DNA of 64,000 nt, taken from an uncultured Verrucomicrobiae bacterium. Lineage in GTDB: Bacteria; Verrucomicrobiota; Verrucomicrobiia; Chthoniobacterales; UBA10450. Under the pieces are notes generated by a model. It did no database searches. It was not told the origin of the DNA and saw nothing but the letters and a program-made list of their open reading frames with translations. The position numbers and the translations under genes are program-made. Positions 1-64,000 of the stretch are shown here, piece after piece; the first letter of the stretch is position 1, and each line of letters begins with the position of its first letter. The stretch lies in contig CAVWPA010000003.1 in NCBI GenBank assembly GCA_963756875.1, positions 800,001 through 864,000 of the forward strand, in the 5' to 3' direction.

Positions 1-1
1 G

Positions 2-1222
2 CATCGCAACGACACGATCGACGTCTGGATCGACAGCGGTGTATCGCACAAGGCCGTTTGCGCGATGCATCCGGAGCTGCGCGATCCCGCGGACATGTAT
101 CTCGAAGCGACCGATCAGCATCGCGGCTGGTTTCAGTCTTCCCTCATGACCAGCATCGCTCTGAACGATCGTGCGCCTTACAAAACCTGCGTCACGCACG
201 GCTTTGTCGTTGATGTGGACGGGAAAAAGATTTCGAAGTCGGGCACGTACGACAAGCCCATGGATGCCGGCCATTTCGTGAACAAACACGGAGCCGATCT
301 CGTTAGGCTATGGGCGAGCAGCATCGATTACACGGACGACGTTCCTTTTTCGGAAGAAATGTTCACTCGTCTCGGCGATACCTATCGACGGATTCGCAAT
401 ACGCTGCGCATCCTGGTGGGAAATCTTTATGATTTCCCTGCAGCCGCAGTCACTGGGCCGCGGCCGGCGGCAGCGGCTACAACGATCGATCGCTGGATAT
501 TGGGACGGCTTGACGAGGTAATCCGCGATTGTCGCGCCGCGTACGAAGCGTACGAGTTTCACAAGGTTTATCACACGCTCAATCAGTTTTGCGCGGTCGA
601 TCTGAGCAGTTTGTACGTCGACATCACCAAGGACCGGATGTATTGCGACGCGCCCGATTCGCCCCGGAGGCGGGCGACGCAGGCGGCGATGCACGAGATT
701 TTCAACGCACTCTGCAGATTGCTGGCGCCTGTTCTTGCCTTTACTGCCGAGGAAGCCTGGCAGCATTCGAAGGTCGGCGGATCAATTCACACACAGGAGT
801 TTCCCGAGGCAAAAAACCGAGGGGGTAAAGCGAGCAGTCAGGTTGCGGAATTGCTGAAATTGCGTGCCGTAATCGGGCAGGCCATCGAAAAGGCGCGACA
901 GGAAAAAGTGATCGGCAACTCGCTGGAGGCTACTGTCATTTTGAAATCGAGTTCCAATGTGACGGCGAAGATCGGCAAGGAAGAGCTCGAGGAATTCTTT
1001 ATTTTGAGCGACCTGACAATCGAGCAGGCAACGGACACGAGCGCTTTTGTGACAAAGACATCCTTCCAAAAGTGTGCGCGCTGCTGGCGGCATCGCTCGA
1101 CTGTAGGCAAGAGCGAAGCGCATCCGGATCTATGCGACAGATGCGAAGCCGTGGTTGTGAAAACAGGCAGGGATGGCTCTCTCTCCGGGCTGGATGACTC
1201 TACGAGCCGGAAGCCGAGCTAA
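2..1222 (+). CDS. ileS: Isoleucine--tRNA ligase, 5'-partial (runs off window start)
   Basis: Frame open from base 2: DTIDVWIDSG, YLEATDQHRGWFQSSL, KISKS (KMSKS motif), C-terminal CARCW...CDRC zinc finger; lspA follows. Confidence 0.97.
   Translation, partial: HRNDTIDVWIDSGVSHKAVCAMHPELRDPADMYLEATDQHRGWFQSSLMTSIALNDRAPYKTCVTHGFVVDVDGKKISKSGTYDKPMDAGHFVNKHGADLVRLWASSIDYTDDVPFSEEMFTRLGDTYRRIRNTLRILVGNLYDFPAAAVTGPRPAAAATTIDRWILGRLDEVIRDCRAAYEAYEFHKVYHTLNQFCAVDLSSLYVDITKDRMYCDAPDSPRRRATQAAMHEIFNALCRLLAPVLAFTAEEAWQHSKVGGSIHTQEFPEAKNRGGKASSQVAELLKLRAVIGQAIEKARQEKVIGNSLEATVILKSSSNVTAKIGKEELEEFFILSDLTIEQATDTSAFVTKTSFQKCARCWRHRSTVGKSEAHPDLCDRCEAVVVKTGRDGSLSGLDDSTSRKPS
439..481. repeat. Degenerate GTAG-type REP-like inverted repeat inside ileS
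   Basis: TGCAGCCGCAGTC...GGCAGCGGCTACA, arms 10/13 complementary; ends match the TGTAGC...GCTACA termini of intergenic doublets. Confidence 0.55.
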
Positions 1223-1287
1223 TTAATAGGCATGAGCGAAATGCAGATAACGAACGAAGTCGGACGTTTCGGAGAAACGTCCCTACC
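1166..1287. repeat. REP-like doublet overlapping ileS 3' end
   Basis: Right unit 1262-1287 is a perfect hairpin GGACGTTTC-GGA-GAAACGTCC followed by CTACC (GGTAG on minus strand); left unit GGCAGGGATGGCTC is degenerate. Confidence 0.7.
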
Positions 1288-1296
1288 CGGAACGGA

Positions 1297-1818
1297 ATGA
1301 AATACATTTTCTTTCTCTCTTTACCGCTCTACCTGCTCGATCGCTTCACGAAATATCTCGTTTTGAGCCGTATCAGCCCCGACGAGCCGCGCATCGTGGT
1401 GGCAAATTTTTTTCATCTGGTAAATATCACCAATACCGGTGCCGCATTTGGTTCGTTCAAGAATCACAGTGTCTTCTTCATTATTATTTCATGTGTGGCT
1501 GTCTTTTTTGCGCTGGTGTTGCTTCTCGGACACCCTGAGACATCGAAGAGCGAAAAGCCGGCAACTTCTCTTTGGTGGGCTCGCGATGCCTGGCGCGACG
1601 TTTCGCTCGCCCTGCTCCTGGCCGGCGTCCTCGGTAATCTGACCGATCGCCTTCTTTACGGGCACGTGATCGATTTTCTCCTTTTCGATCTCCATGTGCC
1701 TTTCGCTCATCCGTGGCCGGCGTTCAATGTCGCCGATTCCTGCATCTGTATGGCCGTTGTTTTCTTCATGATTCACTCCTTCCGCCACGATAAACGTGCT
1801 GAGGGACCGGCGGATTAG
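1297..1818 (+). CDS. lspA: Lipoprotein signal peptidase II
   Basis: NTGAAFG, GNLTDR, VIDF, FNVAD motifs; adjacent to ileS. Confidence 0.96.
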   Translation: MKYIFFLSLPLYLLDRFTKYLVLSRISPDEPRIVVANFFHLVNITNTGAAFGSFKNHSVFFIIISCVAVFFALVLLLGHPETSKSEKPATSLWWARDAWRDVSLALLLAGVLGNLTDRLLYGHVIDFLLFDLHVPFAHPWPAFNVADSCICMAVVFFMIHSFRHDKRAEGPAD

Positions 1819-1835
1819 CTGTAGCCGAGAAGGTC

Positions 1836-1937
1836 TGTGGCGGTGGTCGATGACTGCCCGATGCCGCGATTTAATTTATGCGACGGTCATCCGCCTTCGC
1901 CAGAAAATTACGGCGCGACAAGTAGACCGCCGCTACA
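1836..1937. repeat. REP-like doublet of the 59218-59287 family, interrupted by a mini-element
   Basis: TGTGGCGGTGGTCGATGACTGCC...TGCGACGGTCAT[insert]AGACCGCCGCTACA aligns with TGTAGCGGCGGTCTATGACCGTCGC...TGCGACGGTCGCAGATCGCGGCTACA. Confidence 0.8.
1891..1922 (+). mobile_element. Mini insertion element, copy 1
   Basis: CCGCCTTCGCCAGAAAATTACGGCGCGACAAG with T on both sides; removing it restores the REP hairpin. Confidence 0.7.
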
Positions 1938-1953
1938 ATAGGACGTGAACTCG

Positions 1954-3273
1954 ATGGAAAAGATGGCCCGCGAGATTGTCGCGCGTCTGCGCGAGCGCGG
2001 TCATGTTGCCTATTTCGCCGGCGGCTGCGTACGCGACATGGTGCGCGGTGAGAGTCCCAAGGACTTCGATATCGTGACCGATGCGCAACCCGAAGCGGTG
2101 CAGAGACTTTTTCCGCGAACTTACGCCGTCGGCGCGCATTTCGGAGTCATCGTGGTCGTCGAAGGAGAATTCCAATTTGAAGTCGCAACTTTTCGCTCCG
2201 ATGGCGCTTATCTCGATCACCGGCATCCCAGCGAAGTTCACTTTTCTTCACCGGAAGAGGATGCCAGACGGCGGGATTTCACGATCAATGGCATGTTTTT
2301 CGACCCGGTCGCGAACCAGGTCATCGATTTCGTCGGCGGCCGGGCGGACATCGAAGCGAAATTGGTCCGCGCGATCGGCGACCCGGGCCAACGATTTACA
2401 GAGGACCGTTTGCGCATGTTGCGGGCGGTGCGCTTCGCCACTGTGCTCGATTACCAAATCGACCGGAAGACCTGGGAGGCCCTCGTTGCGAACGCGCCTT
2501 CAATCAACGAAATCAGTGCCGAGCGAATTCGCGAGGAGTTGTTACGGATTTTTTTATCACCCAATCGTGTGCGCGGCTGGGATCTACTCGATCAAAGCGG
2601 ATTGATGCGCGTTATTTTACCGGAACTGGATGAGATGAAAGGCTGCCAGCAGCCGGAGCAATTTCATCCGGAAGGCGATGTTTTCACGCACACGCGGCTG
2701 ATGTTGCACCTGCTACCGAAAAAAGTCTCGGTGCCGCTTGTTCTCTCGGTCCTGTTTCATGATATCGGCAAGCCGGTGACGGCAACGGTCGATGAAACGG
2801 GCCGGATTCGTTTTAACGACCACGACCGGATCGGCGCGGCGATGACCGAAGGAATCATGGAGCGATTGCGTTTCTCGCGCGCAGAGATTGACGCGACGGT
2901 GGAGATGGTGCGGCAGCATATGGTTTTCAAGGACGTGCCGAAGATGCGAGTGGCGAAATTGAAACGTTTCATGGCGCGGCCCACTTTCGAAGAGGAACTG
3001 GAGCTGCACCGGGTGGATTGCGAGAGCAGTCATCGCATGCTGGACAATTACGAATTTCTGCTGCGTAAACGGGAAGAATTCGCGAACGAGCCGATCATTC
3101 CGCTACCGCTGGTGCGCGGCGACGATCTGATCGTGCTCGGGCTAAGACCGGGACCAAAGTTTGGCGAGATTCTCGAAGCTGTGGAAACGCGCCAGTTGGA
3201 AGGCTGGCTGCACAGCCGCGCGGAAGCGATTGAGTGGATAAAGAAAGAATATTCGTTAGGCAAGAGCGACTAA
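1954..3273 (+). CDS. cca: CCA tRNA nucleotidyltransferase / poly(A) polymerase family with HD domain (alternative GTG start 1945)
   Basis: GGCVRD, DFDIVT, RRDFTING, EDRLRMLRAVRF, HPEGDVFTHT, HDIGK. Confidence 0.9.
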   Translation: MEKMAREIVARLRERGHVAYFAGGCVRDMVRGESPKDFDIVTDAQPEAVQRLFPRTYAVGAHFGVIVVVEGEFQFEVATFRSDGAYLDHRHPSEVHFSSPEEDARRRDFTINGMFFDPVANQVIDFVGGRADIEAKLVRAIGDPGQRFTEDRLRMLRAVRFATVLDYQIDRKTWEALVANAPSINEISAERIREELLRIFLSPNRVRGWDLLDQSGLMRVILPELDEMKGCQQPEQFHPEGDVFTHTRLMLHLLPKKVSVPLVLSVLFHDIGKPVTATVDETGRIRFNDHDRIGAAMTEGIMERLRFSRAEIDATVEMVRQHMVFKDVPKMRVAKLKRFMARPTFEEELELHRVDCESSHRMLDNYEFLLRKREEFANEPIIPLPLVRGDDLIVLGLRPGPKFGEILEAVETRQLEGWLHSRAEAIEWIKKEYSLGKSD

Positions 3274-3321
3274 AAAAACGCCCGATATTGCCCCCCAATA
3301 GCAGAAGTCGGCTCCACTTTG

Positions 3322-3356
3322 ACATCAAACATCAAACACCGAACATCCAGCATCGC
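3322..3356. repeat. Degenerate 7-mer tandem repeat
   Basis: ACATCAA ACATCAA ACACCGA ACATCCA GCATCGC directly before the glgA ATG. Confidence 0.6.
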
Positions 3357-4805
3357 ATGAGAATCCTGATGATCAGTCCGGAGGGGCCGCCGATGGAGCG
3401 CGCGGGGGCGCTAGTGGACGTGATGAATGCGTTGCCGCACGAGCTGCGCGAGCGAGGACATGAGGTGGCGGTGGCGATGCCGTTTTATCGCGAGATTCGG
3501 GAGAATCCCGCATTCAAGGAAGAAGATACCGGGGTGACAGTCGATGTTCGAGTGGGCGACAAAACTTATATCGCCGAATATTTACAAGGGCGGAGCGCCA
3601 GCGGAGTGCAGTTGTTCTTTGTTCGATGCGATGATTTTTTCGATCGAGGAGGAATCTACGGCGAGCATGGCGTTCCTTACGAAGATAACGCCGAGCGCTT
3701 TATCTTTTTCAGCAAGGCGTCGGTGGAACTGGCGCGGCGCCTGACACCGCCCCCGCAGGTGCTCCATATCCATGATTGGCCGGCGGCGCTGGTGCCGGTT
3801 TATGTGCAGGCGCACCATTTGCCGTTCTCGACGGCGTTGACGATCCATCATCTGGCGGAGCAGGGGAGTTTCTGGGGGCTCGACTTTCGTCTGACGAACC
3901 TGCACGAGCGGTTTTTCACGCTCCGTGGTGTCGAGTTTTTCGGGAAATTGAATTTTCTCAAGGCCGGGATTTTGTTCTCCGACAAAATCACGACTGTAAG
4001 CGAGCGGTACAAGCGCGAGATACAGACGCCCGAATACGGTTGCGGGCTGGATGGTGTTTTTCGCGAGAACGCATTCAAGCTCACCGCAATTTTGCATGGC
4101 GCCGATTACGCGCGCTGGAATCCTGAGACCGACGCACTGCTGCCGGCGCGTTACAATCCAAACTCGATGTGGGGGAAGCAGATTTGCCGCGACACATTGC
4201 TGGCCGATCTCGGACTCGCGCGCGCGCCGACGGGACCTGTTTTTGGAATGGTCACGCGCGTGGTCGAGGAAAAAGGCTTCCAAATTCTCATGCCTGCGCT
4301 CGATCGCCTTCTTTCCGACGATGTGCGTCTGATCGTTCTCGGGGAGGGCGATCCGGGTTACGAAACTGCGCTCGCCGTCGCTTCGCGAAAGTTTCCCGGC
4401 AAGTTTGCTTACCGAAGAGATTACCACGAGAGGTTGGCCCATTTGATTGAAGCGGGAACGGACATTGCGTTGATTCCGTCACGCTTCGAACCTGCGGGGC
4501 TAAGTGCGATGTACAATTTGCGCTACGGTGCGCTCCCAGTCGCAAGCGCCACGGGTGGAATTCAGGAAATTATCGAGGATTACGATCCGGCTGTTGACAG
4601 CGGATATGGGTTCCTCTGTTACGAATATTCGACCGAGGCTTTCTGGGACGCGATTAAGCGCGCGCGCGAGATTTTTCGCAATCGCGAGATCTGGACGGGG
4701 CTGATGGAGCGCGCGATGGCCCGGAATTTTTCCTGGGCTGAATCGGCGCAGCGGTACGAGGAACTTTATCGCGAGCTCGTTCCCGCCGATCAGGCCGCGG
4801 CCTGA
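3357..4805 (+). CDS. glgA: Glycogen/starch synthase family (GT5) with variant N-terminal motif
   Basis: YEDNAERFIFF, HIHDW, NFLKAG, PSRFEPAGL, RYGALPV, GGIQE, FSW; KTGGL replaced by RAGAL. Confidence 0.85.
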   Translation: MRILMISPEGPPMERAGALVDVMNALPHELRERGHEVAVAMPFYREIRENPAFKEEDTGVTVDVRVGDKTYIAEYLQGRSASGVQLFFVRCDDFFDRGGIYGEHGVPYEDNAERFIFFSKASVELARRLTPPPQVLHIHDWPAALVPVYVQAHHLPFSTALTIHHLAEQGSFWGLDFRLTNLHERFFTLRGVEFFGKLNFLKAGILFSDKITTVSERYKREIQTPEYGCGLDGVFRENAFKLTAILHGADYARWNPETDALLPARYNPNSMWGKQICRDTLLADLGLARAPTGPVFGMVTRVVEEKGFQILMPALDRLLSDDVRLIVLGEGDPGYETALAVASRKFPGKFAYRRDYHERLAHLIEAGTDIALIPSRFEPAGLSAMYNLRYGALPVASATGGIQEIIEDYDPAVDSGYGFLCYEYSTEAFWDAIKRAREIFRNREIWTGLMERAMARNFSWAESAQRYEELYRELVPADQAAA

Positions 4806-4817
4806 TTGGCGGCTTTT

Positions 4818-4848
4818 CCTCTCCTCAAGGAGAGGATTTAGGTAAGGG
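4818..4848. repeat. CCTCTCC...GGAGAGG hairpin (palindromic repeat or terminator) after glgA
   Basis: CCTCTCCT-CAA-GGAGAGG followed by ATTTAGGTAAGGG. Confidence 0.5.
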
Positions 4849-5003
4849 CAAACACATCGTCTTCTCGTCGAACTCAGGCCATTTGAGCCCTAAGAAACGA
4901 AACGATTGCGATGCAGCGCGGCACTCCAGAGACCGGCGAATCCGCAAGTTCTTGCAATCGCGGAGGCTTTGATATCTCCTCGGCCCTTCCCGGTTCTGAC
5001 GTC

Positions 5004-6229
5004 ATGAAGCGTTCGGTATCCGCATTCAAACCCCTGTTATACGGTTTGCTTCTCACCGTGGCGCAAGTCGCGTTGGCCGTTTTACTCCTCGCGCCGGAAG
5101 GCCCCCTCTCGTCCCGTTACTCCAGCCTTGTCCAGCACGATAGCTATTGGTTCATGAACATCGTCGATCGCGGCTATCAAACGATTGTACCGCCCACGGA
5201 TCATAAGGTGATGGAAGTCTCAAATGTCGGATTTTTCCCCGCGTATCCGGCGATCACAGCGTTGCTCCATTACGGTCTGCACCTCGACACGGACAACGCG
5301 CTGCTCGTGACAGCCCAGGTGGCCGCGTGGGGTTTCTGGACCTATTTTTTTCTCTTTTGTCAGCGTTGGAACCTTTCGCCGACGCTTCGATTCTTCGGGG
5401 CGTTATTAATTGTCGCGCACCCGGCTGCATTCTTTTTAATTGCCGGGTATCGGAGTCGCTTTTTCTCATGGCGCTTCTCGGATTCGCTTACTGGAGTACC
5501 GAAACGGGCCGGACGGCAAAGATCTGGACGGCGCTGCATGGAATCGTCATGTCCGCGACGCGAATCGTGGGAATCCCCTGTGCCGCGTTCCCGGTGGTGC
5601 GCCGTCTCTTTGCGGATGGATGGAATGTCCTGCGCACTCCGCGAGAATGGTTACGCCATTACGGGTCGGCAACTGGTCTGACGATCGTGTCGGCGGCCGG
5701 CGGGGCGCTTTTTTTTCTCTACTGCCAGCTCCGCTGGGGGCACTGGAATCTTTACCTGCTCACCCAATCGGAGTGTTGGGGAATCGAGCCCGATTACCTG
5801 GCTGTTTTTAAACCATCCAGTTATCGCTGGCTGGTGCCGCCGCTGAACAACCCCACCCAGATGAGTCAAATGTCCATGACGATTGGAGGGCTGCTCCTCG
5901 TTGCCGTGGTGTTGTGCGAACTGATTCCGGGAACTCGCCGTTGCGCGGAGTGGCCGACGCGCATCGGAATTTATTTTTGCGCAGCCGTTATTTATTACAT
6001 CTCAGTAAGCGGAGTCGCTTCCGTCGAGATGGAGAGCATGCTGCGTTACGAGTTCTGTGTGCATGCCCTGATCGTACTCGCCTTTTTGAATTTTCTACGT
6101 CAGTTTCGCGTCTCGTCCATGCTGTTGCGGGCGTTCAGCATGGCTGCAGTCGCGTTGGCCAGTGCTGCTGGCCTTGGGTTGCAGGGTTGGTACGTCTGGA
6201 ACTTTACGCGAGGGAATTGGGTGGCGTAA
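5004..6229 (+). pseudogene. Integral membrane GT-C mannosyltransferase-like protein, frameshifted near 5450 (pseudogene or sequencing error)
   Basis: QHDSYWF..IVDRGY and FFPAYP in one frame; SESLFL and TRIVG in the next; adding one T at GGGTATCGGAG restores AGYSESLF. Confidence 0.7.
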
Positions 6230-6250
6230 TTGCCTGACAACTTTTTTTCA

Positions 6251-7771
6251 ATGAAAACAGTCGTCGCTGTCATCGGAGCCGGGCCGGCGGGTCTCACTGC
6301 CGCGTACTTGCTTTCGAAGAACGACGTCGAAGTCGTCGTTCTGGAAGCCGATCCGGTTTACGTCGGCGGCATTTCGCGTACCGCCACCTACAAAGGATTC
6401 CATTTCGATATCGGCGGGCACCGATTTTTCTCGAAGTCCAAGGCAGTGGAGGATCTGTGGACGGAGATTTTGCCCGACGACATGCTGCAGCGACCCCGAT
6501 CTTCACGCATTTTCTACGGTGGAAAGTTTTTCAATTACCCGCTGAGACCTTTCGAGGCTCTCATCAAGCTCGGCATTTTTGAATCGGTGCTATGCATTTT
6601 TTCCTGGCTGAGAGCGCGGTTCTTTCCCAAGCGCAACCCGCGCAATTTTGAGGAATGGGTGAGCAATCAATTCGGCCGCCGGCTCTTCAGGATTTTCTTC
6701 AAGAGCTACACCGAAAAGGTCTGGGGCATGAATTGCGCGGAAATTTCGGCCGACTGGGCGGCGCAACGGATCAAAGGCCTGTCGTTAGGCAGCGCGATCA
6801 AGAATGCGCTCCTCCCCCGACGCTACAACGGCGACCGGAGCAAAGTGATCAAGACATTGATCAACTCGTTTCGCTATCCTCGTAAGGGTCCCGGCATGAT
6901 GTGGGAAGCGTGTGCCGAAAAGGTAAAAAGAATGGGTGGCAGGGTCGAGATGGGATGCAAGGTGATCGGGTGCAGCTACGATGAGGTAACATCCAGGTGG
7001 AGCATCCAGTTGAGAGATCCGCAGGGGAGGTTGCAGAGACTCGAGGCTGAGCACGTGATCTCTTCAGCGCCCATGCGCGAGCTCGTTCGCGGTCTGTCCC
7101 CGGAAGTAAGCCGGCGGACCAGGCACGCGGCTGAAAGCCTGAAGTACCGCGATTTCCTAACGGTCATGCTCATTCTGAAAGAGAGGAAGATGTTCGATGA
7201 CAACTGGATCTACATCCACGACCCCAGCGTCAGAGTCGGCCGCATCCAGAATTTTCGATCGTGGTCGCCCGAGATGGTGCCCGATGCGGATAAAGCCTGC
7301 TATGGTCTCGAGTACTTTTGTTTCGAACACGACGGTCTCTGGGATTCGTCCGATCAGGATTTAATTGAGCTTGGCAAACACGAGCTAAACAGGATCGGTT
7401 TGGCCAAAGAGAACGATGTGGTCGACGGCTGCGTGGTCCGGCAGAAAAAAGCCTATCCAGTTTACGATGACGATTACGCTCAGCACGTGGCCACGATTAG
7501 GCGGGAGCTCGAAGAGCGTTATCCCAATCTGCACCTCGTAGGGCGCAACGGCATGCATAAGTACAACAATCAGGACCACGCCATGATGACCGCCATGTTG
7601 TGCGTCGAAAATATTCTCGCGGAAACAAAGCTCTACGATCTGTGGCAAGTGAACGGCGACGCCGAATACCATGAAACGGGCGCGGCTCTGGAAGAACCGC
7701 ACGGTAGCGCTCTTCGTCTCGTTCCGGAGCCGGTCGTCGCTTCCCCCGAGCTAGCCCCGGAGCAGGGCTGA
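6251..7771 (+). CDS. NAD(P)/FAD-dependent oxidoreductase (protoporphyrinogen oxidase / amine oxidase-like, glycan-locus type)
   Basis: IGAGPAGLTAA Rossmann motif, DIGGHRFFSK, GRNGMHKYNNQDHAM. Confidence 0.85.
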   Translation: MKTVVAVIGAGPAGLTAAYLLSKNDVEVVVLEADPVYVGGISRTATYKGFHFDIGGHRFFSKSKAVEDLWTEILPDDMLQRPRSSRIFYGGKFFNYPLRPFEALIKLGIFESVLCIFSWLRARFFPKRNPRNFEEWVSNQFGRRLFRIFFKSYTEKVWGMNCAEISADWAAQRIKGLSLGSAIKNALLPRRYNGDRSKVIKTLINSFRYPRKGPGMMWEACAEKVKRMGGRVEMGCKVIGCSYDEVTSRWSIQLRDPQGRLQRLEAEHVISSAPMRELVRGLSPEVSRRTRHAAESLKYRDFLTVMLILKERKMFDDNWIYIHDPSVRVGRIQNFRSWSPEMVPDADKACYGLEYFCFEHDGLWDSSDQDLIELGKHELNRIGLAKENDVVDGCVVRQKKAYPVYDDDYAQHVATIRRELEERYPNLHLVGRNGMHKYNNQDHAMMTAMLCVENILAETKLYDLWQVNGDAEYHETGAALEEPHGSALRLVPEPVVASPELAPEQG

Positions 7772-7862
7772 AGGAAGGACCGCGCAGTTCAGGTACACAA
7801 ACGTCAAGCCTTGAGCAAATGCTCTGGATTTTTCTCCGAAGCGAAGCAGGACGATTGTTCGC

Positions 7863-10751
7863 TTATTCCTGGCTACTTTCTTCCACCGTTGGACAGGTGC
7901 AAAACAGATTCCTGTCGCCGTAAACGTTGTCGATCCGGGCCACGGCCGGCCAGAATTTGTGTTCACGCGTCCACGGCGCCGGGAATGCCGCTTGTTCGCG
8001 CGTGTAAGGGTGCTCCCATTTTTCAGCCGCGATTTGGCGTGCGGTATGCGGCGCGTTTTTTAGCAGATTGTTCTCTTTGTCGATCTTGCCCTTAACCACT
8101 GCCTCGATCTCGGCATGAATTGAGATCATCGCGTCGCAAAACCGGTCCAGCTCCTCTTTCGATTCACTTTCGGTCGGCTCAATCATCATGGTCCCGGCAA
8201 TCGGCCACGAAATTGTCGGTGCGTGAAAGCCGTAATCCATCAACCGCTTCGCCACATCTTCGACTTCGATGCCCGCGCTTTTCCATTGGCGAAGATCGAC
8301 GACACATTCGTGCGCAACCAGGCCGCCCTTTCCTTTAAAGAGAACCGGGAAATAAGAATCGAGCCGCCTGGCCATGTAGTTTGCGTTCAGGATCGCGACC
8401 TGGCTGGCACGCTTCAATCCTGCGGCGCCCATCATGTGAATGTACATCCAGGAAATGGTGAGGATGCTTGCACTGCCGTAAGGCGCGGCCGAAACCGGCC
8501 CGACTCCGTTTTCTTGATCCGGCTCTTTATTATTCAGAGAAGCGAACGCCGGCAAAAACGGCGCGAGATGTTTCGCAACGCAGATCGGGCCCACCCCGGG
8601 GCCACCGCCGCCATGAGGAATGCAAAACGTCTTGTGCAAATTCAAATGACAGACATCGGCACCGTAATCGCCGGGGCGGCAGAGACCGACTTGCGCGTTC
8701 ATGTTCGCCCCATCCATATAAACCTGGCCGCCATGCGAGTGCACAATCTTGCAAATCTCGCGGATGGTCGGCTCGAAGACGCCATGAGTTGAAGGATAAG
8801 TGACCATGAGTGCGGCCAGATCGTCAGCATGCTGGTCCGCTTTTGCGCGCAAGTCGGCGAGGTCGATATCCCCATCTTTCGAGGTGACGACCGGGATGAC
8901 TTTGAACCCCGCCATGACCGCGCTGGCCGGGTTGGTCCCGTGCGCCGAAGTTGGAATCAAACAGATTTTGCGGTGTGCTTCGTTGCGCGAAAGATGATAC
9001 GCGCGGATTGCGAGCAACCCGGCATATTCGCCCTGCGCGCCAGCGTTTGGTTGCAGGGAGACTGCGTCAAATCCGGTAATTTCGGCCAGCCATTCTTCAA
9101 GCTGCCGGCACATTTCGATGTAGCCGCGTGTTTGATCGGCGGGCGCGAATGGATGCAGTTTCGCAAATTCCGGCCACGAGATCGGAAACATTTCCGCGGT
9201 CGCGTTCAGTTTCATCGTGCAGGATCCCAGTGGAATCATGGAATGGCAGAGCGAGAGATCGCGTGACTCCAGTTTCTTCAGGTAACGCAGCATTTCTGTT
9301 TCGGTGTGGTGCGTGTTGAAGACTGGATGGGTGAGGAATTGCGAAGCGCGCGCTGCGAACGGCGGAATGCGAACCGGCGGCCTGCCAGGATCGTCATCCG
9401 CGAAATCGCGAACATGCGTGCCGCGAAAGATCGACATCAAAAGCTCGATGTCGCGATTCGTGGTCGTCTCGTCCAATGAAACGCCCACAGTCTTTGCGCC
9501 GAGCGCTCGCAGATTACACCCCGCCTTTTGTGCGTGCTCGACGAATGTCGCGCTGGACTCGACCTCGACCCGAATGGTGTCAAAAAAGCTTTCATGCGTG
9601 ATTTTAAAACCGAGCGCGCGCAAACCCTGGACAAGCTGGCTGGTCAGACGATGAACGCGTTCCGCGATGGAACGCAGCCCGCGTGGGCCGTGATAAACGG
9701 CGTACATCGACGCAATGACGGCCAGGAGAACTTCCGCCGTGCAAATGTTGCTGGTGGCTTTTTCGCGGCGAATGTGTTGCTCGCGTGTCTGTAACGCGAG
9801 CCGGTACGCCGGGCGGTCTTCGGCATCGTGCGAGACACCGACCAGGCGGCCTGGCATGTGCCGTTTGTATTGATCGCGCGTCGCAAAATAGGCGGCGTGC
9901 GGTCCACCGAAACCGAGCGGAACACCAAAGCGCTGCGTATTTCCCACCGCGACGTCCGCGCCGAACTCGCCCGGCGGCTTGATCAGCGTGAGCGCCAGAA
10001 TGTCGGCTGCGACCACGACCAGTGCACCGGCGCCGTGCGCCTGCCTGACGAACTCGGTGTAATCATAAATGGCGCCATCGCTGGCCGGATATTGCACGAG
10101 TGCGCCGAAAACGGTTTTATCGAATCGAAACTGCGAGAAATCGCCGAGGCGAACGTCTATGCCCAGCGGTTGGGCGCGCGTCTGCACAACCTGAATCGTT
10201 TGCGGATGACAATTGCTCGCCACGAAGAAAACTTTGCGGTCGGGAACGGCGGCGCGACAAAGTGCCATTGCTTCGGCGGCAGCAGTCGCTTCATCGAGAA
10301 GGGACGCATTCGCTATGTCGAGCGCCGTCAGATCGGTGATCATTGTCTGGAAATTGAGGAGCGCTTCCAGGCGGCCTTGCGCCAGTTCCGCCTGGTACGG
10401 CGTGTAAGCTGTGTACCAGCCGGGATTTTCGAGGATATTTCGCTGAATCACAGGCGGCGTCGTGCAGTCGGAATAACCGGCACCAATAAACGTTTTCTCG
10501 ATTTTATTTTTCGATGAAAGCGTGCGCAAATCGGCCAGCGCTTCGGCTTCCGGTTTCGCTTCCGGCAGATTTAATTGTCGATCGAATCGAATGTCCTTCG
10601 GGACGGTCGCGTCGATGAGTGCGTCAAGATTATCGAAGCCGACGTCTCGCAGCATCGCCGCGATTTCTATCTCATTCGGGCCAATGTGACGGCGCGCGAA
10701 AGAGTCCGAGCCGGACTGGCCGTCATCGATCTCTTCTTTGCGCGTTTGCAT
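7863..10751 (-). CDS. gcvP: Glycine dehydrogenase (glycine cleavage P protein)
   Basis: [52 protein letters not shown]. Confidence 0.98.
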
Positions 10752-10790
10752 GGGAGGAGATTACAAAGCGCGAGCACGCGCTTCAAGTGC

Positions 10791-10863
10791 TGTAGCCACG
10801 GCGCTCTGCCGCCGTGAAATGCTAACACAGCGCAGATCGCCCCGACGAAGCGGGGTGGCTACA
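10791..10863. repeat. GTAG REP-like doublet
   Basis: TGTAGC-CACGGCG-CTCTGC-CGCCGTG...CGCCCCG-ACGAAG-CGGGGTG-GCTACA; near-identical arms at 51653-51717. Confidence 0.85.
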
Positions 10864-10895
10864 GTCATTTCGTATGCGAAGCGGCAGCTGCCACT

Positions 10896-12557
10896 TCAAC
10901 GATCGAGCGCGTCGCGCAACTTGTTGGCAAGCTGTTCGGGATCGAACGGTTTTGGCAGGAAAAACATGTCCGGATCGGGTCGATCGCCGGGATGAAGCGA
11001 TTCTTCCAGATATCCGGAAACGAAAACCACTTTGATGTTGGGGCTGGCCGCGCGCAGCCAATCGGCAAAACGCCGTCCACTCATTTGCGGCATTACCATA
11101 TCCGTGAGCAGCAGATCGATTTTTCGGCCTTCGCGCTCGGCGATCAAGCGTTGCGCATCATCGCCATTCGCGGCTTCAATGACATCGTAACCGAGATTGC
11201 GCAGAATGCGCACCGACATGTGTCGCACGCTGATATCGTCTTCCAGCACCAGAATTGTCTCTGTGCCGCCGGGCAGCTCCCGGTTATTTGGTTTCTTATA
11301 TGAAGGCGCCGGCGGAGCAGGAGTCTTTGGCAAATGGATCTGCACTGTGGTGCCTTTGCCTTCCCGGCTTTGAACGCGGATCTGACCGCCGCTTTGGCGA
11401 ACGATCCCATAACTGGTGGCCAACCCGAGTCCGCTACGGTCGTCCTTGGTGGTGAAAAAAGGTTCGAAGAGATGCGCCTTCACCGCGTCACTCATCCCCA
11501 GGCCCGTATCGGTCAGGCTGATCACGACATAATCGCCGGGCGCGAGATCGTCGACGCCAAGGTAGGGCGTCTGTGGGCAACCCACCGTAATACTGGCCGT
11601 TTCCAGCGTGAGCTGTCCGCCCGATGGCATCGCGTCGCGCGCGTTCACCGCAAGGTTGAGAATAATTTGCGTGAGTTGATCCGGATCGACCTTGATGTGC
11701 GCTTTCTCTTTTTTCTTGTGCAAATGACTAACGACATGGATGTCCGCGCCCAGCAGGGGAAGAAGCGAGCGCTCCAAATTTGCGATGACCGAATTCACTT
11801 CAACGATTCTCGGCTCCAATGGGTGCTTGCGGCTGAACGCCAGAAGCTGTTGCGTTAATGTCGAAGCGCGGCCGGCTGCTTTGCGGATCTCCGAAATATG
11901 TCCGGCCACCTGGCCTTTCAAGCGCATCTCGTGCAGGAGCAGATCGCTGTAGCCAAGAATCGTGGTGAGAAAATTGTTGAAGTCGTGCGCGACGCCTGTA
12001 GCCAACTGGCCGAACGCTTCCATTTTCTGCGAACGGCAAAGTTGATCATGCAGTTGTTTGCGCGTGGTGATGTCCATGAGGGACCCGATGAAACGCACAG
12101 CTGCTCCGGTGTGGTCGCGCACGATAACAGCGCGTTCCAGCAAATGTGCATAGCTTCCATCGGTGCGACGGAAACGATATTCGCCGCTCCAGCGCTCGTC
12201 CTGTCCGAGCAGAGCCTCTCGAATTGCGGTGGCGGTTCGGGCGCGGTCGTCAGGATGAAGATTCTTTTGCCAGAAGGCGAGCTGGCCATCTGCCTGCGCC
12301 GATTGATGGCCAAGCCAGTCGGGGAAACCTTGCGGCCAGAGCAGCTGGCCCGTTTTTACATCCCAATCCCGAACTGCATCGTTCGTAGCCCGGGCAGCGA
12401 GTGAAAAATGGTTCTGGCCCTGAGTCGGATCGTTTTCCAGTAGAATGTTTGCTTGATTTTCATTGCTAGGATGAGGTGGTTGTGGTGCTCCCGATTGTTC
12501 GCCAACGATTGATTGCCCGGGTCCTCCTGTAATTTCATCTTCGGTTGGCAATCGCAT
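10896..12557 (-). CDS. Hybrid sensor histidine kinase (PAS-HisKA-HATPase-receiver)
   Basis: PAS_3 (LHPDDR...EYRFRRTDG), GVAHDFNNFL H-box, NLAVNARDAM, FEPFFTTK, GLGLA, receiver TDMVMP...LPKPF. Confidence 0.93.
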   Translation of the reverse strand: MRLPTEDEITGGPGQSIVGEQSGAPQPPHPSNENQANILLENDPTQGQNHFSLAARATNDAVRDWDVKTGQLLWPQGFPDWLGHQSAQADGQLAFWQKNLHPDDRARTATAIREALLGQDERWSGEYRFRRTDGSYAHLLERAVIVRDHTGAAVRFIGSLMDITTRKQLHDQLCRSQKMEAFGQLATGVAHDFNNFLTTILGYSDLLLHEMRLKGQVAGHISEIRKAAGRASTLTQQLLAFSRKHPLEPRIVEVNSVIANLERSLLPLLGADIHVVSHLHKKKEKAHIKVDPDQLTQIILNLAVNARDAMPSGGQLTLETASITVGCPQTPYLGVDDLAPGDYVVISLTDTGLGMSDAVKAHLFEPFFTTKDDRSGLGLATSYGIVRQSGGQIRVQSREGKGTTVQIHLPKTPAPPAPSYKKPNNRELPGGTETILVLEDDISVRHMSVRILRNLGYDVIEAANGDDAQRLIAEREGRKIDLLLTDMVMPQMSGRRFADWLRAASPNIKVVFVSGYLEESLHPGDRPDPDMFFLPKPFDPEQLANKLRDALDR

Positions 12558-12591
12558 GCGTTAAGGCGAATCGAAGTCGCGCGTAAAAAAG

Positions 12592-12607
12592 AGCTAGTTC
12601 CATGCCT
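12592..12607 (-). promoter_or_regulatory. Candidate sigma-54 (-24/-12) promoter for the hybrid kinase
   Basis: Minus strand AGGCATGGAACTAGCT, correct GG/GC spacing, 34 bp upstream of ATG. Confidence 0.45.
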
Positions 12608-12700
12608 TGAAATATCATGCCGTGAATGCGGGACTGATCTGTCTGCGCGTTGGCCGGAGATTAGTTGCACAACCTGAAATCAGTCCGATGCGACCCGCAA

Positions 12701-13372
12701 TTACCTGGTTTCTGTCGAAGAAAGCGGCGCCACCGATCCAAAGTTCGCAACGAGCTCTGCGCGCCGCGACTCGGATTGGACAAAATGTGAGTCAATCGCT
12801 TCCGCAAGCGCGGACGAATGGAACGTGCTCGAGATCCGCCCTGCCTTGTTGTCGGCTGAATCTTCGCGTGCGTTTTCCACGTGAAAGGAAAGCCGGACGA
12901 ATCTCGTTTCGACACCCAGCATGGAAAGCTTGAAAAGCCGTTTGTGAGCAAAGGGAACAATTCCATCCACTTTGGTCCACTGAGGGCTGTCCGCGGGAAG
13001 AGGCGAGTCTGAGACTGCGATTTTGAGTTCTCCGCAGGCCGCGGTGTTCTCATTAACAAAGGTGAAGCCGTCTGCGGTCGCGTCCCTGGGCAGCGCAATG
13101 ATGAAAGTGGTTTCGCCTGCGCGAAGAGCACAATCAACGGTGGCATTATCAATTATGGAAGCGGGGCTGCGCGAATCGGCCGGATGAATACTGGGAACTT
13201 CGGTCAGTTGGCCGTCGGGTGTGATGCACTCGATCTTCACCGCGCTTCCCGTCCCGGACGAGAGAGGCTCGGCCAACGAACTCGGACCAGGCATAAAACT
13301 GATCGACGCAAACAGCGCAAGTAACGACAGCGTGCTCCGACGAAGAGCGGTCTGGAATACGCGGCAGCTCAT
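12701..13372 (-). CDS. Hypothetical secreted protein, possible beta-sandwich/discoidin-like domain
   Basis: Long ORF with signal-peptide-like N-terminus (RRSTLSLLALFAS..SLA); beta-rich IAVS...W...RFVRLSF pattern; start uncertain. Confidence 0.6.
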   Translation of the reverse strand: MSCRVFQTALRRSTLSLLALFASISFMPGPSSLAEPLSSGTGSAVKIECITPDGQLTEVPSIHPADSRSPASIIDNATVDCALRAGETTFIIALPRDATADGFTFVNENTAACGELKIAVSDSPLPADSPQWTKVDGIVPFAHKRLFKLSMLGVETRFVRLSFHVENAREDSADNKAGRISSTFHSSALAEAIDSHFVQSESRRAELVANFGSVAPLSSTETR

Positions 13373-13700
13373 ATTATAGGTGTCAAGGAGCTTAGATTGG
13401 GCCAAAATGGGGGAGATTTGATACGCTCCTCGATGGAGCGGGACACCGAAGCCGGGAGCTGCAGATTTTCCGCAACAAATAGAAAAAAGAGAATGCGATT
13501 TCGCTTGCCTCCCTTGGCATTTCTCTAGTAAAAGAAACCCGAGAATTTATAGATAAACAACGGATAATGACCGAAGAATGAGCTTTTCGATGGGGACGGG
13601 TGCATTGCCCCCGTCGTGCGCGTCGCCACAGGAAAAGTTTGTGATTACGACAATGGTACTACAACTGCTAACCTCAACTCTCAACTCGGAAGACCTGTCT

Positions 13701-14993
13701 ATGAGCTGTCGCCCCATCTCCTGCCGCTGCGATCATTTTACCAGCCGAATCGCGCTTTTTGTTTTTGCATTCGTCGCGGCAGCGTCGCTTGCGTATTCGC
13801 AAGATGCGGTTCGCCCCTCTCTCGCAGGCGAAGCGGCTTCCCAGGCGCGGCAGCAAGACATCAGTCGCATTCCCTACAATCTGATGGTCGGTCCCGTCCG
13901 CTTCCGGGTGAGCGCAAGCGTCGGAGCGGAATACAACGACAACGTCAATTACGCAGAGGTTGGTGTCCAGGACGACTTCATCATTAGTCCGAATCTTAAC
14001 GTGGACGCGATCTGGCCAGTGACTCAGCTCAATACGTTGCGCCTCGATCTCGGCCTGGGCTACGCGTTCTATCTGGATCACTCAAATTACGATACCGACA
14101 CGATTCTCATCGCACCTAATTCGCAAGTCGCGTTCGATATTTTCATCGGTGATTTCCGGATCAATATTCATGACCGGATGTCGGTGCAACAGGATCCTGT
14201 TGCGGAAGCCGCGCTAAGTAACGTCGCCAATTACGGCCGGTTCGAAAACACGGCAGGTGTCTCTGTCTTGTGGGACTTGAACAAGATACTGGTGACGGCG
14301 GGGTACGATCATTACAACTTCGTTTCCACCACGTCTCAATTCGATTATTTGAATCGAAACGCCGACATCCTTTCCGGATCGGTTGACTTTCTGGTCACGC
14401 CAACAATCGGCATCGGCCCCGAGGGTAACGTGGTTTTCACGCGTTACAATCAGAGCGCGCTGAACGATAATACAGACTACAGCATAGGCGGTTTCGGCGA
14501 GGCAGAGATCACGAACAACTTAAAAGTCCGAGTGGCCGGCGGTTATCAACACATCGATTTCGACCATAACTACGTTAACTTCTTTGGATTTCTTTTCATG
14601 GATAAGAAGGACGTTTCTAATTATTACGCCAACATTCTGCTCACTCACCGACTTAATGCTACCATCAGCCAGTCGCTCAGCGCGGGTCACGAAAACCAGC
14701 TGGGAGTTAATTCCAACTTCATCGCGCTAAACTACATTCGCCACACCGTGACGTGGAATATTATCCGCAACACGCTGCTCTCCACTGAGTTCTTTTTCGA
14801 GGATGCGAATGAATCCGGCGGCAATATAAACGAGCATTTCCATCGCATCGGTGGTGCACTTACGCTTGGTTATCAGCTGACGCCGCACGTGACTGTTGGC
14901 TTGCGGTATCAGCGTACTTCGAAGGATTCCGATGTCGCTCTGCGCGATTACGACCAAAACCGGGTGTCGGTGGACGGAACATACAGCTTTTAG
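13701..14993 (+). CDS. Outer-membrane beta-barrel protein of EPS export locus
   Basis: Signal peptide, alternating aromatic strands, YNDNV motif, C-terminal TYSF; start uncertain. Confidence 0.8.
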   Translation: MSCRPISCRCDHFTSRIALFVFAFVAAASLAYSQDAVRPSLAGEAASQARQQDISRIPYNLMVGPVRFRVSASVGAEYNDNVNYAEVGVQDDFIISPNLNVDAIWPVTQLNTLRLDLGLGYAFYLDHSNYDTDTILIAPNSQVAFDIFIGDFRINIHDRMSVQQDPVAEAALSNVANYGRFENTAGVSVLWDLNKILVTAGYDHYNFVSTTSQFDYLNRNADILSGSVDFLVTPTIGIGPEGNVVFTRYNQSALNDNTDYSIGGFGEAEITNNLKVRVAGGYQHIDFDHNYVNFFGFLFMDKKDVSNYYANILLTHRLNATISQSLSAGHENQLGVNSNFIALNYIRHTVTWNIIRNTLLSTEFFFEDANESGGNINEHFHRIGGALTLGYQLTPHVTVGLRYQRTSKDSDVALRDYDQNRVSVDGTYSF

Positions 14994-15026
14994 TTCGTTA
15001 ATGGGATTTAAAGGGATGAATTTGGG

Positions 15027-15707
15027 ATGAGAGTTTGTTGTTATGTTTTGACGTGTGTTGTATCGCTTGCCTGGTCCGGATTGCTCCGAGGGCAAGATAA
15101 CACCAGCCCCATCCCGTCCACCGCCAAGTCGCCGTCCGGCGAGCTGTCAACCGACAGCACGGTCATGCGTACCAATTCCATGGCGGTGCTCGACGACAAA
15201 AAGAAGCTCGGGCCCAACGATTATGTCAGCTTCCGCGTAGTCGAAGATCGGGATAACGAATCGCAACGGCTTCGGGTGAACGATAACGGCGAGCTGGAAG
15301 TACCCTACGTCGGGCTCGTACCCGCCGAAGGCAAGTCGTGCAAGGAACTTGCTTACACCATCAAGGGTCTGCTTGAACGAGATTACTATTATCATGCGAC
15401 GGTTATCCTGGCTGTGGACCGCGTGAGCGAAAAATCCCGCGGCCGCGTTTATGTCTATGGTTCCGTCAAAGCCCAAGGCCCGCAGGACATTCCCGCGGAT
15501 GAAAGTTACACCGTCAGTAAGGCCATCATTCGAGCCGGCGGATTTGGCGATTTTGCTAACAAGCGTAAAGTGAAGGTCACGCGCAAAAACGGAAAGGAAT
15601 ACGCGATCGATCTGAAGCGTGTGATTGAGGAAGGGCATACCGACGAAGACATGGTGTTGCAACCCGACGACCAGATTTATGTCCCGCAACGCTTGATCAA
15701 TATGTAG
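15027..15707 (+). CDS. Polysaccharide export protein (Poly_export + SLBB, Wza/OPX-like)
   Basis: LGPNDYV...VNDNGELEVPYVGLV, VYVYGSV, AIIRAGGF, LQPDDQIYVP. Confidence 0.9.
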   Translation: MRVCCYVLTCVVSLAWSGLLRGQDNTSPIPSTAKSPSGELSTDSTVMRTNSMAVLDDKKKLGPNDYVSFRVVEDRDNESQRLRVNDNGELEVPYVGLVPAEGKSCKELAYTIKGLLERDYYYHATVILAVDRVSEKSRGRVYVYGSVKAQGPQDIPADESYTVSKAIIRAGGFGDFANKRKVKVTRKNGKEYAIDLKRVIEEGHTDEDMVLQPDDQIYVPQRLINM

Positions 15708-15709
15708 GT

Positions 15710-17860
15710 ATGACCGCACCCATAGCCGAAAAGACCATTTCCGGGTCCTGGTCCACTTCTTTCATCACGCGATTGCACCGCTACAAGGCGCTGCTCATCC
15801 GCCGGTGGTGGATTCCTGTGCTGACCGTCTGTCTCGGCCTCTTCGTCGAGGCTTGGCTCATTTACCAGACGCCGCCTTCGTTCCTTTCCACCAGCAAAAT
15901 GATGTTGGCCGGGAAACTGAACATCGCTCAGGGCGCCGTTTATAGCGAAGACAGCGTGAACTTCTACGGAACCCAAATTCAGCTCATGCAAAGCGCGGAA
16001 GTAAAGCGCGACGCGGAAGCGCTGGTGCGTTCCACTCACCCCGAAATGCAGCAGGTGCCAGTCGAACTGGGCGTGGTGCAACGGCCGCGCACCTCCATCT
16101 TCGAGCTTTCAGCGATTGGGAGCGCCGCGGATTACACACAAGCTTATCTCAATGCGGTCATGCAGAAGTACCTCGATTTCAAAAAGGGGATGCGTGAAGA
16201 CCGGGGCCACGAAATTACGACTGGCATCACCGAGCAGCTGATCCAGGTCGAAAAGGATTTGCGCAGCGCCGAAGACGAAATGCTCGAGTTCCAAAAGGAA
16301 AATAACATCGGATTTATCCAGGAGGAAGGAAACAGCGCCGCCGCCTATCTGGTTAAGCTGAATCGCGAATACGCCTCTCTCAAAACAGAGTATGATCTGC
16401 TCAACCTGCTTGATCTGGACCAGAATCTCGATCGGGCGCAGAGCAGATCGGAAGCTTCGTCGGACGTGCAGGGTGGAGGCGAAGACAAGGGGCTGCCGTT
16501 TTCAGATGTTGGCCCGGAAGCCGATTACCTGAAGGCGAAACAGCAGGTGCAATTGTTGAAGGCGGAGCGCGATACGCTCGCGAAGGATCTTCGGCCGAAG
16601 CATCCCAAAATCATCAAGCTCAACGACGAGATTTCCAAACAGGAAAAGCTAATTCAGCTCTTCCGCGCAGACACGATTGAAAAACTCCAGACGCGCCGCG
16701 AATCCATCGGCAAACAGATGGAAAACTTGCAGTCCAACATCAAGGAGTGGGAGACCAAGGCGCTCGATCTCAGTCAACGGCTCGCTCAGTTCAACCGCAT
16801 CAAGGGAAAAGTTGATCGACTGAAAACCCTATATGATCGGCTGACAAATAACCTGAAAGAAGTCGATGTTTCGCAGGTTGTTGGTGGCGAAGATCAGGTT
16901 TCCATCATGGAAATGGCGACCCCTCCCGTCTCCGTGCGGCCGGGACTGATCAAAAGCCTGCTGATCGGCTTTGGCGGCGGCGCGCTCGCGGGAATTGGCA
17001 TCCTGATCCTGCTCGATCGCATCGACGACCGGATGTCGTCCTTTACCGAGTTCCAGCGCCATTTCTCAGAGAGCGTTCTCGGTCAGATCCCGAAAGAAAA
17101 AGTGAAGGGAAAAGTGAGTTTGCTGCAGCCGGACGACGCGCGGCACGTCTTCGCGGAGTCCTATCGAAACATTCGCTCATCAATTTTCTTCATGCCGTAC
17201 GAAGGACCGCGCCCCAAAGCGCTTCTAGTGACAAGCGCCGTTCCGAACGAAGGAAAGTCGACGGTCTCGGCCAATCTCGCCATTACCATGGCTCTTTCGG
17301 GTGCGCGTACATTGTTGATCGATGCTGATCTGCGGCGTGGCGCTTTGCGCGAGACTTTTGGAATCGCATCCAGGATTGGATTTTCCGAGGTCCTCAAGCA
17401 GGAGGTCAACTGGCGCGAAGTCGTTGTGCCCACGGCGTACCCCAACCTCTTTCTGCTAACACGCGGCCGGACCCTGTCGCAGCCGAGCGAACATCTCTTG
17501 CGCGATTCAACCGACGCCTTGCTGAAGGAAATCTACCAGAATTACGATTATGTGATCATCGACAGCTCGCCGGTCCTGGCGGCCGATGACACCACGAGCC
17601 TGGCGCCGAAAATCGATGCCACGCTTTTTGTGGCGCGCATTGGCTACACGTCGGCACGTTTGGTCAGAAAGGGGCTTGAGTTGCTTTACGATCGCCAGGT
17701 GAACGTCCCAGGCGTCATCCTCAACTTCGTCGATACATCGCTGCCGGAGTACTATTACTACCAGTATTCGGAATACTACAACCTTCCCACCGCCGCGGCC
17801 GACGAGCCGGAGGTGAAGGCTTTCCCTCGCGAAGAGGCCCATCACGTCCCGCCTTCTTAG
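15710..17860 (+). CDS. wzc: Polysaccharide co-polymerase / BY tyrosine kinase (Wzc-like)
   Basis: Two TM helices, coiled coil, Walker A SAVPNEGKST, IDADLR, IIDSSP, tyrosine cluster EYYYYQYSEYY. Confidence 0.92.
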   Translation: MTAPIAEKTISGSWSTSFITRLHRYKALLIRRWWIPVLTVCLGLFVEAWLIYQTPPSFLSTSKMMLAGKLNIAQGAVYSEDSVNFYGTQIQLMQSAEVKRDAEALVRSTHPEMQQVPVELGVVQRPRTSIFELSAIGSAADYTQAYLNAVMQKYLDFKKGMREDRGHEITTGITEQLIQVEKDLRSAEDEMLEFQKENNIGFIQEEGNSAAAYLVKLNREYASLKTEYDLLNLLDLDQNLDRAQSRSEASSDVQGGGEDKGLPFSDVGPEADYLKAKQQVQLLKAERDTLAKDLRPKHPKIIKLNDEISKQEKLIQLFRADTIEKLQTRRESIGKQMENLQSNIKEWETKALDLSQRLAQFNRIKGKVDRLKTLYDRLTNNLKEVDVSQVVGGEDQVSIMEMATPPVSVRPGLIKSLLIGFGGGALAGIGILILLDRIDDRMSSFTEFQRHFSESVLGQIPKEKVKGKVSLLQPDDARHVFAESYRNIRSSIFFMPYEGPRPKALLVTSAVPNEGKSTVSANLAITMALSGARTLLIDADLRRGALRETFGIASRIGFSEVLKQEVNWREVVVPTAYPNLFLLTRGRTLSQPSEHLLRDSTDALLKEIYQNYDYVIIDSSPVLAADDTTSLAPKIDATLFVARIGYTSARLVRKGLELLYDRQVNVPGVILNFVDTSLPEYYYYQYSEYYNLPTAAADEPEVKAFPREEAHHVPPS

Positions 17861-17967
17861 GCGTTGGTGAATCCACGGTCCCGTCCGCGAGTCGGAATGC
17901 GGGCTTCGGAGCCATTGCTCTGGCAGTTTCTTCGCGGCGGGGTTGCCACCCGGTAAATAATTTGTCT

Positions 17968-18002
17968 TGGCACTTCAGCAGCTAGTTGCACTGTTGTGCA
18001 AC
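17968..18002 (+). promoter_or_regulatory. Candidate sigma-54 promoter plus palindromic operator
   Basis: TGGCACTTCAGCAGCT with correct GG/GC spacing, then perfect inverted repeat GTTGCAC-TGTT-GTGCAAC at 17985-18002. Confidence 0.35.
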
Positions 18003-18012
18003 GCACGGGCCC

Positions 18013-19332
18013 ATGAGCTTTTTCGGATCGATTTCGACGCCGGTTCTGGACGAAAATTCAATGCCCATCATTCGGCGCACCCTTCATCGTGCCCGTATCA
18101 TCGGGAATTTCGCCCTGGTCCAGGGGATTGTTCAGGTCGTTGGTTTCATGAGCGGGATTCTCCTCGTCCGCACTTTGGAGCAGCGCGAGTACGTGTACTT
18201 CACCATCGCCAACACGATGCAGGGAACAATCAATCTCCTTGCCGATATTGGAATTAGCGTCGGTTTGGTCTCCATCGGCGGCCGGGTTTGGCAGGATCGA
18301 CACCGATTCGGTCAACTCATCAACACGGCCCTGAGCATTCGAAAAAAACTGGGCGTGGTCGTTGTCCTTGCCGTGACTCCGATCATGTACCTCATGCTGG
18401 CGAAGAATGGCGCCTCTCTTTCTTACACCGCGCTCTTGATCTTCGTGGTTCTAATCGGACTCGTCTTTCAGCTGTCTATCGGCGTCTTCGGCGTCGTGCC
18501 ACGACTGCGCGCAGACATCGGCAAAATCCAAATAATCGATTTCACGGGTGCGGCGGTCCGGCTTTTGGTCCTGATCGGATTGGTTTTCGTTTTTCTGAAC
18601 GCAGGCGTGGCCGTTGCGGTCGCTTCGGCCGTCGCCTTCCTGCAATACGCGATGTTGCGAAAATATGCCCGCGGAGTAATCGACCTCGGTGCCAGTCAAA
18701 ATGAAGAAGATCGCCGGGAGATCGTCCGGTTAATCAAACACCTTGCCGCCAACTCCGTTTTTTACTGTTTTCAGGGACAGGTCACTATTTTTCTTATTAG
18801 CTTTTTCGCCCATCGCACTTCTTCCGTCGCCGAAGTGGGAGCGCTCGGTCGCCTGGCGATGATTTTCTCAATAATCACGAATCTGCTTACAAATATCTTT
18901 GTTCCTGCGTTTGCCCGTTGCCAAAACGAGCGAAAGCTGCGCTGGCTTTATGCCGCGATTGTCGGAGGCGTTGCCGCTTTCAGCTTAACGATTGTTTTTG
19001 GAGCATGGGTTTTTCCACGCGAATTTCTGTTTATTCTCGGCAATAAATATTCGCACCTCGATCGCGAATTGCTTTTCATGGTTGGCGGCGCCGTTCTTTC
19101 CGCTCTCACTGGGACATTCTGGGCTCTCAACGCTTCCAAAGCATGGGTGGCCGGCGCCTGGCTTTACATCCCGCTGACTCTGGCGACCCAAGTTGCGCTC
19201 ATCCCTTACACCGACTTTTCGAGCGTGAGCGGTGTTCTCATATTTAATCTGCTGTCCGCCATTCCGAATCTTCTGCTCAACCTTGTCCTAAGCTATCGCG
19301 GCTTCCTTTCTCTGCGCACCGCGCAAGTGTAG
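18013..19332 (+). CDS. Polysaccharide flippase (Wzx-like)
   Basis: Many TM helices, MATE-like N-terminus (LVRTL...EY...LADIGIS), EPS context. Confidence 0.8.
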   Translation: MSFFGSISTPVLDENSMPIIRRTLHRARIIGNFALVQGIVQVVGFMSGILLVRTLEQREYVYFTIANTMQGTINLLADIGISVGLVSIGGRVWQDRHRFGQLINTALSIRKKLGVVVVLAVTPIMYLMLAKNGASLSYTALLIFVVLIGLVFQLSIGVFGVVPRLRADIGKIQIIDFTGAAVRLLVLIGLVFVFLNAGVAVAVASAVAFLQYAMLRKYARGVIDLGASQNEEDRREIVRLIKHLAANSVFYCFQGQVTIFLISFFAHRTSSVAEVGALGRLAMIFSIITNLLTNIFVPAFARCQNERKLRWLYAAIVGGVAAFSLTIVFGAWVFPREFLFILGNKYSHLDRELLFMVGGAVLSALTGTFWALNASKAWVAGAWLYIPLTLATQVALIPYTDFSSVSGVLIFNLLSAIPNLLLNLVLSYRGFLSLRTAQV

Positions 19333-19335
19333 CTG

Positions 19336-20175
19336 ATGCCAAACTTCGGTTATCATCTGGCTCGTCTGAAGGGAAATTTACGGCGACGAATCTATCGCGC
19401 GCTTCTGCCATGGATCGTGGACCGGCCGGTGAATCCGTCGCGATCGATCGCGCTCGATGTCTTTTCCTATTCTGGCGAAAACACGGTGCCCGAACAAATT
19501 GCTTCGATCCGCTCCTTCCTTCGTCATATCGGCCGTCCCAGAAGATTTACTGTCGTTTCCGATGGATCGCATTCGGATCGAAGCGTGCGTTTGCTAAAAG
19601 GCGCCGACGCGTGCGTTACGGTGCGCTTATCAAAACCATCGGCACCGGATGCTTTGCCTGAGAAGTTTCGGCGCTATCTTGAAACGCACGCAACCGGAAA
19701 GCAATTGGCACTTATCATGTCGCTGCCCGAAGACGGTCCATCCTTGTATGTCGATTCAGATGTTCTTTTCTTTGACGGTGGCGCGGATCTGATTGCCCGA
19801 GCCGCGGATAAGGATGTCCCGGCTTATTACCTCTTGGATTGCCAATTTTCCGGCGATTCACGCCTCTTGCGCGGCGCAAATGAGCAAACTGAACCCGTAA
19901 ATACCGGTGTCCTGCTCTTATTTGATCGGCTCGATTGGTCGCCTGGTGTCCGTCGATTTCTCGAACTGGAAGGGGAACCGAATTTTTTCACGAATCAAAC
20001 GCTGACTCATATCGCCATGCACGCGAATGGAGCCCGGTACTTCGATCCGGCGAAGTACGTGTTGCAATTGGACGATCAGTTTATTTATCCGGACCGGTAC
20101 GTCGGTGCGCCCCTGGCTTTACGTCATTACGTTAATCCTGTTCGACATAAGTTTTGGAACAGCCTGAGATTTTGA
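19336..20175 (+). CDS. Putative GT-A fold glycosyltransferase
   Basis: LYVDSDVLFF DxD motif, VNTGVLL (GT8-like). Confidence 0.65.
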   Translation: MPNFGYHLARLKGNLRRRIYRALLPWIVDRPVNPSRSIALDVFSYSGENTVPEQIASIRSFLRHIGRPRRFTVVSDGSHSDRSVRLLKGADACVTVRLSKPSAPDALPEKFRRYLETHATGKQLALIMSLPEDGPSLYVDSDVLFFDGGADLIARAADKDVPAYYLLDCQFSGDSRLLRGANEQTEPVNTGVLLLFDRLDWSPGVRRFLELEGEPNFFTNQTLTHIAMHANGARYFDPAKYVLQLDDQFIYPDRYVGAPLALRHYVNPVRHKFWNSLRF

Positions 20176-20183
20176 AAAGGACG

Positions 20184-22505
20184 ATGTCTGTGCCCCGGCC
20201 ATTACGAATTCTGTTGGTGGTTAACCTGGAGTGGAACCCGCGCCTCGGGGCTATTCGTGTTTATATGGAGCTCGCCGAACAATGGCGCGCGGCTGGCCAT
20301 TCGGTCGAGCATTTCAGTTTGTCGGAGGCGTTTCCGGGCGCCCGATCTTCGCCGGCAGGATTCGCCATTCGACAGCTTTCGTTTGCCTACAAGGCGGCAG
20401 CCTTTGTCAGAAAAAATGGCGCAAACTTTGACGCGATCGACGCGTTGATTGGTTCGCTGCCGGTGTCGAAGCAAAAGCTTGGCTTCAATGGTTTGCTCGT
20501 GGCCCGCTCGGTCGGATTATATCGGCTCTACGATCGTTTCGAACAAAGCGCGAAACGACGCTGGCCGCCTCGGTCGCGTGGGAAGTTCCTGGGGAGGATT
20601 TTTTACAGTCTAATCAGACGATGGACCATTCGTGCTTGCGATCGGGCAGTCAGGCACGCCGATTTGATCAACGTGCCTAACAAGAGCGAAGCGGAGTGTC
20701 TTCGCCGGGAAGTCGGCCCCGATGCGCGAGTGCTGGTGCAACCTTATGGCGTTACCGATGATCGTCGCCGCTCTCTTTTCAAGGCCGCTGCTGCGGCAGC
20801 GAATCGGTTGGCGGGAAAAAGAATCAGCTTTATTGGAATGTGGGCGCCGCGCAAAGGATCGCAAAATTGGGCGAACATCATCCGCCGGATTCGGGAGAAA
20901 ATTCCGGACGCTCAATTCTCTCTGTTTGGAACGATGGTGGATGCGAGCGCAGTTTCGGCAGACTTGGATTCACTCGACGGAATCGAATTAATCTCCGAAT
21001 ACTCTCCGGAGGACCTGCCCGGATTGCTCTCGAATTGCGCCGTTGGGGCGTTTCCAAGTTACGTCGAGGGTTTTGGGTTGGCTGTTCTGGAACAGCTGGC
21101 CGCGGGGATCCCCACCGTCGCCTTCGACATACCCGGGCCGCATGATGTTCTGAATGAGCGTTTGTCCGAGCTGCTGGTTCCACCCGGGGACGTGGAAAGA
21201 TTTGCCGCCGCGATCTACGAGGTTCTTACGCTTGCTCCGGATGCCTACGAAAACCTGTCGAAGCGCAGCGTGGACGCTGCCGCTTCTTTTAATTGGTCGG
21301 TCATCGCCCGGGATACAGTTTCCGAGTATCGAAAACAACTGCGTGAACTCCGAAAAATCCTGTTCGTTCAGCCTTTCAGTCTTGGCTCGGCTGGCGGCGG
21401 CGGCGCTCGCATTCTTCGGGCACTGCTGAATCGGGCTCCCGTTGGCTGGCATAGCATTTGTTGTTCGCCACGACGCCCTAAGCCGTGGCCTAACGAAACC
21501 CATCTTCCAGACCGGCCGTCGTGGGGAAAGATTGAAACGAGCCGCTTTTCAAGATTTCCAAAAATGACGACGCCTCTCTTTGCGCCCAGTTTCCGGCGAC
21601 GTTTGAAAGCACTTTGCGAAAACATGAACGTGCGGGCTATCCACACAGTTCCGCATTCCGGGATCGATTTCGCCCAGGCGCAGACCGTTGCACGCGAGCT
21701 TTCTCTCCCATTCTTTATCAGCCTGCATGACGATCTCGCTTACACCGCTGCCGCCGAGGCGAATAGCGCCGTTCGCGAGCCGGCCATGCGCGAAGCCTGG
21801 CTGAAGGCCGACGCCAGGTTTGTGATTTCAGAAGCGCTTGGCCGCGAATATTCGCATCGCTACGGAGCGCGAGAGTACAGCGTCGTAACCGATGGTTTGA
21901 CCGAGGTGCACGGGTATCGGGAAAGACCAGAGACCGCCGTTTGGCGGATTTATTTTATGGGACTTTTCCATCTGGACTACGAATTCAATCTGCGAGCGTT
22001 TCTCGAAGCGCTGAATATTTTTGAGCGCGAGCATCCCGGTGCGACCACGAGCATGACTTGCCGATGCGAATATATTCGACCGCACGTTTGGAAGGGGATC
22101 AAGCAGATCAACGTATTGCCGTTTGCCGATGAGGCGCAGATCCAACGCGACATGCAGTCAGCCGATCTCCTTTACATGCCGATGCCTTTTGGGCCGGAGC
22201 ACGAAAATTTCGCGCGTTACAGCGTCTCTACGAAGATGGTGACTTATGTCGGCAGTGGGATCCCAATTATCTATCATGGCCCCACGGCCTCAGCGGCGTT
22301 CGATCTTTTGCACAGGAATCGCGCCGCGATTTTCCTTAACACGCTCGATCCTTCGGAGATTGCCAAATCGCTCGCCCAAATGACGGCCGCCCAGTGTTCC
22401 GAGGTGGCGACGAATGCGGGTTTGATGGCCCGTCGCGAGTTCATGCTGGCGGATCAAACACAGGAATTTTGGGGAACGATCTGCCGCAATGTGGAATTTC
22501 AATGA
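20184..22505 (+). CDS. Tandem two-module GT-B (GT4-like) glycosyltransferase
   Basis: First module RKG...PSYVEGFGLAVLEQLAAG; second module begins KILFVQPFSLGSAGGGG and ends STKMVTYVGSGIPI. Confidence 0.85.
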   Translation: MSVPRPLRILLVVNLEWNPRLGAIRVYMELAEQWRAAGHSVEHFSLSEAFPGARSSPAGFAIRQLSFAYKAAAFVRKNGANFDAIDALIGSLPVSKQKLGFNGLLVARSVGLYRLYDRFEQSAKRRWPPRSRGKFLGRIFYSLIRRWTIRACDRAVRHADLINVPNKSEAECLRREVGPDARVLVQPYGVTDDRRRSLFKAAAAAANRLAGKRISFIGMWAPRKGSQNWANIIRRIREKIPDAQFSLFGTMVDASAVSADLDSLDGIELISEYSPEDLPGLLSNCAVGAFPSYVEGFGLAVLEQLAAGIPTVAFDIPGPHDVLNERLSELLVPPGDVERFAAAIYEVLTLAPDAYENLSKRSVDAAASFNWSVIARDTVSEYRKQLRELRKILFVQPFSLGSAGGGGARILRALLNRAPVGWHSICCSPRRPKPWPNETHLPDRPSWGKIETSRFSRFPKMTTPLFAPSFRRRLKALCENMNVRAIHTVPHSGIDFAQAQTVARELSLPFFISLHDDLAYTAAAEANSAVREPAMREAWLKADARFVISEALGREYSHRYGAREYSVVTDGLTEVHGYRERPETAVWRIYFMGLFHLDYEFNLRAFLEALNIFEREHPGATTSMTCRCEYIRPHVWKGIKQINVLPFADEAQIQRDMQSADLLYMPMPFGPEHENFARYSVSTKMVTYVGSGIPIIYHGPTASAAFDLLHRNRAAIFLNTLDPSEIAKSLAQMTAAQCSEVATNAGLMARREFMLADQTQEFWGTICRNVEFQ

Positions 22506-23606
22506 AGGAACTCCCGCTCGCCATCATCACGACGCGGCTGCCACCGCAAGTATGCGGTGTCGGTACCTACAGTTGGCTGTTACATCAGCATTGGCCGGTT
22601 GATAGCTTGCAAACTCAGTTTCTTGTTATCGATGGCGCGGCCCGGTCTATAGCAGAGCTTCATTACGCTGGGATTTCGGAATTCCACGCCAGGCCGCGTG
22701 AACTTTCCCATCAACTGGAGCGCGTCGGTGCTGCGAAAGTGGTGTTGCATTACGCCGGCCGCGCGTATCAGCGATACGCCTGTCCGATCTGGTTCCCGCG
22801 CGTGTTGCGGAACTGGAAGGCGAAATTTTCGAGCGCGCGTTTGCTGGTTGTTTTTCACGAGTTGCCCGGCGACTTTCCTATTACCTCGCGGTATTTTTGG
22901 ATCGATATGTGCAATCGGGGCGTCATCCGGAAACTTGCCGCGCTCGCAGATGTGATTGTAACCAATACCGACGACCACTTACGCAAGATTGAGGCGATTT
23001 CCAAACGACGCGACGTGCATGTCGTTCCGGTAGGATCTAACATCGAGGCGATCGATGCCCTGCCAGAAGAAAAAGCGCGGACCGAGTTTGTCATTTTTGG
23101 ATTACCATTTGGCCGTTGGCAAACCCTGCGGATGTTTGCGGCGGAGATCGGCTCCTGGCAGCAAAGCGGTCGATTGACGAAACTGCACCTTGTCGGCCCA
23201 CGCGATGAGAAATTCGACCTGCGTTCCGATCGATTGATTGCCGGGTGGCCGAGGCCTTCCATGATTGTTCGTCATGGGTTACTGCCTTCCGTTGAAGTTT
23301 CGAAAGTACCTCGGCCGAGTGAGATACGGCCTAACCAATGTGACGGTCGAGAACTGGAGCAAGTCTGCAGTGTTTATGGCCTGCGCGTCGCATGGCTGCG
23401 CCGTCGTTTGTAAAGCAAGGCCCGAACAGCCGCCGCTGTGCTTTACAGTTGCGGCTGACGAAGTTGCGACCATCCCTGACCGCGATCTGGCCGATCGGAC
23501 ACGATCTCTTAAAGAATGGTATGCTCGAAACGCGGACTGGAACGTTATCGCTGGAAAAATCTCGGCGCTGCTGGCCAACAATGTCGAGAGGGGGGGCAAC
23601 CTGTGA
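22502..23606 (+). pseudogene. GT-B glycosyltransferase-like gene, frameshifted at 23303-23305 (pseudogene or sequencing error)
   Basis: PPQVCGVGTYS and VFHE in one frame, SKSAVFMACASHG in the next; removing one A from TCGAAAGTAC gives EVSKYLGR; similar to the next gene. Confidence 0.7.
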
Positions 23607-24655
23607 CCGGCGAATTGCTTATCATTACTCCGGAGTTGGCGCCGGGCGCGGGTGGGGTTGGCGATTATTCGCTGCGATTGCTTGAGAATTTGCCGGACCG
23701 GAAAAACATCAAACTACTCGTGCCGCCGGGCGATTTGAAGGAGCTTTCCCCGAGCGTCCGCAAAGTGCTCGTGCAATACAGTGCCTACGGTTTTGATCCT
23801 CTCGGTTATCCGCGCCATCTGATTCGAGCGCTGATCCACTGGAAAAAAAGGTCACACGGCCGATTGCTCATTATGTTCCATGAGATCTGGACGTTTTGGC
23901 CAATGACGAACAAAAACTGTTTTGTGCAAATGCTTCATCGCCGAGCGATCAAGCGCTTGCTTTCACATGCCGATGTTGTTTTCACCAGCACGCCAAGCCA
24001 GGCTGATCATCTCCGGGCCTTATCGGCGAGCGCTCCGGTTCACGTGCTGCCTGTCGGGTCCAATATTTCTCGTAAATCCGGCGTCGATCTTCCGCGTCAC
24101 GCCGGGTGGGCAATCATTTTCGGGAGGCAGTCGGCAAGGGTGCGTTCCCTGAAAAAAATGCGCGCCAGCCTGAACGCTTTGGCGACGGCCGAACAACTTA
24201 CCCGGATCATTACGGTCGGCGCGAATTCGGATTCGCAAGCACACAACGAAGAACGCGATTTACTTGCGGACTTGTCACTTGCGGATGGCTTCGAACAACG
24301 CGGGCCGCAATCCGAAGCGACCATCTCGGAAATGCTTTCGACTGCTTCATTTGGCATCTTCGGCCAGGATGAATTGAGCTATGGCAAGTCGGGGACTTTT
24401 ATGGCGTACGCCGCGCATGATCTAAATGTTCTTGCAGATTTTGCCGATCCATCCGGACCGGAGCCTCTTTGCTGGCTGGTTGCGCCGCGCGACCTGGTTG
24501 AGGGAATTTCGCCATCCGAATTAAAAAGACGCGCCGAACATTTGCGCGAATGGCAGCAACGGGCTGCATCCTGGGAGCTGATTGGCGCAACGATCGCGCA
24601 GGCGTTTGAATTAGGTGCAACCAAACGATTACGGGTTCAAACTGCTCGCCAGTGA
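23603..24655 (+). CDS. GT-B glycosyltransferase-like protein
   Basis: GTG overlaps previous stop; GGVGDYS, MFHE, LPVGSNI, KSGTFMAYAAH. Confidence 0.75.
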   Translation: MTGELLIITPELAPGAGGVGDYSLRLLENLPDRKNIKLLVPPGDLKELSPSVRKVLVQYSAYGFDPLGYPRHLIRALIHWKKRSHGRLLIMFHEIWTFWPMTNKNCFVQMLHRRAIKRLLSHADVVFTSTPSQADHLRALSASAPVHVLPVGSNISRKSGVDLPRHAGWAIIFGRQSARVRSLKKMRASLNALATAEQLTRIITVGANSDSQAHNEERDLLADLSLADGFEQRGPQSEATISEMLSTASFGIFGQDELSYGKSGTFMAYAAHDLNVLADFADPSGPEPLCWLVAPRDLVEGISPSELKRRAEHLREWQQRAASWELIGATIAQAFELGATKRLRVQTARQ

Positions 24656-25707
24656 AACAAATAAAACTACTACTCGTCAGTCCCTGCTTTGGCACTTATG
24701 GCGGGATTGAGGCGTTCGTTCTGGCCGTGACCGAAGCGGTGCGCCGCGAACCGGATTTCACCGTGCGACTCTGCTTTAAGAAGGTCAAGGGTTTCGCCTT
24801 GAGCCCTGGAATGGCAGCGATGTTGCGCCACGAAACCATCTTGTTTGTTGATCGCGCCGGGCGTGACTTGGCCGACGCAATCAAGTGGGCTGACATCGTG
24901 CATTTACAGAATGCATCGCCCGACGTCGTCTTCCTGGCCAAGTTTTATAGAAAACCTGTCGTGCTTACCATTCACAACTATATGCGACATGAATGGAGCC
25001 TGCATCGATTCCTGTGGCGGATCGCCGCGCGTTTGGCCGATGCGCGCTGGTACAATTCAAACTTTGTCTGGAATACCTGGGAAGGAAATCGCAAGCGGCG
25101 CACCAGCCGCAGGGTCCCGACGGTGTCAAAGCTTCCGCAAGGCTGGGTCTCGCCTAACCAACGGCGCGGTTTCGTTTTTGTCGGCCGCTGGATCGAGCAC
25201 AAAGGAATCGACACTCTTGTAGACGCGTACGCCCGGGCCAATCTCGACCGGGAATCCTGGCCGCTTCTATTGATGGGCGAAGGTCCATTGCGTCCCGCAA
25301 TCGAATCCCGGATCAAAAAACACGGTTTGGACAGCGTCCGGATCGCCGGATTTGTCGATGAAATAACAAAGGCCGATCGGATGAAAAACGCTCGCTGGGT
25401 TGTCGTTCCGCCTGAGACGAAAGAGGATTTGGGATTGACTGCCATCGAGGCGCGAAGTCTCGGTGTTCCCTGCATCATCACTCGCGATGGAGGTTTGCCG
25501 GAAGCCGGTGGCAGCCAGGCTCTCATCTGCGAACCGGGCGATTCGGCTGCTCTGGCAAAACTTCTCGAGCACGCGGCACAAATGAGCGAAGCCGAATATG
25601 TGGAACGAGCCAATCGGACGCGCGAAGAATTGCAGAACCAGCTTCAGCCGATGGATTTTTATGCGCAGTCCTATCGCCGCATTCTCCATCGCGAACCGGT
25701 GCAATAA
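24652..25707 (+). CDS. Glycosyltransferase family 4
   Basis: GGIE, FVGRWIEHKG, EDLGLTAIEA, GGLPE. Confidence 0.9.
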   Translation: MKQIKLLLVSPCFGTYGGIEAFVLAVTEAVRREPDFTVRLCFKKVKGFALSPGMAAMLRHETILFVDRAGRDLADAIKWADIVHLQNASPDVVFLAKFYRKPVVLTIHNYMRHEWSLHRFLWRIAARLADARWYNSNFVWNTWEGNRKRRTSRRVPTVSKLPQGWVSPNQRRGFVFVGRWIEHKGIDTLVDAYARANLDRESWPLLLMGEGPLRPAIESRIKKHGLDSVRIAGFVDEITKADRMKNARWVVVPPETKEDLGLTAIEARSLGVPCIITRDGGLPEAGGSQALICEPGDSAALAKLLEHAAQMSEAEYVERANRTREELQNQLQPMDFYAQSYRRILHREPVQ

Positions 25708-26946
25708 ATGGTTTTGCTGATCCACCCATTTGGGAATGCGAACGTGCGGGCATTGCTCGAGGCGCTCTATCGCCATGATCTGCTCGCCCGGTTTATGACC
25801 ACCATCGGCTGGTCGAATAAATCTCATTCGGCGTTGACGCCAAAAATCCGCGGGGCGCTTCGTCGCAATTACGAATTGCCCGCGAACAAGATCGACATCC
25901 ATCCCTTTCGCGAATCGGTGCGGCTATTGGCGGGCAGATTCGGTTTGGGCAAGTTAACAACGCACGAAACCGGATGGGCCAGCATTGACCGGGTTTGGCA
26001 GAGTCTTGATTGGAAAGCGGCGCGGGGAATTCGTCGTGGTCGATTTAGCGGAGATCTTCGGGCAGTTTACGCATATGAAGATTGTGCCGAGCAATCGTTC
26101 ATTGCAGCGCGCAATGTTGATTTGCGCCGCATTTACGATCTGCCCATTGCATATTGGGAAACGGCCCAGCGATTGCTGCGCGAAGAAGCGCAGCGCTATC
26201 CGGATTGGGAGCCGACTTTAGGCGGAACCCGCGATTCCCCGGAAAAGCTTTCGCGGAAAACGAGAGAGCTGGATCTGGCCGAACTGGTGATTTGTCCCAG
26301 TCAGTTTGTTCTTGGTTCCCTGCCTGCCGAAACCAGGAAGGCGAAGGAATGCCTTGTCGTACCGTTCGGTGGTCCACCTGTGGAGCAAACTCGGGAAGAA
26401 TCGACGGCTGCAAACAATCATCGTCCGTTGCGTATTCTGTTCGCCGGCGCGCTGACGCAGCGCAAGGGCCTGGCCGATCTCTTCGCCGCGATGAAAATGA
26501 TTGGTTCAAAAGAGATCGAGCTCGTGGCCATGGGCTCGCTTCTGCGTCCGCTCAACTGGTATCGGCAAAGACTGGCGAAATTCGCTTACGAACCTCCGCG
26601 TCCGCATGCGGGCGTGTTGCAGCTGATGGAAAGCTGCGATGTTTTTGTCCTTCCATCCATTGTCGAAGGGCGCGCGCTGGTGCAGCAGGAGGCGATGGCC
26701 TGCGGACTTCCGGTAATCACAACCAGGAACGCCGGTGCGGATGATTTGATTGTCGATGGAGAGACCGGATTTCTCGTTCCGATCCGTTCTCCGGAAGCCA
26801 TTGCCGAAAAAATATGCTGGTGCGCAGACAACCGATCGCGCATCTCTGGCATGGGGATTGCAGCCAAGAGACGCGCGAGCGAATTTACCTGGCGCGCCTA
26901 TGGCGACAGGATCGTCGCCGCGATCCGAGCGTTAATTTCCAAATGA
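25708..26946 (+). CDS. Glycosyltransferase family 4
   Basis: FAGALTQRKG, PSIVEGRALVQQEAMACGLPVI. Confidence 0.92.
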   Translation: MVLLIHPFGNANVRALLEALYRHDLLARFMTTIGWSNKSHSALTPKIRGALRRNYELPANKIDIHPFRESVRLLAGRFGLGKLTTHETGWASIDRVWQSLDWKAARGIRRGRFSGDLRAVYAYEDCAEQSFIAARNVDLRRIYDLPIAYWETAQRLLREEAQRYPDWEPTLGGTRDSPEKLSRKTRELDLAELVICPSQFVLGSLPAETRKAKECLVVPFGGPPVEQTREESTAANNHRPLRILFAGALTQRKGLADLFAAMKMIGSKEIELVAMGSLLRPLNWYRQRLAKFAYEPPRPHAGVLQLMESCDVFVLPSIVEGRALVQQEAMACGLPVITTRNAGADDLIVDGETGFLVPIRSPEAIAEKICWCADNRSRISGMGIAAKRRASEFTWRAYGDRIVAAIRALISK

Positions 26947-28394
26947 AAGGGGACGATCCCATCGAAAAAGCGAAACACCGTATTCGCCAGCTGATCTGGC
27001 TGTACTTTTGGCTCCTTTTAATCGAGGGAGCGCTTCGCAAGTGGGTCGTGCCGCAAGCGCAGTTTTCAAATCCACTTCTGATTGTGCGCGATCCCGTTGC
27101 GCTCCTAATCTATTTGTATGCGCTGCGGGCCGGCGTCTTCCCGCGCAACTGGTGGGTCATTTCGGTTCTTACGATCGGTGCGCTTTGTCTCCTGACCACC
27201 TTTGCCCAGCTTCTTCCCTACATCCCTGCTAAAACGATCGCGCTTGTTGCCGGTTATGGATTTCACGCCAACTACTTTCATCTTCCCCTGATTTTTGTGA
27301 TGGCGAGCGTTTTGCGCCGGGAAGACGTCAAAAAGATAGGCAAATGGACGCTGCTCATCCTTGTGCCAATGTCGATCCTGATGGTCTTGCAGTTTCATGC
27401 CGGGCCGGATTCGTTCGTTAACCGGACGGCTGGAGGCGAAGGCGAGATGATTACAGCCGGCATGGGTAAAGTGAGGACATCAGGTACGTTTTCCTTCGTT
27501 ACCGGAGTCGTCGCCTATTTTGCAATGGCAACCGGCTATCTGATCTGGGGGGTACTGAAGAAGGGTACTTACAAGAATTGGTTGCTTGGCGCAGCCGCTA
27601 TCGCTTTGGTTGTCGGGATCGCCGTTTCCGGCAGCCGTTCTGTTGTTGGGGCGTGTGTCGTTGTCGTCGCGGTGCTTTTACCCGTGTTTTTCATGAAGCC
27701 GGAAGCTGTCAGCCGCTTTGGCCAAATTCTCGTCATAACTGTCATATTGGGATTCGTCGTCAGTCGCATTCCGTTTGTTCGAGAAGGTGTTCATGTTCTC
27801 ACGAACCGATTTACCGAAGTGGCGGAGGCCAGCGATCAAACCGTCGCCGGCAATGTTGTTTCGCGGGTTCTTGGCGGCTTTCAAGAAAGTCTGTTCATCT
27901 TAAGCAAGGGAATAGCGCCTCTGTTGGGTTTTGGACTTGGCATTGGCACAAATGCCGGCGCCAAGCTTCTCACCGGGCATCATGTATTTCTTCTGACGGA
28001 AGATGAATGGTCTCGCATTTTTCTCGAGAGCGGCCCGATTTTGGGCGTGGCATACGTCGCCTGGCGCGTCGCCTTTGCGCTTCATGTTTTATGGCTGAGC
28101 CTTAAGTCGGTTTTGCTGCGCAATCTGCTTCCGCTTTTGCTGTTCGCCTCCGCGGGTCTTCCGTTGGTGAACGGCGAGTTCGGCCAACCGACTATTCTCG
28201 GCTTCGTAGTCTTCGCAACCGGGCTGGCCCTGGCCGCACGGAATGAGGAGGAAATCCAATTGGCGGAACCTGAAGAGAGTTCCGCTTCCCGCGCGAAGAT
28301 TGCCCGCCCGGTCCGGCGCCGTTCGCCGTACGCGGAGCGATTGCACAGCTCGGGCGTGGAAGATAACCAAAGCAATGGTGCTATTGATCGGTAA
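26943..28394 (+). CDS. Putative O-antigen/EPS polymerase (Wzy-like membrane protein)
   Basis: Multi-TM; EGALRKW, RTSGTFSF, SGSRS, GFGLGIGTN; EPS context. Confidence 0.7.
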   Translation: MKGDDPIEKAKHRIRQLIWLYFWLLLIEGALRKWVVPQAQFSNPLLIVRDPVALLIYLYALRAGVFPRNWWVISVLTIGALCLLTTFAQLLPYIPAKTIALVAGYGFHANYFHLPLIFVMASVLRREDVKKIGKWTLLILVPMSILMVLQFHAGPDSFVNRTAGGEGEMITAGMGKVRTSGTFSFVTGVVAYFAMATGYLIWGVLKKGTYKNWLLGAAAIALVVGIAVSGSRSVVGACVVVVAVLLPVFFMKPEAVSRFGQILVITVILGFVVSRIPFVREGVHVLTNRFTEVAEASDQTVAGNVVSRVLGGFQESLFILSKGIAPLLGFGLGIGTNAGAKLLTGHHVFLLTEDEWSRIFLESGPILGVAYVAWRVAFALHVLWLSLKSVLLRNLLPLLLFASAGLPLVNGEFGQPTILGFVVFATGLALAARNEEEIQLAEPEESSASRAKIARPVRRRSPYAERLHSSGVEDNQSNGAIDR

Positions 28395-29502
28395 TTACGC
28401 CCCCGATCAGCAGCAAAGCATGCAACGCTTCAGTGCCATGATGCTGCAAGGCCTGACTGCCGCTGGCGTCCACGCGGAGTTGATCAAACCGCAGCCGGTC
28501 TTTGGTAATTTGAGGTCGTTAGGCCCGTTCGTTTCCAAATGGCTTGGTTATATCGACAAATACATTTTGTTTCCCGGGAAATTGAAGGCCCTGTTATCGC
28601 ATCAGCCCGCTCTCGTCCATATCTGCGATCATTCCAACGCGGTTTATGTGCGTCATTGCCGAGGTGTGCCGATTCTGGTGACCTGCCATGATCTACTTGC
28701 CGTTCGGGGCGCGCTCGGCGAACAAACCGATTGTCCGGCGTCTTTGACCGGCCGGATTCTTCAGCGCCGGATTCTCAATGGATTGCAACGAGCAGATGTG
28801 GTTGCATGCGTTTCTCGCGCCACGGCCGACGATGCCAATCGTCTGCTGGCTTCCGGATGTTGCCATCCCCGCGTTGCCATTGTCGGAATGGGCTTGAATT
28901 ACCCCTACCGAAAACTTGAACCGGAAGTCGCCCGCGCCCGACTCGCGGGGATCGACACGTTTGATGCCGCGATTCCATTCGTTCTTCATGTCGGCTCCAA
29001 CCTTAGGAGGAAAAATCGCGATGCCGTATTGCGAATTTTCGCGATGTGCAAAGACAAATGGAACGGTCGGCTCGTGTTTGCCGGCAATCGTTTGAATGCA
29101 GAGCTAGTCTCGCTGGCGGCAGAGCTCGGAATCGCTGACCGAATTATCCAGTTGGAAAATCCGGAAAGCGAATTACTCGAGGCACTCTATAATTGTGCAG
29201 TCGCGCTCTTGTATCCGTCACGATTCGAGGGTTTCGGTTGGCCGATTATCGAAGCGCAGGCCTGCGGCTGTCCGGTCATTTGCAGCAACTCCGGGCCGCT
29301 TCCGGAGGCGGCGGGCGACGCCGGGCTGTTTCACGATGTCAGCGATGAAAGAGGTTTTGCGGAAGATCTGCTGCAGCTCGGGGACCCTGCAAAACGCGCG
29401 GAGTGGAGCGCGAAAAGCCTGCGCAACGCATCGAAATTTTCAACGGCCAGCATGATCGCAAACTACATCGACATCTACCGTAGCTTGGGAGCGAAACTGT
29501 GA
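28375..29502 (+). CDS. Glycosyltransferase family 4
   Basis: TCHDL, RKN, PSRFEGFGWPIIEAQACGCPV. Confidence 0.92.
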   Translation: MVLLIGNYAPDQQQSMQRFSAMMLQGLTAAGVHAELIKPQPVFGNLRSLGPFVSKWLGYIDKYILFPGKLKALLSHQPALVHICDHSNAVYVRHCRGVPILVTCHDLLAVRGALGEQTDCPASLTGRILQRRILNGLQRADVVACVSRATADDANRLLASGCCHPRVAIVGMGLNYPYRKLEPEVARARLAGIDTFDAAIPFVLHVGSNLRRKNRDAVLRIFAMCKDKWNGRLVFAGNRLNAELVSLAAELGIADRIIQLENPESELLEALYNCAVALLYPSRFEGFGWPIIEAQACGCPVICSNSGPLPEAAGDAGLFHDVSDERGFAEDLLQLGDPAKRAEWSAKSLRNASKFSTASMIANYIDIYRSLGAKL

Positions 29503-30164
29503 AAAGGCTTCTCATGCTCCTGAGTTTTTTTCTGCCATGGGGGCTACGCCGTTCCTTTCTGGAAAAGCAATTCGGTTACAAGATTCATCCAAGCTGCAAA
29601 ATCGGATTTGCCTGGATTGTTCCCGCGCGTTTGATCATGGAAGAGGGGAGTCGAATCGACCATCTTACGGTTTGCAAGAACATCGACCTGCTTCATCTGA
29701 AGGCACACGCTTTGATCGGTCGCGGGAATTGGATCACCGGTTTTCCGCTCGGGCCATCCCGTCATTTCGCGGAGGAAAAAGATCGGCGCCCGGAATTGAT
29801 TGTCGGGGAGCACTCCGCGATAACGCACCGGCATCTGATCGATTGCACGAGCTCGGTCACGATCGGCAAGTTTACGACTGTCGCCGGTTTCCAGTCTCAG
29901 ATTATTACGCACACCATCGACATCGAAAACAGTCGTCAGACATCTGCGCCTGTGCGGATTGGCGATTATTGTTTCATTGGAACAAATTGCGTCCTGCTCG
30001 GAGGCAGTGCGGTTCCCGATTTTTGCGTGCTCGGCGCGAAGTCGCTATTGAATAAGACATTTACGGAGCCGTATCAGCTCTATGGAGGAGTGCCCGCGCA
30101 CCCGATCCAGGAACTCTCCAAGGACAGCAAATATTTCCAGCGAACGGAAGGCTTCGTTGTTTAG
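29499..30164 (+). CDS. Hexapeptide-repeat (LbH) O-acetyltransferase
   Basis: VRIGDYCFIGTNCVLLGG, YGGVPA. Confidence 0.88.
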   Translation: MKRLLMLLSFFLPWGLRRSFLEKQFGYKIHPSCKIGFAWIVPARLIMEEGSRIDHLTVCKNIDLLHLKAHALIGRGNWITGFPLGPSRHFAEEKDRRPELIVGEHSAITHRHLIDCTSSVTIGKFTTVAGFQSQIITHTIDIENSRQTSAPVRIGDYCFIGTNCVLLGGSAVPDFCVLGAKSLLNKTFTEPYQLYGGVPAHPIQELSKDSKYFQRTEGFVV

Positions 30165-30273
30165 AAGCGATTTCATAACCAGGAGTGGAGCGCGTGGCTG
30201 TTCGATTTTTGGTTTGAACAAGGCGCAACGAGGAAGCATATCCGCGGCCAACCCCTGTTTATGAAATGGCTTC
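30164..30273. mobile_element. MITE-like element with 20 bp terminal inverted repeats
   Basis: GAAGCGATTTCATAACCAGG vs reverse complement of 30254-30273 GAAGCCATTTCATAAACAGG (18/20); begins in a TAG stop codon. Confidence 0.75.
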
Positions 30274-31472
30274 CAGCGGTACTGAAGATTTTACAAATAG
30301 TCCAAACGCTCGACCCAAGAGTAGGGGGCGTTGCACCGGCCGTTCTTGCCCTGAGCCGCGGCCTTTCCCGGCGCGGTCAAAAGGTCGATATCGTTACTCT
30401 CGATAATCCGCCCCCTGTGGCCGGTTTCGCTGACGCCAGTGTGCACCGGGATATCGCGGAAACCAACCTAACTTTTCACGCGCTTGGCCCGGGCCTAACG
30501 AACTATCGCTACTCTGGAACCCTGACGAAATGGCTGCGGCAGCACGGCAATGATTACGATCGCGTGATTGTGAATGGTCTATGGCAGTATCTAAGTTTTG
30601 CCGCGTGGCGTCGTTTCGGCGGGACAGCAACCCCTTATTATGTTTTTCCTCATGGAATGCTGGATCCCTGGTTTAAGACGACGTTTCCGCTCAAGCATCT
30701 GAAGAAATGGCTCTATTGGCCATGGGCCGATTATCGAGTCCTTCGTGACGCGACCGCAGTCGTTTTTACTTCTGAAGAAGAACGGCTCCAGGCCAGGAGA
30801 TCGTTCTGGCTTTATCGCTGCCACGAGAGAGTGTCGCCGCTCGGTATTGAAACGCCACGGCCGGTCTCACTTCAGGCAAAGGAAGCGTTTCTCACGCGTT
30901 ATCCGGCGCTGCGAAACAGGAAAGTACTTCTGTTTCTGGGTCGATTGCATCCGAAAAAAGGGTGCGACCTGCTCATAGACGCCGTTTCGCGTTTTACGAA
31001 AACGGCGAAAACCATCTCGCTTGTGCTCGCCGGCCCCGATCAAATCGGTTGGGAACGGGAGCTGCGCGCCCGCGCCGCTCGTCTTGGGATCGCATCGCAT
31101 ATTGTCTTTACCGGGATGTTACAGGGCGAACTGAAACAGGCCGCGCTCACGAGCGCAGATGCGTTCATTCTTCCATCGCATCAGGAGAACTTTGGAATGT
31201 CGGTCGTGGAGGCGCTCGCGGCCGGTCTGCCCGTGCTTATTTCCGACCGTGTCAATATCTGGCGCGAGGTCGTTGAAGACGACGCAGGATACGTCGAGAA
31301 TGACGACCTCGCCGGCACGACGCGCTTGATTGAGCGCTGGATCAACGCATCGCCCGCGGAGAGTGAAACGATGCGGACCAAGGCTCAAGAATGTTTTGCG
31401 CGTCGCTTCGAAATTGGTCACGCGACTGATTCTCTCTTGTCGATCTTAAACGAGTCGCGGGTGGTCGCATGA
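30261..31472 (+). CDS. Glycosyltransferase family 4 (start either MITE-derived ATG 30261 or CTG 30282)
   Basis: PHGMLDPW, FLGRLHPKKG, PSHQENFGMSVVEALA. Confidence 0.92.
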   Translation: MKWLPAVLKILQIVQTLDPRVGGVAPAVLALSRGLSRRGQKVDIVTLDNPPPVAGFADASVHRDIAETNLTFHALGPGLTNYRYSGTLTKWLRQHGNDYDRVIVNGLWQYLSFAAWRRFGGTATPYYVFPHGMLDPWFKTTFPLKHLKKWLYWPWADYRVLRDATAVVFTSEEERLQARRSFWLYRCHERVSPLGIETPRPVSLQAKEAFLTRYPALRNRKVLLFLGRLHPKKGCDLLIDAVSRFTKTAKTISLVLAGPDQIGWERELRARAARLGIASHIVFTGMLQGELKQAALTSADAFILPSHQENFGMSVVEALAAGLPVLISDRVNIWREVVEDDAGYVENDDLAGTTRLIERWINASPAESETMRTKAQECFARRFEIGHATDSLLSILNESRVVA

Positions 31473-32605
31473 AGATCACGATTGTGCTTGGCGCGTTCTT
31501 CCCCGTTCCTCCCATCATGGGCGGCGCCGTCGAAAAGGCTTGGTTCACGCTTGCACAGGAATTCGCGAGTCGCGGCCACCAGGTCGTTCAAATCTCGCGG
31601 ACCATGCCGCAACTCCACCGCCAGGAATCTCTGGCCGGGGTCCTGCATCTGCGGGTCCGGGGATTCGATGCGCCGCGCTCGCTCCTTTGGCTTAAATTTC
31701 TCGACCTGATTTATTCGTTGAGAGCGATGTCAATTTTGCCGAAAGCGGACATCGTCGTTACGAACACATTTTGGCTCCCAATCCTGTTGCGTAATTCGAA
31801 GCGCGGCAAAGTTTACGTCCACGTGGCCAGATATCCCAAAGGGCAGATGCGGTTTTATGGCAAAGCAGCGCGATTGCAGGCGCCATCCCGGGCTGTCGCG
31901 CGCGCGATTGAGGCGGAAGCGCCGCGGCTGCAGCCAAAAATCGGGGTTATCCCGTACCCGGGACCGCAATCGGTTAACCACGATGAGCCTCCGACGATTA
32001 CAGCCCGTGAAAAGACAGTTCTCTTTGTCGGACGTGTCCATCCGGAGAAGGGCGTCCATTTGTTGATCGAAGCGTTTGCAAGCATGCCGCGCGAATTATC
32101 CTCGGAATGGAAATTGTCGATTCTGGGCCCGGCCGAGGAGGAATTTGGCGGTGGCGGCCAGGAATATCTTGCCGAGCTCAAGCGCTCCGCGGCGAAAGCC
32201 GCTGGCAAGGTGTTTTTTCCGGGTCCGGTCTTTGATTCAACCGCGCTGGAGCAAAATTTTCGGAACGCGAGATTATTTGTTTATCCTTCGATAGCCGAGC
32301 GCGGCGAATCATTTGGCCTCGCGCCGCTGGAGGCGATGACGCACGGTTGTGCTGTGATTGTTTCGAACCTCGATTGTTTTCAGGATTTTATTCGCGACGG
32401 CGAGACGGGTTTCGTCTTCGACCATCGCGCCGAGGCCCCGGTCAAAGGCCTTCGTGAAAAGATCGAGAGCGCAATCGCCGATCCGGCATTGCTGGCAAAT
32501 GTGGCCGATGCGGGGTATCGGAGGTCGGCAGAGTATTCTGTTTCTCGCGTAGCAGACCAATTTTTGCATGATTTTAGCTCACTCACTGGCCAATCCGATG
32601 TCTGA
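31469..32605 (+). CDS. Glycosyltransferase family 4
   Basis: GGAVE, FVGRVHPEKG, ESFGLAPLEAM. Confidence 0.92.
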   Translation: MKITIVLGAFFPVPPIMGGAVEKAWFTLAQEFASRGHQVVQISRTMPQLHRQESLAGVLHLRVRGFDAPRSLLWLKFLDLIYSLRAMSILPKADIVVTNTFWLPILLRNSKRGKVYVHVARYPKGQMRFYGKAARLQAPSRAVARAIEAEAPRLQPKIGVIPYPGPQSVNHDEPPTITAREKTVLFVGRVHPEKGVHLLIEAFASMPRELSSEWKLSILGPAEEEFGGGGQEYLAELKRSAAKAAGKVFFPGPVFDSTALEQNFRNARLFVYPSIAERGESFGLAPLEAMTHGCAVIVSNLDCFQDFIRDGETGFVFDHRAEAPVKGLREKIESAIADPALLANVADAGYRRSAEYSVSRVADQFLHDFSSLTGQSDV

Positions 32606-33146
32606 AATCGTTAATCCCGAGCAAAAATCCGCATATGATTCGCCGTGGTCGGGCAGCCACCGTTTTATGCAAGCGTTATGGGAAATCTGCTGGCTTGTTT
32701 TTTGCGTGTGGACGCCGAAACCGTTCAACGAATGGCGGCTCTTCTGGCTGCGCGTCTTTGGCGCGAAGATCGATGGGACGCCTTTTGTGCATCAGCGTGC
32801 GCGCATTGCCATTCCATGGAACCTGACGCTGCACGATCGCGCCTGCCTCGGCGACCGTGCCAATGCCTATTCGCTGGGGGAAATCGAGATCGGCGCACGC
32901 GCCACTGTCGCGCAGGAAGTATATCTCAGCACGGGCAGCCACGATTTTGAGCAGCCGGACATCCCGCTCGTAGTCGCAAAGATTACCATTGGCGAAGACG
33001 CTTTCATTGGCGCGCGCGCTTTTGTTCTTCCGGGTGTAACAATCGGCGCGCGCAGCATCGTCGGCGCGTGCTCGGTGGTAACGCATGACATTCCCGAAAA
33101 TGTGATCGCCGCGGGAAACCCATGTCGCACTCTCCGACCGCGATGA
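32598..33146 (+). CDS. WcaF-like polysaccharide acetyltransferase
   Basis: WRLFWLRVFGAKI, PWNLTL, TGSHDF, AGNPC. Confidence 0.88.
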   Translation: MSEIVNPEQKSAYDSPWSGSHRFMQALWEICWLVFCVWTPKPFNEWRLFWLRVFGAKIDGTPFVHQRARIAIPWNLTLHDRACLGDRANAYSLGEIEIGARATVAQEVYLSTGSHDFEQPDIPLVVAKITIGEDAFIGARAFVLPGVTIGARSIVGACSVVTHDIPENVIAAGNPCRTLRPR

Positions 33147-34006
33147 CTGGGCGTGTGCCGGTTTCGGTTGTGGTTCCAATCAGGAACGAAGCGGAAAATC
33201 TGCCCCGGTGCCTGGGATGCGTGCAATGGGCGGACGAGATCTTCGTGGTCGATTCGCAGAGCACAGATGGATCGACTGACATCGCGCACCGGCACGGCGC
33301 CAAGGTGGTGCAGTTTCATTTTAACGGGACCTGGCCGAAGAAGAAAAACTGGGCGCTGGAGAATCTTCCGTTCAAGAACGATTGGGTTCTGATTCTCGAC
33401 GCGGACGAAGTGTTGCCGCCGGCCGCGGAGAAAGAGGTCGCCGAAGCCGTTGCGAATCCCGGTCAGATCGTCGGTTACTGGATTAATCGGCGCTTCTTCT
33501 TTCTCGGCCGCTGGTTGCGGCATTCCTATTATCCGAATTGGAACCTGCGACTTTTTAAGCGCTCGTTAGGCCGATATGAAAAATTGACGGAGGCGGATAC
33601 CGGCAGCGGGGACAACGAAGTGCACGAGCACGTTGTCGTGCAGGGACCGACCGGGCGATTGCGGACCGAGATGGACCATTATGCGTTTCCGTCGGTGGAA
33701 ATGTTCATCGAGAAGCACAATCGCTATTCCAACTGGGAGGCGCGCGTCGCCGCCGATGAATTTTTGGGCCGGAGCTCCGGAGAATTAAGCCACGCGCCGG
33801 TAGAGCGTCGTCGTCGCTTGAAGATGCTTTCGCAGCGTCTGCCGTTTCGCCCTCTGCTGCGGTTTCTCTACATTTACATCTGGCAAAAGGGATTTCTCGA
33901 CGGACGCGACGGCTATTATTTCGCGCGTCTCCACGCGGTTTATGAATTTCTTTCGGTGGCAAAGACGTACGAACTGCGCCGACAGGCGGAGTCGCCCAAA
34001 GATTAG
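33143..34006 (+). CDS. Glycosyltransferase family 2
   Basis: VSVVVPIRNE, VDSQSTD, LDADE, EVHEH, KGFLDG. Confidence 0.92.
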   Translation: MTGRVPVSVVVPIRNEAENLPRCLGCVQWADEIFVVDSQSTDGSTDIAHRHGAKVVQFHFNGTWPKKKNWALENLPFKNDWVLILDADEVLPPAAEKEVAEAVANPGQIVGYWINRRFFFLGRWLRHSYYPNWNLRLFKRSLGRYEKLTEADTGSGDNEVHEHVVVQGPTGRLRTEMDHYAFPSVEMFIEKHNRYSNWEARVAADEFLGRSSGELSHAPVERRRRLKMLSQRLPFRPLLRFLYIYIWQKGFLDGRDGYYFARLHAVYEFLSVAKTYELRRQAESPKD

Positions 34007-34014
34007 CGAGAGCG

Positions 34015-35244
34015 ATGCGCGTCATTGTCTGGGGCATTAATTACGCGCCGGAAATAACCGGGATCGCGCCGCACAACGTTGCGCTCTGTGAATTTTTGCA
34101 GCGAAATGGTCACGACGTCGAGATGGTCACGACGTTCTCTTATTACCCGGCCTGGCGGAAAAAGGCCGAGGACAGGCACCAGCTTTTTCGGACGGATCGA
34201 ATCAATGGGGTGCCGGTGCACCGCTGCTGGCATTTTGTTCCCCAGCGAGTAACGCCATGGAAGCGTATTGTGCACGAGGGGACTTTCGTCGCGACATCCA
34301 TAACCCGCATTCTTGGATTAAAACGTGCCGACGTTTATGTAATCCCATCGCCGCCCCTCCTCCTCGGGGTCGCGGGCTGGCTGTCCGCGAAACTAAAGCG
34401 CGCGCCATTTATTTTTCATGTGCAGGATCTGCAACCCGATGCCGCCGTCGGGCTTGGAATGCTGCGCGCCGGCTGGTTCACGCGCGTGTTGTATCTCCTG
34501 GAAGCCTTTGCTTACAAGCATGCAACGCGTGTTTCCGGGATCAGCGAGGAGATTCTGGACGCATTCCGGCGAAAAGGAGTGCCTGAAGGGAAACTGATTT
34601 TGTTTCCGAATGCGGTGACGCTTCCGAAGGATGATGAGATTCCACCCCGTGGAAGATTTCGCGCAAAGCACGCTTTTGCGGCTGACGAATTTCTGGCTGT
34701 TTATGCCGGAAACCTGGGAGTAAAACAAGGTCTTCATCTTTTGCTCGATGCGGCGGAGGTGCTTCGGACCGAGAAAAACGTTCGGATTGTAATAGCTGGC
34801 GACGGCGCTGCCCGCGAGTCGCTGGAAAAGGACATTTGCACCCGAAATTTGACCAATGTCTCGATGTTGCCATTGCAATTCGGCATGGACTACAAGGAAT
34901 TGCTGATCGACGCCGATGTTTCTCTGATCACTCAGCAAAGCGGCTCCGGGAACGCATTTTTTCCGAGCAAACTTTTGATCACACTCGCTTTTTCTGGGCC
35001 GGTCCTGACGGTGGCCGACGATGAGAGTGCCCTTGCCCGGGTGGTCGCGGAGGGCGGGTTCGGTAAAAATGTGGCGCCGGGTGAGCCAAAGAAACTCGCG
35101 GATGCGGCGCGCCAGCTCGCCCAAGACCGGCAACAGTTACGAGACTGGGGCCGGGCCGGGCGGGCTTATGTCGAGCGGTTCGAGCAAAGTCGCGTGCTGA
35201 CGAAATTCGTCGAAGAGCTAAAGCGGATTGCGGGCCGCCACTAA
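34015..35244 (+). CDS. WcaI-like glycosyltransferase family 4
   Basis: GINYAPEITGIA, YYPAW, HVQDLQPDAA, YAGNLGVKQGL, FPSKL. Confidence 0.9.
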   Translation: MRVIVWGINYAPEITGIAPHNVALCEFLQRNGHDVEMVTTFSYYPAWRKKAEDRHQLFRTDRINGVPVHRCWHFVPQRVTPWKRIVHEGTFVATSITRILGLKRADVYVIPSPPLLLGVAGWLSAKLKRAPFIFHVQDLQPDAAVGLGMLRAGWFTRVLYLLEAFAYKHATRVSGISEEILDAFRRKGVPEGKLILFPNAVTLPKDDEIPPRGRFRAKHAFAADEFLAVYAGNLGVKQGLHLLLDAAEVLRTEKNVRIVIAGDGAARESLEKDICTRNLTNVSMLPLQFGMDYKELLIDADVSLITQQSGSGNAFFPSKLLITLAFSGPVLTVADDESALARVVAEGGFGKNVAPGEPKKLADAARQLAQDRQQLRDWGRAGRAYVERFEQSRVLTKFVEELKRIAGRH

Positions 35245-36635
35245 TACGCTGTTTGCGGAGGGCGAACGAGTTGCGCGAAAGTGCGCAGGATAATTGCGAG
35301 CTCGAGCGAAATATTCCAGTTCTCCAGATATTCAATGTCGCAGGCGACACGGTTTTCAATGTCCGAATTATCTCTTGCTTCACCGCGGAAGCCGCGCACC
35401 TGGGCCAATCCAGTGATTCCTGGTTTTACAAATGTGCGTACATGATAATTTCCCATTAAGCGCGCAAACTGGTTATTGTGTTCGATCAGATGCGGGCGCG
35501 GCCCGACGATACTCATGTCGCCGTGGAGCACATTCCAAAACTGTGGCACCTCGTCGATACTGACTTTGCGAAACCACTTTCCGAGAGGATACACGCGCTC
35601 GTCTTCCGGACGAGCCTGGCGGGAGAGTTCGCCGTTATCCGGACGCATCGTGCGAAACTTATAGATGTTGAACTGGCGGTTCTGCATGCCGGCACGGCGC
35701 TGCACGTGGAACAGGGGCCCCGGCGATTGGAACCGCTGCGCGACGAAAACAATTACGGCCAGAATTGGAAAGACGAAGAGCATGACGGGCACGGCGATTG
35801 CCAAATCGATGGCCCGTTTAAAAAACCGATTGAACGGATTTTCCAACGGTTCTTCGCGCAGTCCGATAAAGCGGAAGCCCCCGTCCTCAAAATGTGTTAC
35901 CGAATGCCGCAATCTCTCTTCGAGGTCGCTCAAAATAAAGAGGCGGACGCCGAGTTGATCGCAAATGTGGATCATCTGCTGGTTCGCCTCGTTGAAGAGC
36001 GGAAACTCCAGCAGGATGACTTGTGTGATTCCAGATTCACGAATCACCTGCTCAAGTCGGTCGGGCGTTCCAAGCAACGGGATCCCGTCCCGGCTCTGAT
36101 CGATCGGCTCGTCGCAAACCAGGCCGACGGTGCGCAGACCGATTTCGGCTTTGCGCTGCAACCAGTCGCTTAACTGATCGGCTTTGCGGCTAGGACCCAC
36201 CAGCAGGGTTTTTTCGTCTCGCCGGAAAATCCCGCGCGCCAGGATGCCCGGGAGATAGTGATGGGAAAAAAGCAACGCGACATACAGCCACGGAACGAAG
36301 TTGAAAAAGAAAATTCGCGAAATGAACGCATCCTTCGTCGCGATAAGATAAAGAACAAGCATGCCGACACTGGCGATGGTCTGGCGAAGACTCAGCCGAT
36401 GCGGACGCAGTAGTTCGTTTTGCAGAAAGTAATTTTTGGACCGAGTCAGCGATTCGAGGAGCATGCCGACCACAAGCGTGCCGCAATAAATGCTATAACG
36501 GCGCCAGGTGAGTTCGGCGCTGGGCGAGTAAAATTCGACCATGACCCAGACTCCCAGCCAGAACAGGAGCGCGACCATGACAATCTGGCATAGTAGAAAG
36601 AGGCGGTAGAGACCTTCCGTCCGTTGGGCGACCAT
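35241..36635 (-). CDS. Undecaprenyl-phosphate sugar phosphotransferase (WcaJ-like priming transferase)
   Basis: N-terminal TMs, KRAIDL, YKFRTM, SIDEVPQFWNVLHGDMSIVGPRP, KPGITGLAQV. Confidence 0.93.
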   Translation of the reverse strand: MVAQRTEGLYRLFLLCQIVMVALLFWLGVWVMVEFYSPSAELTWRRYSIYCGTLVVGMLLESLTRSKNYFLQNELLRPHRLSLRQTIASVGMLVLYLIATKDAFISRIFFFNFVPWLYVALLFSHHYLPGILARGIFRRDEKTLLVGPSRKADQLSDWLQRKAEIGLRTVGLVCDEPIDQSRDGIPLLGTPDRLEQVIRESGITQVILLEFPLFNEANQQMIHICDQLGVRLFILSDLEERLRHSVTHFEDGGFRFIGLREEPLENPFNRFFKRAIDLAIAVPVMLFVFPILAVIVFVAQRFQSPGPLFHVQRRAGMQNRQFNIYKFRTMRPDNGELSRQARPEDERVYPLGKWFRKVSIDEVPQFWNVLHGDMSIVGPRPHLIEHNNQFARLMGNYHVRTFVKPGITGLAQVRGFRGEARDNSDIENRVACDIEYLENWNISLELAIILRTFAQLVRPPQTAY

Positions 36636-36780
36636 GGCTAAAGCGCTGGGATGATGAGATTACGCCATGGCGGGATTGCTTCAACTCGTGCTAGGTTCCC
36701 CGCCGATATGAGACTTGCTTTCATGCACTCAGTGATTTGTCGATTATAGAAGCGATTCCCATACCGATTCATTTCCGTTG

Positions 36781-39165
36781 ATGCCAAATTCGACACCACA
36801 GACTCGGTTGGACGAGCAGGAAAACAATGCCGTAGGCCGTTGGGCGGCCAACATCGCCATCGCTTCCCTGCCGGTGCTGGCCTGCTTTCTCGGCGGAGCC
36901 ACACAAAAATGGGCGGAAGGGATCGTGGTGGCGATTCTTGGATTGATTCTGCTGGTGCGCCCTCCTTCGTTTTCGCTCGGCGCGTTTACCAATAGCGTCT
37001 TCCTTGTATTCGTTGTTCTCGCCTGCGTGACGTTTCTGCCGGCCCATTATTTCTTTTCATCCACGTGGCGCAGCGCGATGACGAACGACCTCGGCATTGC
37101 GTTGCCGGCCACCGTCTCGCCGCAACCATGGATTACGGCCGGTTGCCTCTTGAGCCTCATCGCCGGCGTGAGCTGGCTTTATCTCGTCAGCTCCCAGGAG
37201 ATAGAATTGCGTTCCGTTCGCTTTCAGCTGCGGTTTTTTGCGACCGGCATCGTCGTTCTCGCCGCAGTAAGCATTCTATTTTATTGGGCGCACGTCGCCC
37301 CGCCGTTTTGGATCAATCAACGCGGCTTTGGTCCCTTCCCAAACCGCAACCAGACGGGAGACGTTTTCGCTCTCGCCGCGATCGTTATTCTCGCCTGCGG
37401 CCAGGATGACATTCGGAAGGGGCGGAAACGCTGGATTTTCTGGCTGATCGCGCTGGCCGTGATCGTCACGGCGATTATTCTCAATTTTTCGCGGGCCGGA
37501 ATCCTTATCCTTGTTATTGGCAGCGTGCTTTTGCTCGGCGTTTTTGCGCTGCGGCAAGGCTCCATGCCCCGGCTGGCTTTGGGATTCTCTTTTGTTCTTC
37601 TTTTGCTAACCGCCCTCCTGCTCTTTGGCGGGCAGACACTGGAACGGTTTCATCTTCGTGGCCTGGGCAACACTGGCATCTCTACGGATTTTCGATGGCG
37701 AATCTTCCATGACACTTTCGGGCTCATTCGCGATTCGGCCTGGTGCGGGATCGGTCTCGGCAATTTCGAATCCGTCTTTGCGATCTTTCGTAATGCGTCA
37801 TTTGGCGACACACGCGCGTTGCATCCCGAGAGCGACTGGCTGTGGGTCTGGGCCGAAATGGGATGGCCCGCGGTCTTGCTTATTATTGTCGGAATGGCGT
37901 TGCTGATTCGCAGGGTGTTTCCGTTGCGAGAAGGAACAAATCAGCGCTATCGGGTGGCGACGCTTATTACAGCGCTGCTTTTCGCGATCCATGGCCTGGT
38001 GGATGTCTCCGGACATCGTGTTGGCACTTCGCTTGCAGGAATGTTTCTGTTTGGGCTTTCATTGCATAGGCCGCTCTGTTTGAAACCGAGCCGCTGGATC
38101 GCGGCCCTCTTTCGTCTGGTCGGGTTGATCTTGCTGGTCGCGGGCGGCACGTGGGTGGTTGCGGCCCACGGCAAAATGCTGCTGCCCGGATCGATTGGAG
38201 TTGCCAATGCCAAACAGGTTGCCGTTATCGCAAATCGCGGTCTTGATTTCTCAGAAGCCGCTGCGCTTTCCACGCGCGGCTTGGAGTGGGCGCCGCTGGA
38301 CTGGCAACTCTATTTCTCGCGCGCCATCGCTGAAGTAAATAAGAAGCAGACAGAAAAGGCGCTCGATGATTTTCGCCGCGCCCGCTTTCTTGAGCCGAAC
38401 GCCTACGAAGTTCCATTGGCGGAAGGGAACCTCTGGCTGAACTCGCACCCGATCCTCGCTGTCATAGCATGGCGAGAGGCCTTACGCCGTGCCGGCCCGC
38501 ATCGGGCCGAAGTTTATTCGAGCATGCTGACCAATGCCTCGATGAAAAGTCCGCAGGTCAGCCGAGTTCTCGAAAAAGTTGGATTGAGCGAACACGATCT
38601 GGCCCTGGCTTATCTTAGTCGCGTCTCGCCACAGTATTTTAATCACGCTCTCAACGAGTTCTTGAAACACGATCCGACTTTGCAAACGCTCAACGATGAG
38701 GAAAAGCTGATTTTCTTTTCGCTCTGGTCGGAGCACGGCGATCTCGAACAATTGGCGCAAGCGGTCGCTCAGCATCCGAAATGGCTCGAGTATGCATGGC
38801 TCGGCATGGCGAAGTATTACGCGCGGAAAAATGACTTTCGGGCGGCGTACGAACTGACTCAACGCTACGGCGAGCCGGTTCCCTTGCCGCGGATCGAAGG
38901 AAGCGTCTCCATTCAGGATCTACAAAGGCGTTCCTATTCTGTGCCGGACAATTACGGGGCCGGCTACGCTCTTTATCGCGCCCAAATGCAAGCGGGACGC
39001 GTAGATGATGCTCTCCAGACCGCGCGCCACTTTAGCGAGCACCCTGGGACTCCCGCTTATTTTCATTTTCTGGAGGCCAAATGCTGGGCCGAAAAGCAAA
39101 ACTGGGAACGCGCCTGGAGCGCCTGGCTCGCCTTTCACACTGCAACGACGCAAGTCACGCAATAA
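36781..39165 (+). CDS. O-antigen ligase (Wzy_C) family protein with C-terminal TPR-like region
   Basis: GPFPNRNQ, SRAG, RWRIF, GIGLGNF, HPESDW; helical repeat tail (ALDDFRRARFLEP). Confidence 0.82.
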   Translation: MPNSTPQTRLDEQENNAVGRWAANIAIASLPVLACFLGGATQKWAEGIVVAILGLILLVRPPSFSLGAFTNSVFLVFVVLACVTFLPAHYFFSSTWRSAMTNDLGIALPATVSPQPWITAGCLLSLIAGVSWLYLVSSQEIELRSVRFQLRFFATGIVVLAAVSILFYWAHVAPPFWINQRGFGPFPNRNQTGDVFALAAIVILACGQDDIRKGRKRWIFWLIALAVIVTAIILNFSRAGILILVIGSVLLLGVFALRQGSMPRLALGFSFVLLLLTALLLFGGQTLERFHLRGLGNTGISTDFRWRIFHDTFGLIRDSAWCGIGLGNFESVFAIFRNASFGDTRALHPESDWLWVWAEMGWPAVLLIIVGMALLIRRVFPLREGTNQRYRVATLITALLFAIHGLVDVSGHRVGTSLAGMFLFGLSLHRPLCLKPSRWIAALFRLVGLILLVAGGTWVVAAHGKMLLPGSIGVANAKQVAVIANRGLDFSEAAALSTRGLEWAPLDWQLYFSRAIAEVNKKQTEKALDDFRRARFLEPNAYEVPLAEGNLWLNSHPILAVIAWREALRRAGPHRAEVYSSMLTNASMKSPQVSRVLEKVGLSEHDLALAYLSRVSPQYFNHALNEFLKHDPTLQTLNDEEKLIFFSLWSEHGDLEQLAQAVAQHPKWLEYAWLGMAKYYARKNDFRAAYELTQRYGEPVPLPRIEGSVSIQDLQRRSYSVPDNYGAGYALYRAQMQAGRVDDALQTARHFSEHPGTPAYFHFLEAKCWAEKQNWERAWSAWLAFHTATTQVTQ

Positions 39166-39212
39166 GTGCCCGAATTTAGGCACTGCCGCCCGGATGCTCT
39201 TCAGAATCGATA

Positions 39213-42008
39213 TTATTCCGCGATGGCGGCCTGGGCTGCGGCCAATCGCGCGATCGGAATCCGGAACGGACTACAACTGACGTAGTTCAATCCGAGACGA
39301 TGGCAGAATTTCACGCTAGTGGGCTCGCCGCCGTGTTCGCCGCAAATCCCGAGCTTGATGTCTGGCCGGGTCTTGCGGCCGAGATCGCGCGTTATCTCCA
39401 TGAGCCGTCCGACACCTTTCTGATCGATTGAGGCAAATGGATTTGTGTCGATGATATCGAGCTCGGCGTATGCGGGCAGAAAACTGCCGGAATCGTCGCG
39501 ACTCATTCCGAGGGTCGTTTGGGTGAGATCGTTGGTTCCGAAACTGAAAAACTGCGCGTCGCGCGCAATTTCGTCCGCTACCAGCGCGGCACGAGGAATT
39601 TCGATCATCGTTCCAACGAGATAATTGAATTTCGTCTTTCTCTCTTTCGCGACTTCGTCCGCCACGCGGCGCACGATCTCAACCTGCGATTTCAGTTCAC
39701 GCGGGAATCCAACCAACGGGATCATGATCTCGGGATGGACCTTAATTCCTTTGGCCTGCACTTCAGCGGCGGCCTCAAAGACGGCGCGCGCCTGCATTTC
39801 GGAAATCTCGGGATAAACAACGCCCAGCCGGCAACCGCGATGACCCAGCATTGGGTTGAATTCGTGCAGCTCGTGCACGCGACGTGAGATGTGCTCAACG
39901 GTGACGCCCAGTTTGTTTGCCAACTCGTTTTGCTGAGCGTGGTCGTTAGGCAAAAATTCGTGCAACGGCGGATCGAGGAACCGAATCGTCGCCGGCAAGC
40001 CTTTCAGAGCGGTGAATATGCCGGCGAAGTCGCTGCGCTGGTAGGGAAGTAGTTTGGCCAACGCTCGCGCCCGCTCCTCTTTTGTTCCGGCGAGAATCAT
40101 TTCACGCATCGCGTCGATCCTGTTGCCCTCAAAAAACATGTGCTCGGTGCGGCACAGGCCGATTCCCTCTGCACCGAATGCGATTGCGTTTCTCGCCTGC
40201 TCGGGCGTGTCGGCGTTTGTGCGCACGCCCAGGGTCCGGAATTCATCCACCCATTTCATTAGCTTTGCGTATTCCTGGTAGGTCACGCTCTTTTTTGCAT
40301 CCAGGGTCCGGTCCACCAGGACCTGCACGATCTCGGACGGCGCGGTCGTAACTTCGCCCGCAAAGACTTCGCCCGCCGTTCCATCGATGGAGATATAGTC
40401 GCCCCGTTTCAATGTCGTTCCGTTGGCGCTCAGGGTTCCTTTTTGATAATCGATGTGAATGTCGCTCGCGCCGCATACGCAGACCTTGCCCATCTGGCGG
40501 GCGACCAAAGCGGCATGCGACGAAACACCGCCACGCGATGTGAGAATGCCTTCCGCCGCAATCATTCCCCGCAAGTCCTCGGGCGACGTTTCAATGCGCG
40601 CGAGAACGACTTTCTCGCCTTTCTCCGAACGCGCCACCGCCTCTTCCGCGCTGAAAACGACATGACCGGAAGCCGCGCCCGGCCCGGCGGCCAAACCGCC
40701 CCCGATTTTCTTTGCCTGCATGGCCGATTGTCGATCAAAGATCGGAGCGAGCAGATGGGCGAGGGAATCCGCCGGAATGCGTTTCACGGCATCCTTTTTC
40801 GTTATCAGTTTTTCGTCGACCATGTCCACGGCGATACGAACAGCGGCGTGACCCGTCCGCTTTCCATTTCTGGTCTGCAAAATGTAAAGCCGGTTGTCTT
40901 CGACGGTGAACTCGAGGTCCTGCATGTCCTTGAAATGGCGTTCCAGAGTTGCGCGAACCTTCATCAGTCCTTTGTGTGCGGCCGGCATCTCTTTTGCCAG
41001 GTGAGCGATTGGATGAGGGGTGCGCACCCCGGCGACGACATCTTCACCCTGTGCATTGATCAGATATTCGCCGTAAAAGACCTTTTCTCCGGTGGCCGGA
41101 TCCCGTGTGAAGGCGACGCCGGTGGCACTCGTGTCGCCCATGTTGCCGAAAACCATTGTCTGCACATTGACCGCCGTTCCCCATTCGTGCGGAATGCCGT
41201 ACTTGCGCCGGTAAACAATGGCGCGGTCGTTCATCCACGAACCGAAGACGGCGCCAATCGCGCCCCAAAGCTGTCCGCGCGCGTCCTGCGGAAACGATTT
41301 GCCGGTCCGCTCTTTGATCAGCGCTTTGAAGCGCGCGACCAGCTCCTTGAGATCGCCGACCGTTAGTTTCACGTCGGGAAAGTCATGTTTGCCGTAGCGC
41401 TTATCCTTCAAATGCTCGATGACGCTTTCGAACGGTTCGTGATGTTCGTCGGGTCGCTTTTGCACCCCCATGACCACGTCGCCGTACATTTGCAGGAACC
41501 GCCGATACGAGTCCCAGGCGAAACGCGGATTTTTTGTTTTCCTGGCAACAACTTCAACCACCTCGTCGTTGATGCCGAGGTTCAGAATGGTATCCATCAT
41601 GCCGGGCATGGAATCGCGCGCGCCGGAGCGCACGGAAACGAGCAGCGGCCGCTCGATATCGCCTAGCTTCTTGTTTGCCGATTTTTCGACCCTGGCCAGC
41701 GCTGCATCGACCTGGGCCTCCAACTGCGGGGGATAGGTCCGTTTATGTTCGTAAAAATAAGTGCAGACCTCTGTTGTAATGGTGAACCCTGGAGGTACAG
41801 GCAGACCGATGCGTGTCATCTCCGCGAGGTTCGCGCCCTTGCCGCCGAGAAGCGGCTTCATTGTTCCCGAGCCGTCGGCCTGCCCGTCTCCGAAGTAATA
41901 AACGTACCGTGGGGCCCGCTTCTTGGAAGCCGGCCGGGATTTCACTGTTGATTTTGCTTTAGGAACGCGATGCGAGGTCTTGCGGAGCGATTTTGTTTTT
42001 TTGCGCAT
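39213..42008 (-). CDS. ppdK: Pyruvate, phosphate dikinase
   Basis: [27 protein letters not shown] phospho-His, [24 protein letters not shown]. Confidence 0.98.
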
Positions 42009-42125
42009 GGAAAAGGTTAGTAAGCAGACGAACGCGCCAAATTAAGTCCGTGCGTTTGCGTGTCAATGCGCCACGCACCCCGGAACGGACAAATATCTTG
42101 TACCTTGTCGGATGCGACCGGGCGT

Positions 42126-42335
42126 TCAGGCCGGGGCGCGCTCCGCGTTCTCGATCACATCTTCGATGGCGGCGGTGAAATCACCTACGCCAGTGCTTGG
42201 CACAATAATCGTATTGCGACGCCCATGTGCTGCCTCGGTGATCCGCAAGAACTTTCCCCGTTCATTTTCCCGGAATTCCACGAGGAAATGCTTCCGTTCG
42301 ATCTGCAGTTCTCTCGCTTCGATAATGTTATCCAT
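42126..42335 (-). CDS. PUR-family (Pur-alpha-like) ssDNA/RNA-binding protein
   Basis: Single PUR repeat pattern ERKHFLVEFRENERGKFLRITE...RNTIIVP. Confidence 0.85.
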   Translation of the reverse strand: MDNIIEARELQIERKHFLVEFRENERGKFLRITEAAHGRRNTIIVPSTGVGDFTAAIEDVIENAERAPA

Positions 42336-42525
42336 TTTGCAGAAACGGCGGAGTTTAGGCCGCTCCGGGTCAAGAAGGGAAGGATAATTTTAGACAAATG
42401 TTACCTCTGCCTGGGCGTCCTCCGGGTTGCACAGGGCGCTTCTTGGAAAGGGGAAGCGCCTGCACAGCGGCGCTGATCAATGGCTTTGGAAATAAAATAT
42501 ATCAACCATACTTAAGCCACTGATC

Positions 42526-42942
42526 ATGGGAATTCGGGCGAAAGGATATGTTGTTTTGTTTTGCTTAATCATGTCATTATGGACTTGCGGTGTTAGTAAT
42601 GGCGAAGCGGCAGGATCTCCGTTTTCGGGCTATCCCTATCAAATGCGAGCGGATGACCGATCCCGATTCATCGCGGCGCTCAAAACTTTAACAATCGGCG
42701 ACAGTCGGGAGCACGTTATTCATGTGCTCGGAACCTCAGCTGATGAATCGCTGATCAAGGGCAAAAAGAGAAACGATCCAGTTAGGGGCGCGATCATTAC
42801 TTATTGGCTCAAGAAAACAGCACCTAATTTCGTGAATGAAAAGACAGACCAGTACGTTTCAATTGTTTTCGATAACGACCGGAAAATAGTCCGTTTCTTG
42901 ACGAACATTCCCGGGTTGTCGCTACCACCTGGATCGAAGTAG
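42526..42942 (+). CDS. Hypothetical secreted protein
   Basis: 138 aa ORF with hydrophobic N-terminus; LTIGDSREHVIHVLG resembles a SmpA/BamE-like fold start; AT-richer than neighbours. Confidence 0.6.
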   Translation: MGIRAKGYVVLFCLIMSLWTCGVSNGEAAGSPFSGYPYQMRADDRSRFIAALKTLTIGDSREHVIHVLGTSADESLIKGKKRNDPVRGAIITYWLKKTAPNFVNEKTDQYVSIVFDNDRKIVRFLTNIPGLSLPPGSK

Positions 42943-43084
42943 TTCTCCGACAATTTCAGTTGCTTGGCACGCTAGCGTTGCGAGTCGAGTTTGAGGAAGG
43001 GCTCGACTGGCGGTACATGTCTAGAAAATGCCGCGGTGTCAAAAGGGTATCAAACGACGGCCCGTAACCCCCGGTGAACAGGTG

Positions 43085-43231
43085 TCGGAAGTCAGCGATC
43101 AGCGGTCAGGTCAAAAAGGTTCCAAATGCCTCAGTTCAGGGGCTCCCGCCTTTGTCCGGCAACGGCCGGACTGCGGCGCGGCGGGCGACCCAGGTAACCA
43201 GAGGTCAGAGGACAGAAGCCAGAGATCAGCT
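43085..43231. repeat. Two 7-mer tandem tracts (GTCAGAG-like)
   Basis: GTCGGAA GTCAGCG ATCAGCG GTCAGGT and ACCAGAG GTCAGAG GACAGAA GCCAGAG ATCAGCT. Confidence 0.7.
43146..43185 (+). mobile_element. Mini insertion element, copy 2 (long variant)
   Basis: CCGCCTTT-GTCCGGC-AACG-GCCGGAC-TGCGGCGCGGCGGG with C on both sides. Confidence 0.6.
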
Positions 43232-43236
43232 TCGGT

Positions 43237-43361
43237 TAAAGAAAAGCAGCTGCGCAGCCAAACACCGATGACGCGGCAATGGATTGCAGATCGACTGAAG
43301 ATGGGCAGTCCAAGTTACGTTTCCAACCTATTTGCCAGTGTCGATAGTAAGCTCTGACCCC
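43237..43361 (+). pseudogene. C-terminal remnant of a Y1/REP-associated tyrosine transposase-like gene
   Basis: QLRSQTPMTRQWIADRLKMGSPSYVSNL resembles, from recall, the C-terminal HTH of verrucomicrobial Y1 transposases; ends in CTGACCCC; no HUH domain upstream. Confidence 0.6.
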
Positions 43362-43403
43362 TACGGGAGGGAAGGCGCGTCGTTCTGAAGAGGAGTCGAA
43401 TTT

Positions 43404-45617
43404 CTACCTTTTTTTACTTCTATCGCGCTGGGCTGAGGGCTGGTCGGCGAGGGCAAAATCGATCTGTCGCTTGAACCGGTCGACCCGCGCCACAAAGACC
43501 CGGAGCTCGTCCCCGAGGGAATAGCGTTTTCGGGAACGTCGGCCGATCAGACGGCGTTGGACGGCGTCGAAGACATAAAAATCGCCGGTGAGTGACGAGA
43601 TGTGGATCAGGCCCGTGGTGAGCACGTCGGGCAGCTCTACCACCAGGCCGTAATTGCGAACCTCGATCACGGTGGCCCGAAAAACCTCGGGATTGCGCAT
43701 CTCCAGCTGCCGCTCGAAGAACTCCAAGGTCATGATTCGAACGGCATCGATCTCCGCCTCGGCGGCGTTGCGCTCGGTGGCCGAGATGTGGGCGGCAATC
43801 GATTCGACTTCGTGCATGTCGATCCTGCCGGGTTGATCCTGGTAGGGACGCCGCGCTGCGGCGTCCGGTCGGCGCAGCGCGCCGACCCTACCTAAGGCGC
43901 GATGCACGACCAGGTCCGCATAACGTCGGATTGGACTGGTGAAATGCAGGTAGTTCGCCTTTGCGAGTCCGTAGTGACCCAGCGGCTGCGCGGCATAACG
44001 CGCTCGCTTCAAGCTCTTGAGCAAGCCGATCTTGAGCGCCTGTTCCTCCGGTTTGCCGCGGGTGGAAGCCAGAAAACGCTGGATCTCGGCGCGATGCGAG
44101 AGGTCGCCTACCTTGTAACCAAAACTCAATATGAATTCGCGATACTCCGCCAGTTTTTGCGGATCGGGATCCTCGTGAACCCGGTAAACGGTTGGGATGT
44201 CGCGATGTCTCAGCTCGCGCGCCACCGCTTCATTTGCGGCCAGCATGAATTCCTCGATCAACTGGTGCGATTCGTCATTTTCGACCCGTTCCAGCCGAAC
44301 AGGTCTGCCCTCCGAATCGACACGCACTTTCACTTCCGGAAAATCGAGATCGAGCGAGCCATGTTCGAACCGCTTTCTGCGAAGCAGGGAAGCGAGCTCC
44401 CATGCCGTATGCAGGCGTTTGCTCAGTTCGTCGCCGGCATTCGATTTGAGAATTGCATGCGCCTCCTTGTAAGTAAGCCGGCGCGCGCTGCGGATGATAC
44501 TCTTTGCAAAATGGGCATTCTTTGCCCGGCCATTCTTGTCGAACCGAATGAACACGGAGCGAGTAAGACGGTTGACTTGCGGGTTGAGGCTGCAAACGCC
44601 GTTGCTTAAGCGTTCGGGCAACATGGGAATGACCCGGTCCGGCAGGTAAACACTGTTTCCACGCCGGCGGGCTTCACGATCGAGAGAGCTGCCTGGTTTC
44701 ACGTAGGCTGAAACGTCGGCGATGTGCACGCCCAGCAGCCATTCTCCGTTGTCGGTCTTTTCGACATTGATCGCATCGTCGAAATCCCGCGCATCGTCCG
44801 GGTCGATGGTGACAATGAATTTTTGACGCAAATCTTCGCGGCCATCGAGCATTCCCTCGGTCACGGTCTCAGAAACTTGGTTCGCTTCTTCAACGACGTC
44901 TTTCGGAAACTCGGCGGGAAGGTCGTACTTCCGGATAATTGAAAGCATGTCGATCCCGGGGGCCGAGGCCGGTCCGAGAAGCTCGATGATTTTGCCTTCT
45001 GGATTGACGTGACGCGATTCCCATGGCTCGAGGCGCACCACGACTTTGTCTCCGACCGCCGGAATCTTTGGCAGCGCCCCGGCCCGGGGGAGTGGCACGT
45101 AGACGTTGTGGACCATGCGCGGATCGTCCGCGACGACGTAGTAAAAGTTCTGCGACTGCTGAAGCGTGCCCACGATGGTGTCGCGCGCGCGTTCCAGGAT
45201 GCGAATGACCCGGCCCTCGGGGCGTCCGTATCTTTTTTTGCCCCGCACGAAGGGCTCCTCACGCGTGATTCGCGCGACCACCCGATCGCCGTTCATGGCT
45301 GTGCCGGTGTTCTCTGCCGCGATGAAAATGTCCGGCTCGCCCGGGGTTTCGCTGATCAGAAAACCGTAACCGGCCTGATGGATCGACAATTTGCCGGTGA
45401 CAAGGTCGGCCTCGGCGGGCAGCACATAGCGGTTTTTCCGGATCCGCGCGATCTGACCCGACCGCTCGAGATCGCGCAGCTCCTGGCGAAGGGCGACGCG
45501 CTGATTGCTCTTCACGGCGAGCTTGCGTGCGATCTCGGTTTTATCGAGCGGTCGGTAATCGCGCGAGGCGAGGAGCGCGAGAATCTTCTCGCGAATCTTA
45601 CGTCCGTTTTGAATCAT
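43404..45617 (-). CDS. rnr: Ribonuclease R
   Basis: N-terminal HTH, cold-shock domains, TIDPDDARDFDDA, HFTSPIRRYADLVVHR, S1 domain. Confidence 0.97.
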   Translation of the reverse strand: MIQNGRKIREKILALLASRDYRPLDKTEIARKLAVKSNQRVALRQELRDLERSGQIARIRKNRYVLPAEADLVTGKLSIHQAGYGFLISETPGEPDIFIAAENTGTAMNGDRVVARITREEPFVRGKKRYGRPEGRVIRILERARDTIVGTLQQSQNFYYVVADDPRMVHNVYVPLPRAGALPKIPAVGDKVVVRLEPWESRHVNPEGKIIELLGPASAPGIDMLSIIRKYDLPAEFPKDVVEEANQVSETVTEGMLDGREDLRQKFIVTIDPDDARDFDDAINVEKTDNGEWLLGVHIADVSAYVKPGSSLDREARRRGNSVYLPDRVIPMLPERLSNGVCSLNPQVNRLTRSVFIRFDKNGRAKNAHFAKSIIRSARRLTYKEAHAILKSNAGDELSKRLHTAWELASLLRRKRFEHGSLDLDFPEVKVRVDSEGRPVRLERVENDESHQLIEEFMLAANEAVARELRHRDIPTVYRVHEDPDPQKLAEYREFILSFGYKVGDLSHRAEIQRFLASTRGKPEEQALKIGLLKSLKRARYAAQPLGHYGLAKANYLHFTSPIRRYADLVVHRALGRVGALRRPDAAARRPYQDQPGRIDMHEVESIAAHISATERNAAEAEIDAVRIMTLEFFERQLEMRNPEVFRATVIEVRNYGLVVELPDVLTTGLIHISSLTGDFYVFDAVQRRLIGRRSRKRYSLGDELRVFVARVDRFKRQIDFALADQPSAQRDRSKKR
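43841..43892. repeat. Intact REP doublet inside the rnr coding sequence
   Basis: GGTAG-GGACGCCGC-GCT-GCGGCGTCC immediately followed by GGTCGGCGC-AGC-GCGCCGACC-CTACC: two perfect 9 bp hairpins. Confidence 0.9.
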
Positions 45618-45670
45618 GAGAGCGAAAGGGTATTGTTAGGGCGATTGCCAGTTTTCCACCGGAGGTCGAA

Positions 45671-46195
45671 ATGATGCCAAAAGCAAATTTTGTCGCCACC
45701 TTTTTAATGGCGTTGGCGGCAATCGGTTCGCTCAGCGCGGGAGTCACAAAAATGAAAATCACAAGCTCGGCTTTTCAGGAAGGCGGAAATATTCCGTCCA
45801 AATTCACATGCGATGGCGCGGATACGAGTCCCCCGTTGCATGTCGATCAGGTTCCGGCTGAAGCAAAAAGCCTGGTGTTAATTGTCGACGACCCGGACGC
45901 GCCGGGCGGGTTGTTTACGCATTGGATAGCTTGGAACATCGATCCTAAGGGCACGGAGATCGCAGAAGGAAGCGCACCGGCAAGAGGCGTCCAGGGAAGG
46001 AGCAGCTTTGGCAAATCCGGTTACGGAGGGCCCTGCCCGCCGTCCGGCACGCATCGTTACTTTTTCAAAATTTATGCATTGGATCGGGATTTGGATTTGC
46101 CGGCCGGCTCGAAGAGAGGCCAACTCGACGAAGCGATGCGCGGCCACATCATTGGTGAGGGACAACTGATGGGCCGTTATTCGCGCAAGAAATAG
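45671..46195 (+). CDS. YbhB/YbcL family Raf kinase inhibitor-like (PEBP) protein
   Basis: ITSSAF, DDPDAP, FTHW, YGGPCPPSGTHRYFF. Confidence 0.93.
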   Translation: MMPKANFVATFLMALAAIGSLSAGVTKMKITSSAFQEGGNIPSKFTCDGADTSPPLHVDQVPAEAKSLVLIVDDPDAPGGLFTHWIAWNIDPKGTEIAEGSAPARGVQGRSSFGKSGYGGPCPPSGTHRYFFKIYALDRDLDLPAGSKRGQLDEAMRGHIIGEGQLMGRYSRKK

Positions 46196-46196
46196 T

Positions 46197-46253
46197 GGAG
46201 GGCGTCCGCGCTGCATGCCACGCCATAGCGGCGCGGCGGCGGGTCGGCGCCCT
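46197..46253. repeat. GGAG REP-like hairpin interrupted by mini-element copy 3 (46214-46242, minus strand)
   Basis: Minus-strand insert CCGCCGCCGCGCCGCTATGGCGTGGCATG with C on both sides; removal leaves GGAGGGCGTCCGCGCTGTCGGCGCCCT. Confidence 0.65.
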
Positions 46254-46304
46254 GACATTTGGGACTCCTCGAATAACGCCTCGCGTGTGATAGTCTCACC
46301 CATA

Positions 46305-47150
46305 ATGGGTGGAAGACCTTGGAAAATCGGCGGCGATGTTCTCAATCTTTCCCGCCGTGCAATGATTATGGGCGTGCTGAACGTCACGCCCGATTCGTTT
46401 TCGGATGGCGGTAAGTTTTTGTCTGTCGAGAAAGCGTTTGAGCGCGGAGCGGCGATTGCAGAGGAAGGAGCGCACATCGTCGATGTGGGCGGTGAATCGA
46501 CCAGACCTGGCGCAGAACCGGTTCCGGTAGAAGAAGAGCTGCGCCGCGTGATTCCGGTGATTGAGAGATTGCGGAGGCGGATCGACATTTTTATTTCGAT
46601 CGATACATCGAAGAGCGAAGTGGCCGATGCGGCGCTGGGTGCGGGTGCTTCCATCGTCAACGATGTAACGGGTGGGCGAGGGGACGAGAAAATGATGCAG
46701 CTAATCGCAAAGCGGAAGGCAGCCTTTATCATGATGCACATGCAAGGGAAGCCGCAAACAATGCAGGAAGCGCCGCACTATCTCGATGTTGTCTCGGAAG
46801 TGGCTGATTTTTTTCGACAACAATATGGGCGCGCTCTAGAGTGCGGAATTGATCCCATGTCCATCGCGTTTGATCCCGGAATTGGTTTCGGCAAAACGCT
46901 TGAGCATAACCTCGAGCTCCTGGGAAATCTCGAGCGCCTGCGCGTGGAAGATCGGCCGTTGGCGATCGGGGTCTCCCGGAAATCTTTTCTGGGGAAACTG
47001 GCAGGCACCCCGGACATGAGCGGCCGGCTGGCGTCCACGGTTGCATTGACCGCGCTGCTGCGCTCGCGCGGCGCGAATATTCTGAGGGTGCATGACGTGA
47101 AGGAAAATGTCGCGGCGTTACGCGTAACGGAGGTCGTTTTAGAGCACTGA
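46305..47150 (+). CDS. folP: Dihydropteroate synthase
   Basis: MGVLNVTPDSFSDGG, GGESTRPGA, DPGIGFGK, SRKSF, RVHDV. Confidence 0.97.
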   Translation: MGGRPWKIGGDVLNLSRRAMIMGVLNVTPDSFSDGGKFLSVEKAFERGAAIAEEGAHIVDVGGESTRPGAEPVPVEEELRRVIPVIERLRRRIDIFISIDTSKSEVADAALGAGASIVNDVTGGRGDEKMMQLIAKRKAAFIMMHMQGKPQTMQEAPHYLDVVSEVADFFRQQYGRALECGIDPMSIAFDPGIGFGKTLEHNLELLGNLERLRVEDRPLAIGVSRKSFLGKLAGTPDMSGRLASTVALTALLRSRGANILRVHDVKENVAALRVTEVVLEH

Positions 47151-47151
47151 C

Positions 47152-48039
47152 ATGTTGCATCATCTTCTTTATCTCTGGCTAAGAAGCTGGCGGAGCATCC
47201 TTGAGATCATCCTCCTGAGTGTCGGGATCTATTACGGGTATCTTTATTTTCGCGGTACGCGCGGCGCGAAAGTGTTGACGGGACTGGCCATCGTTTTTTT
47301 GACGCTGACTTTGATCTCGACGCTCCTGAACCTCGTCGTGATCGGCTGGATTCTGCGCAGTTTTTCGGTATTTCTCGCCATTGCCCTTGTGGTCATTTTT
47401 CAACCTGAGCTTCGCCGGGGACTGGCCGAACTCGGCGGGCATCCGATCTTTTCCCTAACGAGTGAAAAACGCGAGACGGTGCACGATATCGCCGAGGCGG
47501 TGACGCAGCTCGCCAACAAGCAATTCGGCGCGCTCATCGCAATCGAGCGCGATACCTCTATTCGGGTTTATGAGGAAACCGGTGTGCGCGTGGATGCTGA
47601 ATTTTCGGTTGAACTTTTGCTGACGATTTTCCATCCCAAAGCGGCATTGCACGATGGCGGCGTTATTGTGCGTAATGGCCGGGTCGCCGCGGCGGCATGC
47701 ATTTTCCCGGTGAGCCAGCGCGAAACGCTCGATCGAAGCTTTGGACTGCGTCATCGGGCCGGACTTGGGATTACGGAAGAATCAGATGCGGTGGCGGTGG
47801 TCGTTTCCGAAGAGACCGGTGGAATTTCTATTTGCCATAGGCGGCGGATTGAGCGCAATTTTACTCTGGAAACATTTCGCCAACGGCTCGGAGAGATTTT
47901 GCTGCATGGTCCATATGAAGAGACTGATTCTGAAAAACTGGAGGGCAAACTGGAGGGCGAAGTTGATCTCGGTTCTGCTCGCGACAACCCTCTGGTACCT
48001 CATCAAGAAGAACGTAGCAACGACACCCTCGCCGTCTGA
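47152..48039 (+). CDS. cdaA: Diadenylate cyclase CdaA/DacA
   Basis: Three TM helices, VIFQPELRR, GALIA, LHDGG (DGA motif variant), GLRHRA, VSEETG. Confidence 0.93.
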   Translation: MLHHLLYLWLRSWRSILEIILLSVGIYYGYLYFRGTRGAKVLTGLAIVFLTLTLISTLLNLVVIGWILRSFSVFLAIALVVIFQPELRRGLAELGGHPIFSLTSEKRETVHDIAEAVTQLANKQFGALIAIERDTSIRVYEETGVRVDAEFSVELLLTIFHPKAALHDGGVIVRNGRVAAAACIFPVSQRETLDRSFGLRHRAGLGITEESDAVAVVVSEETGGISICHRRRIERNFTLETFRQRLGEILLHGPYEETDSEKLEGKLEGEVDLGSARDNPLVPHQEERSNDTLAV

Positions 48040-48076
48040 TTTTCGATCGGTGACGCCCGCGGCGGAGCGACGTTAA
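47915..48076 (+). CDS. 53-aa CdaR/YbbR N-terminal-anchor-like membrane peptide overlapping cdaA
   Basis: MKRLILKNWRANWRAKLISVLLATTLWYLIKKNV matches the NW..KL.S..LA..LW anchor of CdaR at its usual position after cdaA. Confidence 0.65.
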   Translation: MKRLILKNWRANWRAKLISVLLATTLWYLIKKNVATTPSPSDFRSVTPAAERR

Positions 48077-48084
48077 AGCGCAGC

Positions 48085-48546
48085 TTAGCGCAGGAAGCGC
48101 GCGAGATTTTCATGTTCCCAGCGCCTGGCCCGGCGATATCTGGGGAACTCTTGTTCACGCCGGTTAAATTCTTCGGTGTGCACGCGACGTCGGCGGCCGA
48201 CGATTTCGTCTGGAACAACCGAATGCAACATTTCGTGATAGAGCACGTACTGGAGGAACCAAAGAGGAACAAACGGCTGATCCAGTAATATATTGATCCG
48301 AATGATTCGGTCTTCTTCTTGAATGGTTCCAAAAACGAAATAATCCTTGGGTCGATGTTTCCGTCGACGGCCCCAAATCACCTGGTAACCGCGAAGGCGC
48401 CCGCGAAAATATCGCGCGTTCAGCTTGTCGAATATCTTGCGCAGGTCGAAATACCTTCCTTCCTGCTGCAGATTCAGCTGTCCCTGCATCGGCAGCTTCA
48501 GGTGCGCCAGCTTGCGCTTCGGTTTGGATTTAGTCTTCTTCGCCAT
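48085..48546 (-). CDS. SprT-like zinc metalloprotease domain protein
   Basis: FDKLNARYF, YVLYHEMLH (HExxH), downstream VH. Confidence 0.8.
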   Translation of the reverse strand: MAKKTKSKPKRKLAHLKLPMQGQLNLQQEGRYFDLRKIFDKLNARYFRGRLRGYQVIWGRRRKHRPKDYFVFGTIQEEDRIIRINILLDQPFVPLWFLQYVLYHEMLHSVVPDEIVGRRRRVHTEEFNRREQEFPRYRRARRWEHENLARFLR

Positions 48547-48839
48547 GACAACTGACCCCCTGACTTCGTCCAGTGGATAATGGTAGTTTACCGAGACTTT
48601 AATCGGCTGACAAGAAGAGCTGCGGAATCAGCCATTGTTATTTCATAAGCTGTTTGTCATCAGCTATTTATACTAAAAGACGCAGTTTTGCAGATCAAAA
48701 CCGGATTAACCCTGTCGCCAGCGCGGATTTACGAACGAAGGCTGGGATTTTACAGGGCACAGAAGGCGATTTGGCGAGTGCCGCAATTTGCGTATAATCC
48801 CGTTGTTTCCGCGGTTTCCGCTACGCAAATTGCATCGAG

Positions 48840-49958
48840 ATGACGCCTTTCCTGAGAAAATTGCTCGGTCTAAACTGGATCCTGCTGGTAGTGATGCTCG
48901 CGCTTGGCATCTTCGGCGTTATCGCGATTTACAGTGCGACTTACATGCGCGAAGACCCGGTGGCTGCCGATTTCTGGCGCAAACAGGCCAACTGGGTCGT
49001 GGTCGGCTTTTTTGCCTTCATGGTCGCGAGCCTCATCGATTACCACTGGATCCGTTGGGGCGCGTTGCCGATGTATCTGGCGGGTCTCTTCTTTTTGATC
49101 CTGACAAAGTTCATCGGCTCGAAAGTCTACGGAGCACGCAGCTGGCTCCATCTTGGGCCCATTAATTTTCAGCCGGCCCAGCTTGCGGTGGTTGCCGGGA
49201 TCATGGTGCTGGCCTTGTTCCTGAGCCAGTTCCGCCAGATGCATCCGATGCTTCGGCTGCTGGTGTGCGGCGCGATCGTCGGCGCGCCATGTCTTTTGAT
49301 TCTGATGCAACCCGACCTGGGAGAGGTCATCATCTGGGTGCCGGTGTTACTCGCGCTGTTGTTTGTTGGCGGTCTTCCCCTGCGTTACCTCATTTGCGTC
49401 ATTCTTATCGGCGTTGCTTTCGTCCCGATCGCCATCAACCTCGGCCTTAAGCCGTATCAGCAGCAGCGTATCACAGCCTTTATTAACCCCGACATCGACA
49501 AACAAGGGGCTGCCTGGGCGATCAATCAGTCGCTCATCGCGATCGGTTCCGGCGGTTGGTCCGGCAAAGGGTTCAAAGCGCCGAATACCCAGATTGAGCT
49601 CGGATTTCTCCCGGCAACCGCCGTTCACAACGATTACATTTTTTCCGCCATCGGCGAGCAGTGGGGATTTGTCGGCGGCATGTTTTTGATCGGCGCGTTC
49701 GCCTTGCTCCTGTTGACCTGTCTATTCGTCGCCTTTTTCGCGGGTGATCAATTTGGTCTGCTTCTTGTGGTTGGAATCACTGGGCTCATTTTTACGCACG
49801 TATTCCAAAATATCGGCATGACGATTTCGATGTTGCCGATCACCGGTGTGCCGCTGCCGCTGATCAGCTACAGCGGCTCCTTCGCGCTCATGATCATGTT
49901 TGCCCTCGGCGTCGTGAACAGCGTGTGGGTGCATCGAAAGTCAGTGCCGATCCATTAG
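48840..49958 (+). CDS. rodA: Rod shape-determining protein RodA (SEDS family)
   Basis: GARSW, FQPAQ, QPDLG, QSLIAIGSGG, HNDYIF, TGVPLPLISYSGS. Confidence 0.9.
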   Translation: MTPFLRKLLGLNWILLVVMLALGIFGVIAIYSATYMREDPVAADFWRKQANWVVVGFFAFMVASLIDYHWIRWGALPMYLAGLFFLILTKFIGSKVYGARSWLHLGPINFQPAQLAVVAGIMVLALFLSQFRQMHPMLRLLVCGAIVGAPCLLILMQPDLGEVIIWVPVLLALLFVGGLPLRYLICVILIGVAFVPIAINLGLKPYQQQRITAFINPDIDKQGAAWAINQSLIAIGSGGWSGKGFKAPNTQIELGFLPATAVHNDYIFSAIGEQWGFVGGMFLIGAFALLLLTCLFVAFFAGDQFGLLLVVGITGLIFTHVFQNIGMTISMLPITGVPLPLISYSGSFALMIMFALGVVNSVWVHRKSVPIH

Positions 49959-50040
49959 TCTCGCAGCGGCATTATCCCGGCAGTCTGTCCCGCGATGCGG
50001 TTTACTTTCGGCTGCTGTCGCCTAAGATCGGCCGCAAGGC

Positions 50041-50760
50041 ATGGAAACGGATTACAAGGTCAAGCTTGAGGTATTTGAAGGCCCGCTCGATCTGCTTCTT
50101 TATCTGATCAAGCGCGACGAGATCGACATCTACGACATCTCGATCGAACGCATCACCCGCCAGTACCTGGAGTATCTTCAGGCTTTCAAAGAATTGAACA
50201 TCGACGTTGCTGGCGAGTTCGTGGTGATGGCGGCCAATCTGATTTACATGAAAAGCCGCAGCCTGCTCCCGGTCGATCAACAGCCGCCCGACGAGGAGGC
50301 CGATGAAGATGACCCGCGCTGGGACCTGATTCGCCAATTAATCGAATACAAGAAATTCAAGGAAGCGGCGGCGCAATTGCATGTGCGCGAGCTGGAGCAG
50401 GAACGAATTTACACCCGGGAAGGCGATGCGGGAACCGATGCTCCGCTGCGCCTGGCCGAGGTCGGAATTTTCCAGCTCATCCATGCATTCCAGAATGTGG
50501 TCAGACGAATTGAGGCGCGCGAGGATTTGCGTGAAATTTTCGGCGAACGCTTCACGGTTTCAGAGAAGATCGAGGTAATTTTGCAACGCATTGCGAACGG
50601 TGCATCTGTCCGGTTCTCGGATCTGTTCAGCGAGGTGGTATCGCGCGTCGAGATCGTGGTCACTTTTCTTGCGCTTCTTGAGTTGATCCGCCTTAACCAG
50701 GTGCGCGCAATTCAGCGGGACATCTTTGACGAGATTGAAATCGCTTCGGCCGCGACGTGA
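50041..50760 (+). CDS. scpA: Segregation and condensation protein A
   Basis: FEGPLDLLLYLI, KSRSLLP, LIEYKKFK, TFLALLEL. Confidence 0.95.
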   Translation: METDYKVKLEVFEGPLDLLLYLIKRDEIDIYDISIERITRQYLEYLQAFKELNIDVAGEFVVMAANLIYMKSRSLLPVDQQPPDEEADEDDPRWDLIRQLIEYKKFKEAAAQLHVRELEQERIYTREGDAGTDAPLRLAEVGIFQLIHAFQNVVRRIEAREDLREIFGERFTVSEKIEVILQRIANGASVRFSDLFSEVVSRVEIVVTFLALLELIRLNQVRAIQRDIFDEIEIASAAT

Positions 50761-50776
50761 GAATTGATTCTAAATA

Positions 50777-51625
50777 ATGCAGCGGGTGCTCATTGCGGGC
50801 TGTGGCTATCTAGGACGAGCGGCAGCCGACTTGTTTCACAGTGCCGCCTGGCACGTCGAAGGGTGGACGAGGTCAACCCGTGCCGCCGGAGAACTCACCG
50901 GAAAGCCTTACCCGGTTGGGGCGGTCGATATCTCAGATCGCCGTCAAGTGGACGCCTGCAAGAGCGAATTCGACGCGGTGGTCCATTGTGCGAGCACGCG
51001 CGGAGGTGACGCGAACCTTTATCGGCAGGTTTATTTAGAGGGAGCGCGTAATCTCCTGCGCCGCTTCGCCAAATCGACAATCTTGTTTGTGAGCAGCACG
51101 AGCGTTTACGCCCAAACCGGCGGCGAATGGGTGACCGAAGAAAGCGCCGCACAACCGGAACATGAAACGGGAAAAATCCTGCTCGAGACGGAGCGGTGTG
51201 TTCTCGATCGCAACGGCGTTGTCACGCGACTCGCTGGGATTTACGGCCCCTGTCGCTCGTATCTGCTCAAGAGATTCCTGGGCGGCGAAGCGGTTATCGA
51301 TCCAAAGAACGACCGGTTTGTGAATCAGGTGCACCGGGACGATGCCGCGGCGGCGTTGTTTGTCTTATTGGATCGTTCCGCGCCGGGAGGTGAAATTTTT
51401 GACGTGGTTGACGATCAGCCGATGCTGCAGAGCGAATGCTACCGTTGGCTGGCGACGAAGTTAAATCGAGAACTCCCACCTGTCGGAACAACGGAATCAA
51501 AGCGGAAGCGCGGCGCGAGCAACAAACGAGTGAGCAACGCCAAGCTGCGCGCTTTGGGTTGGAATCCGCATTATCCGACATTCGCCGACGCGATGGAGAA
51601 GAGCGTTCTGGAGAGTTTTTCCTGA
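50777..51625 (+). CDS. NAD-dependent epimerase/dehydratase (YeeZ-like extended SDR)
   Basis: IAGCGYLG, SSTSVY, RLAGIYGP, KRVSNAKL. Confidence 0.88.
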   Translation: MQRVLIAGCGYLGRAAADLFHSAAWHVEGWTRSTRAAGELTGKPYPVGAVDISDRRQVDACKSEFDAVVHCASTRGGDANLYRQVYLEGARNLLRRFAKSTILFVSSTSVYAQTGGEWVTEESAAQPEHETGKILLETERCVLDRNGVVTRLAGIYGPCRSYLLKRFLGGEAVIDPKNDRFVNQVHRDDAAAALFVLLDRSAPGGEIFDVVDDQPMLQSECYRWLATKLNRELPPVGTTESKRKRGASNKRVSNAKLRALGWNPHYPTFADAMEKSVLESFS

Positions 51626-51652
51626 CGGTTGAAGCCCTAGGTTTCCGCCTTG

Positions 51653-51717
51653 TGTAGCCACGGCGCTCTGTCGCCGTGATTCCCCGCGTCGGCGCCCCGG
51701 CAGAGCGGGGCGGCTAC
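51653..51717. repeat. GTAG REP-like doublet (10791 family)
   Basis: TGTAGCCACGGCGCTCTGTCGCCGTG...CGCCCCGGCAGAGCGGGGCGGCTAC. Confidence 0.85.
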
Positions 51718-51777
51718 GTCCGAAAGGCGCGATTTTTTTCTCAAAATCAGGGGTATAAAAGCTGCTTTTTTTCAGGT

Positions 51778-52044
51778 GTGCGCATAATCAAGCTCACTGG
51801 CCGCGAAGCGAACGTCGTGCGGGCGATTGGTTTTGCCGAGTCTATGCTTGGGACCGAAATCCAGGATTTCACGCGCATGGAATCTGACGATGTGACCGAC
51901 ACACTAAACAGCCTGATGGCTGCGGGATTCGTCGAAAGTATTCCTTACTTCGAGCAAGTACAGCTCGCGGAAATGCCGGTGACCGCATTTGAATTGAATC
52001 CAGCGTACGCGCACGATTTGAAACGCGCGTTGTTCCGCGGTTAG
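51778..52044 (+). CDS. Small hypothetical protein, possible winged helix
   Basis: GTG start; LTGREANVVRAIG...TLNSLMAAGFVE. Confidence 0.65.
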   Translation: MRIIKLTGREANVVRAIGFAESMLGTEIQDFTRMESDDVTDTLNSLMAAGFVESIPYFEQVQLAEMPVTAFELNPAYAHDLKRALFRG

Positions 52045-53069
52045 CTTACGCCGGTCGCGGCCGTGGCCCGCGAATCGGAGGCGGCCGAGTGCTGCGCCCG
52101 CCGCTCGCCAAAGAGTTGGCGGATCACTTCTTCCACCGGCACTTCCTGGACGTTGATGTCGCTGACATGGCAGGCTTCCAACAGTTGCCGGCAGGTTTCG
52201 GTGACTTTTGCCCTCGGGACTTTCAGCTGCACCGAGACCGGTGTTTGCTCGATAATTTCGCCGAATGCCGACAAATCCCGGTCTGCTCTCTTCTCGAAAG
52301 TCAGGCTGATAATTTTGTGACCGGAAAAACGGTCGATGATCTGGGAGAGAGGACCGTCGAAAAAGATTTTGCCGTGATCGATCACGAGAACGCGATGACA
52401 AAGCTCCTCGATATCCTGCATGTAGTGACTGGTGAGCAGCGTGACAATGCGATGTTCTTCGTTGTAAATGCGAAGAAATTCGCGCACGCGTTTTTGACTG
52501 ACGACATCGAGGCCAATAGTTGGTTCGTCGAGAAACAGGACTCGCGGTTCGTGGATGAGGGCCGAGATCAACTCCATTTTCATCCGCTCGCCCAACGACA
52601 GTTCGCGCACCATCACGTTCATCTTGTCCCGGACATCGAGAATATCGGAGAGGCCGTCGACGACTTTTTTGAAACGCTGGCGGTCGATCCCGTAAATGGC
52701 GCGATTGAGTTCCAGCGATTCCTGAGCCGGCAGGTCCCACCAAAGCGCGTTTTTCTGGCCCATGAGCAAACTGAACTGGCGCTTCATTTCATTGCGCCTC
52801 TCCCATGGAACGAAGCCCAGGACGCGGGCCTCCCCGGAACTGGGGTTGAGAAGACCGGAGAGCATCTTGAGCACGGTTGTTTTTCCGGCGCCGTTCGGAC
52901 CGAGGAATCCGACGAACTCGCCGTCGTCGATCTGAAAGGAGACGCCGTCGGCGGCGCGTGTTTCCTCGTATCGCCGCCTGACGAGTCCCTTGATGGAGCC
53001 CCGCAATCCGCCCTCCTTTCGATAGGTGCGGTAAATCTTTGTCAGGTCGCGAGCTTCAATCGCGCTCAT
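52041..53069 (-). CDS. ABC-2 transporter ATP-binding protein
   Basis: GPNGAGKTT, LSLGERMK, LFLDEPT, TSH. Confidence 0.94.
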   Translation of the reverse strand: MSAIEARDLTKIYRTYRKEGGLRGSIKGLVRRRYEETRAADGVSFQIDDGEFVGFLGPNGAGKTTVLKMLSGLLNPSSGEARVLGFVPWERRNEMKRQFSLLMGQKNALWWDLPAQESLELNRAIYGIDRQRFKKVVDGLSDILDVRDKMNVMVRELSLGERMKMELISALIHEPRVLFLDEPTIGLDVVSQKRVREFLRIYNEEHRIVTLLTSHYMQDIEELCHRVLVIDHGKIFFDGPLSQIIDRFSGHKIISLTFEKRADRDLSAFGEIIEQTPVSVQLKVPRAKVTETCRQLLEACHVSDINVQEVPVEEVIRQLFGERRAQHSAASDSRATAATGVS

Positions 53070-53116
53070 ACGGCTTGGTCGGATCGACCATCAATCCAGG
53101 CCGATCTCTTCGGCCA

Positions 53117-55042
53117 TTAGGCCACGCTCGATCGGACCGGCGCTTTTTTTTGGAGAAGCGCAAGCACTTTCTCCACGAGTGCATCTGCGGTGATGCCATG
53201 TTTTTTACGCAGGATCGGGACAGCGCCGTGCTCGATGAATTCATCCGGCCAGCCGATGCGCACCACCGGTGTATTAATCATTTGCGAATGCAGATGCTCC
53301 ATTACCGCGCAGCCGAAACCGTTAAATAGAACGTGGTCTTCAATCGTACAGACCACTTCAACGCTGCGCGCGAAGAATTCGAGCGTGCCGGTATCCAACG
53401 GCTTAATCCAGCGCGGATTGATCAACGCTACGGAGATGCCTTTTTCTTCGAGTTTTCTCGCCGCTTCTTCGGCGACTTCGAACATGTTTCCCAGGCCGAA
53501 GATCGCCACGTCGCGACCGTGCTGGACCACTTCGGCCTTTCCGATTTCGAGAAGTTTTGGCTCTGCCTTCGGCTTGGCGCCGGTCCCCGCACCTCGCGGA
53601 TAGCGAATAGCGATTGGCCCGGCGCTGTAATTGGCCATGGTCCAGAGCATGTCGGCGAATTCGTCCTCGTTCTTCGGCTGCATGTGCACCCAGTTGGGGA
53701 TATGCCGCAGATAACCGATGTCGAACAGTCCGTGGTGCGTCGGCCCATCGTCGCCGCTTAAGCCTGCGCGGTCCATGCAGAGCGAGACATTGAGTTTCTG
53801 GATGGCCATGTCGTGGATGGCCATGTCGTAAGCGCGCTGAAAGAACGTAGAATAAATTGCGAGAAACGGCTTCAACCCCTGAGTGGCGAGCCCGCATGCA
53901 AAAAGCGCGGCGTGTTCTTCCGCAATTCCAACGTCGTAATATCGATCGGGATGGGCCTTGGCAAAATGGGACAGCCCGGTGCCGCTTGGCATTGCCGCCG
54001 TGATCGCGACGATCTTTCGATTCGTGTCCGCGAATTTGGCGAGCGTCTTGCCGATGGTCTCCGAATAGGTCGGAGTCGGCGCGGGTGCGGTCTCGCCGGT
54101 CTCCAGCTTGTATTTGCCGAGTCCGTGAAATTTATCGGGCTGTTTGATGGCAGGTTCGTAGCCCTTGCCTTTTTTCGTGAGAATGTGCAGCAGCACCGGC
54201 TCTTCCTGCGTCTTCAAAAATTCGAACGTTCGAATAAGCAGAGGGATGTCGTGGCCGTCGATCGGGCCATAGTAGCGGAGCCCGAGTTCTTCGAAAATGA
54301 CGCTCGGGACGAGCAAACCCTTTACGCTCTCCTCGACTTTGTGGGCAAAGTGAACGCCCGTTTTTCCGAGGATCGCCTGGATGAAGCCGCGCGCCTTTTC
54401 ATGCAGATGCGCGTAAGTGGGGCTTGCCACAATAGCGTTCAAATAGTTAGCGATGGCGCCGACGTTCTTCGCGATCGACCATTCATTGTCGTTCAGCACG
54501 ACGATGAAGCGTTTCGTGTGCGCCTTCACATTGTTCAACGCTTCGTAACTGATTCCGCAGGTAAGCGCGGCGTCGCCCGCTACGACGATGACGTTCTCAT
54601 CGCTCCCGCGCAGGTCGCGCCCGACTGCCATGCCGAGGCCGGCGGAAAGCGCCGTGCCGGCATGGCCGGCGCCATAACAATCATGCTCGCTTTCGGTTCG
54701 CAAAAGGAATCCGTTGAGACCCCCGTACTGCCGCATTGTCGAGAAGCGATTGAGACGCCCGGTAAACAACTTGTGTACGTAACCCTGGTGGCTCACGTCC
54801 ATCACAAGCCGGTCGTGCGGCGTGTTGAAAACGCGATGCAGCGCGATGGTCAGCTCGACCACGCCAAGGTTCGGACCCAAGTGTCCGCCCGTTTGTGAAA
54901 GCACCCTGATCAGTTCGTCGCGCACCTCTTGCGCCAGTTGCGGCAGGTCTTGTTCGCGCAGGGCTTTTATGTCCGCGGGCGAACGAATCCCGTCGAGCAA
55001 ACGCTTTGGCGCGGTTGTCTCCTCAGAAGAGTCTGACTTCAT
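53117..55042 (-). CDS. dxs: 1-deoxy-D-xylulose-5-phosphate synthase
   Basis: GGHLGPNLGVVELT, GDAA...LNDN TPP motif, GIAEEHA, DGPTHHG. Confidence 0.97.
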   Translation of the reverse strand: MKSDSSEETTAPKRLLDGIRSPADIKALREQDLPQLAQEVRDELIRVLSQTGGHLGPNLGVVELTIALHRVFNTPHDRLVMDVSHQGYVHKLFTGRLNRFSTMRQYGGLNGFLLRTESEHDCYGAGHAGTALSAGLGMAVGRDLRGSDENVIVVAGDAALTCGISYEALNNVKAHTKRFIVVLNDNEWSIAKNVGAIANYLNAIVASPTYAHLHEKARGFIQAILGKTGVHFAHKVEESVKGLLVPSVIFEELGLRYYGPIDGHDIPLLIRTFEFLKTQEEPVLLHILTKKGKGYEPAIKQPDKFHGLGKYKLETGETAPAPTPTYSETIGKTLAKFADTNRKIVAITAAMPSGTGLSHFAKAHPDRYYDVGIAEEHAALFACGLATQGLKPFLAIYSTFFQRAYDMAIHDMAIQKLNVSLCMDRAGLSGDDGPTHHGLFDIGYLRHIPNWVHMQPKNEDEFADMLWTMANYSAGPIAIRYPRGAGTGAKPKAEPKLLEIGKAEVVQHGRDVAIFGLGNMFEVAEEAARKLEEKGISVALINPRWIKPLDTGTLEFFARSVEVVCTIEDHVLFNGFGCAVMEHLHSQMINTPVVRIGWPDEFIEHGAVPILRKKHGITADALVEKVLALLQKKAPVRSSVA

Positions 55043-55370
55043 CGTTTTGCTTTTCTCCTTTTTCGACTGCTCCCCCGCTGGGCGGATTGGTTGTGGCAAA
55101 TTGGTTTTCAATGCCCGCATCCGGCCCCGGCTCAAAATTTTTCACCACTGGTTTACCGGTGTTGTTGCGGGCGATTATCTCGATCTTTTGTTCGGCGCTG
55201 GCAAGCCGCTCCTGGCAGATTTTTACGAGATTCATTCCCTCCTCGTAGCGAACGATTAGATCCTCGAGCGGAAGTTTACCCGATTCCATTTGCTCGACGA
55301 TTGATTCGAGCCGGTCCATCGCCTTCTCGAAGTTCAATTCGGCCCCCTGGCTTTTCGGTTTGCTGCTCAT
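55023..55370 (-). CDS. xseB: Exodeoxyribonuclease VII small subunit
   Basis: FEKAMDRLESIVEQMESGKLPLEDLIVRYEEG; adjacent to dxs. Confidence 0.93.
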   Translation of the reverse strand: MSSKPKSQGAELNFEKAMDRLESIVEQMESGKLPLEDLIVRYEEGMNLVKICQERLASAEQKIEIIARNNTGKPVVKNFEPGPDAGIENQFATTNPPSGGAVEKGEKQNDEVRLF

Positions 55371-55512
55371 GCCGGAAACTCAAACTTAAGCACAGCGCCA
55401 CCCAAGATAAAGGCGGGAGTTCCGGGTGTTGAAGCACGGCGCTGCGAATCGCACCTCCTTGCGGCATGGCCGTCCTCGTTCTTGGGACGGTAATAGCTGC
55501 AAAAGGCGGGCG

Positions 55513-55528
55513 TGGCACATCCGATGCT
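55513..55528 (+). promoter_or_regulatory. Candidate sigma-54 promoter
   Basis: TGGCACATCCGATGCT closely matches TGGCAC-N5-TTGCW, 22 bp upstream of ATG 55551. Confidence 0.55.
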
Positions 55529-55550
55529 CCCGTTTGGAACGAAACAACCT

Positions 55551-55931
55551 ATGGTAAAGTTCCCAAAGAAAATCCTACTGATCGATCATGAGCCGGGCGT
55601 TACACGCCTCATCAAGCGGGCGCTGGAAAAGGCCGGCAAATATATGGTCAGGGAGGAACGCGACGAACGGACGGCGCTGCATGCCGCCCGCTGGTTCCAA
55701 CCCGATCTCATTCTGGTCGACGCCGCAGGCCGCGACCGCCGAAATATTGAGCGACAGATTCAAACCGATGCCGCGCTCAGGGACACACCGGTGCTTTCAT
55801 TGAGCAGCCTCAAGCCCGAGAACCAAATGGTGTCCGGTGGTATCTTGAGCGGCTACAGTTTTTTCGCCGCTCCGGTCCGCATCGAAGAAGTTCTTCGCAG
55901 CGTCGAGGAGCTTCTCTTCGGTAAAGACTAA
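55551..55931 (+). CDS. Stand-alone atypical receiver-domain protein
   Basis: KILLIDHEP, PDLILVD, TPVLSLSS; conserved Lys-Pro replaced by AP. Confidence 0.82.
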   Translation: MVKFPKKILLIDHEPGVTRLIKRALEKAGKYMVREERDERTALHAARWFQPDLILVDAAGRDRRNIERQIQTDAALRDTPVLSLSSLKPENQMVSGGILSGYSFFAAPVRIEEVLRSVEELLFGKD

Positions 55932-55954
55932 GCGCTAATTGGCCGGGTCGCGCC

Positions 55955-56332
55955 CTAACCGATCTGCTGCTTGTACGCTGCTGCGTCTTTCAATTGTTTC
56001 AGATCGTCCGGATTATCGATTTTTAGGACAAAGATCCAGCCCTGGCCGTAAGGCTCGCGATTGATCAGTCCCGGATCGGCGTCGAGCGCTTGATTCGCCT
56101 CAACCACCGTTCCTTTTACCGGCGCGTAGATGTCGCTGGCGGCCTTGACCGACTCGACTACGGCAATCGCTTCTTTCGCGTTCGCCTGTCGGTCCTTTTT
56201 AGGGAGCTCGACGTAAACAACGTCGGTTAATTCAGCCTGCGCATGATCGGTGATGCCGACGCGGATCTTGTCGCCTTCGCGCTTAATCCATTCATGGCTT
56301 TCGGTGTAGCGTAAATCTTCAGGAATGTTCAT
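55955..56332 (-). CDS. gcvH: Glycine cleavage system H protein
   Basis: YTESHEW, VGITDHAQ, VESVKAAS lipoyl-Lys. Confidence 0.97.
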   Translation of the reverse strand: MNIPEDLRYTESHEWIKREGDKIRVGITDHAQAELTDVVYVELPKKDRQANAKEAIAVVESVKAASDIYAPVKGTVVEANQALDADPGLINREPYGQGWIFVLKIDNPDDLKQLKDAAAYKQQIG

Positions 56333-57408
56333 GACTGTTTGTAGAGCGGTTTTTTCTCGATCGTAGCGGGAAACTTTTGTCCCCGAATCTCAATCTCGAT
56401 CTGGTTGCCGATTTTCGCATGCGGCGCATCGATGTAAGCCATTCCAACGCCCCAATTCAAGCTCGGCGACAGCGTCCCGCTGGTGACTTCGCCGATGCGC
56501 TGGCCGTTGGCGAACACGGCGTAATGCGGTCTGGGCGGCGCTCCCTTTTCCTTCATTCGAAACGGCACGAGTTTTTGGCGCGGACCGTTCTCTTTCGTTT
56601 TAAGCAAGTCATCGCGGCCGATAAAGCCGGGCTTGGTAAGATCGACAAAAGAACCAAGACCGGCCTCGATTGGATTGCGCTCGGGCGAGAGATCGGATCC
56701 ATTGAGTGGGTAACACATTTCCAATCGCAACGTGTCGCGCGCGCCGAGTCCACACGGTTTGATACCCAGTGGTTTTCCTCTTTCCAAAACGGTGTTCCAA
56801 AACTTCACCGCATCCTGTGCGCGAAAGAAAACTTCGACGCCGTCCTCCCCCGTGTACCCGGTGCGCGCCATTGAAACGGGCATTCCGTCCAACTCAACGT
56901 CTACGATTTGATTTCGCGGCGGGAGATTAACAAAAAGTTCGGTAACGCGCGGGCCCTGGATGGCGACACCGCCGAAATTCGCGCTGCGGTTCGTCAGATT
57001 TACGTTGTTACCGCGATGTCGATCTAACCAATCGAAGTCTTCTTTCGTGCGCGACGCGTTTACGACGAGCAGAAATCTTTCCTCACCGATCCGATAGGCG
57101 ATGAGATCGTCAATGATGCCGCCGCGCTCATTGAGAAGAAAAGTGTAATGGCCGTGCCCGACCTCCAGTTTGTCGATGTTGTTTGTCAGCATCGTGTTCA
57201 GCCATCCGCGGGCGCCGTTCCCGTCGACGATCAATTGTCCCATGTGGGAAATGTCGAAGATGCCGAGAGCGTTTCGCACCGCCTGGTGTTCGTCCCCGAT
57301 ACCGGTGTATTGCACAGGCATGAGCCAGCCCGCGAATGGAACCATTCGTGCGCCCCGCTTCACATGCTCATCGTAAAGCGGCGTCTTTTTCTCCGCCGGC
57401 TCGGTCAC
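56329..57408 (-). CDS. gcvT: Aminomethyltransferase (glycine cleavage T protein)
   Basis: TPLY, FDISHMG, RTGYTGEDG, GLGARDTLRLE. Confidence 0.97.
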   Translation of the reverse strand: MTEPAEKKTPLYDEHVKRGARMVPFAGWLMPVQYTGIGDEHQAVRNALGIFDISHMGQLIVDGNGARGWLNTMLTNNIDKLEVGHGHYTFLLNERGGIIDDLIAYRIGEERFLLVVNASRTKEDFDWLDRHRGNNVNLTNRSANFGGVAIQGPRVTELFVNLPPRNQIVDVELDGMPVSMARTGYTGEDGVEVFFRAQDAVKFWNTVLERGKPLGIKPCGLGARDTLRLEMCYPLNGSDLSPERNPIEAGLGSFVDLTKPGFIGRDDLLKTKENGPRQKLVPFRMKEKGAPPRPHYAVFANGQRIGEVTSGTLSPSLNWGVGMAYIDAPHAKIGNQIEIEIRGQKFPATIEKKPLYKQS

Positions 57409-57537
57409 GCGCCAAGCCTAAACGCCAATCGAATGAACGTAAAGATCGCGCACCGGGTGGGTCACGTGCACGCGCTCGGAGAATTGCGGTTCACATCCGC
57501 TTGCAGACGAATCGAGTGCCTTTACCGTGCCGCAACA

Positions 57538-58320
57538 ATGACTGTTCTCGACAAACTCGAGCGCCGTTTGGGTTTTCTTGGGATTCCAGGATTACCGCGC
57601 ATTCTGGTTGGCTTTGCCGCGCTGGTGTTTTTTTTAGCCCGTCTGTTCCCAGGCTTTACTTCGATGCTCGATCTCGATCCCGCGCGGATCTTGCATGGCG
57701 AGGTCTGGCGCCTCGTCACATACATTTTCATTCCTCAGACCCTCAGCCTGTGGTGGATTCTCTTCGCGCTCTGGTTTCTTTGGTGGATTGGCGAAGGGCT
57801 CGAACGTGTCTGGGGCCCGTTTCGGTTTACGCTTTATCTGGTGGTCGGGATGATCGGCACCACGGCTGCGGCGTTCTTCTTTGGCAGCAATTTTTCCAAC
57901 ACCATGCTGATCGCTTCGCTGTTTTATGCGTTTGCCTATTTTTATCCGGACGAAGTCATCTATCTGCTGTTCATTTTGCCGGTTAAAATCAAGTGGCTGG
58001 CCTGGATTCTGGCTGCATTGCTTTTGCTCGGATTTCTCGTAAACACGAACTCGTATCGCATCGCGTTGATTGCCGCGTTCAGTAATTACCTGCTCTTTTT
58101 TGGCCCGGAATACGTCTATGCCGCCCGGCACCGTCACGAAGTCTCGTCACGCCGGAGACGTTTTGAGTCGCAATCGCGGAGTGAAACGGAGTCGCTTCAC
58201 AAGTGCGCGGTCTGCGGTGCCACTGAGCTGAGCGATCCGAATCTCGAGTTCCGCGTCGCGCGCGATGGCGAGGAATATTGCATCGCCCATCTGCCGAAGG
58301 CGCAAGCGCCGGCGCAGTGA
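57538..58320 (+). CDS. Rhomboid/Derlin-like membrane protein with C-terminal Zn-finger-like tail
   Basis: GEVWRLVTYIFIP, GEGLE..WG, PVKIKWL, HKCAVCG...YC..H. Confidence 0.75.
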   Translation: MTVLDKLERRLGFLGIPGLPRILVGFAALVFFLARLFPGFTSMLDLDPARILHGEVWRLVTYIFIPQTLSLWWILFALWFLWWIGEGLERVWGPFRFTLYLVVGMIGTTAAAFFFGSNFSNTMLIASLFYAFAYFYPDEVIYLLFILPVKIKWLAWILAALLLLGFLVNTNSYRIALIAAFSNYLLFFGPEYVYAARHRHEVSSRRRRFESQSRSETESLHKCAVCGATELSDPNLEFRVARDGEEYCIAHLPKAQAPAQ

Positions 58321-58384
58321 AGCGGATGGCCCCCCGCGATCCACCTTTGCTTGACCAGCGTCCAGCGAAGCGGAAACTAGCGCA

Positions 58385-59206
58385 ATGACCGACAAGAACA
58401 CGACGCTTGTTCCGGAAGAAGGCTGGCATTGTTTGCATCTTTTCTACCGCATCGAGCATGGGCAATGGCAATTGTTCAGCCGCGAAGAGCAGAATGCGGC
58501 AAAAACGAACCTGGCAAAACTCGTCCAGGAAATTCGCGCTCTGGACTCCACGCAGCTGCTCACGCTCAGCGTGGTGACGCCGAAGGCCGACCTCGGTTTC
58601 ATGCTGATCACTCCCGATTTGCAAAGCGCCAACAGGATTGAGAAGCAATTATTGACTTCGCTGGGACCGGACGTGCTGACACCGGTTTACAGCTATCTCT
58701 CGCTCACCGAAGAAAGCGAGTACATCACGACGGAGGCCGAATACGCGGACACCCTCGCGAAGGAACAAAATATCGCGCCCGATTCGCCCAAGTTCGCCGA
58801 GGCAATGAACGCGTTTCGCGAGCGAATCAAACATTACAGGCAGGAGCGCGTTTATCCGACACTGCCGGACTGGCCGGTCGTCTGTTTCTATAACATGAGC
58901 AAGCGCCGCGGCGAGCAGCGGAATTGGTACGCGCTTCCGTATGATGAGCGACGCCGCCTGATGAAAGGGCACGCCTCCGTCGGCCGCCAGTTCGCCGGGA
59001 AGGTGAAACAGCTTATCACCGGGTCGACCGGACTCGACGATGCCGAGTGGGGCGTCACGCTTTTCTCGCGCGACACTTTTCAGATCAAGGCGATCGTTTA
59101 CCAAATGCGCTTCGATCCGGTGAGCGCTGAGTATGCCGACTTTGGTGAATTCTTCATCGGCATTCAACTGCCGCTGGACGAATTGTTCCGGCGATTGCAA
59201 CTGTAA
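58385..59206 (+). CDS. chdC: Coproheme decarboxylase / chlorite dismutase family (HemQ/ChdC)
   Basis: EGWHCLH, KADL, SLTEESEY, CFYNMSKRR, NWY.LP, GSTGLDDAEWGVTLF, MRFD. Confidence 0.88.
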   Translation: MTDKNTTLVPEEGWHCLHLFYRIEHGQWQLFSREEQNAAKTNLAKLVQEIRALDSTQLLTLSVVTPKADLGFMLITPDLQSANRIEKQLLTSLGPDVLTPVYSYLSLTEESEYITTEAEYADTLAKEQNIAPDSPKFAEAMNAFRERIKHYRQERVYPTLPDWPVVCFYNMSKRRGEQRNWYALPYDERRRLMKGHASVGRQFAGKVKQLITGSTGLDDAEWGVTLFSRDTFQIKAIVYQMRFDPVSAEYADFGEFFIGIQLPLDELFRRLQL

Positions 59207-59217
59207 GCGCTTTTTTC

Positions 59218-59287
59218 TGTAGCGGCGGTCTATGACCGTCGCATGATTTTTCCGCAACAAGTGCGACGGTCGCAGATCGCGGCTACA
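59218..59287. repeat. GTAG REP-like doublet
   Basis: TGTA-GCGGCGGTC-TAT-GACCGTCGC...GCGACGGTC-GCA-GATCGCGGC-TACA. Confidence 0.85.
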
Positions 59288-59298
59288 GAACAAAAACG

Positions 59299-59383
59299 GG
59301 ATGGGTGACAGAGCGGTCTATTGTGCACGCCTGGAAAGCGTGTGTGCCGAAAGGCACCGGGGGTTCGAATCCCCCCCCATCCG
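59299..59383 (+). tRNA. tRNA-Ser(GGA), CCA not encoded
   Basis: Acceptor GGATGGG/CCCATCC, anticodon arm CACGC-CTGGAAA-GCGTG, long variable arm, GGTTCGAATCC, discriminator G followed by CCG. Confidence 0.96.
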
Positions 59384-59548
59384 CCGGATCCCAAATTTGT
59401 TTCTCTCGTGCGCGTGATCTGGCCCATTTCGTGGCAGTACTGGAGATTCGAACGCCGTTCGACTGGCGGGGCGCGTTACGCGCGAGGGTCAAAAGCGAAG
59501 CTCTAACTCCAGAGCCAAAGCGCAGCTTTGGATAATCCCCGGGGACGC

Positions 59549-59630
59549 TGTAGACACCGACCTCTCGGGAGACGCCGCGCGCGATCTTAATTACGATCAG
59601 TACCGCGTTTCGCAGAGCCAAACGTCTACA
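59549..59630. repeat. Degenerate GTAG REP-like doublet
   Basis: TGTAGAC...GTCTACA termini with decayed internal stems. Confidence 0.55.
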
Positions 59631-59669
59631 CCAGCATGGCGCCGTGCTCCTGCGCGGCCCCGCTTCGAT

Positions 59670-60359
59670 TTACCTCGCCAGATCTGGTCGTCGCTCCAAA
59701 ATTTGAAGCGCCTGGCGTAATTTAACAATGCTGCCTTCGGGCAACACGCCGCGAAAATTCACGGTGGGGTAAACGATGCAATCGCGGCCCAAAACCGAGC
59801 CCGGATTAATCACCGCGTTGCAACCGATTTCAGTCCGATCACCAACGATCGCGCCGAACTTCGTGAGGCCGGTTGCGATCGGGCCGTCGGCGGCCGTGAC
59901 CGAAATTTCGCGATGATCAAGTTTCACATTCGACAGAATAACGCCCGCACCGAGATGAGAGTGGTGACCGAGGATCGAGTCGCCGACGTAGTTGAAATGA
60001 GGCACCTGCGCTTCGTCAAAAACGATGCAGTTTTTGAACTCGCACGAGTTTCCCATTACCACGCGGTTCCCAACGATGACATTTTCCCGCACATAGCAAC
60101 CGCTCCGGATGTGACAATTCTCGCCGATCCACGCGGGCCCTTTTAAAATCGCTCCCTGTTCGACAATGGTGCCGCGTCCGATAAAAACGCGGTCGCTAAT
60201 AAAAGGTTTACCCATCACCTCGCCGAGCAGCCCGGGTTTCAAACGAAATTGCAGGTAGCTGGCGATTTGTTTGAGCGCGTTCCAAACATATTTTTGGTTC
60301 TCGAACAATTTCGGATGGGCCGTGTGTTCGAGGTCGAGAAGATCGGCGGGCGCAAACAT
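59670..60359 (-). CDS. LbH GlmU C-terminal-like acetyltransferase
   Basis: Hexapeptide repeats, PHFNYVGDSILG, HLGAG, KFGAIVGD. Confidence 0.85.
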   Translation of the reverse strand: MFAPADLLDLEHTAHPKLFENQKYVWNALKQIASYLQFRLKPGLLGEVMGKPFISDRVFIGRGTIVEQGAILKGPAWIGENCHIRSGCYVRENVIVGNRVVMGNSCEFKNCIVFDEAQVPHFNYVGDSILGHHSHLGAGVILSNVKLDHREISVTAADGPIATGLTKFGAIVGDRTEIGCNAVINPGSVLGRDCIVYPTVNFRGVLPEGSIVKLRQALQILERRPDLAR

Positions 60360-60407
60360 TTTCAGCGCTCAAGATGACGAATCACTCCCCGGGTTGCGAG
60401 CGCAAAC

Positions 60408-60548
60408 TCCGGGGAGCACAGGCTGCCAGCCTGTGGTTGCCGGCGGCCCGGCAGGCAACGCCTTCGCTCACGCAATTCCGAAGCAACGCCGTTTCCCGGT
60501 CCCGGCAAGCTGCCGAGACCCACAGGCTGGCAGCCCGTGCTCCCCGGA
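60408..60548. repeat. GGAG REP-like / MITE inverted repeat
   Basis: 29 bp arms TCCGGGGAGCACAGGCTGCCAGCCTGTGG, 28/29 complementary, abutting the cysS stop. Confidence 0.85.
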
Positions 60549-61964
60549 TCACTCTGCGCCTCGCGGGGTGACTTTTTGTCCATCCTTTGTGTCGCGCACT
60601 TCCCATCCCAGCGCATTCAATCTCTTGCGCAATTCGTCGCTTTTCTTGAAATCCTTTGCAAGCCTGGCTTGCATACGTGCTTCTGCCAATGCGACGATTT
60701 CATCGGGAATCCTGCTCTTCGTAGTAGTGAGGTCTAGTACACGATCAATGCGTGCCCACCACTGCAGCCACCGATGAGCGGCGGAAGCGGTCAAGGTGCC
60801 TGCGTCAAGCGCCTGATTGCTCTCGCGAATTGCATCGTAGAGAACCGCGAGAGCTGCAGAAATATTTAAATCATCGTCGAGCGCTTCTTCGAATTTTCCC
60901 GTCGGCGGTTGGACCGCCGATGGTTCAGTTTTTGCACTTTCTTGCTGTGACGTTGCTTCCAATCGCTCCAGCCAATCGTCGATCCGGCCCAACGATTCCC
61001 TGGCCTCTTTCATTCCGTCCCAGGTGAAATTGAGCTGTGTCCGGTAATGGACGCGCAGCAGCGCGTAACGCAGTTCGCGGCCGGTGTAGCCTTTTCCCAG
61101 AATATCCGGGACCGTATAAAAATTGCCCAGCGATTTGGACATCTTTTGACCATCGACCAAAAGGTGCGCGCAATGCAGCCAGTAGCGCACGAACTGTTTG
61201 CCGGTGCAGCTTTCGCTTTGCGCGATCTCCGCTTCGTGGTGCGGGAAAATGTTGTCCACGCCGCCGCAATGGATGTCGATTTGATCGCCGAGCAGCGCGG
61301 TCGCCATCGCGCTGCACTCGATGTGCCAGCCAGGACGACCGCGTCCCCATGGACTTTCCCATGCCACCTTGCCGTCTTCCTCGTCCCACGCCTTCCAGAG
61401 CGCAAAATCGCCGATATGCTCCTTGTCGTACTCGTCGTGCTTGACGCGCCCTGTCGATTGCAGCTGCGTGAGATCGAAGTGTGCGAGTTTTCCGTAGTCG
61501 GGAAATTTGTTGATTCGAAAATAGACTGACTTGTCGTCGGCTTGGTAAGCGAGTTCACGCGAGATCAGCTCGCCGATCATCAAGATCATTCTGTCGATGT
61601 AACGCTGGTCGGTCGCGGCGGGGAATTCATCCGCGCGTTCGATGCGCAAGGCTTTGAGGTCATCAAAGAACGCCTGTTTGAATTGCTCGGTGAATTTTGC
61701 GAGCGGAACGTCCGCCTCGCGTGCGCTGCGGATGGTCTTGTCGTCCACGTCGGTGATGTTCATGACGCGGTGCACTTTGTAGCCGCGCAGTTCCAGATGA
61801 CGCTGTAAAAGGTCTTCGAAGATGTAGGCGCGAAAATTTCCGATGTGGGCGCGGCTGTAAACGGTCGGGCCGCAAGTGTACATGTCGACCTCGCGGCCGG
61901 CGGGATCGCGAGGCCGAAACTCTTCGAGCTCGCGCGAGTAGGTGTTAAAAAATCGAAGAGCCAT
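60549..61964 (-). CDS. cysS: Cysteine--tRNA ligase
   Basis: YTCGPTVY, HIGN, GRPGWHIECS, FPHHEAE, KMSKS. Confidence 0.98.
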   Translation of the reverse strand: MALRFFNTYSRELEEFRPRDPAGREVDMYTCGPTVYSRAHIGNFRAYIFEDLLQRHLELRGYKVHRVMNITDVDDKTIRSAREADVPLAKFTEQFKQAFFDDLKALRIERADEFPAATDQRYIDRMILMIGELISRELAYQADDKSVYFRINKFPDYGKLAHFDLTQLQSTGRVKHDEYDKEHIGDFALWKAWDEEDGKVAWESPWGRGRPGWHIECSAMATALLGDQIDIHCGGVDNIFPHHEAEIAQSESCTGKQFVRYWLHCAHLLVDGQKMSKSLGNFYTVPDILGKGYTGRELRYALLRVHYRTQLNFTWDGMKEARESLGRIDDWLERLEATSQQESAKTEPSAVQPPTGKFEEALDDDLNISAALAVLYDAIRESNQALDAGTLTASAAHRWLQWWARIDRVLDLTTTKSRIPDEIVALAEARMQARLAKDFKKSDELRKRLNALGWEVRDTKDGQKVTPRGAE

Positions 61965-61968
61965 TCTT

Positions 61969-62057
61969 AGTGGAGTGTTGGAGTAGTTGGAGCAGTGGGG
62001 TAGTGAAAGGATCGAGCGGCGAAGCGCAATCATCACTCCATTGCTCCGCTATTCCAT
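61969..62057. repeat. Inverted 8-mer tandem array between ispF and cysS
   Basis: GGAGTGTT GGAGTAGTT GGAGCAGT GGGGTAGT versus CATCACTC CATTGCTC CGCTATTC. Confidence 0.7.
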
Positions 62058-62525
62058 TTCGACAGTCGCCACCGCCATCGCGGCGATCCCTTCATTCCGG
62101 CCGATCGCTCCGAGGCGCTCATTTGTTGTCGCCTTGATGCTGATGTTTGATTCAGAGATTCCGAGCGCGCCACCAATTGTCTTTTGCATGGCTGAAATGT
62201 GCGGCGCAATCTTTGGCGCTTCTGCAATGATTGTCGCATCAATATTGACCACGCTCGCCTTTTTCTCCGCGAGCAATTTCGTTACGCGCTTGAGAATTTC
62301 GACGCTGCTGATGCCGCGAATCGATTGATCGGTGTTTGGAAAGTGCTGGCCAATGTCGCCCGCGCCGATCGCTCCCAGAAGAGCGTCTGCGATTGCGTGC
62401 AACAGTACATCCGCATCCGAATGTCCCACCAGACCGCGCGAGTGTGGGATCGTTACCCCGCCGAGAATCAATTGTCGATTCTCGGCGAGCCGATGAACGT
62501 CGTAACCTATGCCGGTTCGAAACAT
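62049..62525 (-). CDS. ispF: 2-C-methyl-D-erythritol 2,4-cyclodiphosphate synthase
   Basis: GIGYDVH, GHSDADVLLHA, GDIGQHFP, KATTNE. Confidence 0.97.
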   Translation of the reverse strand: MFRTGIGYDVHRLAENRQLILGGVTIPHSRGLVGHSDADVLLHAIADALLGAIGAGDIGQHFPNTDQSIRGISSVEILKRVTKLLAEKKASVVNIDATIIAEAPKIAPHISAMQKTIGGALGISESNISIKATTNERLGAIGRNEGIAAMAVATVEME

Positions 62526-62531
62526 GGAAAA

Positions 62532-62695
62532 AATGACGAATGACCCGCCTTCGCCAGGCTTCGGCGCGGCAGGCGAATAACGAATGACGAATGAATGACA
62601 AAATCCGAATGCCAAAAAGGAATTCTCGATCGCTCGTTCGTCATTTGAGCATTCGTGCTTCCTTCGTGCTTCGTCATTCGAATTTCGTCATTCAT
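62532..62695. repeat. Inverted 7-mer tandem array (ACGAATG / CATTCGT) between suhB and ispF
   Basis: AATGACG AATGAC..GAATAAC GAATGAC GAATGA versus CATTCGT GCTTCGT CATTCG..CGTCATTCAT. Confidence 0.8.
62545..62573 (+). mobile_element. Mini insertion element, copy 4
   Basis: CCGCCTTCGCCAGGCTTCGGCGCGGCAGG with C on both sides; removal restores the 7-mer register. Confidence 0.72.
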
Positions 62696-62700
62696 TGTCG

Positions 62701-63447
62701 TCAGAGCTTGAGATCGATCACACCGTTCGACGCGACAATACTGTATTTATCTTTCATCTTGTTCTGTGGCCGCAGATCCACGATGCCGCCCGCAGTTTCC
62801 ACCAGGATCCAGCCGGCGGCGATGTCCCACAAACTGATTCCGCGTTCGATATAAGCGTCGAAACGTCCGCACGCCACGTAGGCCATATCGAGCGCAGCGC
62901 TGCCCATCACGCGGCATTTGCGCACGCGATGAATCATTTCCTGTAGCAACGGAAGGTTTGAATCGATCATCTCTCCGGTCTTGGAAAGCCCGACCGAGAT
63001 CACCGCTTCAGCCGGATCGGCTCGCTCGCTGACATGAAAGGTTTGCCCATTTAAGCGCGGTTTTTCTCCTTTTTGTCCACTCCACATTTCTTCGCGCATC
63101 GGATCGTAAATTACGCCCACGATAATTTCACCCTGGAGCCGCAGCGCGATGGAAACGCAAAAATGAGGAATCCGGTAAAAATAATTTACGGTTCCATCCA
63201 GCGGATCGACCACCCACTGGTGTTCGCTTGACTGGTCGCCCACGATTCCTTCTTCGCCGTAAAGTGCGTGCTCGGGGAATTGTTTTAGAAGCGAGCGCGT
63301 GATGAGCTCCTGAGCTTTCACATCGAGATCGAGTTTGATATCGTGTGCCTCGGCAGCGTTGACACGCAGCGGGCGGTGAAAATTTTGCCGGAGCAGGTCG
63401 CCGGCCGCGCGAGCTGCCTTCTCTGCCGCGTTGAGATAGTGCTTCAT
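62701..63447 (-). CDS. suhB: Inositol monophosphatase family protein
   Basis: GEE, WVVDPLDGTVNY, GSAALDMAYVACGRFD, WDIAAG. Confidence 0.92.
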   Translation of the reverse strand: MKHYLNAAEKAARAAGDLLRQNFHRPLRVNAAEAHDIKLDLDVKAQELITRSLLKQFPEHALYGEEGIVGDQSSEHQWVVDPLDGTVNYFYRIPHFCVSIALRLQGEIIVGVIYDPMREEMWSGQKGEKPRLNGQTFHVSERADPAEAVISVGLSKTGEMIDSNLPLLQEMIHRVRKCRVMGSAALDMAYVACGRFDAYIERGISLWDIAAGWILVETAGGIVDLRPQNKMKDKYSIVASNGVIDLKL

Positions 63448-63610
63448 GGGACAGGGGATAAATAGAATTGCATCACGTCCCTGCCAAATGATTTAGACGT
63501 GCAGGGAATGGCACGGGCAGCCGCGCCCGGCGTTCATCTGCCATTTAGCACAGGACGCGTCTGTGCGACGGCACGAAGGCGCAGTCCGGCGACGGACGAT
63601 GCGTTCCTGC

Positions 63611-63649
63611 AAAAAAAACCGGGAGGAAAATAAATTCTCCTCCCGGGTT
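63611..63649 (-). terminator. Rho-independent terminator
   Basis: Minus strand CCGGGAGGA-loop-TCCTCCCGG followed by T8. Confidence 0.85.
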
Positions 63650-63707
63650 GAAGTTAGGGATTATGACTCTGAAAGAGAATTCAGAGTCGTGATCGAGCGT
63701 TGGGCCC

Positions 63708-63767
63708 TTAATGCCTCTTTCTCTTCGCTGATTTTTTCTTTGCTGCTTTCTTTCTTTTCTTTGCCAT
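63708..63767 (-). CDS. 19-aa Lys/Arg-rich micropeptide MAKKRKKAAKKKSAKRKRH
   Basis: ATG...TAA with AAAGGGGGG RBS 8 nt upstream, TTGACA promoter upstream, terminator downstream. Confidence 0.7.
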   Translation of the reverse strand: MAKKRKKAAKKKSAKRKRH

Positions 63768-63839
63768 CGACTATTCCCCCCTTTCAATCCGCAATTGCGG
63801 GGATGTGTGAAGAGTTGGGAATGACTTCACTTAATGCGT

Positions 63840-63867
63840 TCAGTAATCGTCACAAATTGTTTGTCAA
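63840..63867 (-). promoter_or_regulatory. Candidate sigma-70 promoter for the micropeptide
   Basis: Minus strand TTGACA-16 nt-TACTGA preceded by AT-rich tracts. Confidence 0.5.
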
Positions 63868-64000
63868 ACATTTTTCGCGCATGTTTGTAAAAATTTTTAT
63901 GAGCTCGCGCGCGATCTTTTTTTTGGGCGCGCGTGAAATTCTTTTGTTTTCACCGCTTCGGAAGAAAATCGTAACTTCATTTTCGTCGCTTTCCATTCCG

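Follow-up and report, generated by a model that had tools for sequence, protein, structure and literature searches.

The element and its copies in the window

The locus raises the question of whether a few very short sequences, lodged mainly within other repeats, are copies of a mobile unit, and if so what moves them. The window (the whole stretch of DNA analysed, 64,000 nucleotides long) contains the four related sequences that an earlier note had described, letter for letter at their positions and all of one family, hereafter E. Their flanking bases are likewise as claimed there (T/T, C/C, C/C on the minus strand, and C/C). A loose end-motif pattern matched six times in the window, against a mean of 1.08 in shuffled sequences (0 of 100 shuffles reached six). 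All four copies were recovered by a covariance model of E, built from copies in other genomes plus two window copies. Those at 43145..43185 and 46214..46243 are divergent members of the family. The copies and their host repeats are as follows:

1880..1937, minus strand: host REP1 hairpin, with arms 1880-1888 and 1925-1933, GTAG tag on the minus strand at 1933-1936, and E in the loop
1890..1922, plus strand: E copy of 33 nt including its first base T1890; A-variant with a longer, A-rich inner loop; 38.7 bits
43145..43185, plus strand: E copy whose inner hairpin is long (GTCCGGC/GCCGGAC) and whose tail, CGGG, has diverged; 16.9 bits, E-value 0.14
46196..46252, plus strand: host hairpin of the TGGAGGG...CCC type, from a REP family adjoining RAYT genes on contigs C1 and C3; the 46214 copy of E lies in its loop
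46214..46243, minus strand: divergent E copy, with outer stem and tail (CATG) kept and a different interior; 12.8 bits, E-value 0.96
62526..62700, no strand assigned: host "heptamer palindrome" (HP), short arrays of the GACGAAT type facing their own reverse complement, with E in the left arm
62544..62573, plus strand: canonical E copy of 30 nt, G-variant; 51 bits

Structure

E is about 30 nt long (28-41). It had been described as lacking terminal inverted repeats, which is wrong: Y-CCGCC pairs with GGCG(Y)G-R, and E is a hairpin in which a 6-bp stem starts at the base 5' of CCGCC. This outer stem, formed by the first base Y plus CCGCC against GGCG(Y)G-R, contains one bulged pyrimidine and is followed by a conserved 3x3 internal loop (TTC/TWC) and then by a G-C-closed inner stem, which varies freely in length and sequence but keeps its pairing. 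The 3' tail, CARG, is unpaired, and the other strand thus reads 5' CYTG at the foot of the hairpin; a GWAG motif lies inside E, before the inner stem, and not at the foot.

Pairing was evaluated on 74 distinct sequences. The 5' base and its internal purine partner (-1:R') formed CG in 46, UA in 26 and UG in 2, and were never unpaired; the inner pair was CG in 53, UA in 7, GC in 3 and AU in 2. The covariation score was 0.213 against 0.111 in shuffles (0 of 500 reached it), slid registers left at most 45% of cells paired, and the compensating GGCTCGG was present in three of four CAGCC variants. A minimum-free-energy fold pairing CCGCC with GGC-A-GG was rejected, as covariation favours the register with the bulged pyrimidine. 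The core of E stays intact while nearby intergenic DNA diverges, which could reflect either a host function or homogenisation between copies.

Copy number and spread

The covariance model found 61 copies in this 2.69-Mb genome, and a motif scan allowing at most one mismatch per end motif found 69; 45 of the 69 lie between crude ORFs. The E strand is the G-rich strand in 47 of the 69, a bias absent on contig C1 (10 vs 11). Copies here are singlets, and a few close inverted or tandem pairs occur among the matches in relatives. Scanned with the same model, 13 of 40 relatives carried 10-61 copies and the other 27 carried 0-5. E was present in 40 of 150 sampled genomes of the phylum, and a strict pattern matched records titled Verrucomicrobiota, Acidobacteriota, Planctomycetota, Kiritimatiellae, Lentisphaerae, Methylomirabilota and Desulfobacterota, a patchy spread over several phyla; the reversed pattern, used as a control, had 0 matches in 41 genomes. 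Matches in G159 (20) and G064 (12) were not counted as free copies: they are a degenerate E-like module within a repeat of ~130 nt, and the missing Y1 gene of G159 therefore says little.

The earlier note knew of no named family for this sequence, and none emerged from Rfam or from the literature searched. At gathering thresholds, Rfam matched only tRNA in the window; at E<=1, twelve E loci gave only chance mir-61 matches, away from E. Text searches of the literature with the left-end motif returned only primer lists and similar material.

Insertion borders and empty sites

According to the earlier note, deleting E together with one base restores the host structure in three cases, and paralogue matches do peak only at that offset. 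The joined flanks had 615 and 861 matches in the genome when E and exactly one base were removed, against 2-10 at other offsets; for the 46214 copy, removal with one base gave 4 and 3 matches, one of them perfect (C1:496439-496463), and other offsets gave 0. An empty paralogue exists for 37 of the 69 copies, over 43 host contexts. None was found in the genome for the 43145..43185 copy, which lies within a stretch of ~950 nt that has no match in 11 relatives.

The carriers of E are of at least three kinds of other repeats. Empty REP1 paralogues, of the form GCGACGGTCATAGACCGCCGCTAC, number about 45-57 in the genome, and REP1 filled with E (~17) coexists with the empty version (~50). The REP1 at 1880..1937 lies upstream of the gene at window 1955 and occupies the same intergenic place in three other genera, the orthologous REP1 being without E in G010, G008 and G011. 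Elsewhere in other genera, REP1 carrying E is also found. The two genes on either side of the HP at 62526-62700 are nearly adjacent to each other in seven relatives; G012 has an HP without E at the same site, and G008 an HP with E at a different locus (L182). Empty hairpins of the TGGAGGG...CCC type occur beside RAYT at C3:1385540-1385998, and at the orthologous positions of 46214 and 43146 relatives show other repeats or nothing alignable.

Orthologous sites without E were found at four loci, all in other genera, in agreement with the earlier description of E as a discrete, very small, non-autonomous insertion unit; that E is a mobile insertion unit is highly probable. At C3:1562968 the REP1 is empty in G008 and G015. 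At C3:679266, E is an exact in-frame insert of 30 nt which adds 10 codons to a Lactamase_B_2 (hydrolase) gene and is absent from G008 and G015. The 31-nt insert at C1:535262 is missing in G008 and, with an exact junction, in G010. The locus G006:C4:72408, whose flanks are alike, was rejected as an orthologue of C1:535262: a 4-kb BLAST maps it to C3:1156931-1159430, where this genome has no E and an unalignable spacer. Syntenic anchors for loci L205 and L206 were not found. Reads and contigs of four public runs, compared with window positions 43001-63000, comprised only relatives about 88% alike and fragments, with no E-skipping junction among the matches listed; high read depth on E in these runs comes from other copies and organisms.

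An identical base stands on both sides of E in 56 of the 69 genome copies. The earlier note took this for a 1-nt target duplication, which does not hold: across about 119 genomes the 5' flank base covaries, in Watson-Crick fashion, with a base inside E, and at two loci whose flanks are unlike, one T and one C, the empty orthologue has only the C and no duplicated base. The 5' base is therefore part of E, since it covaries internally and the orthologous empty sites hold only C. With the duplication dropped, the preference that remains is for an insertion point followed by a pyrimidine, mostly C. Overall, site preference is weak (W^Y), with no fixed tetranucleotide target. Flanks forming a perfect stem of at least 5 bp, too strict a test, were found at 24 of 69 copies against 19% of random sites.

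Proposed mode of movement and candidate enzymes

We give about an even chance to the reading that E is a REP-like, non-autonomous mobile DNA hairpin, excised or copied in single-stranded form by a Y1 enzyme acting in trans. The layout of E (5' CYTG plus hairpin) is the one that Y1 HUH enzymes in the IS200/IS605-RAYT superfamily recognise; these enzymes use a 5' tetranucleotide and a hairpin, according to excerpts of Quentin 2018 (PMC6006769). Such an enzyme would excise E, or copy it, in single-stranded form and join it without target duplication into single-stranded DNA between W (mostly A) and a pyrimidine (mostly C). Because insertion would be into single-stranded DNA, E would often land in short tandem arrays and in the exposed loops of other hairpin repeats, and once inside a carrier repeat (REP1, HP) it would multiply with its carrier too. 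The exact borders, the hairpin, the copy number, the patchy spread over phyla and the E-free sites in relatives are demonstrated; the single-strandedness, the cleavage points and, as the boldest step, the enzyme are inferred.

That a RAYT/Y1 enzyme is the mover falls slightly short of an even chance. The HUH/Y1 type suggested by the earlier note is plausible. The genome has eight RAYT-like genes, and the three that were scanned reach 70-96 bits against NF047646; none of the eight is flanked by E, the nearest copy being 1.9 kb off. They are flanked instead by different repeats of their own, with GTAG or TGGA tags and without E. Over this genome and its relatives, the covariance model placed E beside RAYT at 1 of 35 RAYT loci (L146). 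No RAYT match was found in G006, a 99%-complete genome, despite its 11 canonical copies of E. Close homologues of the C3:11963-type RAYT occurred in 8 of 13 E-rich against 5 of 27 E-poor relatives, and those of the metH-type RAYT in 6 of 13 against 8 of 27, and no RAYT clade tracked E cleanly among these 13 and 27 relatives. In the phylum sample, 37 of 40 genomes with E and 65 of 110 without it had Y1 genes; because the genomes are kin, such RAYT/Y1 co-occurrence counts overstate any association. The link of E to RAYT-type Y1 enzymes is weak.

The same observations (no E beside the RAYT genes here and a single case among 35 loci, the copies of G006, and the loose co-occurrence with RAYT clades) speak for a possible but rather unlikely alternative, namely that E is mobile by an unrecognised enzyme other than Y1/RAYT, or by no dedicated one. 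Enzyme-free routes could include template switching or hairpin-primed copying at replication forks, and short-patch conversion filling empty carriers. The constancy of the sequence across phyla is unlike REP-RAYT pairs, and fits their pairing poorly. Filled and empty carriers also coexist, and conversion between carriers is possible because REP1 with E occurs in other genera too. Recombination through arms of 9-11 nt, however, would hardly produce base-exact borders in at least 43 host contexts, a unique coding site among them. The tag-plus-hairpin anatomy fits HUH substrates, and searches of this assembly, which is 87.6% complete, found no TnpB, IS110 transposase or reverse transcriptase.

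A more speculative reading, to which we attach a low probability, makes E a parasite of parasites that lacks an enzyme belonging to its own lineage. As a minimal single-hairpin substrate it would keep one sequence across phyla by exploiting something conserved, either a broad range of Y1 enzymes (via an inner GWAG-plus-stem module clamped by the constant outer stem) or the replication machinery; exploitation of the latter would account for copies in genomes without a Y1 gene. Its layered build would then reflect serial insertion of hairpins into loops: a mini hairpin CCGCC-TSA-GGCGGACAAG, then E, then E in REP1 or HP.

Quite unlikely is a role of E mainly as a host-useful cis element, its core selected at each locus and its spread secondary, whether as a protein-binding DNA hairpin or as an RNA stem-loop (mRNA 3' end stabiliser, terminator or processing site). 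Such a role would suit the constancy of stem, internal loop and tail beside a variable inner loop and variable nearby DNA. It would also suit the distribution of copies, which are enriched between convergent genes (17 of the 45 intergenic copies, in spacers making up 18% of intergenic bases) and lie along the genes in 15 cases and against them in 6 within co-directional spacers. As RNA, the strand with 5' CYTG folds more stably than the other (-14.1 vs -10.9 kcal/mol), but exceptions to the closing pair, whether U-G or C-A, are as common on one strand as on the other (5 and 4) and therefore mark neither as RNA; no run of T follows the hairpin, and Rfam has no match. The copy in frame within the hydrolase gene, those inside the loops of other selfish repeats, and an all-or-none distribution among genera of one family also argue against it.

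That E is a footprint, the joined ends left after excision of a larger transposon, is very improbable: the conserved ends and variable middle would fit, but the middle forms a stem whose changes are compensatory, empty sites are clean, only one pair of orphan left and right ends lies 60-6000 nt apart (at 5.1 kb), the orphan halves represent diverged copies or coding-sequence matches, and no larger parent element or parent IS was found in the genome.

Relation to known repeats

E has the look of a REP relative that is undescribed, very small and unusually widespread. Like REPs and REPINs, it is short (20-40 nt), GC-rich and imperfectly palindromic, bears a tetranucleotide at its 5' foot and is present in tens of copies, mostly intergenic, enriched after genes and occasionally in frame, in a genome that has RAYT genes; it falls within their general description (imperfect palindrome of 20-65 nt, many copies, mostly extragenic). 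It differs in its tag, CYTG in place of GT[AG]G or CGTC, in forming no REPtron (a RAYT gene flanked by its repeat), and in occurring mostly as singlets. In REPINs the unit that moves is an inverted doublet, and a few close inverted or tandem pairs of E occur in relatives. Single insertion events of E can be read base by base. E is common to several phyla, whereas REPs are described as not conserved between species in excerpts of Quentin 2018 (PMC6006769).

In the portions of Di Nocera et al. 2013 (PMC3733652) used here, short- and long-loop forms coexist within REP families, the long loops being self-complementary, and small palindromes such as CCGSSCC...GGSSCGG enclose some of the REPs. The loop variants described in these portions of PMC3733652 belong to each REP family; E is set apart, on that description, as a discrete bordered module found in other phyla too, and both in unique DNA and in several carriers unrelated to one another. 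Rickettsia palindromic elements (RPEs) and the in-frame REPs of Opitutus terrae, as presented in part of the same paper (PMC3733652), resemble E as palindromes within functional-looking genes. RPEs are, however, lineage-restricted, whereas E extends across phyla. They are also longer than E.

The ends of IS200/IS605 elements and PATEs share with E a hairpin with a guide tetranucleotide, the lack of target duplication and a short preferred site, and a strand bias in relation to replication is expected; they have two different end hairpins and exceed 100 nt, and PATEs insert 3' of a fixed tetra- or pentanucleotide, whereas E is a single 30-nt hairpin, and the TnpB of IS200/IS605 was not found in this genome. 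IS1397, ISKpn1 and ISPpu9 target REP hairpins, as E does, but on partial accounts of them are gene-bearing and belong to other families. MITEs are defined by the terminal inverted repeats of an IS, a length of 70-300 bp and a target-site duplication; E has 30 nt, no duplication at two loci and no parent IS.

So far, the movement of single REP-like hairpins has mostly been deduced from population patterns. Here, comparison with paralogues and with the orthologous sites in other genera resolves single insertions to the base: they occur without target duplication, prefer W^Y and favour the loops of other hairpins. For its class E is odd in having one 30-nt sequence in several phyla and no RAYT gene attached, and the question of what moves REP-like hairpins, and whether each family must have its own enzyme, is therefore directly testable, on the scale of a handful of oligonucleotides and eight candidate proteins. 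E and its carriers also create spurious small ORFs, gene inserts of 10 codons and assembly breaks in metagenome bins of the Verrucomicrobiota and Acidobacteriota type, the annotation of which would be cleaned up by a model of E.

Copies of E in the window and in the genome

The repeated hairpin element E (about 30 nt; 28-41) is present in the window as the four copies claimed in an earlier note, whose coordinates, letters and flank bases all match:

1890-1922, E copy
43145-43185, divergent E member with a long inner hairpin
46243-46214, minus strand, divergent E member with a differing interior
62544-62573, E copy

A loose two-end pattern gave 6 matches in the window against 1.08 expected, and at least 6 were reached in 0 of 100 shuffles, so that these sequences form a non-chance family. 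In the source assembly (2.69 Mb, 3 contigs, 57% G+C, 87.6% complete), a motif scan tolerating one mismatch per end motif found 69 copies, among which a few of odd length or in coding DNA may be chance matches. A covariance model of E (R1), trained on 75 copies of other genomes and two window copies, found 61 in the genome (E-value of at most 0.1) and recovered each of the four window copies, with high scores for two (51 and 38.7 bits) and low scores for the two divergent ones (16.9 and 12.8 bits). The original observation of four copies is thus confirmed and much extended.

Gene context was taken from a crude ORF map, which places 45 of the 69 copies in intergenic DNA: 17 between convergent genes (such spacers represent 18% of intergenic bases), 21 between co-directional genes (15 along the genes, 6 against them) and 7 between divergent genes. 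The 24 copies inside called ORFs are mostly in short ORFs or at ORF ends. As to orientation, 47 of 69 copies read along the G-rich strand (10 vs 11 on contig C1 alone).

Window 42400-43440 comprises about 950 nt without counterpart in 11 relatives, whose spacer is about 100-250 nt. This stretch is bounded by a conserved short segment (window 42114-42399) and the next gene, and houses the 43145 copy together with runs of CAGAGGT-like short repeats.

Secondary structure of E

A strict pattern was scanned in one genome per species, giving at least 121 matches in at least 119 stretches. Among the matches listed, the base 5' of CCGCC and the purine R' in ...GGCGYG-R'-CARG were C-G in 74 cases and T-A in 30, the exceptions being T-G (5), C-A (4) and other 5' bases (8). 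In an alignment of E copies chosen by length (30-34 nt; 77 rows, 74 distinct; rows with very short or long cores, mostly proteobacterial records, were left out), this pair was CG 46 times, UA 26 and UG 2, and never unpaired. Since the first base covaries with R', it closes the stem, in which Y-CCGCC is paired to GGCG(Y)G-R' and a single pyrimidine is bulged, and the earlier statement that E has no terminal inverted repeats is wrong. The other five outer-stem pairs are invariant in the alignment because the search pattern fixed them; independent support for the stem comes from the source genome, where 3 of 4 CAGCC variants have GGCTCGG.

Interior to the outer stem, a 3x3 internal loop (TTC/TWC) is conserved; a G-C pair and an inner stem of 1-7 bp with compensatory variation (CG 53, UA 7, GC 3, AU 2, other 8) complete the hairpin. 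The full structure is paired in 95% of cells (slid registers: no more than 45%), and the covariation score is above 500 of 500 shuffles, a control that ignores relatedness. The terminal four bases, CARG, are unpaired, and the other strand therefore reads 5'-CYTG followed by the hairpin, with internal loop GWA/GAA; the fold of that strand is slightly more stable.

A 19-nt mini hairpin, CCGCC-T(G/C)A-GGCGGACAAG, keeps the outer stem and tail of E, the interior being missing, and could have arisen from E by deletion or have preceded it. It has 6 copies in G015 (reversed control 0), 2 each in G017 and G013, and 1 in G008; one G015 copy is exactly at a site that holds E in the source genome. A degenerate E-like module (CCGTC...GCCGTGACAAG) was also observed within a repeat of about 130 nt with many copies in G159 and G064, both from a different family of the same phylum.

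Mini hairpin: L220 (G015:C29:76413-76430) and five other G015 places
Degenerate E-like module: L231-L234, L236 and L237 (G159, G064)

Insertion borders and host repeats

For each copy, 14 nt of left and 14 nt of right flank were fused with 0-3 extra bases removed per side, and the genome was searched with the product. Removal of exactly one base gave 615 (left base) and 861 (right base) genome matches vs 2-10 at each of the other offsets, which bears out the earlier claim that deleting E plus one base restores the host structure. At least one such one-base-offset empty paralogue exists for 37 of the 69 copies, and 9 have a match at some other offset only. The 46214 copy, absent from the motif scan, matches 4 and 3 times when one base is removed and never at the other offsets. 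The 69 copies occupy 43 host contexts. The hosts of E include:

REP1, GTAG-tagged REP hairpin, GCGACGGTC-ATA-GACCGCCGC-TACAG: some 50 copies empty, some 17 filled
Other hairpins, ending GGCTACAG
TGGAGGG.../...CCCTCCA hairpin family, which also flanks two RAYT (Y1 HUH transposase-like) genes
Short heptamer or decamer arrays
Unique DNA

One of the window copies, at 62545, is located in a palindrome of about 175 nt (HP, about 62526-62700), in which GACGAAT-type repeats face their complement. HP splits two genes that are about 10-36 nt apart in G008, G010, G011, G015, G009, G006 and G013; G012 carries a related, E-free HP in the corresponding position, and an HP containing E is located elsewhere in G008 (75% identity across 162 nt). 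HP is probably a separate family of mobile repeats. Similar inverted arrays (CGCGAAT(N3), CGCCCAA and others) occur in other loci.

E-free sites in other genera and the first base of E

Syntenic loci were compared with genera of the same family, whose coding DNA is 70-83% identical, and the empty orthologous sites called for in the earlier note were found there. Upstream of the gene starting at window 1955, where the source genome has GGTCA-T[E]-TAGACC, REP1 is at the same place without E in G010, G008 and G011, with loops ATA, ATC and GGA respectively. C3:1562968 corresponds to an E-free REP1-like hairpin in G008 and G015; no repeat is present there in G010. At C3:679266, E lies within a gene of 359 aa (Lactamase_B_2, 2.8e-29), translates in frame as LSRRSRAKAE, and the orthologues in G008 and G015 are exactly 30 nt shorter at that point. 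At C1:535262, the source genome reads gatcga|T+E|caaccgttag vs gatcga|cagtcgttag in G010; E is absent from G008 as well, and G015 has a 19-nt hairpin, TCCGCC-TGA-GGCGGA-CAAG. These sites and the empty paralogues support the view of E as mobile DNA.

The same base on both sides of E, read in the earlier note as a 1-nt target duplication, is indeed seen in 56 of 69 copies and 32 of 43 contexts of the source genome, but the duplication does not hold. The flank bases at C3:679266 and C1:535262 are unlike (T and C) and only C is kept in the empty orthologues; the inserted piece is therefore Y+E, with no duplicated base. Among the matches listed, the base following E is C in 55 of 69 G-variants and spread in 31 A-variants (C 10, T 10, G 6, A 5), and 73 of 100 have A or T just before the element. 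As the first base belongs to E and a pyrimidine is favoured at the target, like flanks are explained, and the one-base duplication is replaced by a first stem base and a W^Y site preference.

Single REP1 hairpins stand at the same intergenic place across genera (G008, G010, G011, G015) despite a diverged, barely alignable spacer, and single REP loci have therefore long been kept:

Window 1880-1937, REP1
G000:C3:1562950-1563015, REP1

Distribution among genomes

The model scan of relatives proposed in the earlier note (150 candidates scored per genome) gave 10-61 matches in 13 of 40 relatives, 5 in G011 and 0-3 in the remaining 26.

R1 matches in the E-rich relatives
G012 61, G021 40, G008 36, G016 28, G010 24, G017 24, G009 18
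G015 18, G014 17, G022 14, G006 11, G019 10, G030 10

The tallies include G002, G007 and G014 (flagged unpublished; G014 is among the 13 E-rich), of which the sequence-level claims are independent. The strict pattern is present in 12 of 24 genomes of the family vs 1 of 16 from other families of the order, and the reversed pattern gave 0 in every one of these genomes. R1 matches at an E-value of at most 0.01 were present in 40 of 150 genomes sampled evenly across the phylum. Record titles of pattern matches (80 of 119 listed) include Verrucomicrobiota (Chthoniobacterales, Limisphaerales, Opitutales), Acidobacteriota, Planctomycetota, Kiritimatiellae, Lentisphaerae, Methylomirabilota, Desulfobacterota and others. 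Since by our own estimate some tens of chance matches are expected in 596 Gb and bins may be contaminated, single matches in Proteobacteria and the like should not be counted.

Comparison with known repeats and candidate enzymes

In agreement with the earlier note, which knew no named family for E, no Rfam family matches it and no description was found in the literature searched. REP families with short and long self-complementary loops are known, some REPs lie inside small palindromes, and Opitutus REPs occur in frame in genes (Di Nocera 2013, PMC3733652). A tetranucleotide lying 5' of the hairpin foot is used by Y1 enzymes, the repeats of a class-3 Y1 group in Planctomycetes and Acidobacteria have CnGA at the foot, and REPs are described as without conservation between species (Quentin 2018, PMC6006769). 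A term search of RepRanger 2025 (PMC12306157) gave no mention of Verrucomicrobia, Planctomycetes, "nested" or the E motif. Two defining REP features are lacking in E: its tag differs from those of the GTAG and CGTC families, and no RAYT gene of the source genome is flanked by it; E is therefore classed as working like a REP, but outside the GTAG and CGTC families.

Eight RAYT-like genes, all bordered by repeats of their own, are present in the source genome; three were scanned and scored 70-96 bits against NCBIfam REP_Tyr_transpos. The gene family flanked by E that the earlier note had envisaged was not seen here (E beside 0 of 8 RAYT genes); with R1, E is beside RAYT at 1 of 35 loci of the source genome and relatives. 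Co-occurrence is loose: in the phylum sample, Y1 genes are present in 37 of 40 E-positive vs 65 of 110 E-negative genomes, counts softened by kinship, and G006 has 11 canonical copies and no RAYT. Among the relatives, which are akin so that counts are soft, the C3:11963-type RAYT has close homologues in 8 of 13 E-rich vs 5 of 27 E-poor genomes, and the metH type shows no trend. TnpB, IS110 transposase and reverse transcriptase were not found in the source assembly (87.6% complete), nor was a larger element bearing E ends in the source genome.

GTAG-tagged REP doublets (CTGTAGAGGCAGGCG-TGT-CGCCTGC...) form long tandem arrays around two RAYT genes, whose loci are classical REPtron-like. In a methionine synthase gene (1538 aa), aa 406-501 form an in-frame RAYT (Y1_Tnp) domain, which lies between the homocysteine-methyltransferase (17-350) and pterin-binding (605-843) domains; homologues of this RAYT type in relatives are also within open frames of 836-1514 aa.

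G000:C3:10463-13909 (L138), RAYT gene in REP-doublet array
G000:C2:135400-138672 (L002), RAYT gene in REP-doublet array
G000:C2:22800-28300 (L201), ORF 384-5000, minus strand, methionine synthase with RAYT domain

Follow-up and report, generated by a model that had tools for sequence, protein, structure and literature searches.

A conserved 19-residue micropeptide gene of the Chthoniobacterales and its probable kinship with histone-H1-like repeat proteins

The C-terminal tails of eukaryotic H1 histones and the protamines act by neutralizing the charge of DNA. Protamines are arginine-rich and about 30–50 amino acids (aa) long, and H1 has a globular winged-helix domain. Among the Bacteria, the Chlamydiae and Verrucomicrobiota are grouped together in the PVC group; within the Verrucomicrobiota, the Chthoniobacterales/Candidatus Udaeobacter lineage is very abundant in soils and is essentially uncultured. 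In bacteria, binding to DNA in vitro is reported for KPAA and H1-like repeats, for which a role in tethering structures to the nucleoid has been proposed (PMC9239181, PMC12818456). The number of such repeats differs between relatives, as it does in the chlamydial protein Hc2 (PMC9239181, PMC12818456, PMC2848022). In Hc2, the variation in length is attributed to lysine-rich pentamers (PMC2848022).

Small basic proteins are also found at the ribosome. Two of the tiny ribosomal proteins, bS22 and bL37, were reportedly recognized only via ribosome structures. The rpsU gene of the Flavobacteriales is reported to be a rare gene with a strong Shine-Dalgarno (SD) sequence in an SD-poor lineage that is autoregulated via the availability of the anti-SD (PMC13000453, PMC9976891).

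Here, we describe a short unit encoded on the minus strand of a 64,000-nucleotide stretch of DNA (hereafter, the window) from an uncultured member of the Chthoniobacterales. The source assembly comprises 2.69 Mb in 3 contigs and is 87.6% complete. The unit (positions 63611–63867 of the window) encodes a peptide of 19 aa that, judged from comparison with related genomes, appears to be an extreme variant of the histone-H1-like K/A/P-repeat proteins known from bacteria; its expression cassette is conserved to an unusual degree. In the library searched, the literature on verrucomicrobial and Udaeobacter histone-like proteins held no account of a comparable peptide from the lineage.

The gene family appears to be unannotated in a collection of 15 billion proteins, since exact look-up of 10 forms of 20–70 aa returned none of them. 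A homology search with a 70-aa orthologue identified four unnamed proteins, and the Atlas contained unnamed clusters of 29–38 aa with scores of 0.96–0.97 and low recognition (1374), which are treated as leads only. Sequence words of the stretch are shared with 22 sequencing runs, 20 of which, mostly soil metatranscriptomes, hold 0.10–0.16 of the sampled words; these values are not evidence of expression or of habitat. As the first-pass annotation had remarked, the open reading frame (ORF) was too short for the list of ORFs prepared for the window, and it is missing from that list solely because the list has a floor of 20 aa.

Architecture and conservation of the unit

The first-pass annotation had read the minus strand as a TTGACA promoter, a leader palindrome, a strong ribosome-binding site (RBS), an ORF in which 12 of 19 residues are K or R, an 11-bp hairpin, and an intrinsic terminator. 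The palindrome, RBS, basic ORF, and terminator were all found on that strand as described. For the promoter, the outcome was mixed. The −35-like hexamer TTGACA (63862–63867, minus strand, as are all features described below) is present inside a conserved promoter-like block that is kept in an alignment of 26 loci and that reads TTTGACAAAAAAAAyGTGAyGATTACT in relatives; the equivalents in sister families are TTGACG-N17-TATTCA. However, a promoter scan of the minus strand detected no sigma-70-type site, and there is no canonical −10 element at 16–18 nt from the hexamer. The best candidate by position is the non-canonical TACTGA (63840–63845), which begins 16 nt past the −35 and is here taken as the putative −10.

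The leader contains two potential hairpins. The first (GTGAAG...CTTCAC; 63807–63830) is a predicted fold with a loop of variable length among relatives, and both of its arms are conserved in sequence across those relatives, leaving no covariation to test. The second is the palindrome CCGCAATTGCGG (CCGC-AATT-GCGG; 63789–63800), which lies 4 nt 5' of the RBS block. In 30 of 30 sequences, none of its four pairs has changed, and its loop varies. Because the CCGC/GCGG stem is invariant, covariation cannot separate an RNA hairpin from a DNA palindrome. Leader matches that contain mismatches include U·G-type variants, together with one both-sided change, and these give a weak hint of RNA. The SD-like sequence AAAGGGGGG (63776–63784) is followed, 8 nt downstream, by the ATG of the ORF. 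The ORF extends from this ATG to a TAA (63767–63708) and encodes the 19-aa peptide MAKKRKKAAKKKSAKRKRH, which contains 9 K and 3 R (12/19 basic residues), has a net charge of about +11.6, and has a mass of 2.28 kDa.

Downstream of the ORF, the 3' untranslated region (3'UTR) includes a predicted hairpin (63665–63688) with a 9-bp stem and a 6-nt loop. The hairpin that had been placed earlier at 63663–63690 is present, although its 11 bp are reached only by counting one mismatch, and the contiguous pairs number nine. Changes on both sides of the stem were detected in 7 of 7 tested pairs, and 98.3% of cells were paired in a set of 60 sequences from which unpublished genomes had been left out. None of 500 shuffles reached the observed covariation score and slid controls were all far lower. 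On this comparative evidence, the hairpin of the 3'UTR is genuine and is conserved as an RNA structure.

The hairpin is followed by a conserved single-stranded linker of about 15–17 nt (...AAYCCYAACTTCAA; 63648–63664), which is kept in the alignment, and by the terminator, CCCGGGAGGAGAA-TTTA-TTTTCCTCCCGG (stem, 63619–63647), with its T-run (63611–63618). With a stem of 12 pairs, 7 of them G-C, and eight consecutive T, the terminator is of the intrinsic (Rho-independent) type. All 26 aligned sequences retain the stem, as do all 60 sequences of the larger set (98.1% of cells paired). The terminator sequence is near-invariant in the family, and the theme GGGAG...CTCCC is kept across the order. 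Such near-invariance in the sequence of a terminator stem and of the linker that precedes it is unusual for terminators. A lineage habit of using GGGAG-type terminators was considered and rejected, as a GGGAG or GGAGG arm was found in 0 of 34 other perfect-stem terminators of the genome in a strict scan that misses the unit's own terminator too. Within the window, one terminator-like site was observed against 1.4 expected from shuffles, which is the level of chance. The case against chance is made because the unit is conserved in other genomes, and not by the statistics of the window.

Homologs of the unit were widespread in the family to which the genome belongs. A 281-nt query matched 23 of the 24 other genera of the family with 68–87% identity, mostly over 260–270 nt; two of these matches (L020 and L024) come from unpublished genomes and the conclusions are independent of both. 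In the alignment of relatives, DNA 3' of the terminator fails to align among family members. A further 80 public loci were chosen via the suhB-like neighbor protein, from MAGs titled Verrucomicrobia, Chthoniobacterales, or Candidatus Udaeobacter. The complete unit was present in 72 of these loci and was partial at the end of the locus in four, and in two the flank was too short to judge; in the remaining two (L097 and L116), the unit was absent beside the suhB-like gene. Outside the window's family, a suhB-like gene was adjacent to the unit in 9 of 33 loci and a coaBC-like gene in 5 of 33, and in one locus (L027) the suhB-like gene lay upstream on the opposite strand. The unit thus retains its own conserved promoter-like block and terminator where neighboring genes differ, as expected of the self-contained unit that the first-pass annotation had proposed.

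At the level of the phylum, 6 of 401 genomes, all six within the window's order, contained an exact match to the leader pattern (hairpin plus GAAAGGGGGGA); there were no matches in the ~390 phylum genomes from outside the order, and a control pattern produced one match. When up to two mismatches were allowed, 82 of the 121 genomes from the order, representing 15 of its 16 families, contained the pattern CCGC-N4-GCGG-A-N2-GAAAGGGGGGA. It was nearly always single-copy per genome, and a backwards control produced one match. Every unit found carries AAAGGGGGG, and its distance from the ATG is 6–12 nt in the 90 distinct units, with a single exception. In that outlier (L012), the spacing is 1 nt because the first ATG falls within the spacer; starting at another in-frame ATG, 6 nt further on, would give a form of 20 aa. 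Of the 21 occurrences of AAGGGGGG in the genome, only the one at this locus precedes such an ORF. Judged from these comparisons, the unit is not a chance ORF.

Evidence for coding and for probable kinship with histone-H1-like proteins

Within the family, the encoded peptide ranges from 16 to 35 aa, the indels are all in frame, and the start, RBS spacing, and stop are kept. Differences at codon positions 1, 2, and 3 numbered 118, 81, and 267, respectively, among 32 same-length pairs, and 185 of the 318 differing codons were synonymous, compared to 19% expected from random single changes in the ORF. The 32 pairs are mutually related and these codon statistics are therefore descriptive rather than a formal test. 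The identical peptide of the window is encoded at eight loci by seven DNA sequences; of the 11 sites that vary, 10 fall on the third codon position, and the codon of one arginine is either AGA or CGC. Likewise, L002 and L003 differ at six codons, including AGA to CGC, and specify an identical peptide. Two features are positionally conserved in the peptides, AAKKK in the center and K(R/K)H toward the C terminus, and the K+R share of 85 distinct family units is 41–68% (median 59%). Collectively, the comparative codon data show that the gene is under purifying selection at the protein level. The conserved K/A/R-rich micropeptide that had been postulated for this site is thus borne out by in-frame indels and synonymous variation.

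Two other reading frames in this region were evaluated and rejected. An overlapping frame that starts with TTG (80 aa) is not conserved; it contains stops in relatives and its start shifts frame when the length of the spacer changes. An antisense ORF of at least 146 aa (222 aa in L001) is also not conserved and is interrupted by stops in relatives.

In sister families, the same leader, with its promoter block and G-rich RBS, is positioned 5' of ORFs of 33–129 aa that comprise PAKKA, KKAA, or KPAA-type repeats. PAKKA-type ORFs were identified behind the leader in 28 of 29 newly fetched loci, in addition to L026, L027, L032, and L033; the odd one of the 29 (L139) is a chance match to the leader. 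The long-form ORFs are each followed by a small hairpin and then by the GGGAG...CTCCC terminator, and one family (f13) encodes intermediate forms of 33–52 aa. The K/A(/P)-rich repeats are variable in number, as they are in bacterial histone-H1-like proteins.

Profile searches returned matches to such proteins that were below curated cut-offs. The Pfam model HC2 (PF07382) matched long orthologues with 27.3 (E 4.5e-6), 18.9, 16.2, and 7.9 bits, relative to a gathering cut-off of 40. Two NCBIfam models, NF038053 (hist_H1_lk_Burk) and NF038052 (histone_lik_HC2), matched the 70-aa orthologue with 26.5 and 17.1 bits, respectively, relative to cut-offs of 80 and 135. Five forms of 20–31 aa had no matches in Pfam or NCBIfam at E ≤ 10. 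The 19-aa peptide is itself below the query minimum of 20 aa, and the Pfam test was run on the longer forms. A search of the 87.6%-complete genome with the HC2 model returned nothing at E ≤ 1, so no longer H1-like gene was seen, and no other K/A-rich ORF was detected in the genome among ATG-started ORFs of 12–85 aa.

The link to H1 and Hc2 rests on composition, with the long forms under every curated cut-off, and could reflect convergence. Because the formal membership tests failed, the peptide is classified as working like the H1-like proteins and not as a member of HC2. The histone-H1-like character suggested by the first-pass annotation is nevertheless upheld through the orthology of leader, RBS, and terminator with PAKKA proteins of 33–129 aa, with the Hc2/H1 matches remaining sub-threshold. 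From these shared elements, we concluded that the micropeptide is an orthologue of an order-wide H1-like polycation, reduced to one or two repeat units. We infer translation in vivo and hold with high confidence that this is a real translated gene orthologous to H1-like proteins.

Favored function and alternative readings

The best explanation of the unit, in which we place slightly better than even confidence, is a stand-alone, single-copy gene for a short H1-like polycation that would most likely coat DNA or some other polyanion. The product would be a 19-residue intrinsically disordered polycation with a net charge of about +12, representing an extreme short form of an H1-like K/A/P-repeat protein whose coding part has apparently shrunk to 16–35 aa in the window's family. 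Such a peptide would bind polyanions by electrostatic contacts, without sequence specificity. Its most likely target would be chromosomal DNA, the charge of which would be neutralized and the nucleoid compacted, as by H1 tails, chlamydial Hc2, and KPAA peptides. The UTRs are under selection and are most likely to be read as elements of stability or translation control, with the leader and 3'UTR structures tuning mRNA stability and the rate of translation.

By analogy with described polycations, we would rank the candidate targets as DNA/nucleoid first, RNA/ribosome second, and polyphosphate third. DNA is ranked first because the order-wide family resembles Hc2 and the H1 tail and because nothing else in the genome fills this role. 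Judged from composition and relatives, the chance that DNA or the nucleoid is the main target of the peptide is about even. A peptide of 17–19 aa may lack the length that lets H1 tails bridge DNA segments, and the favored reading does not account for how strongly the sequences of the linker and terminator are conserved. Moreover, DNA is not the only candidate, as the KPAA-type regions of AlgP and PhaF reportedly bind polyphosphate granules and specific mRNAs, respectively.

It is possible, if unlikely, that the peptide is instead an RNA- or ribosome-associated polycation, either an unrecognized tiny ribosomal protein (like bS22, bL37, eL41, or bTHX) or a PhaF-like modulator of translation whose targets would be mRNA leaders, perhaps the hairpin in its own leader. 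The size and charge of the peptide are as in tiny ribosomal proteins, and the gene is single-copy, near-universal in the family, and preceded by an extended SD, a class that includes a gene whose product starts like ribosomal protein S10. In addition, an invariant hairpin lies 4 nt before the RBS block, and the KPAA region of PhaF is reported to activate translation by contacting mRNAs at sites upstream of the SD (PMC12818456). However, ribosomal micro-proteins are fixed in length and sequence, whereas the present peptides vary from 16 to 35 aa in the family and reach up to 129 aa in the order via gain and loss of repeats. The forms of 20–31 aa matched no ribosomal family. A profile of 20 family peptides matched 0 of 177,635 distinct PDB sequences at E ≤ 10, in a search where low-complexity filtering may mask weak similarity, and the bS22 model NF047430 (cut-off of 34 bits), applied to the genome in six frames, had a best score of 13 bits elsewhere, with the ORF not among the matches. 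The ribosome association that was suggested in the first-pass annotation thus gained no positive evidence from ribosomal families, the PDB profile, or the bS22 model.

An extension of this alternative, which by analogy is improbable, is that the 16–19-residue oligolysine is a translation factor, bound to the ribosome or to mRNA, and monitors its own abundance via the invariant leader hairpin and the G6 RBS, in an autoregulatory loop like that of PhaF or of bS21/rpsU. Such a loop is suggested because the strong, invariant G-rich SD stands out in a genome with little SD enrichment, recalling rpsU. SD-like words before starts are weakly enriched genome-wide (101 compared to ~68 per 6-nt bin), as estimated from 969 crudely called starts in an assembly that does not include the 3' end of the 16S rRNA. 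Some other genes of the genome also carry good SDs. If autoregulation of this kind were true, no smaller protein of the sort would be known, and it would belong to a lineage that is among the commonest of soil bacteria.

The first-pass annotation had also raised the possibility of a dual-function structured RNA, in which the transcript of ~220 nt doubles as a regulatory RNA, for example as a 3'UTR-derived sRNA with the linker as its seed. We assign a low probability to this reading. The UTRs are as conserved as the ORF, in a setting where flanking intergenic DNA is unalignable, and the 3'UTR hairpin was compensatory in all seven pairs. The succession of hairpin, conserved linker, and U-tailed terminator resembles the architecture of sRNAs, and the predicted fold of the 225-nt transcript as a whole surpasses that of shuffles (z = −3.18). 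On the other hand, no family in Rfam 15 matched at gathering (the best were LhrC, with 27.2 versus 110 bits, and His_leader, with 18.6 versus 49 bits and E 2.3). The best match to Hfq in the 87.6%-complete genome had 12.2 bits relative to a cut-off of 27 bits, a result that does not prove absence of the gene. The sole predicted long-range pairing, between the RBS and the linker in the MFE fold, failed its control: duplex energies were no better than those of shuffled linkers (mean z = −0.21; 2 of 82 below −1.64), and variants without compensation were apparent by eye. Stable 3' hairpins are ordinary stabilizers of mRNA too, and no target was identified. From the earlier suggestion, the conserved 3'UTR hairpin is retained, and the search for an Rfam family, Hfq, and long-range pairing lent it no further weight.

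There is also only a slight chance that the peptide binds polyphosphate, where it would organize granules or contacts between polyphosphate and chromatin in the manner of the KPAA tail of AlgP. This reading draws on the report that the C-terminal KPAA domain of AlgP, which has the same composition, is needed for the spacing of polyphosphate granules (PMC9239181). However, nothing at the locus ties the unit to polyphosphate genes and the folded N-terminal domain of AlgP is absent here.

Far less probable than any of the above is that the ORF is untranslated and that its purine-rich stretch is merely part of a conserved non-coding element. Low-complexity A/G-rich sequence readily stays open, but this would not account for variation that is biased toward synonymous changes (including the exchange of AGA for CGC), for indels that are solely in frame, for an ATG, RBS spacing, and stop that are kept in every complete unit examined, or for continuity with ORFs of up to 129 aa.

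Least credible is an attenuator in which the ORF serves as a lysine-codon leader peptide for the downstream suhB-like gene: a short lysine-rich ORF is indeed followed by a hairpin and a terminator, in the window's family the unit lies upstream of the suhB-like gene and points in the same direction, and His_leader is a weak Rfam match, but this reading is largely refuted by synteny, as the linkage is not fixed (9 of 33 other-family loci, with the opposite strand in L027), the ORF reaches 129 aa in relatives, no alternative antiterminator pairing was seen in predicted folds, ~160 nt of unconserved DNA separate the terminator from the next start, and the unit moves with its own promoter block and terminator, which argues against an attenuator of a downstream gene.

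Comparison with known systems

If the peptide is made, the gene would be among the shortest conserved bacterial genes for a chromatin-type or polyanion-binding product that we know of, and it would illustrate the extent to which H1-like proteins can be shortened under continued selection. The gene escapes routine annotation and its product would escape tryptic proteomics too. The cassette that surrounds it is compact and highly conserved, comprising a leader hairpin, a G-rich RBS, a covarying 3' hairpin, and a sequence-conserved terminator.

With respect to its expression signals, the unit recalls the rpsU gene (bS21) of the Flavobacteriales, which likewise combines a strong conserved SD with a gene for a small basic protein in a background of little SD enrichment, as the published work describes it (PMC13000453, PMC9976891). 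The likeness is an analogy of logic only and involves no relation in sequence. With respect to its product, the tiny basic ribosomal proteins bS22, bL37, eL41, and bTHX are likewise on the scale of 20–35 aa, K/R-rich, and easily missed by gene callers. They differ in lacking the variation in length and repeats seen here, and no model or PDB chain of this kind was matched. The tail at the C terminus of H1 in eukaryotes and the protamines are likewise short or disordered and very basic, and no homology to them is claimed.

The closest likenesses are to bacterial repeat polycations. Chlamydial Hc2 (HctB; PF07382) is likewise a lysine/alanine-rich polycation of low complexity, and short lysine-rich repeats that are gained or lost reportedly change its length (PMC2848022), like that of the present family. 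HC2 is also the best Pfam match of the long orthologues identified here. However, Hc2 proteins comprise 165–237 aa in comparison to the 19 aa of the window's peptide, and the short forms have no match to HC2. The KPAA regions of AlgP and PhaF from Pseudomonas likewise consist of K/P/A repeats that are predicted to be disordered and that vary in number between relatives (PMC9239181, PMC12818456). Both AlgP and PhaF exceed 250 aa and carry their repeats as a tail behind a folded N-terminal domain, whereas in the unit described here the tail-like sequence is the entire product.

Evolution of the coding part and conservation of the 3' region

Loci L145-L148 of a sister family in the same order (f13) encode intermediate forms of 33-52 aa after the same leader as that of the micropeptide unit, and these forms are KKAAKKK-rich with a C-terminal RR or RRR. 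Their occurrence suggests that the coding part was shortened stepwise from an H1-like protein to the micropeptide, rather than by a single truncation. The nearest feature neighbors of the 31-aa family form were unnamed ESM Atlas clusters (scores of 0.96-0.97) of proteins of 29-38 aa, with 66-114 members each. Mini-polycations of this kind may be common in metagenomes.

Alignment of the family units (A4) revealed sequence-level conservation across genera of both the single-stranded linker (window 63648-63664; …AAYCCYAACTTCAA) and the two arms of the terminator (CCCGGGAGGAG / CCTCCCGG). A GGGAG…CTCCC terminator theme is maintained throughout the whole order. This conservation of the linker and terminator arms exceeds what a terminator needs.

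Genomic surroundings of the micropeptide unit

Upstream of the unit, open reading frames on the minus strand outline a coaBC-like region (L001:1951-3224, a locus that covers the window end; window 63850 onward, past the window end). It comprises a flavoprotein-like ORF of 207 aa (L001:2601-3224) and a second ORF of 248 aa (L001:1951-2697); the gene names come from a reading of the translations and not from a family search. The two ORFs share ~97 nt, and the overlapping pair could be a pair of genuine genes or could result from a frameshift or from misassembly.

Between an ispF-like gene and a suhB-like gene, window 62531-62696 carries AATGACGAATGA-type words in direct and inverted copies, which account for mirror-image ‘FVIRHS/IRMTK’ ORFs on both strands. 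This segment looks like a REP-like intergenic repeat.

SD usage and a possible bS22 ORF in the genome

Across the genome assembly to which the window belongs (G000), SD-like 4-mers were weakly enriched 9-14 nt upstream of starts (101 versus about 68 per bin; 969 ORFs), an enrichment that rests on crudely called starts. An extended SD preceded only a few dozen starts, including that of one gene whose product resembles ribosomal protein S10 at its N-terminus. The 3' end of the 16S rRNA was not found in this assembly.

A second tiny basic ORF (34 aa, beginning MGSLKKRRK…) is encoded on the minus strand at G000:C2:94519-94623 (L119:223-324). The ORF was absent from the matches of a genome-wide search of G000 with the model of bS22, a tiny 30S ribosomal protein (NF047430). 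When compared to this model, it spans positions 1-29 of 31 with 11.8 bits (E = 0.2), below the model cut-off of 34 bits. This ORF may be a divergent bS22.
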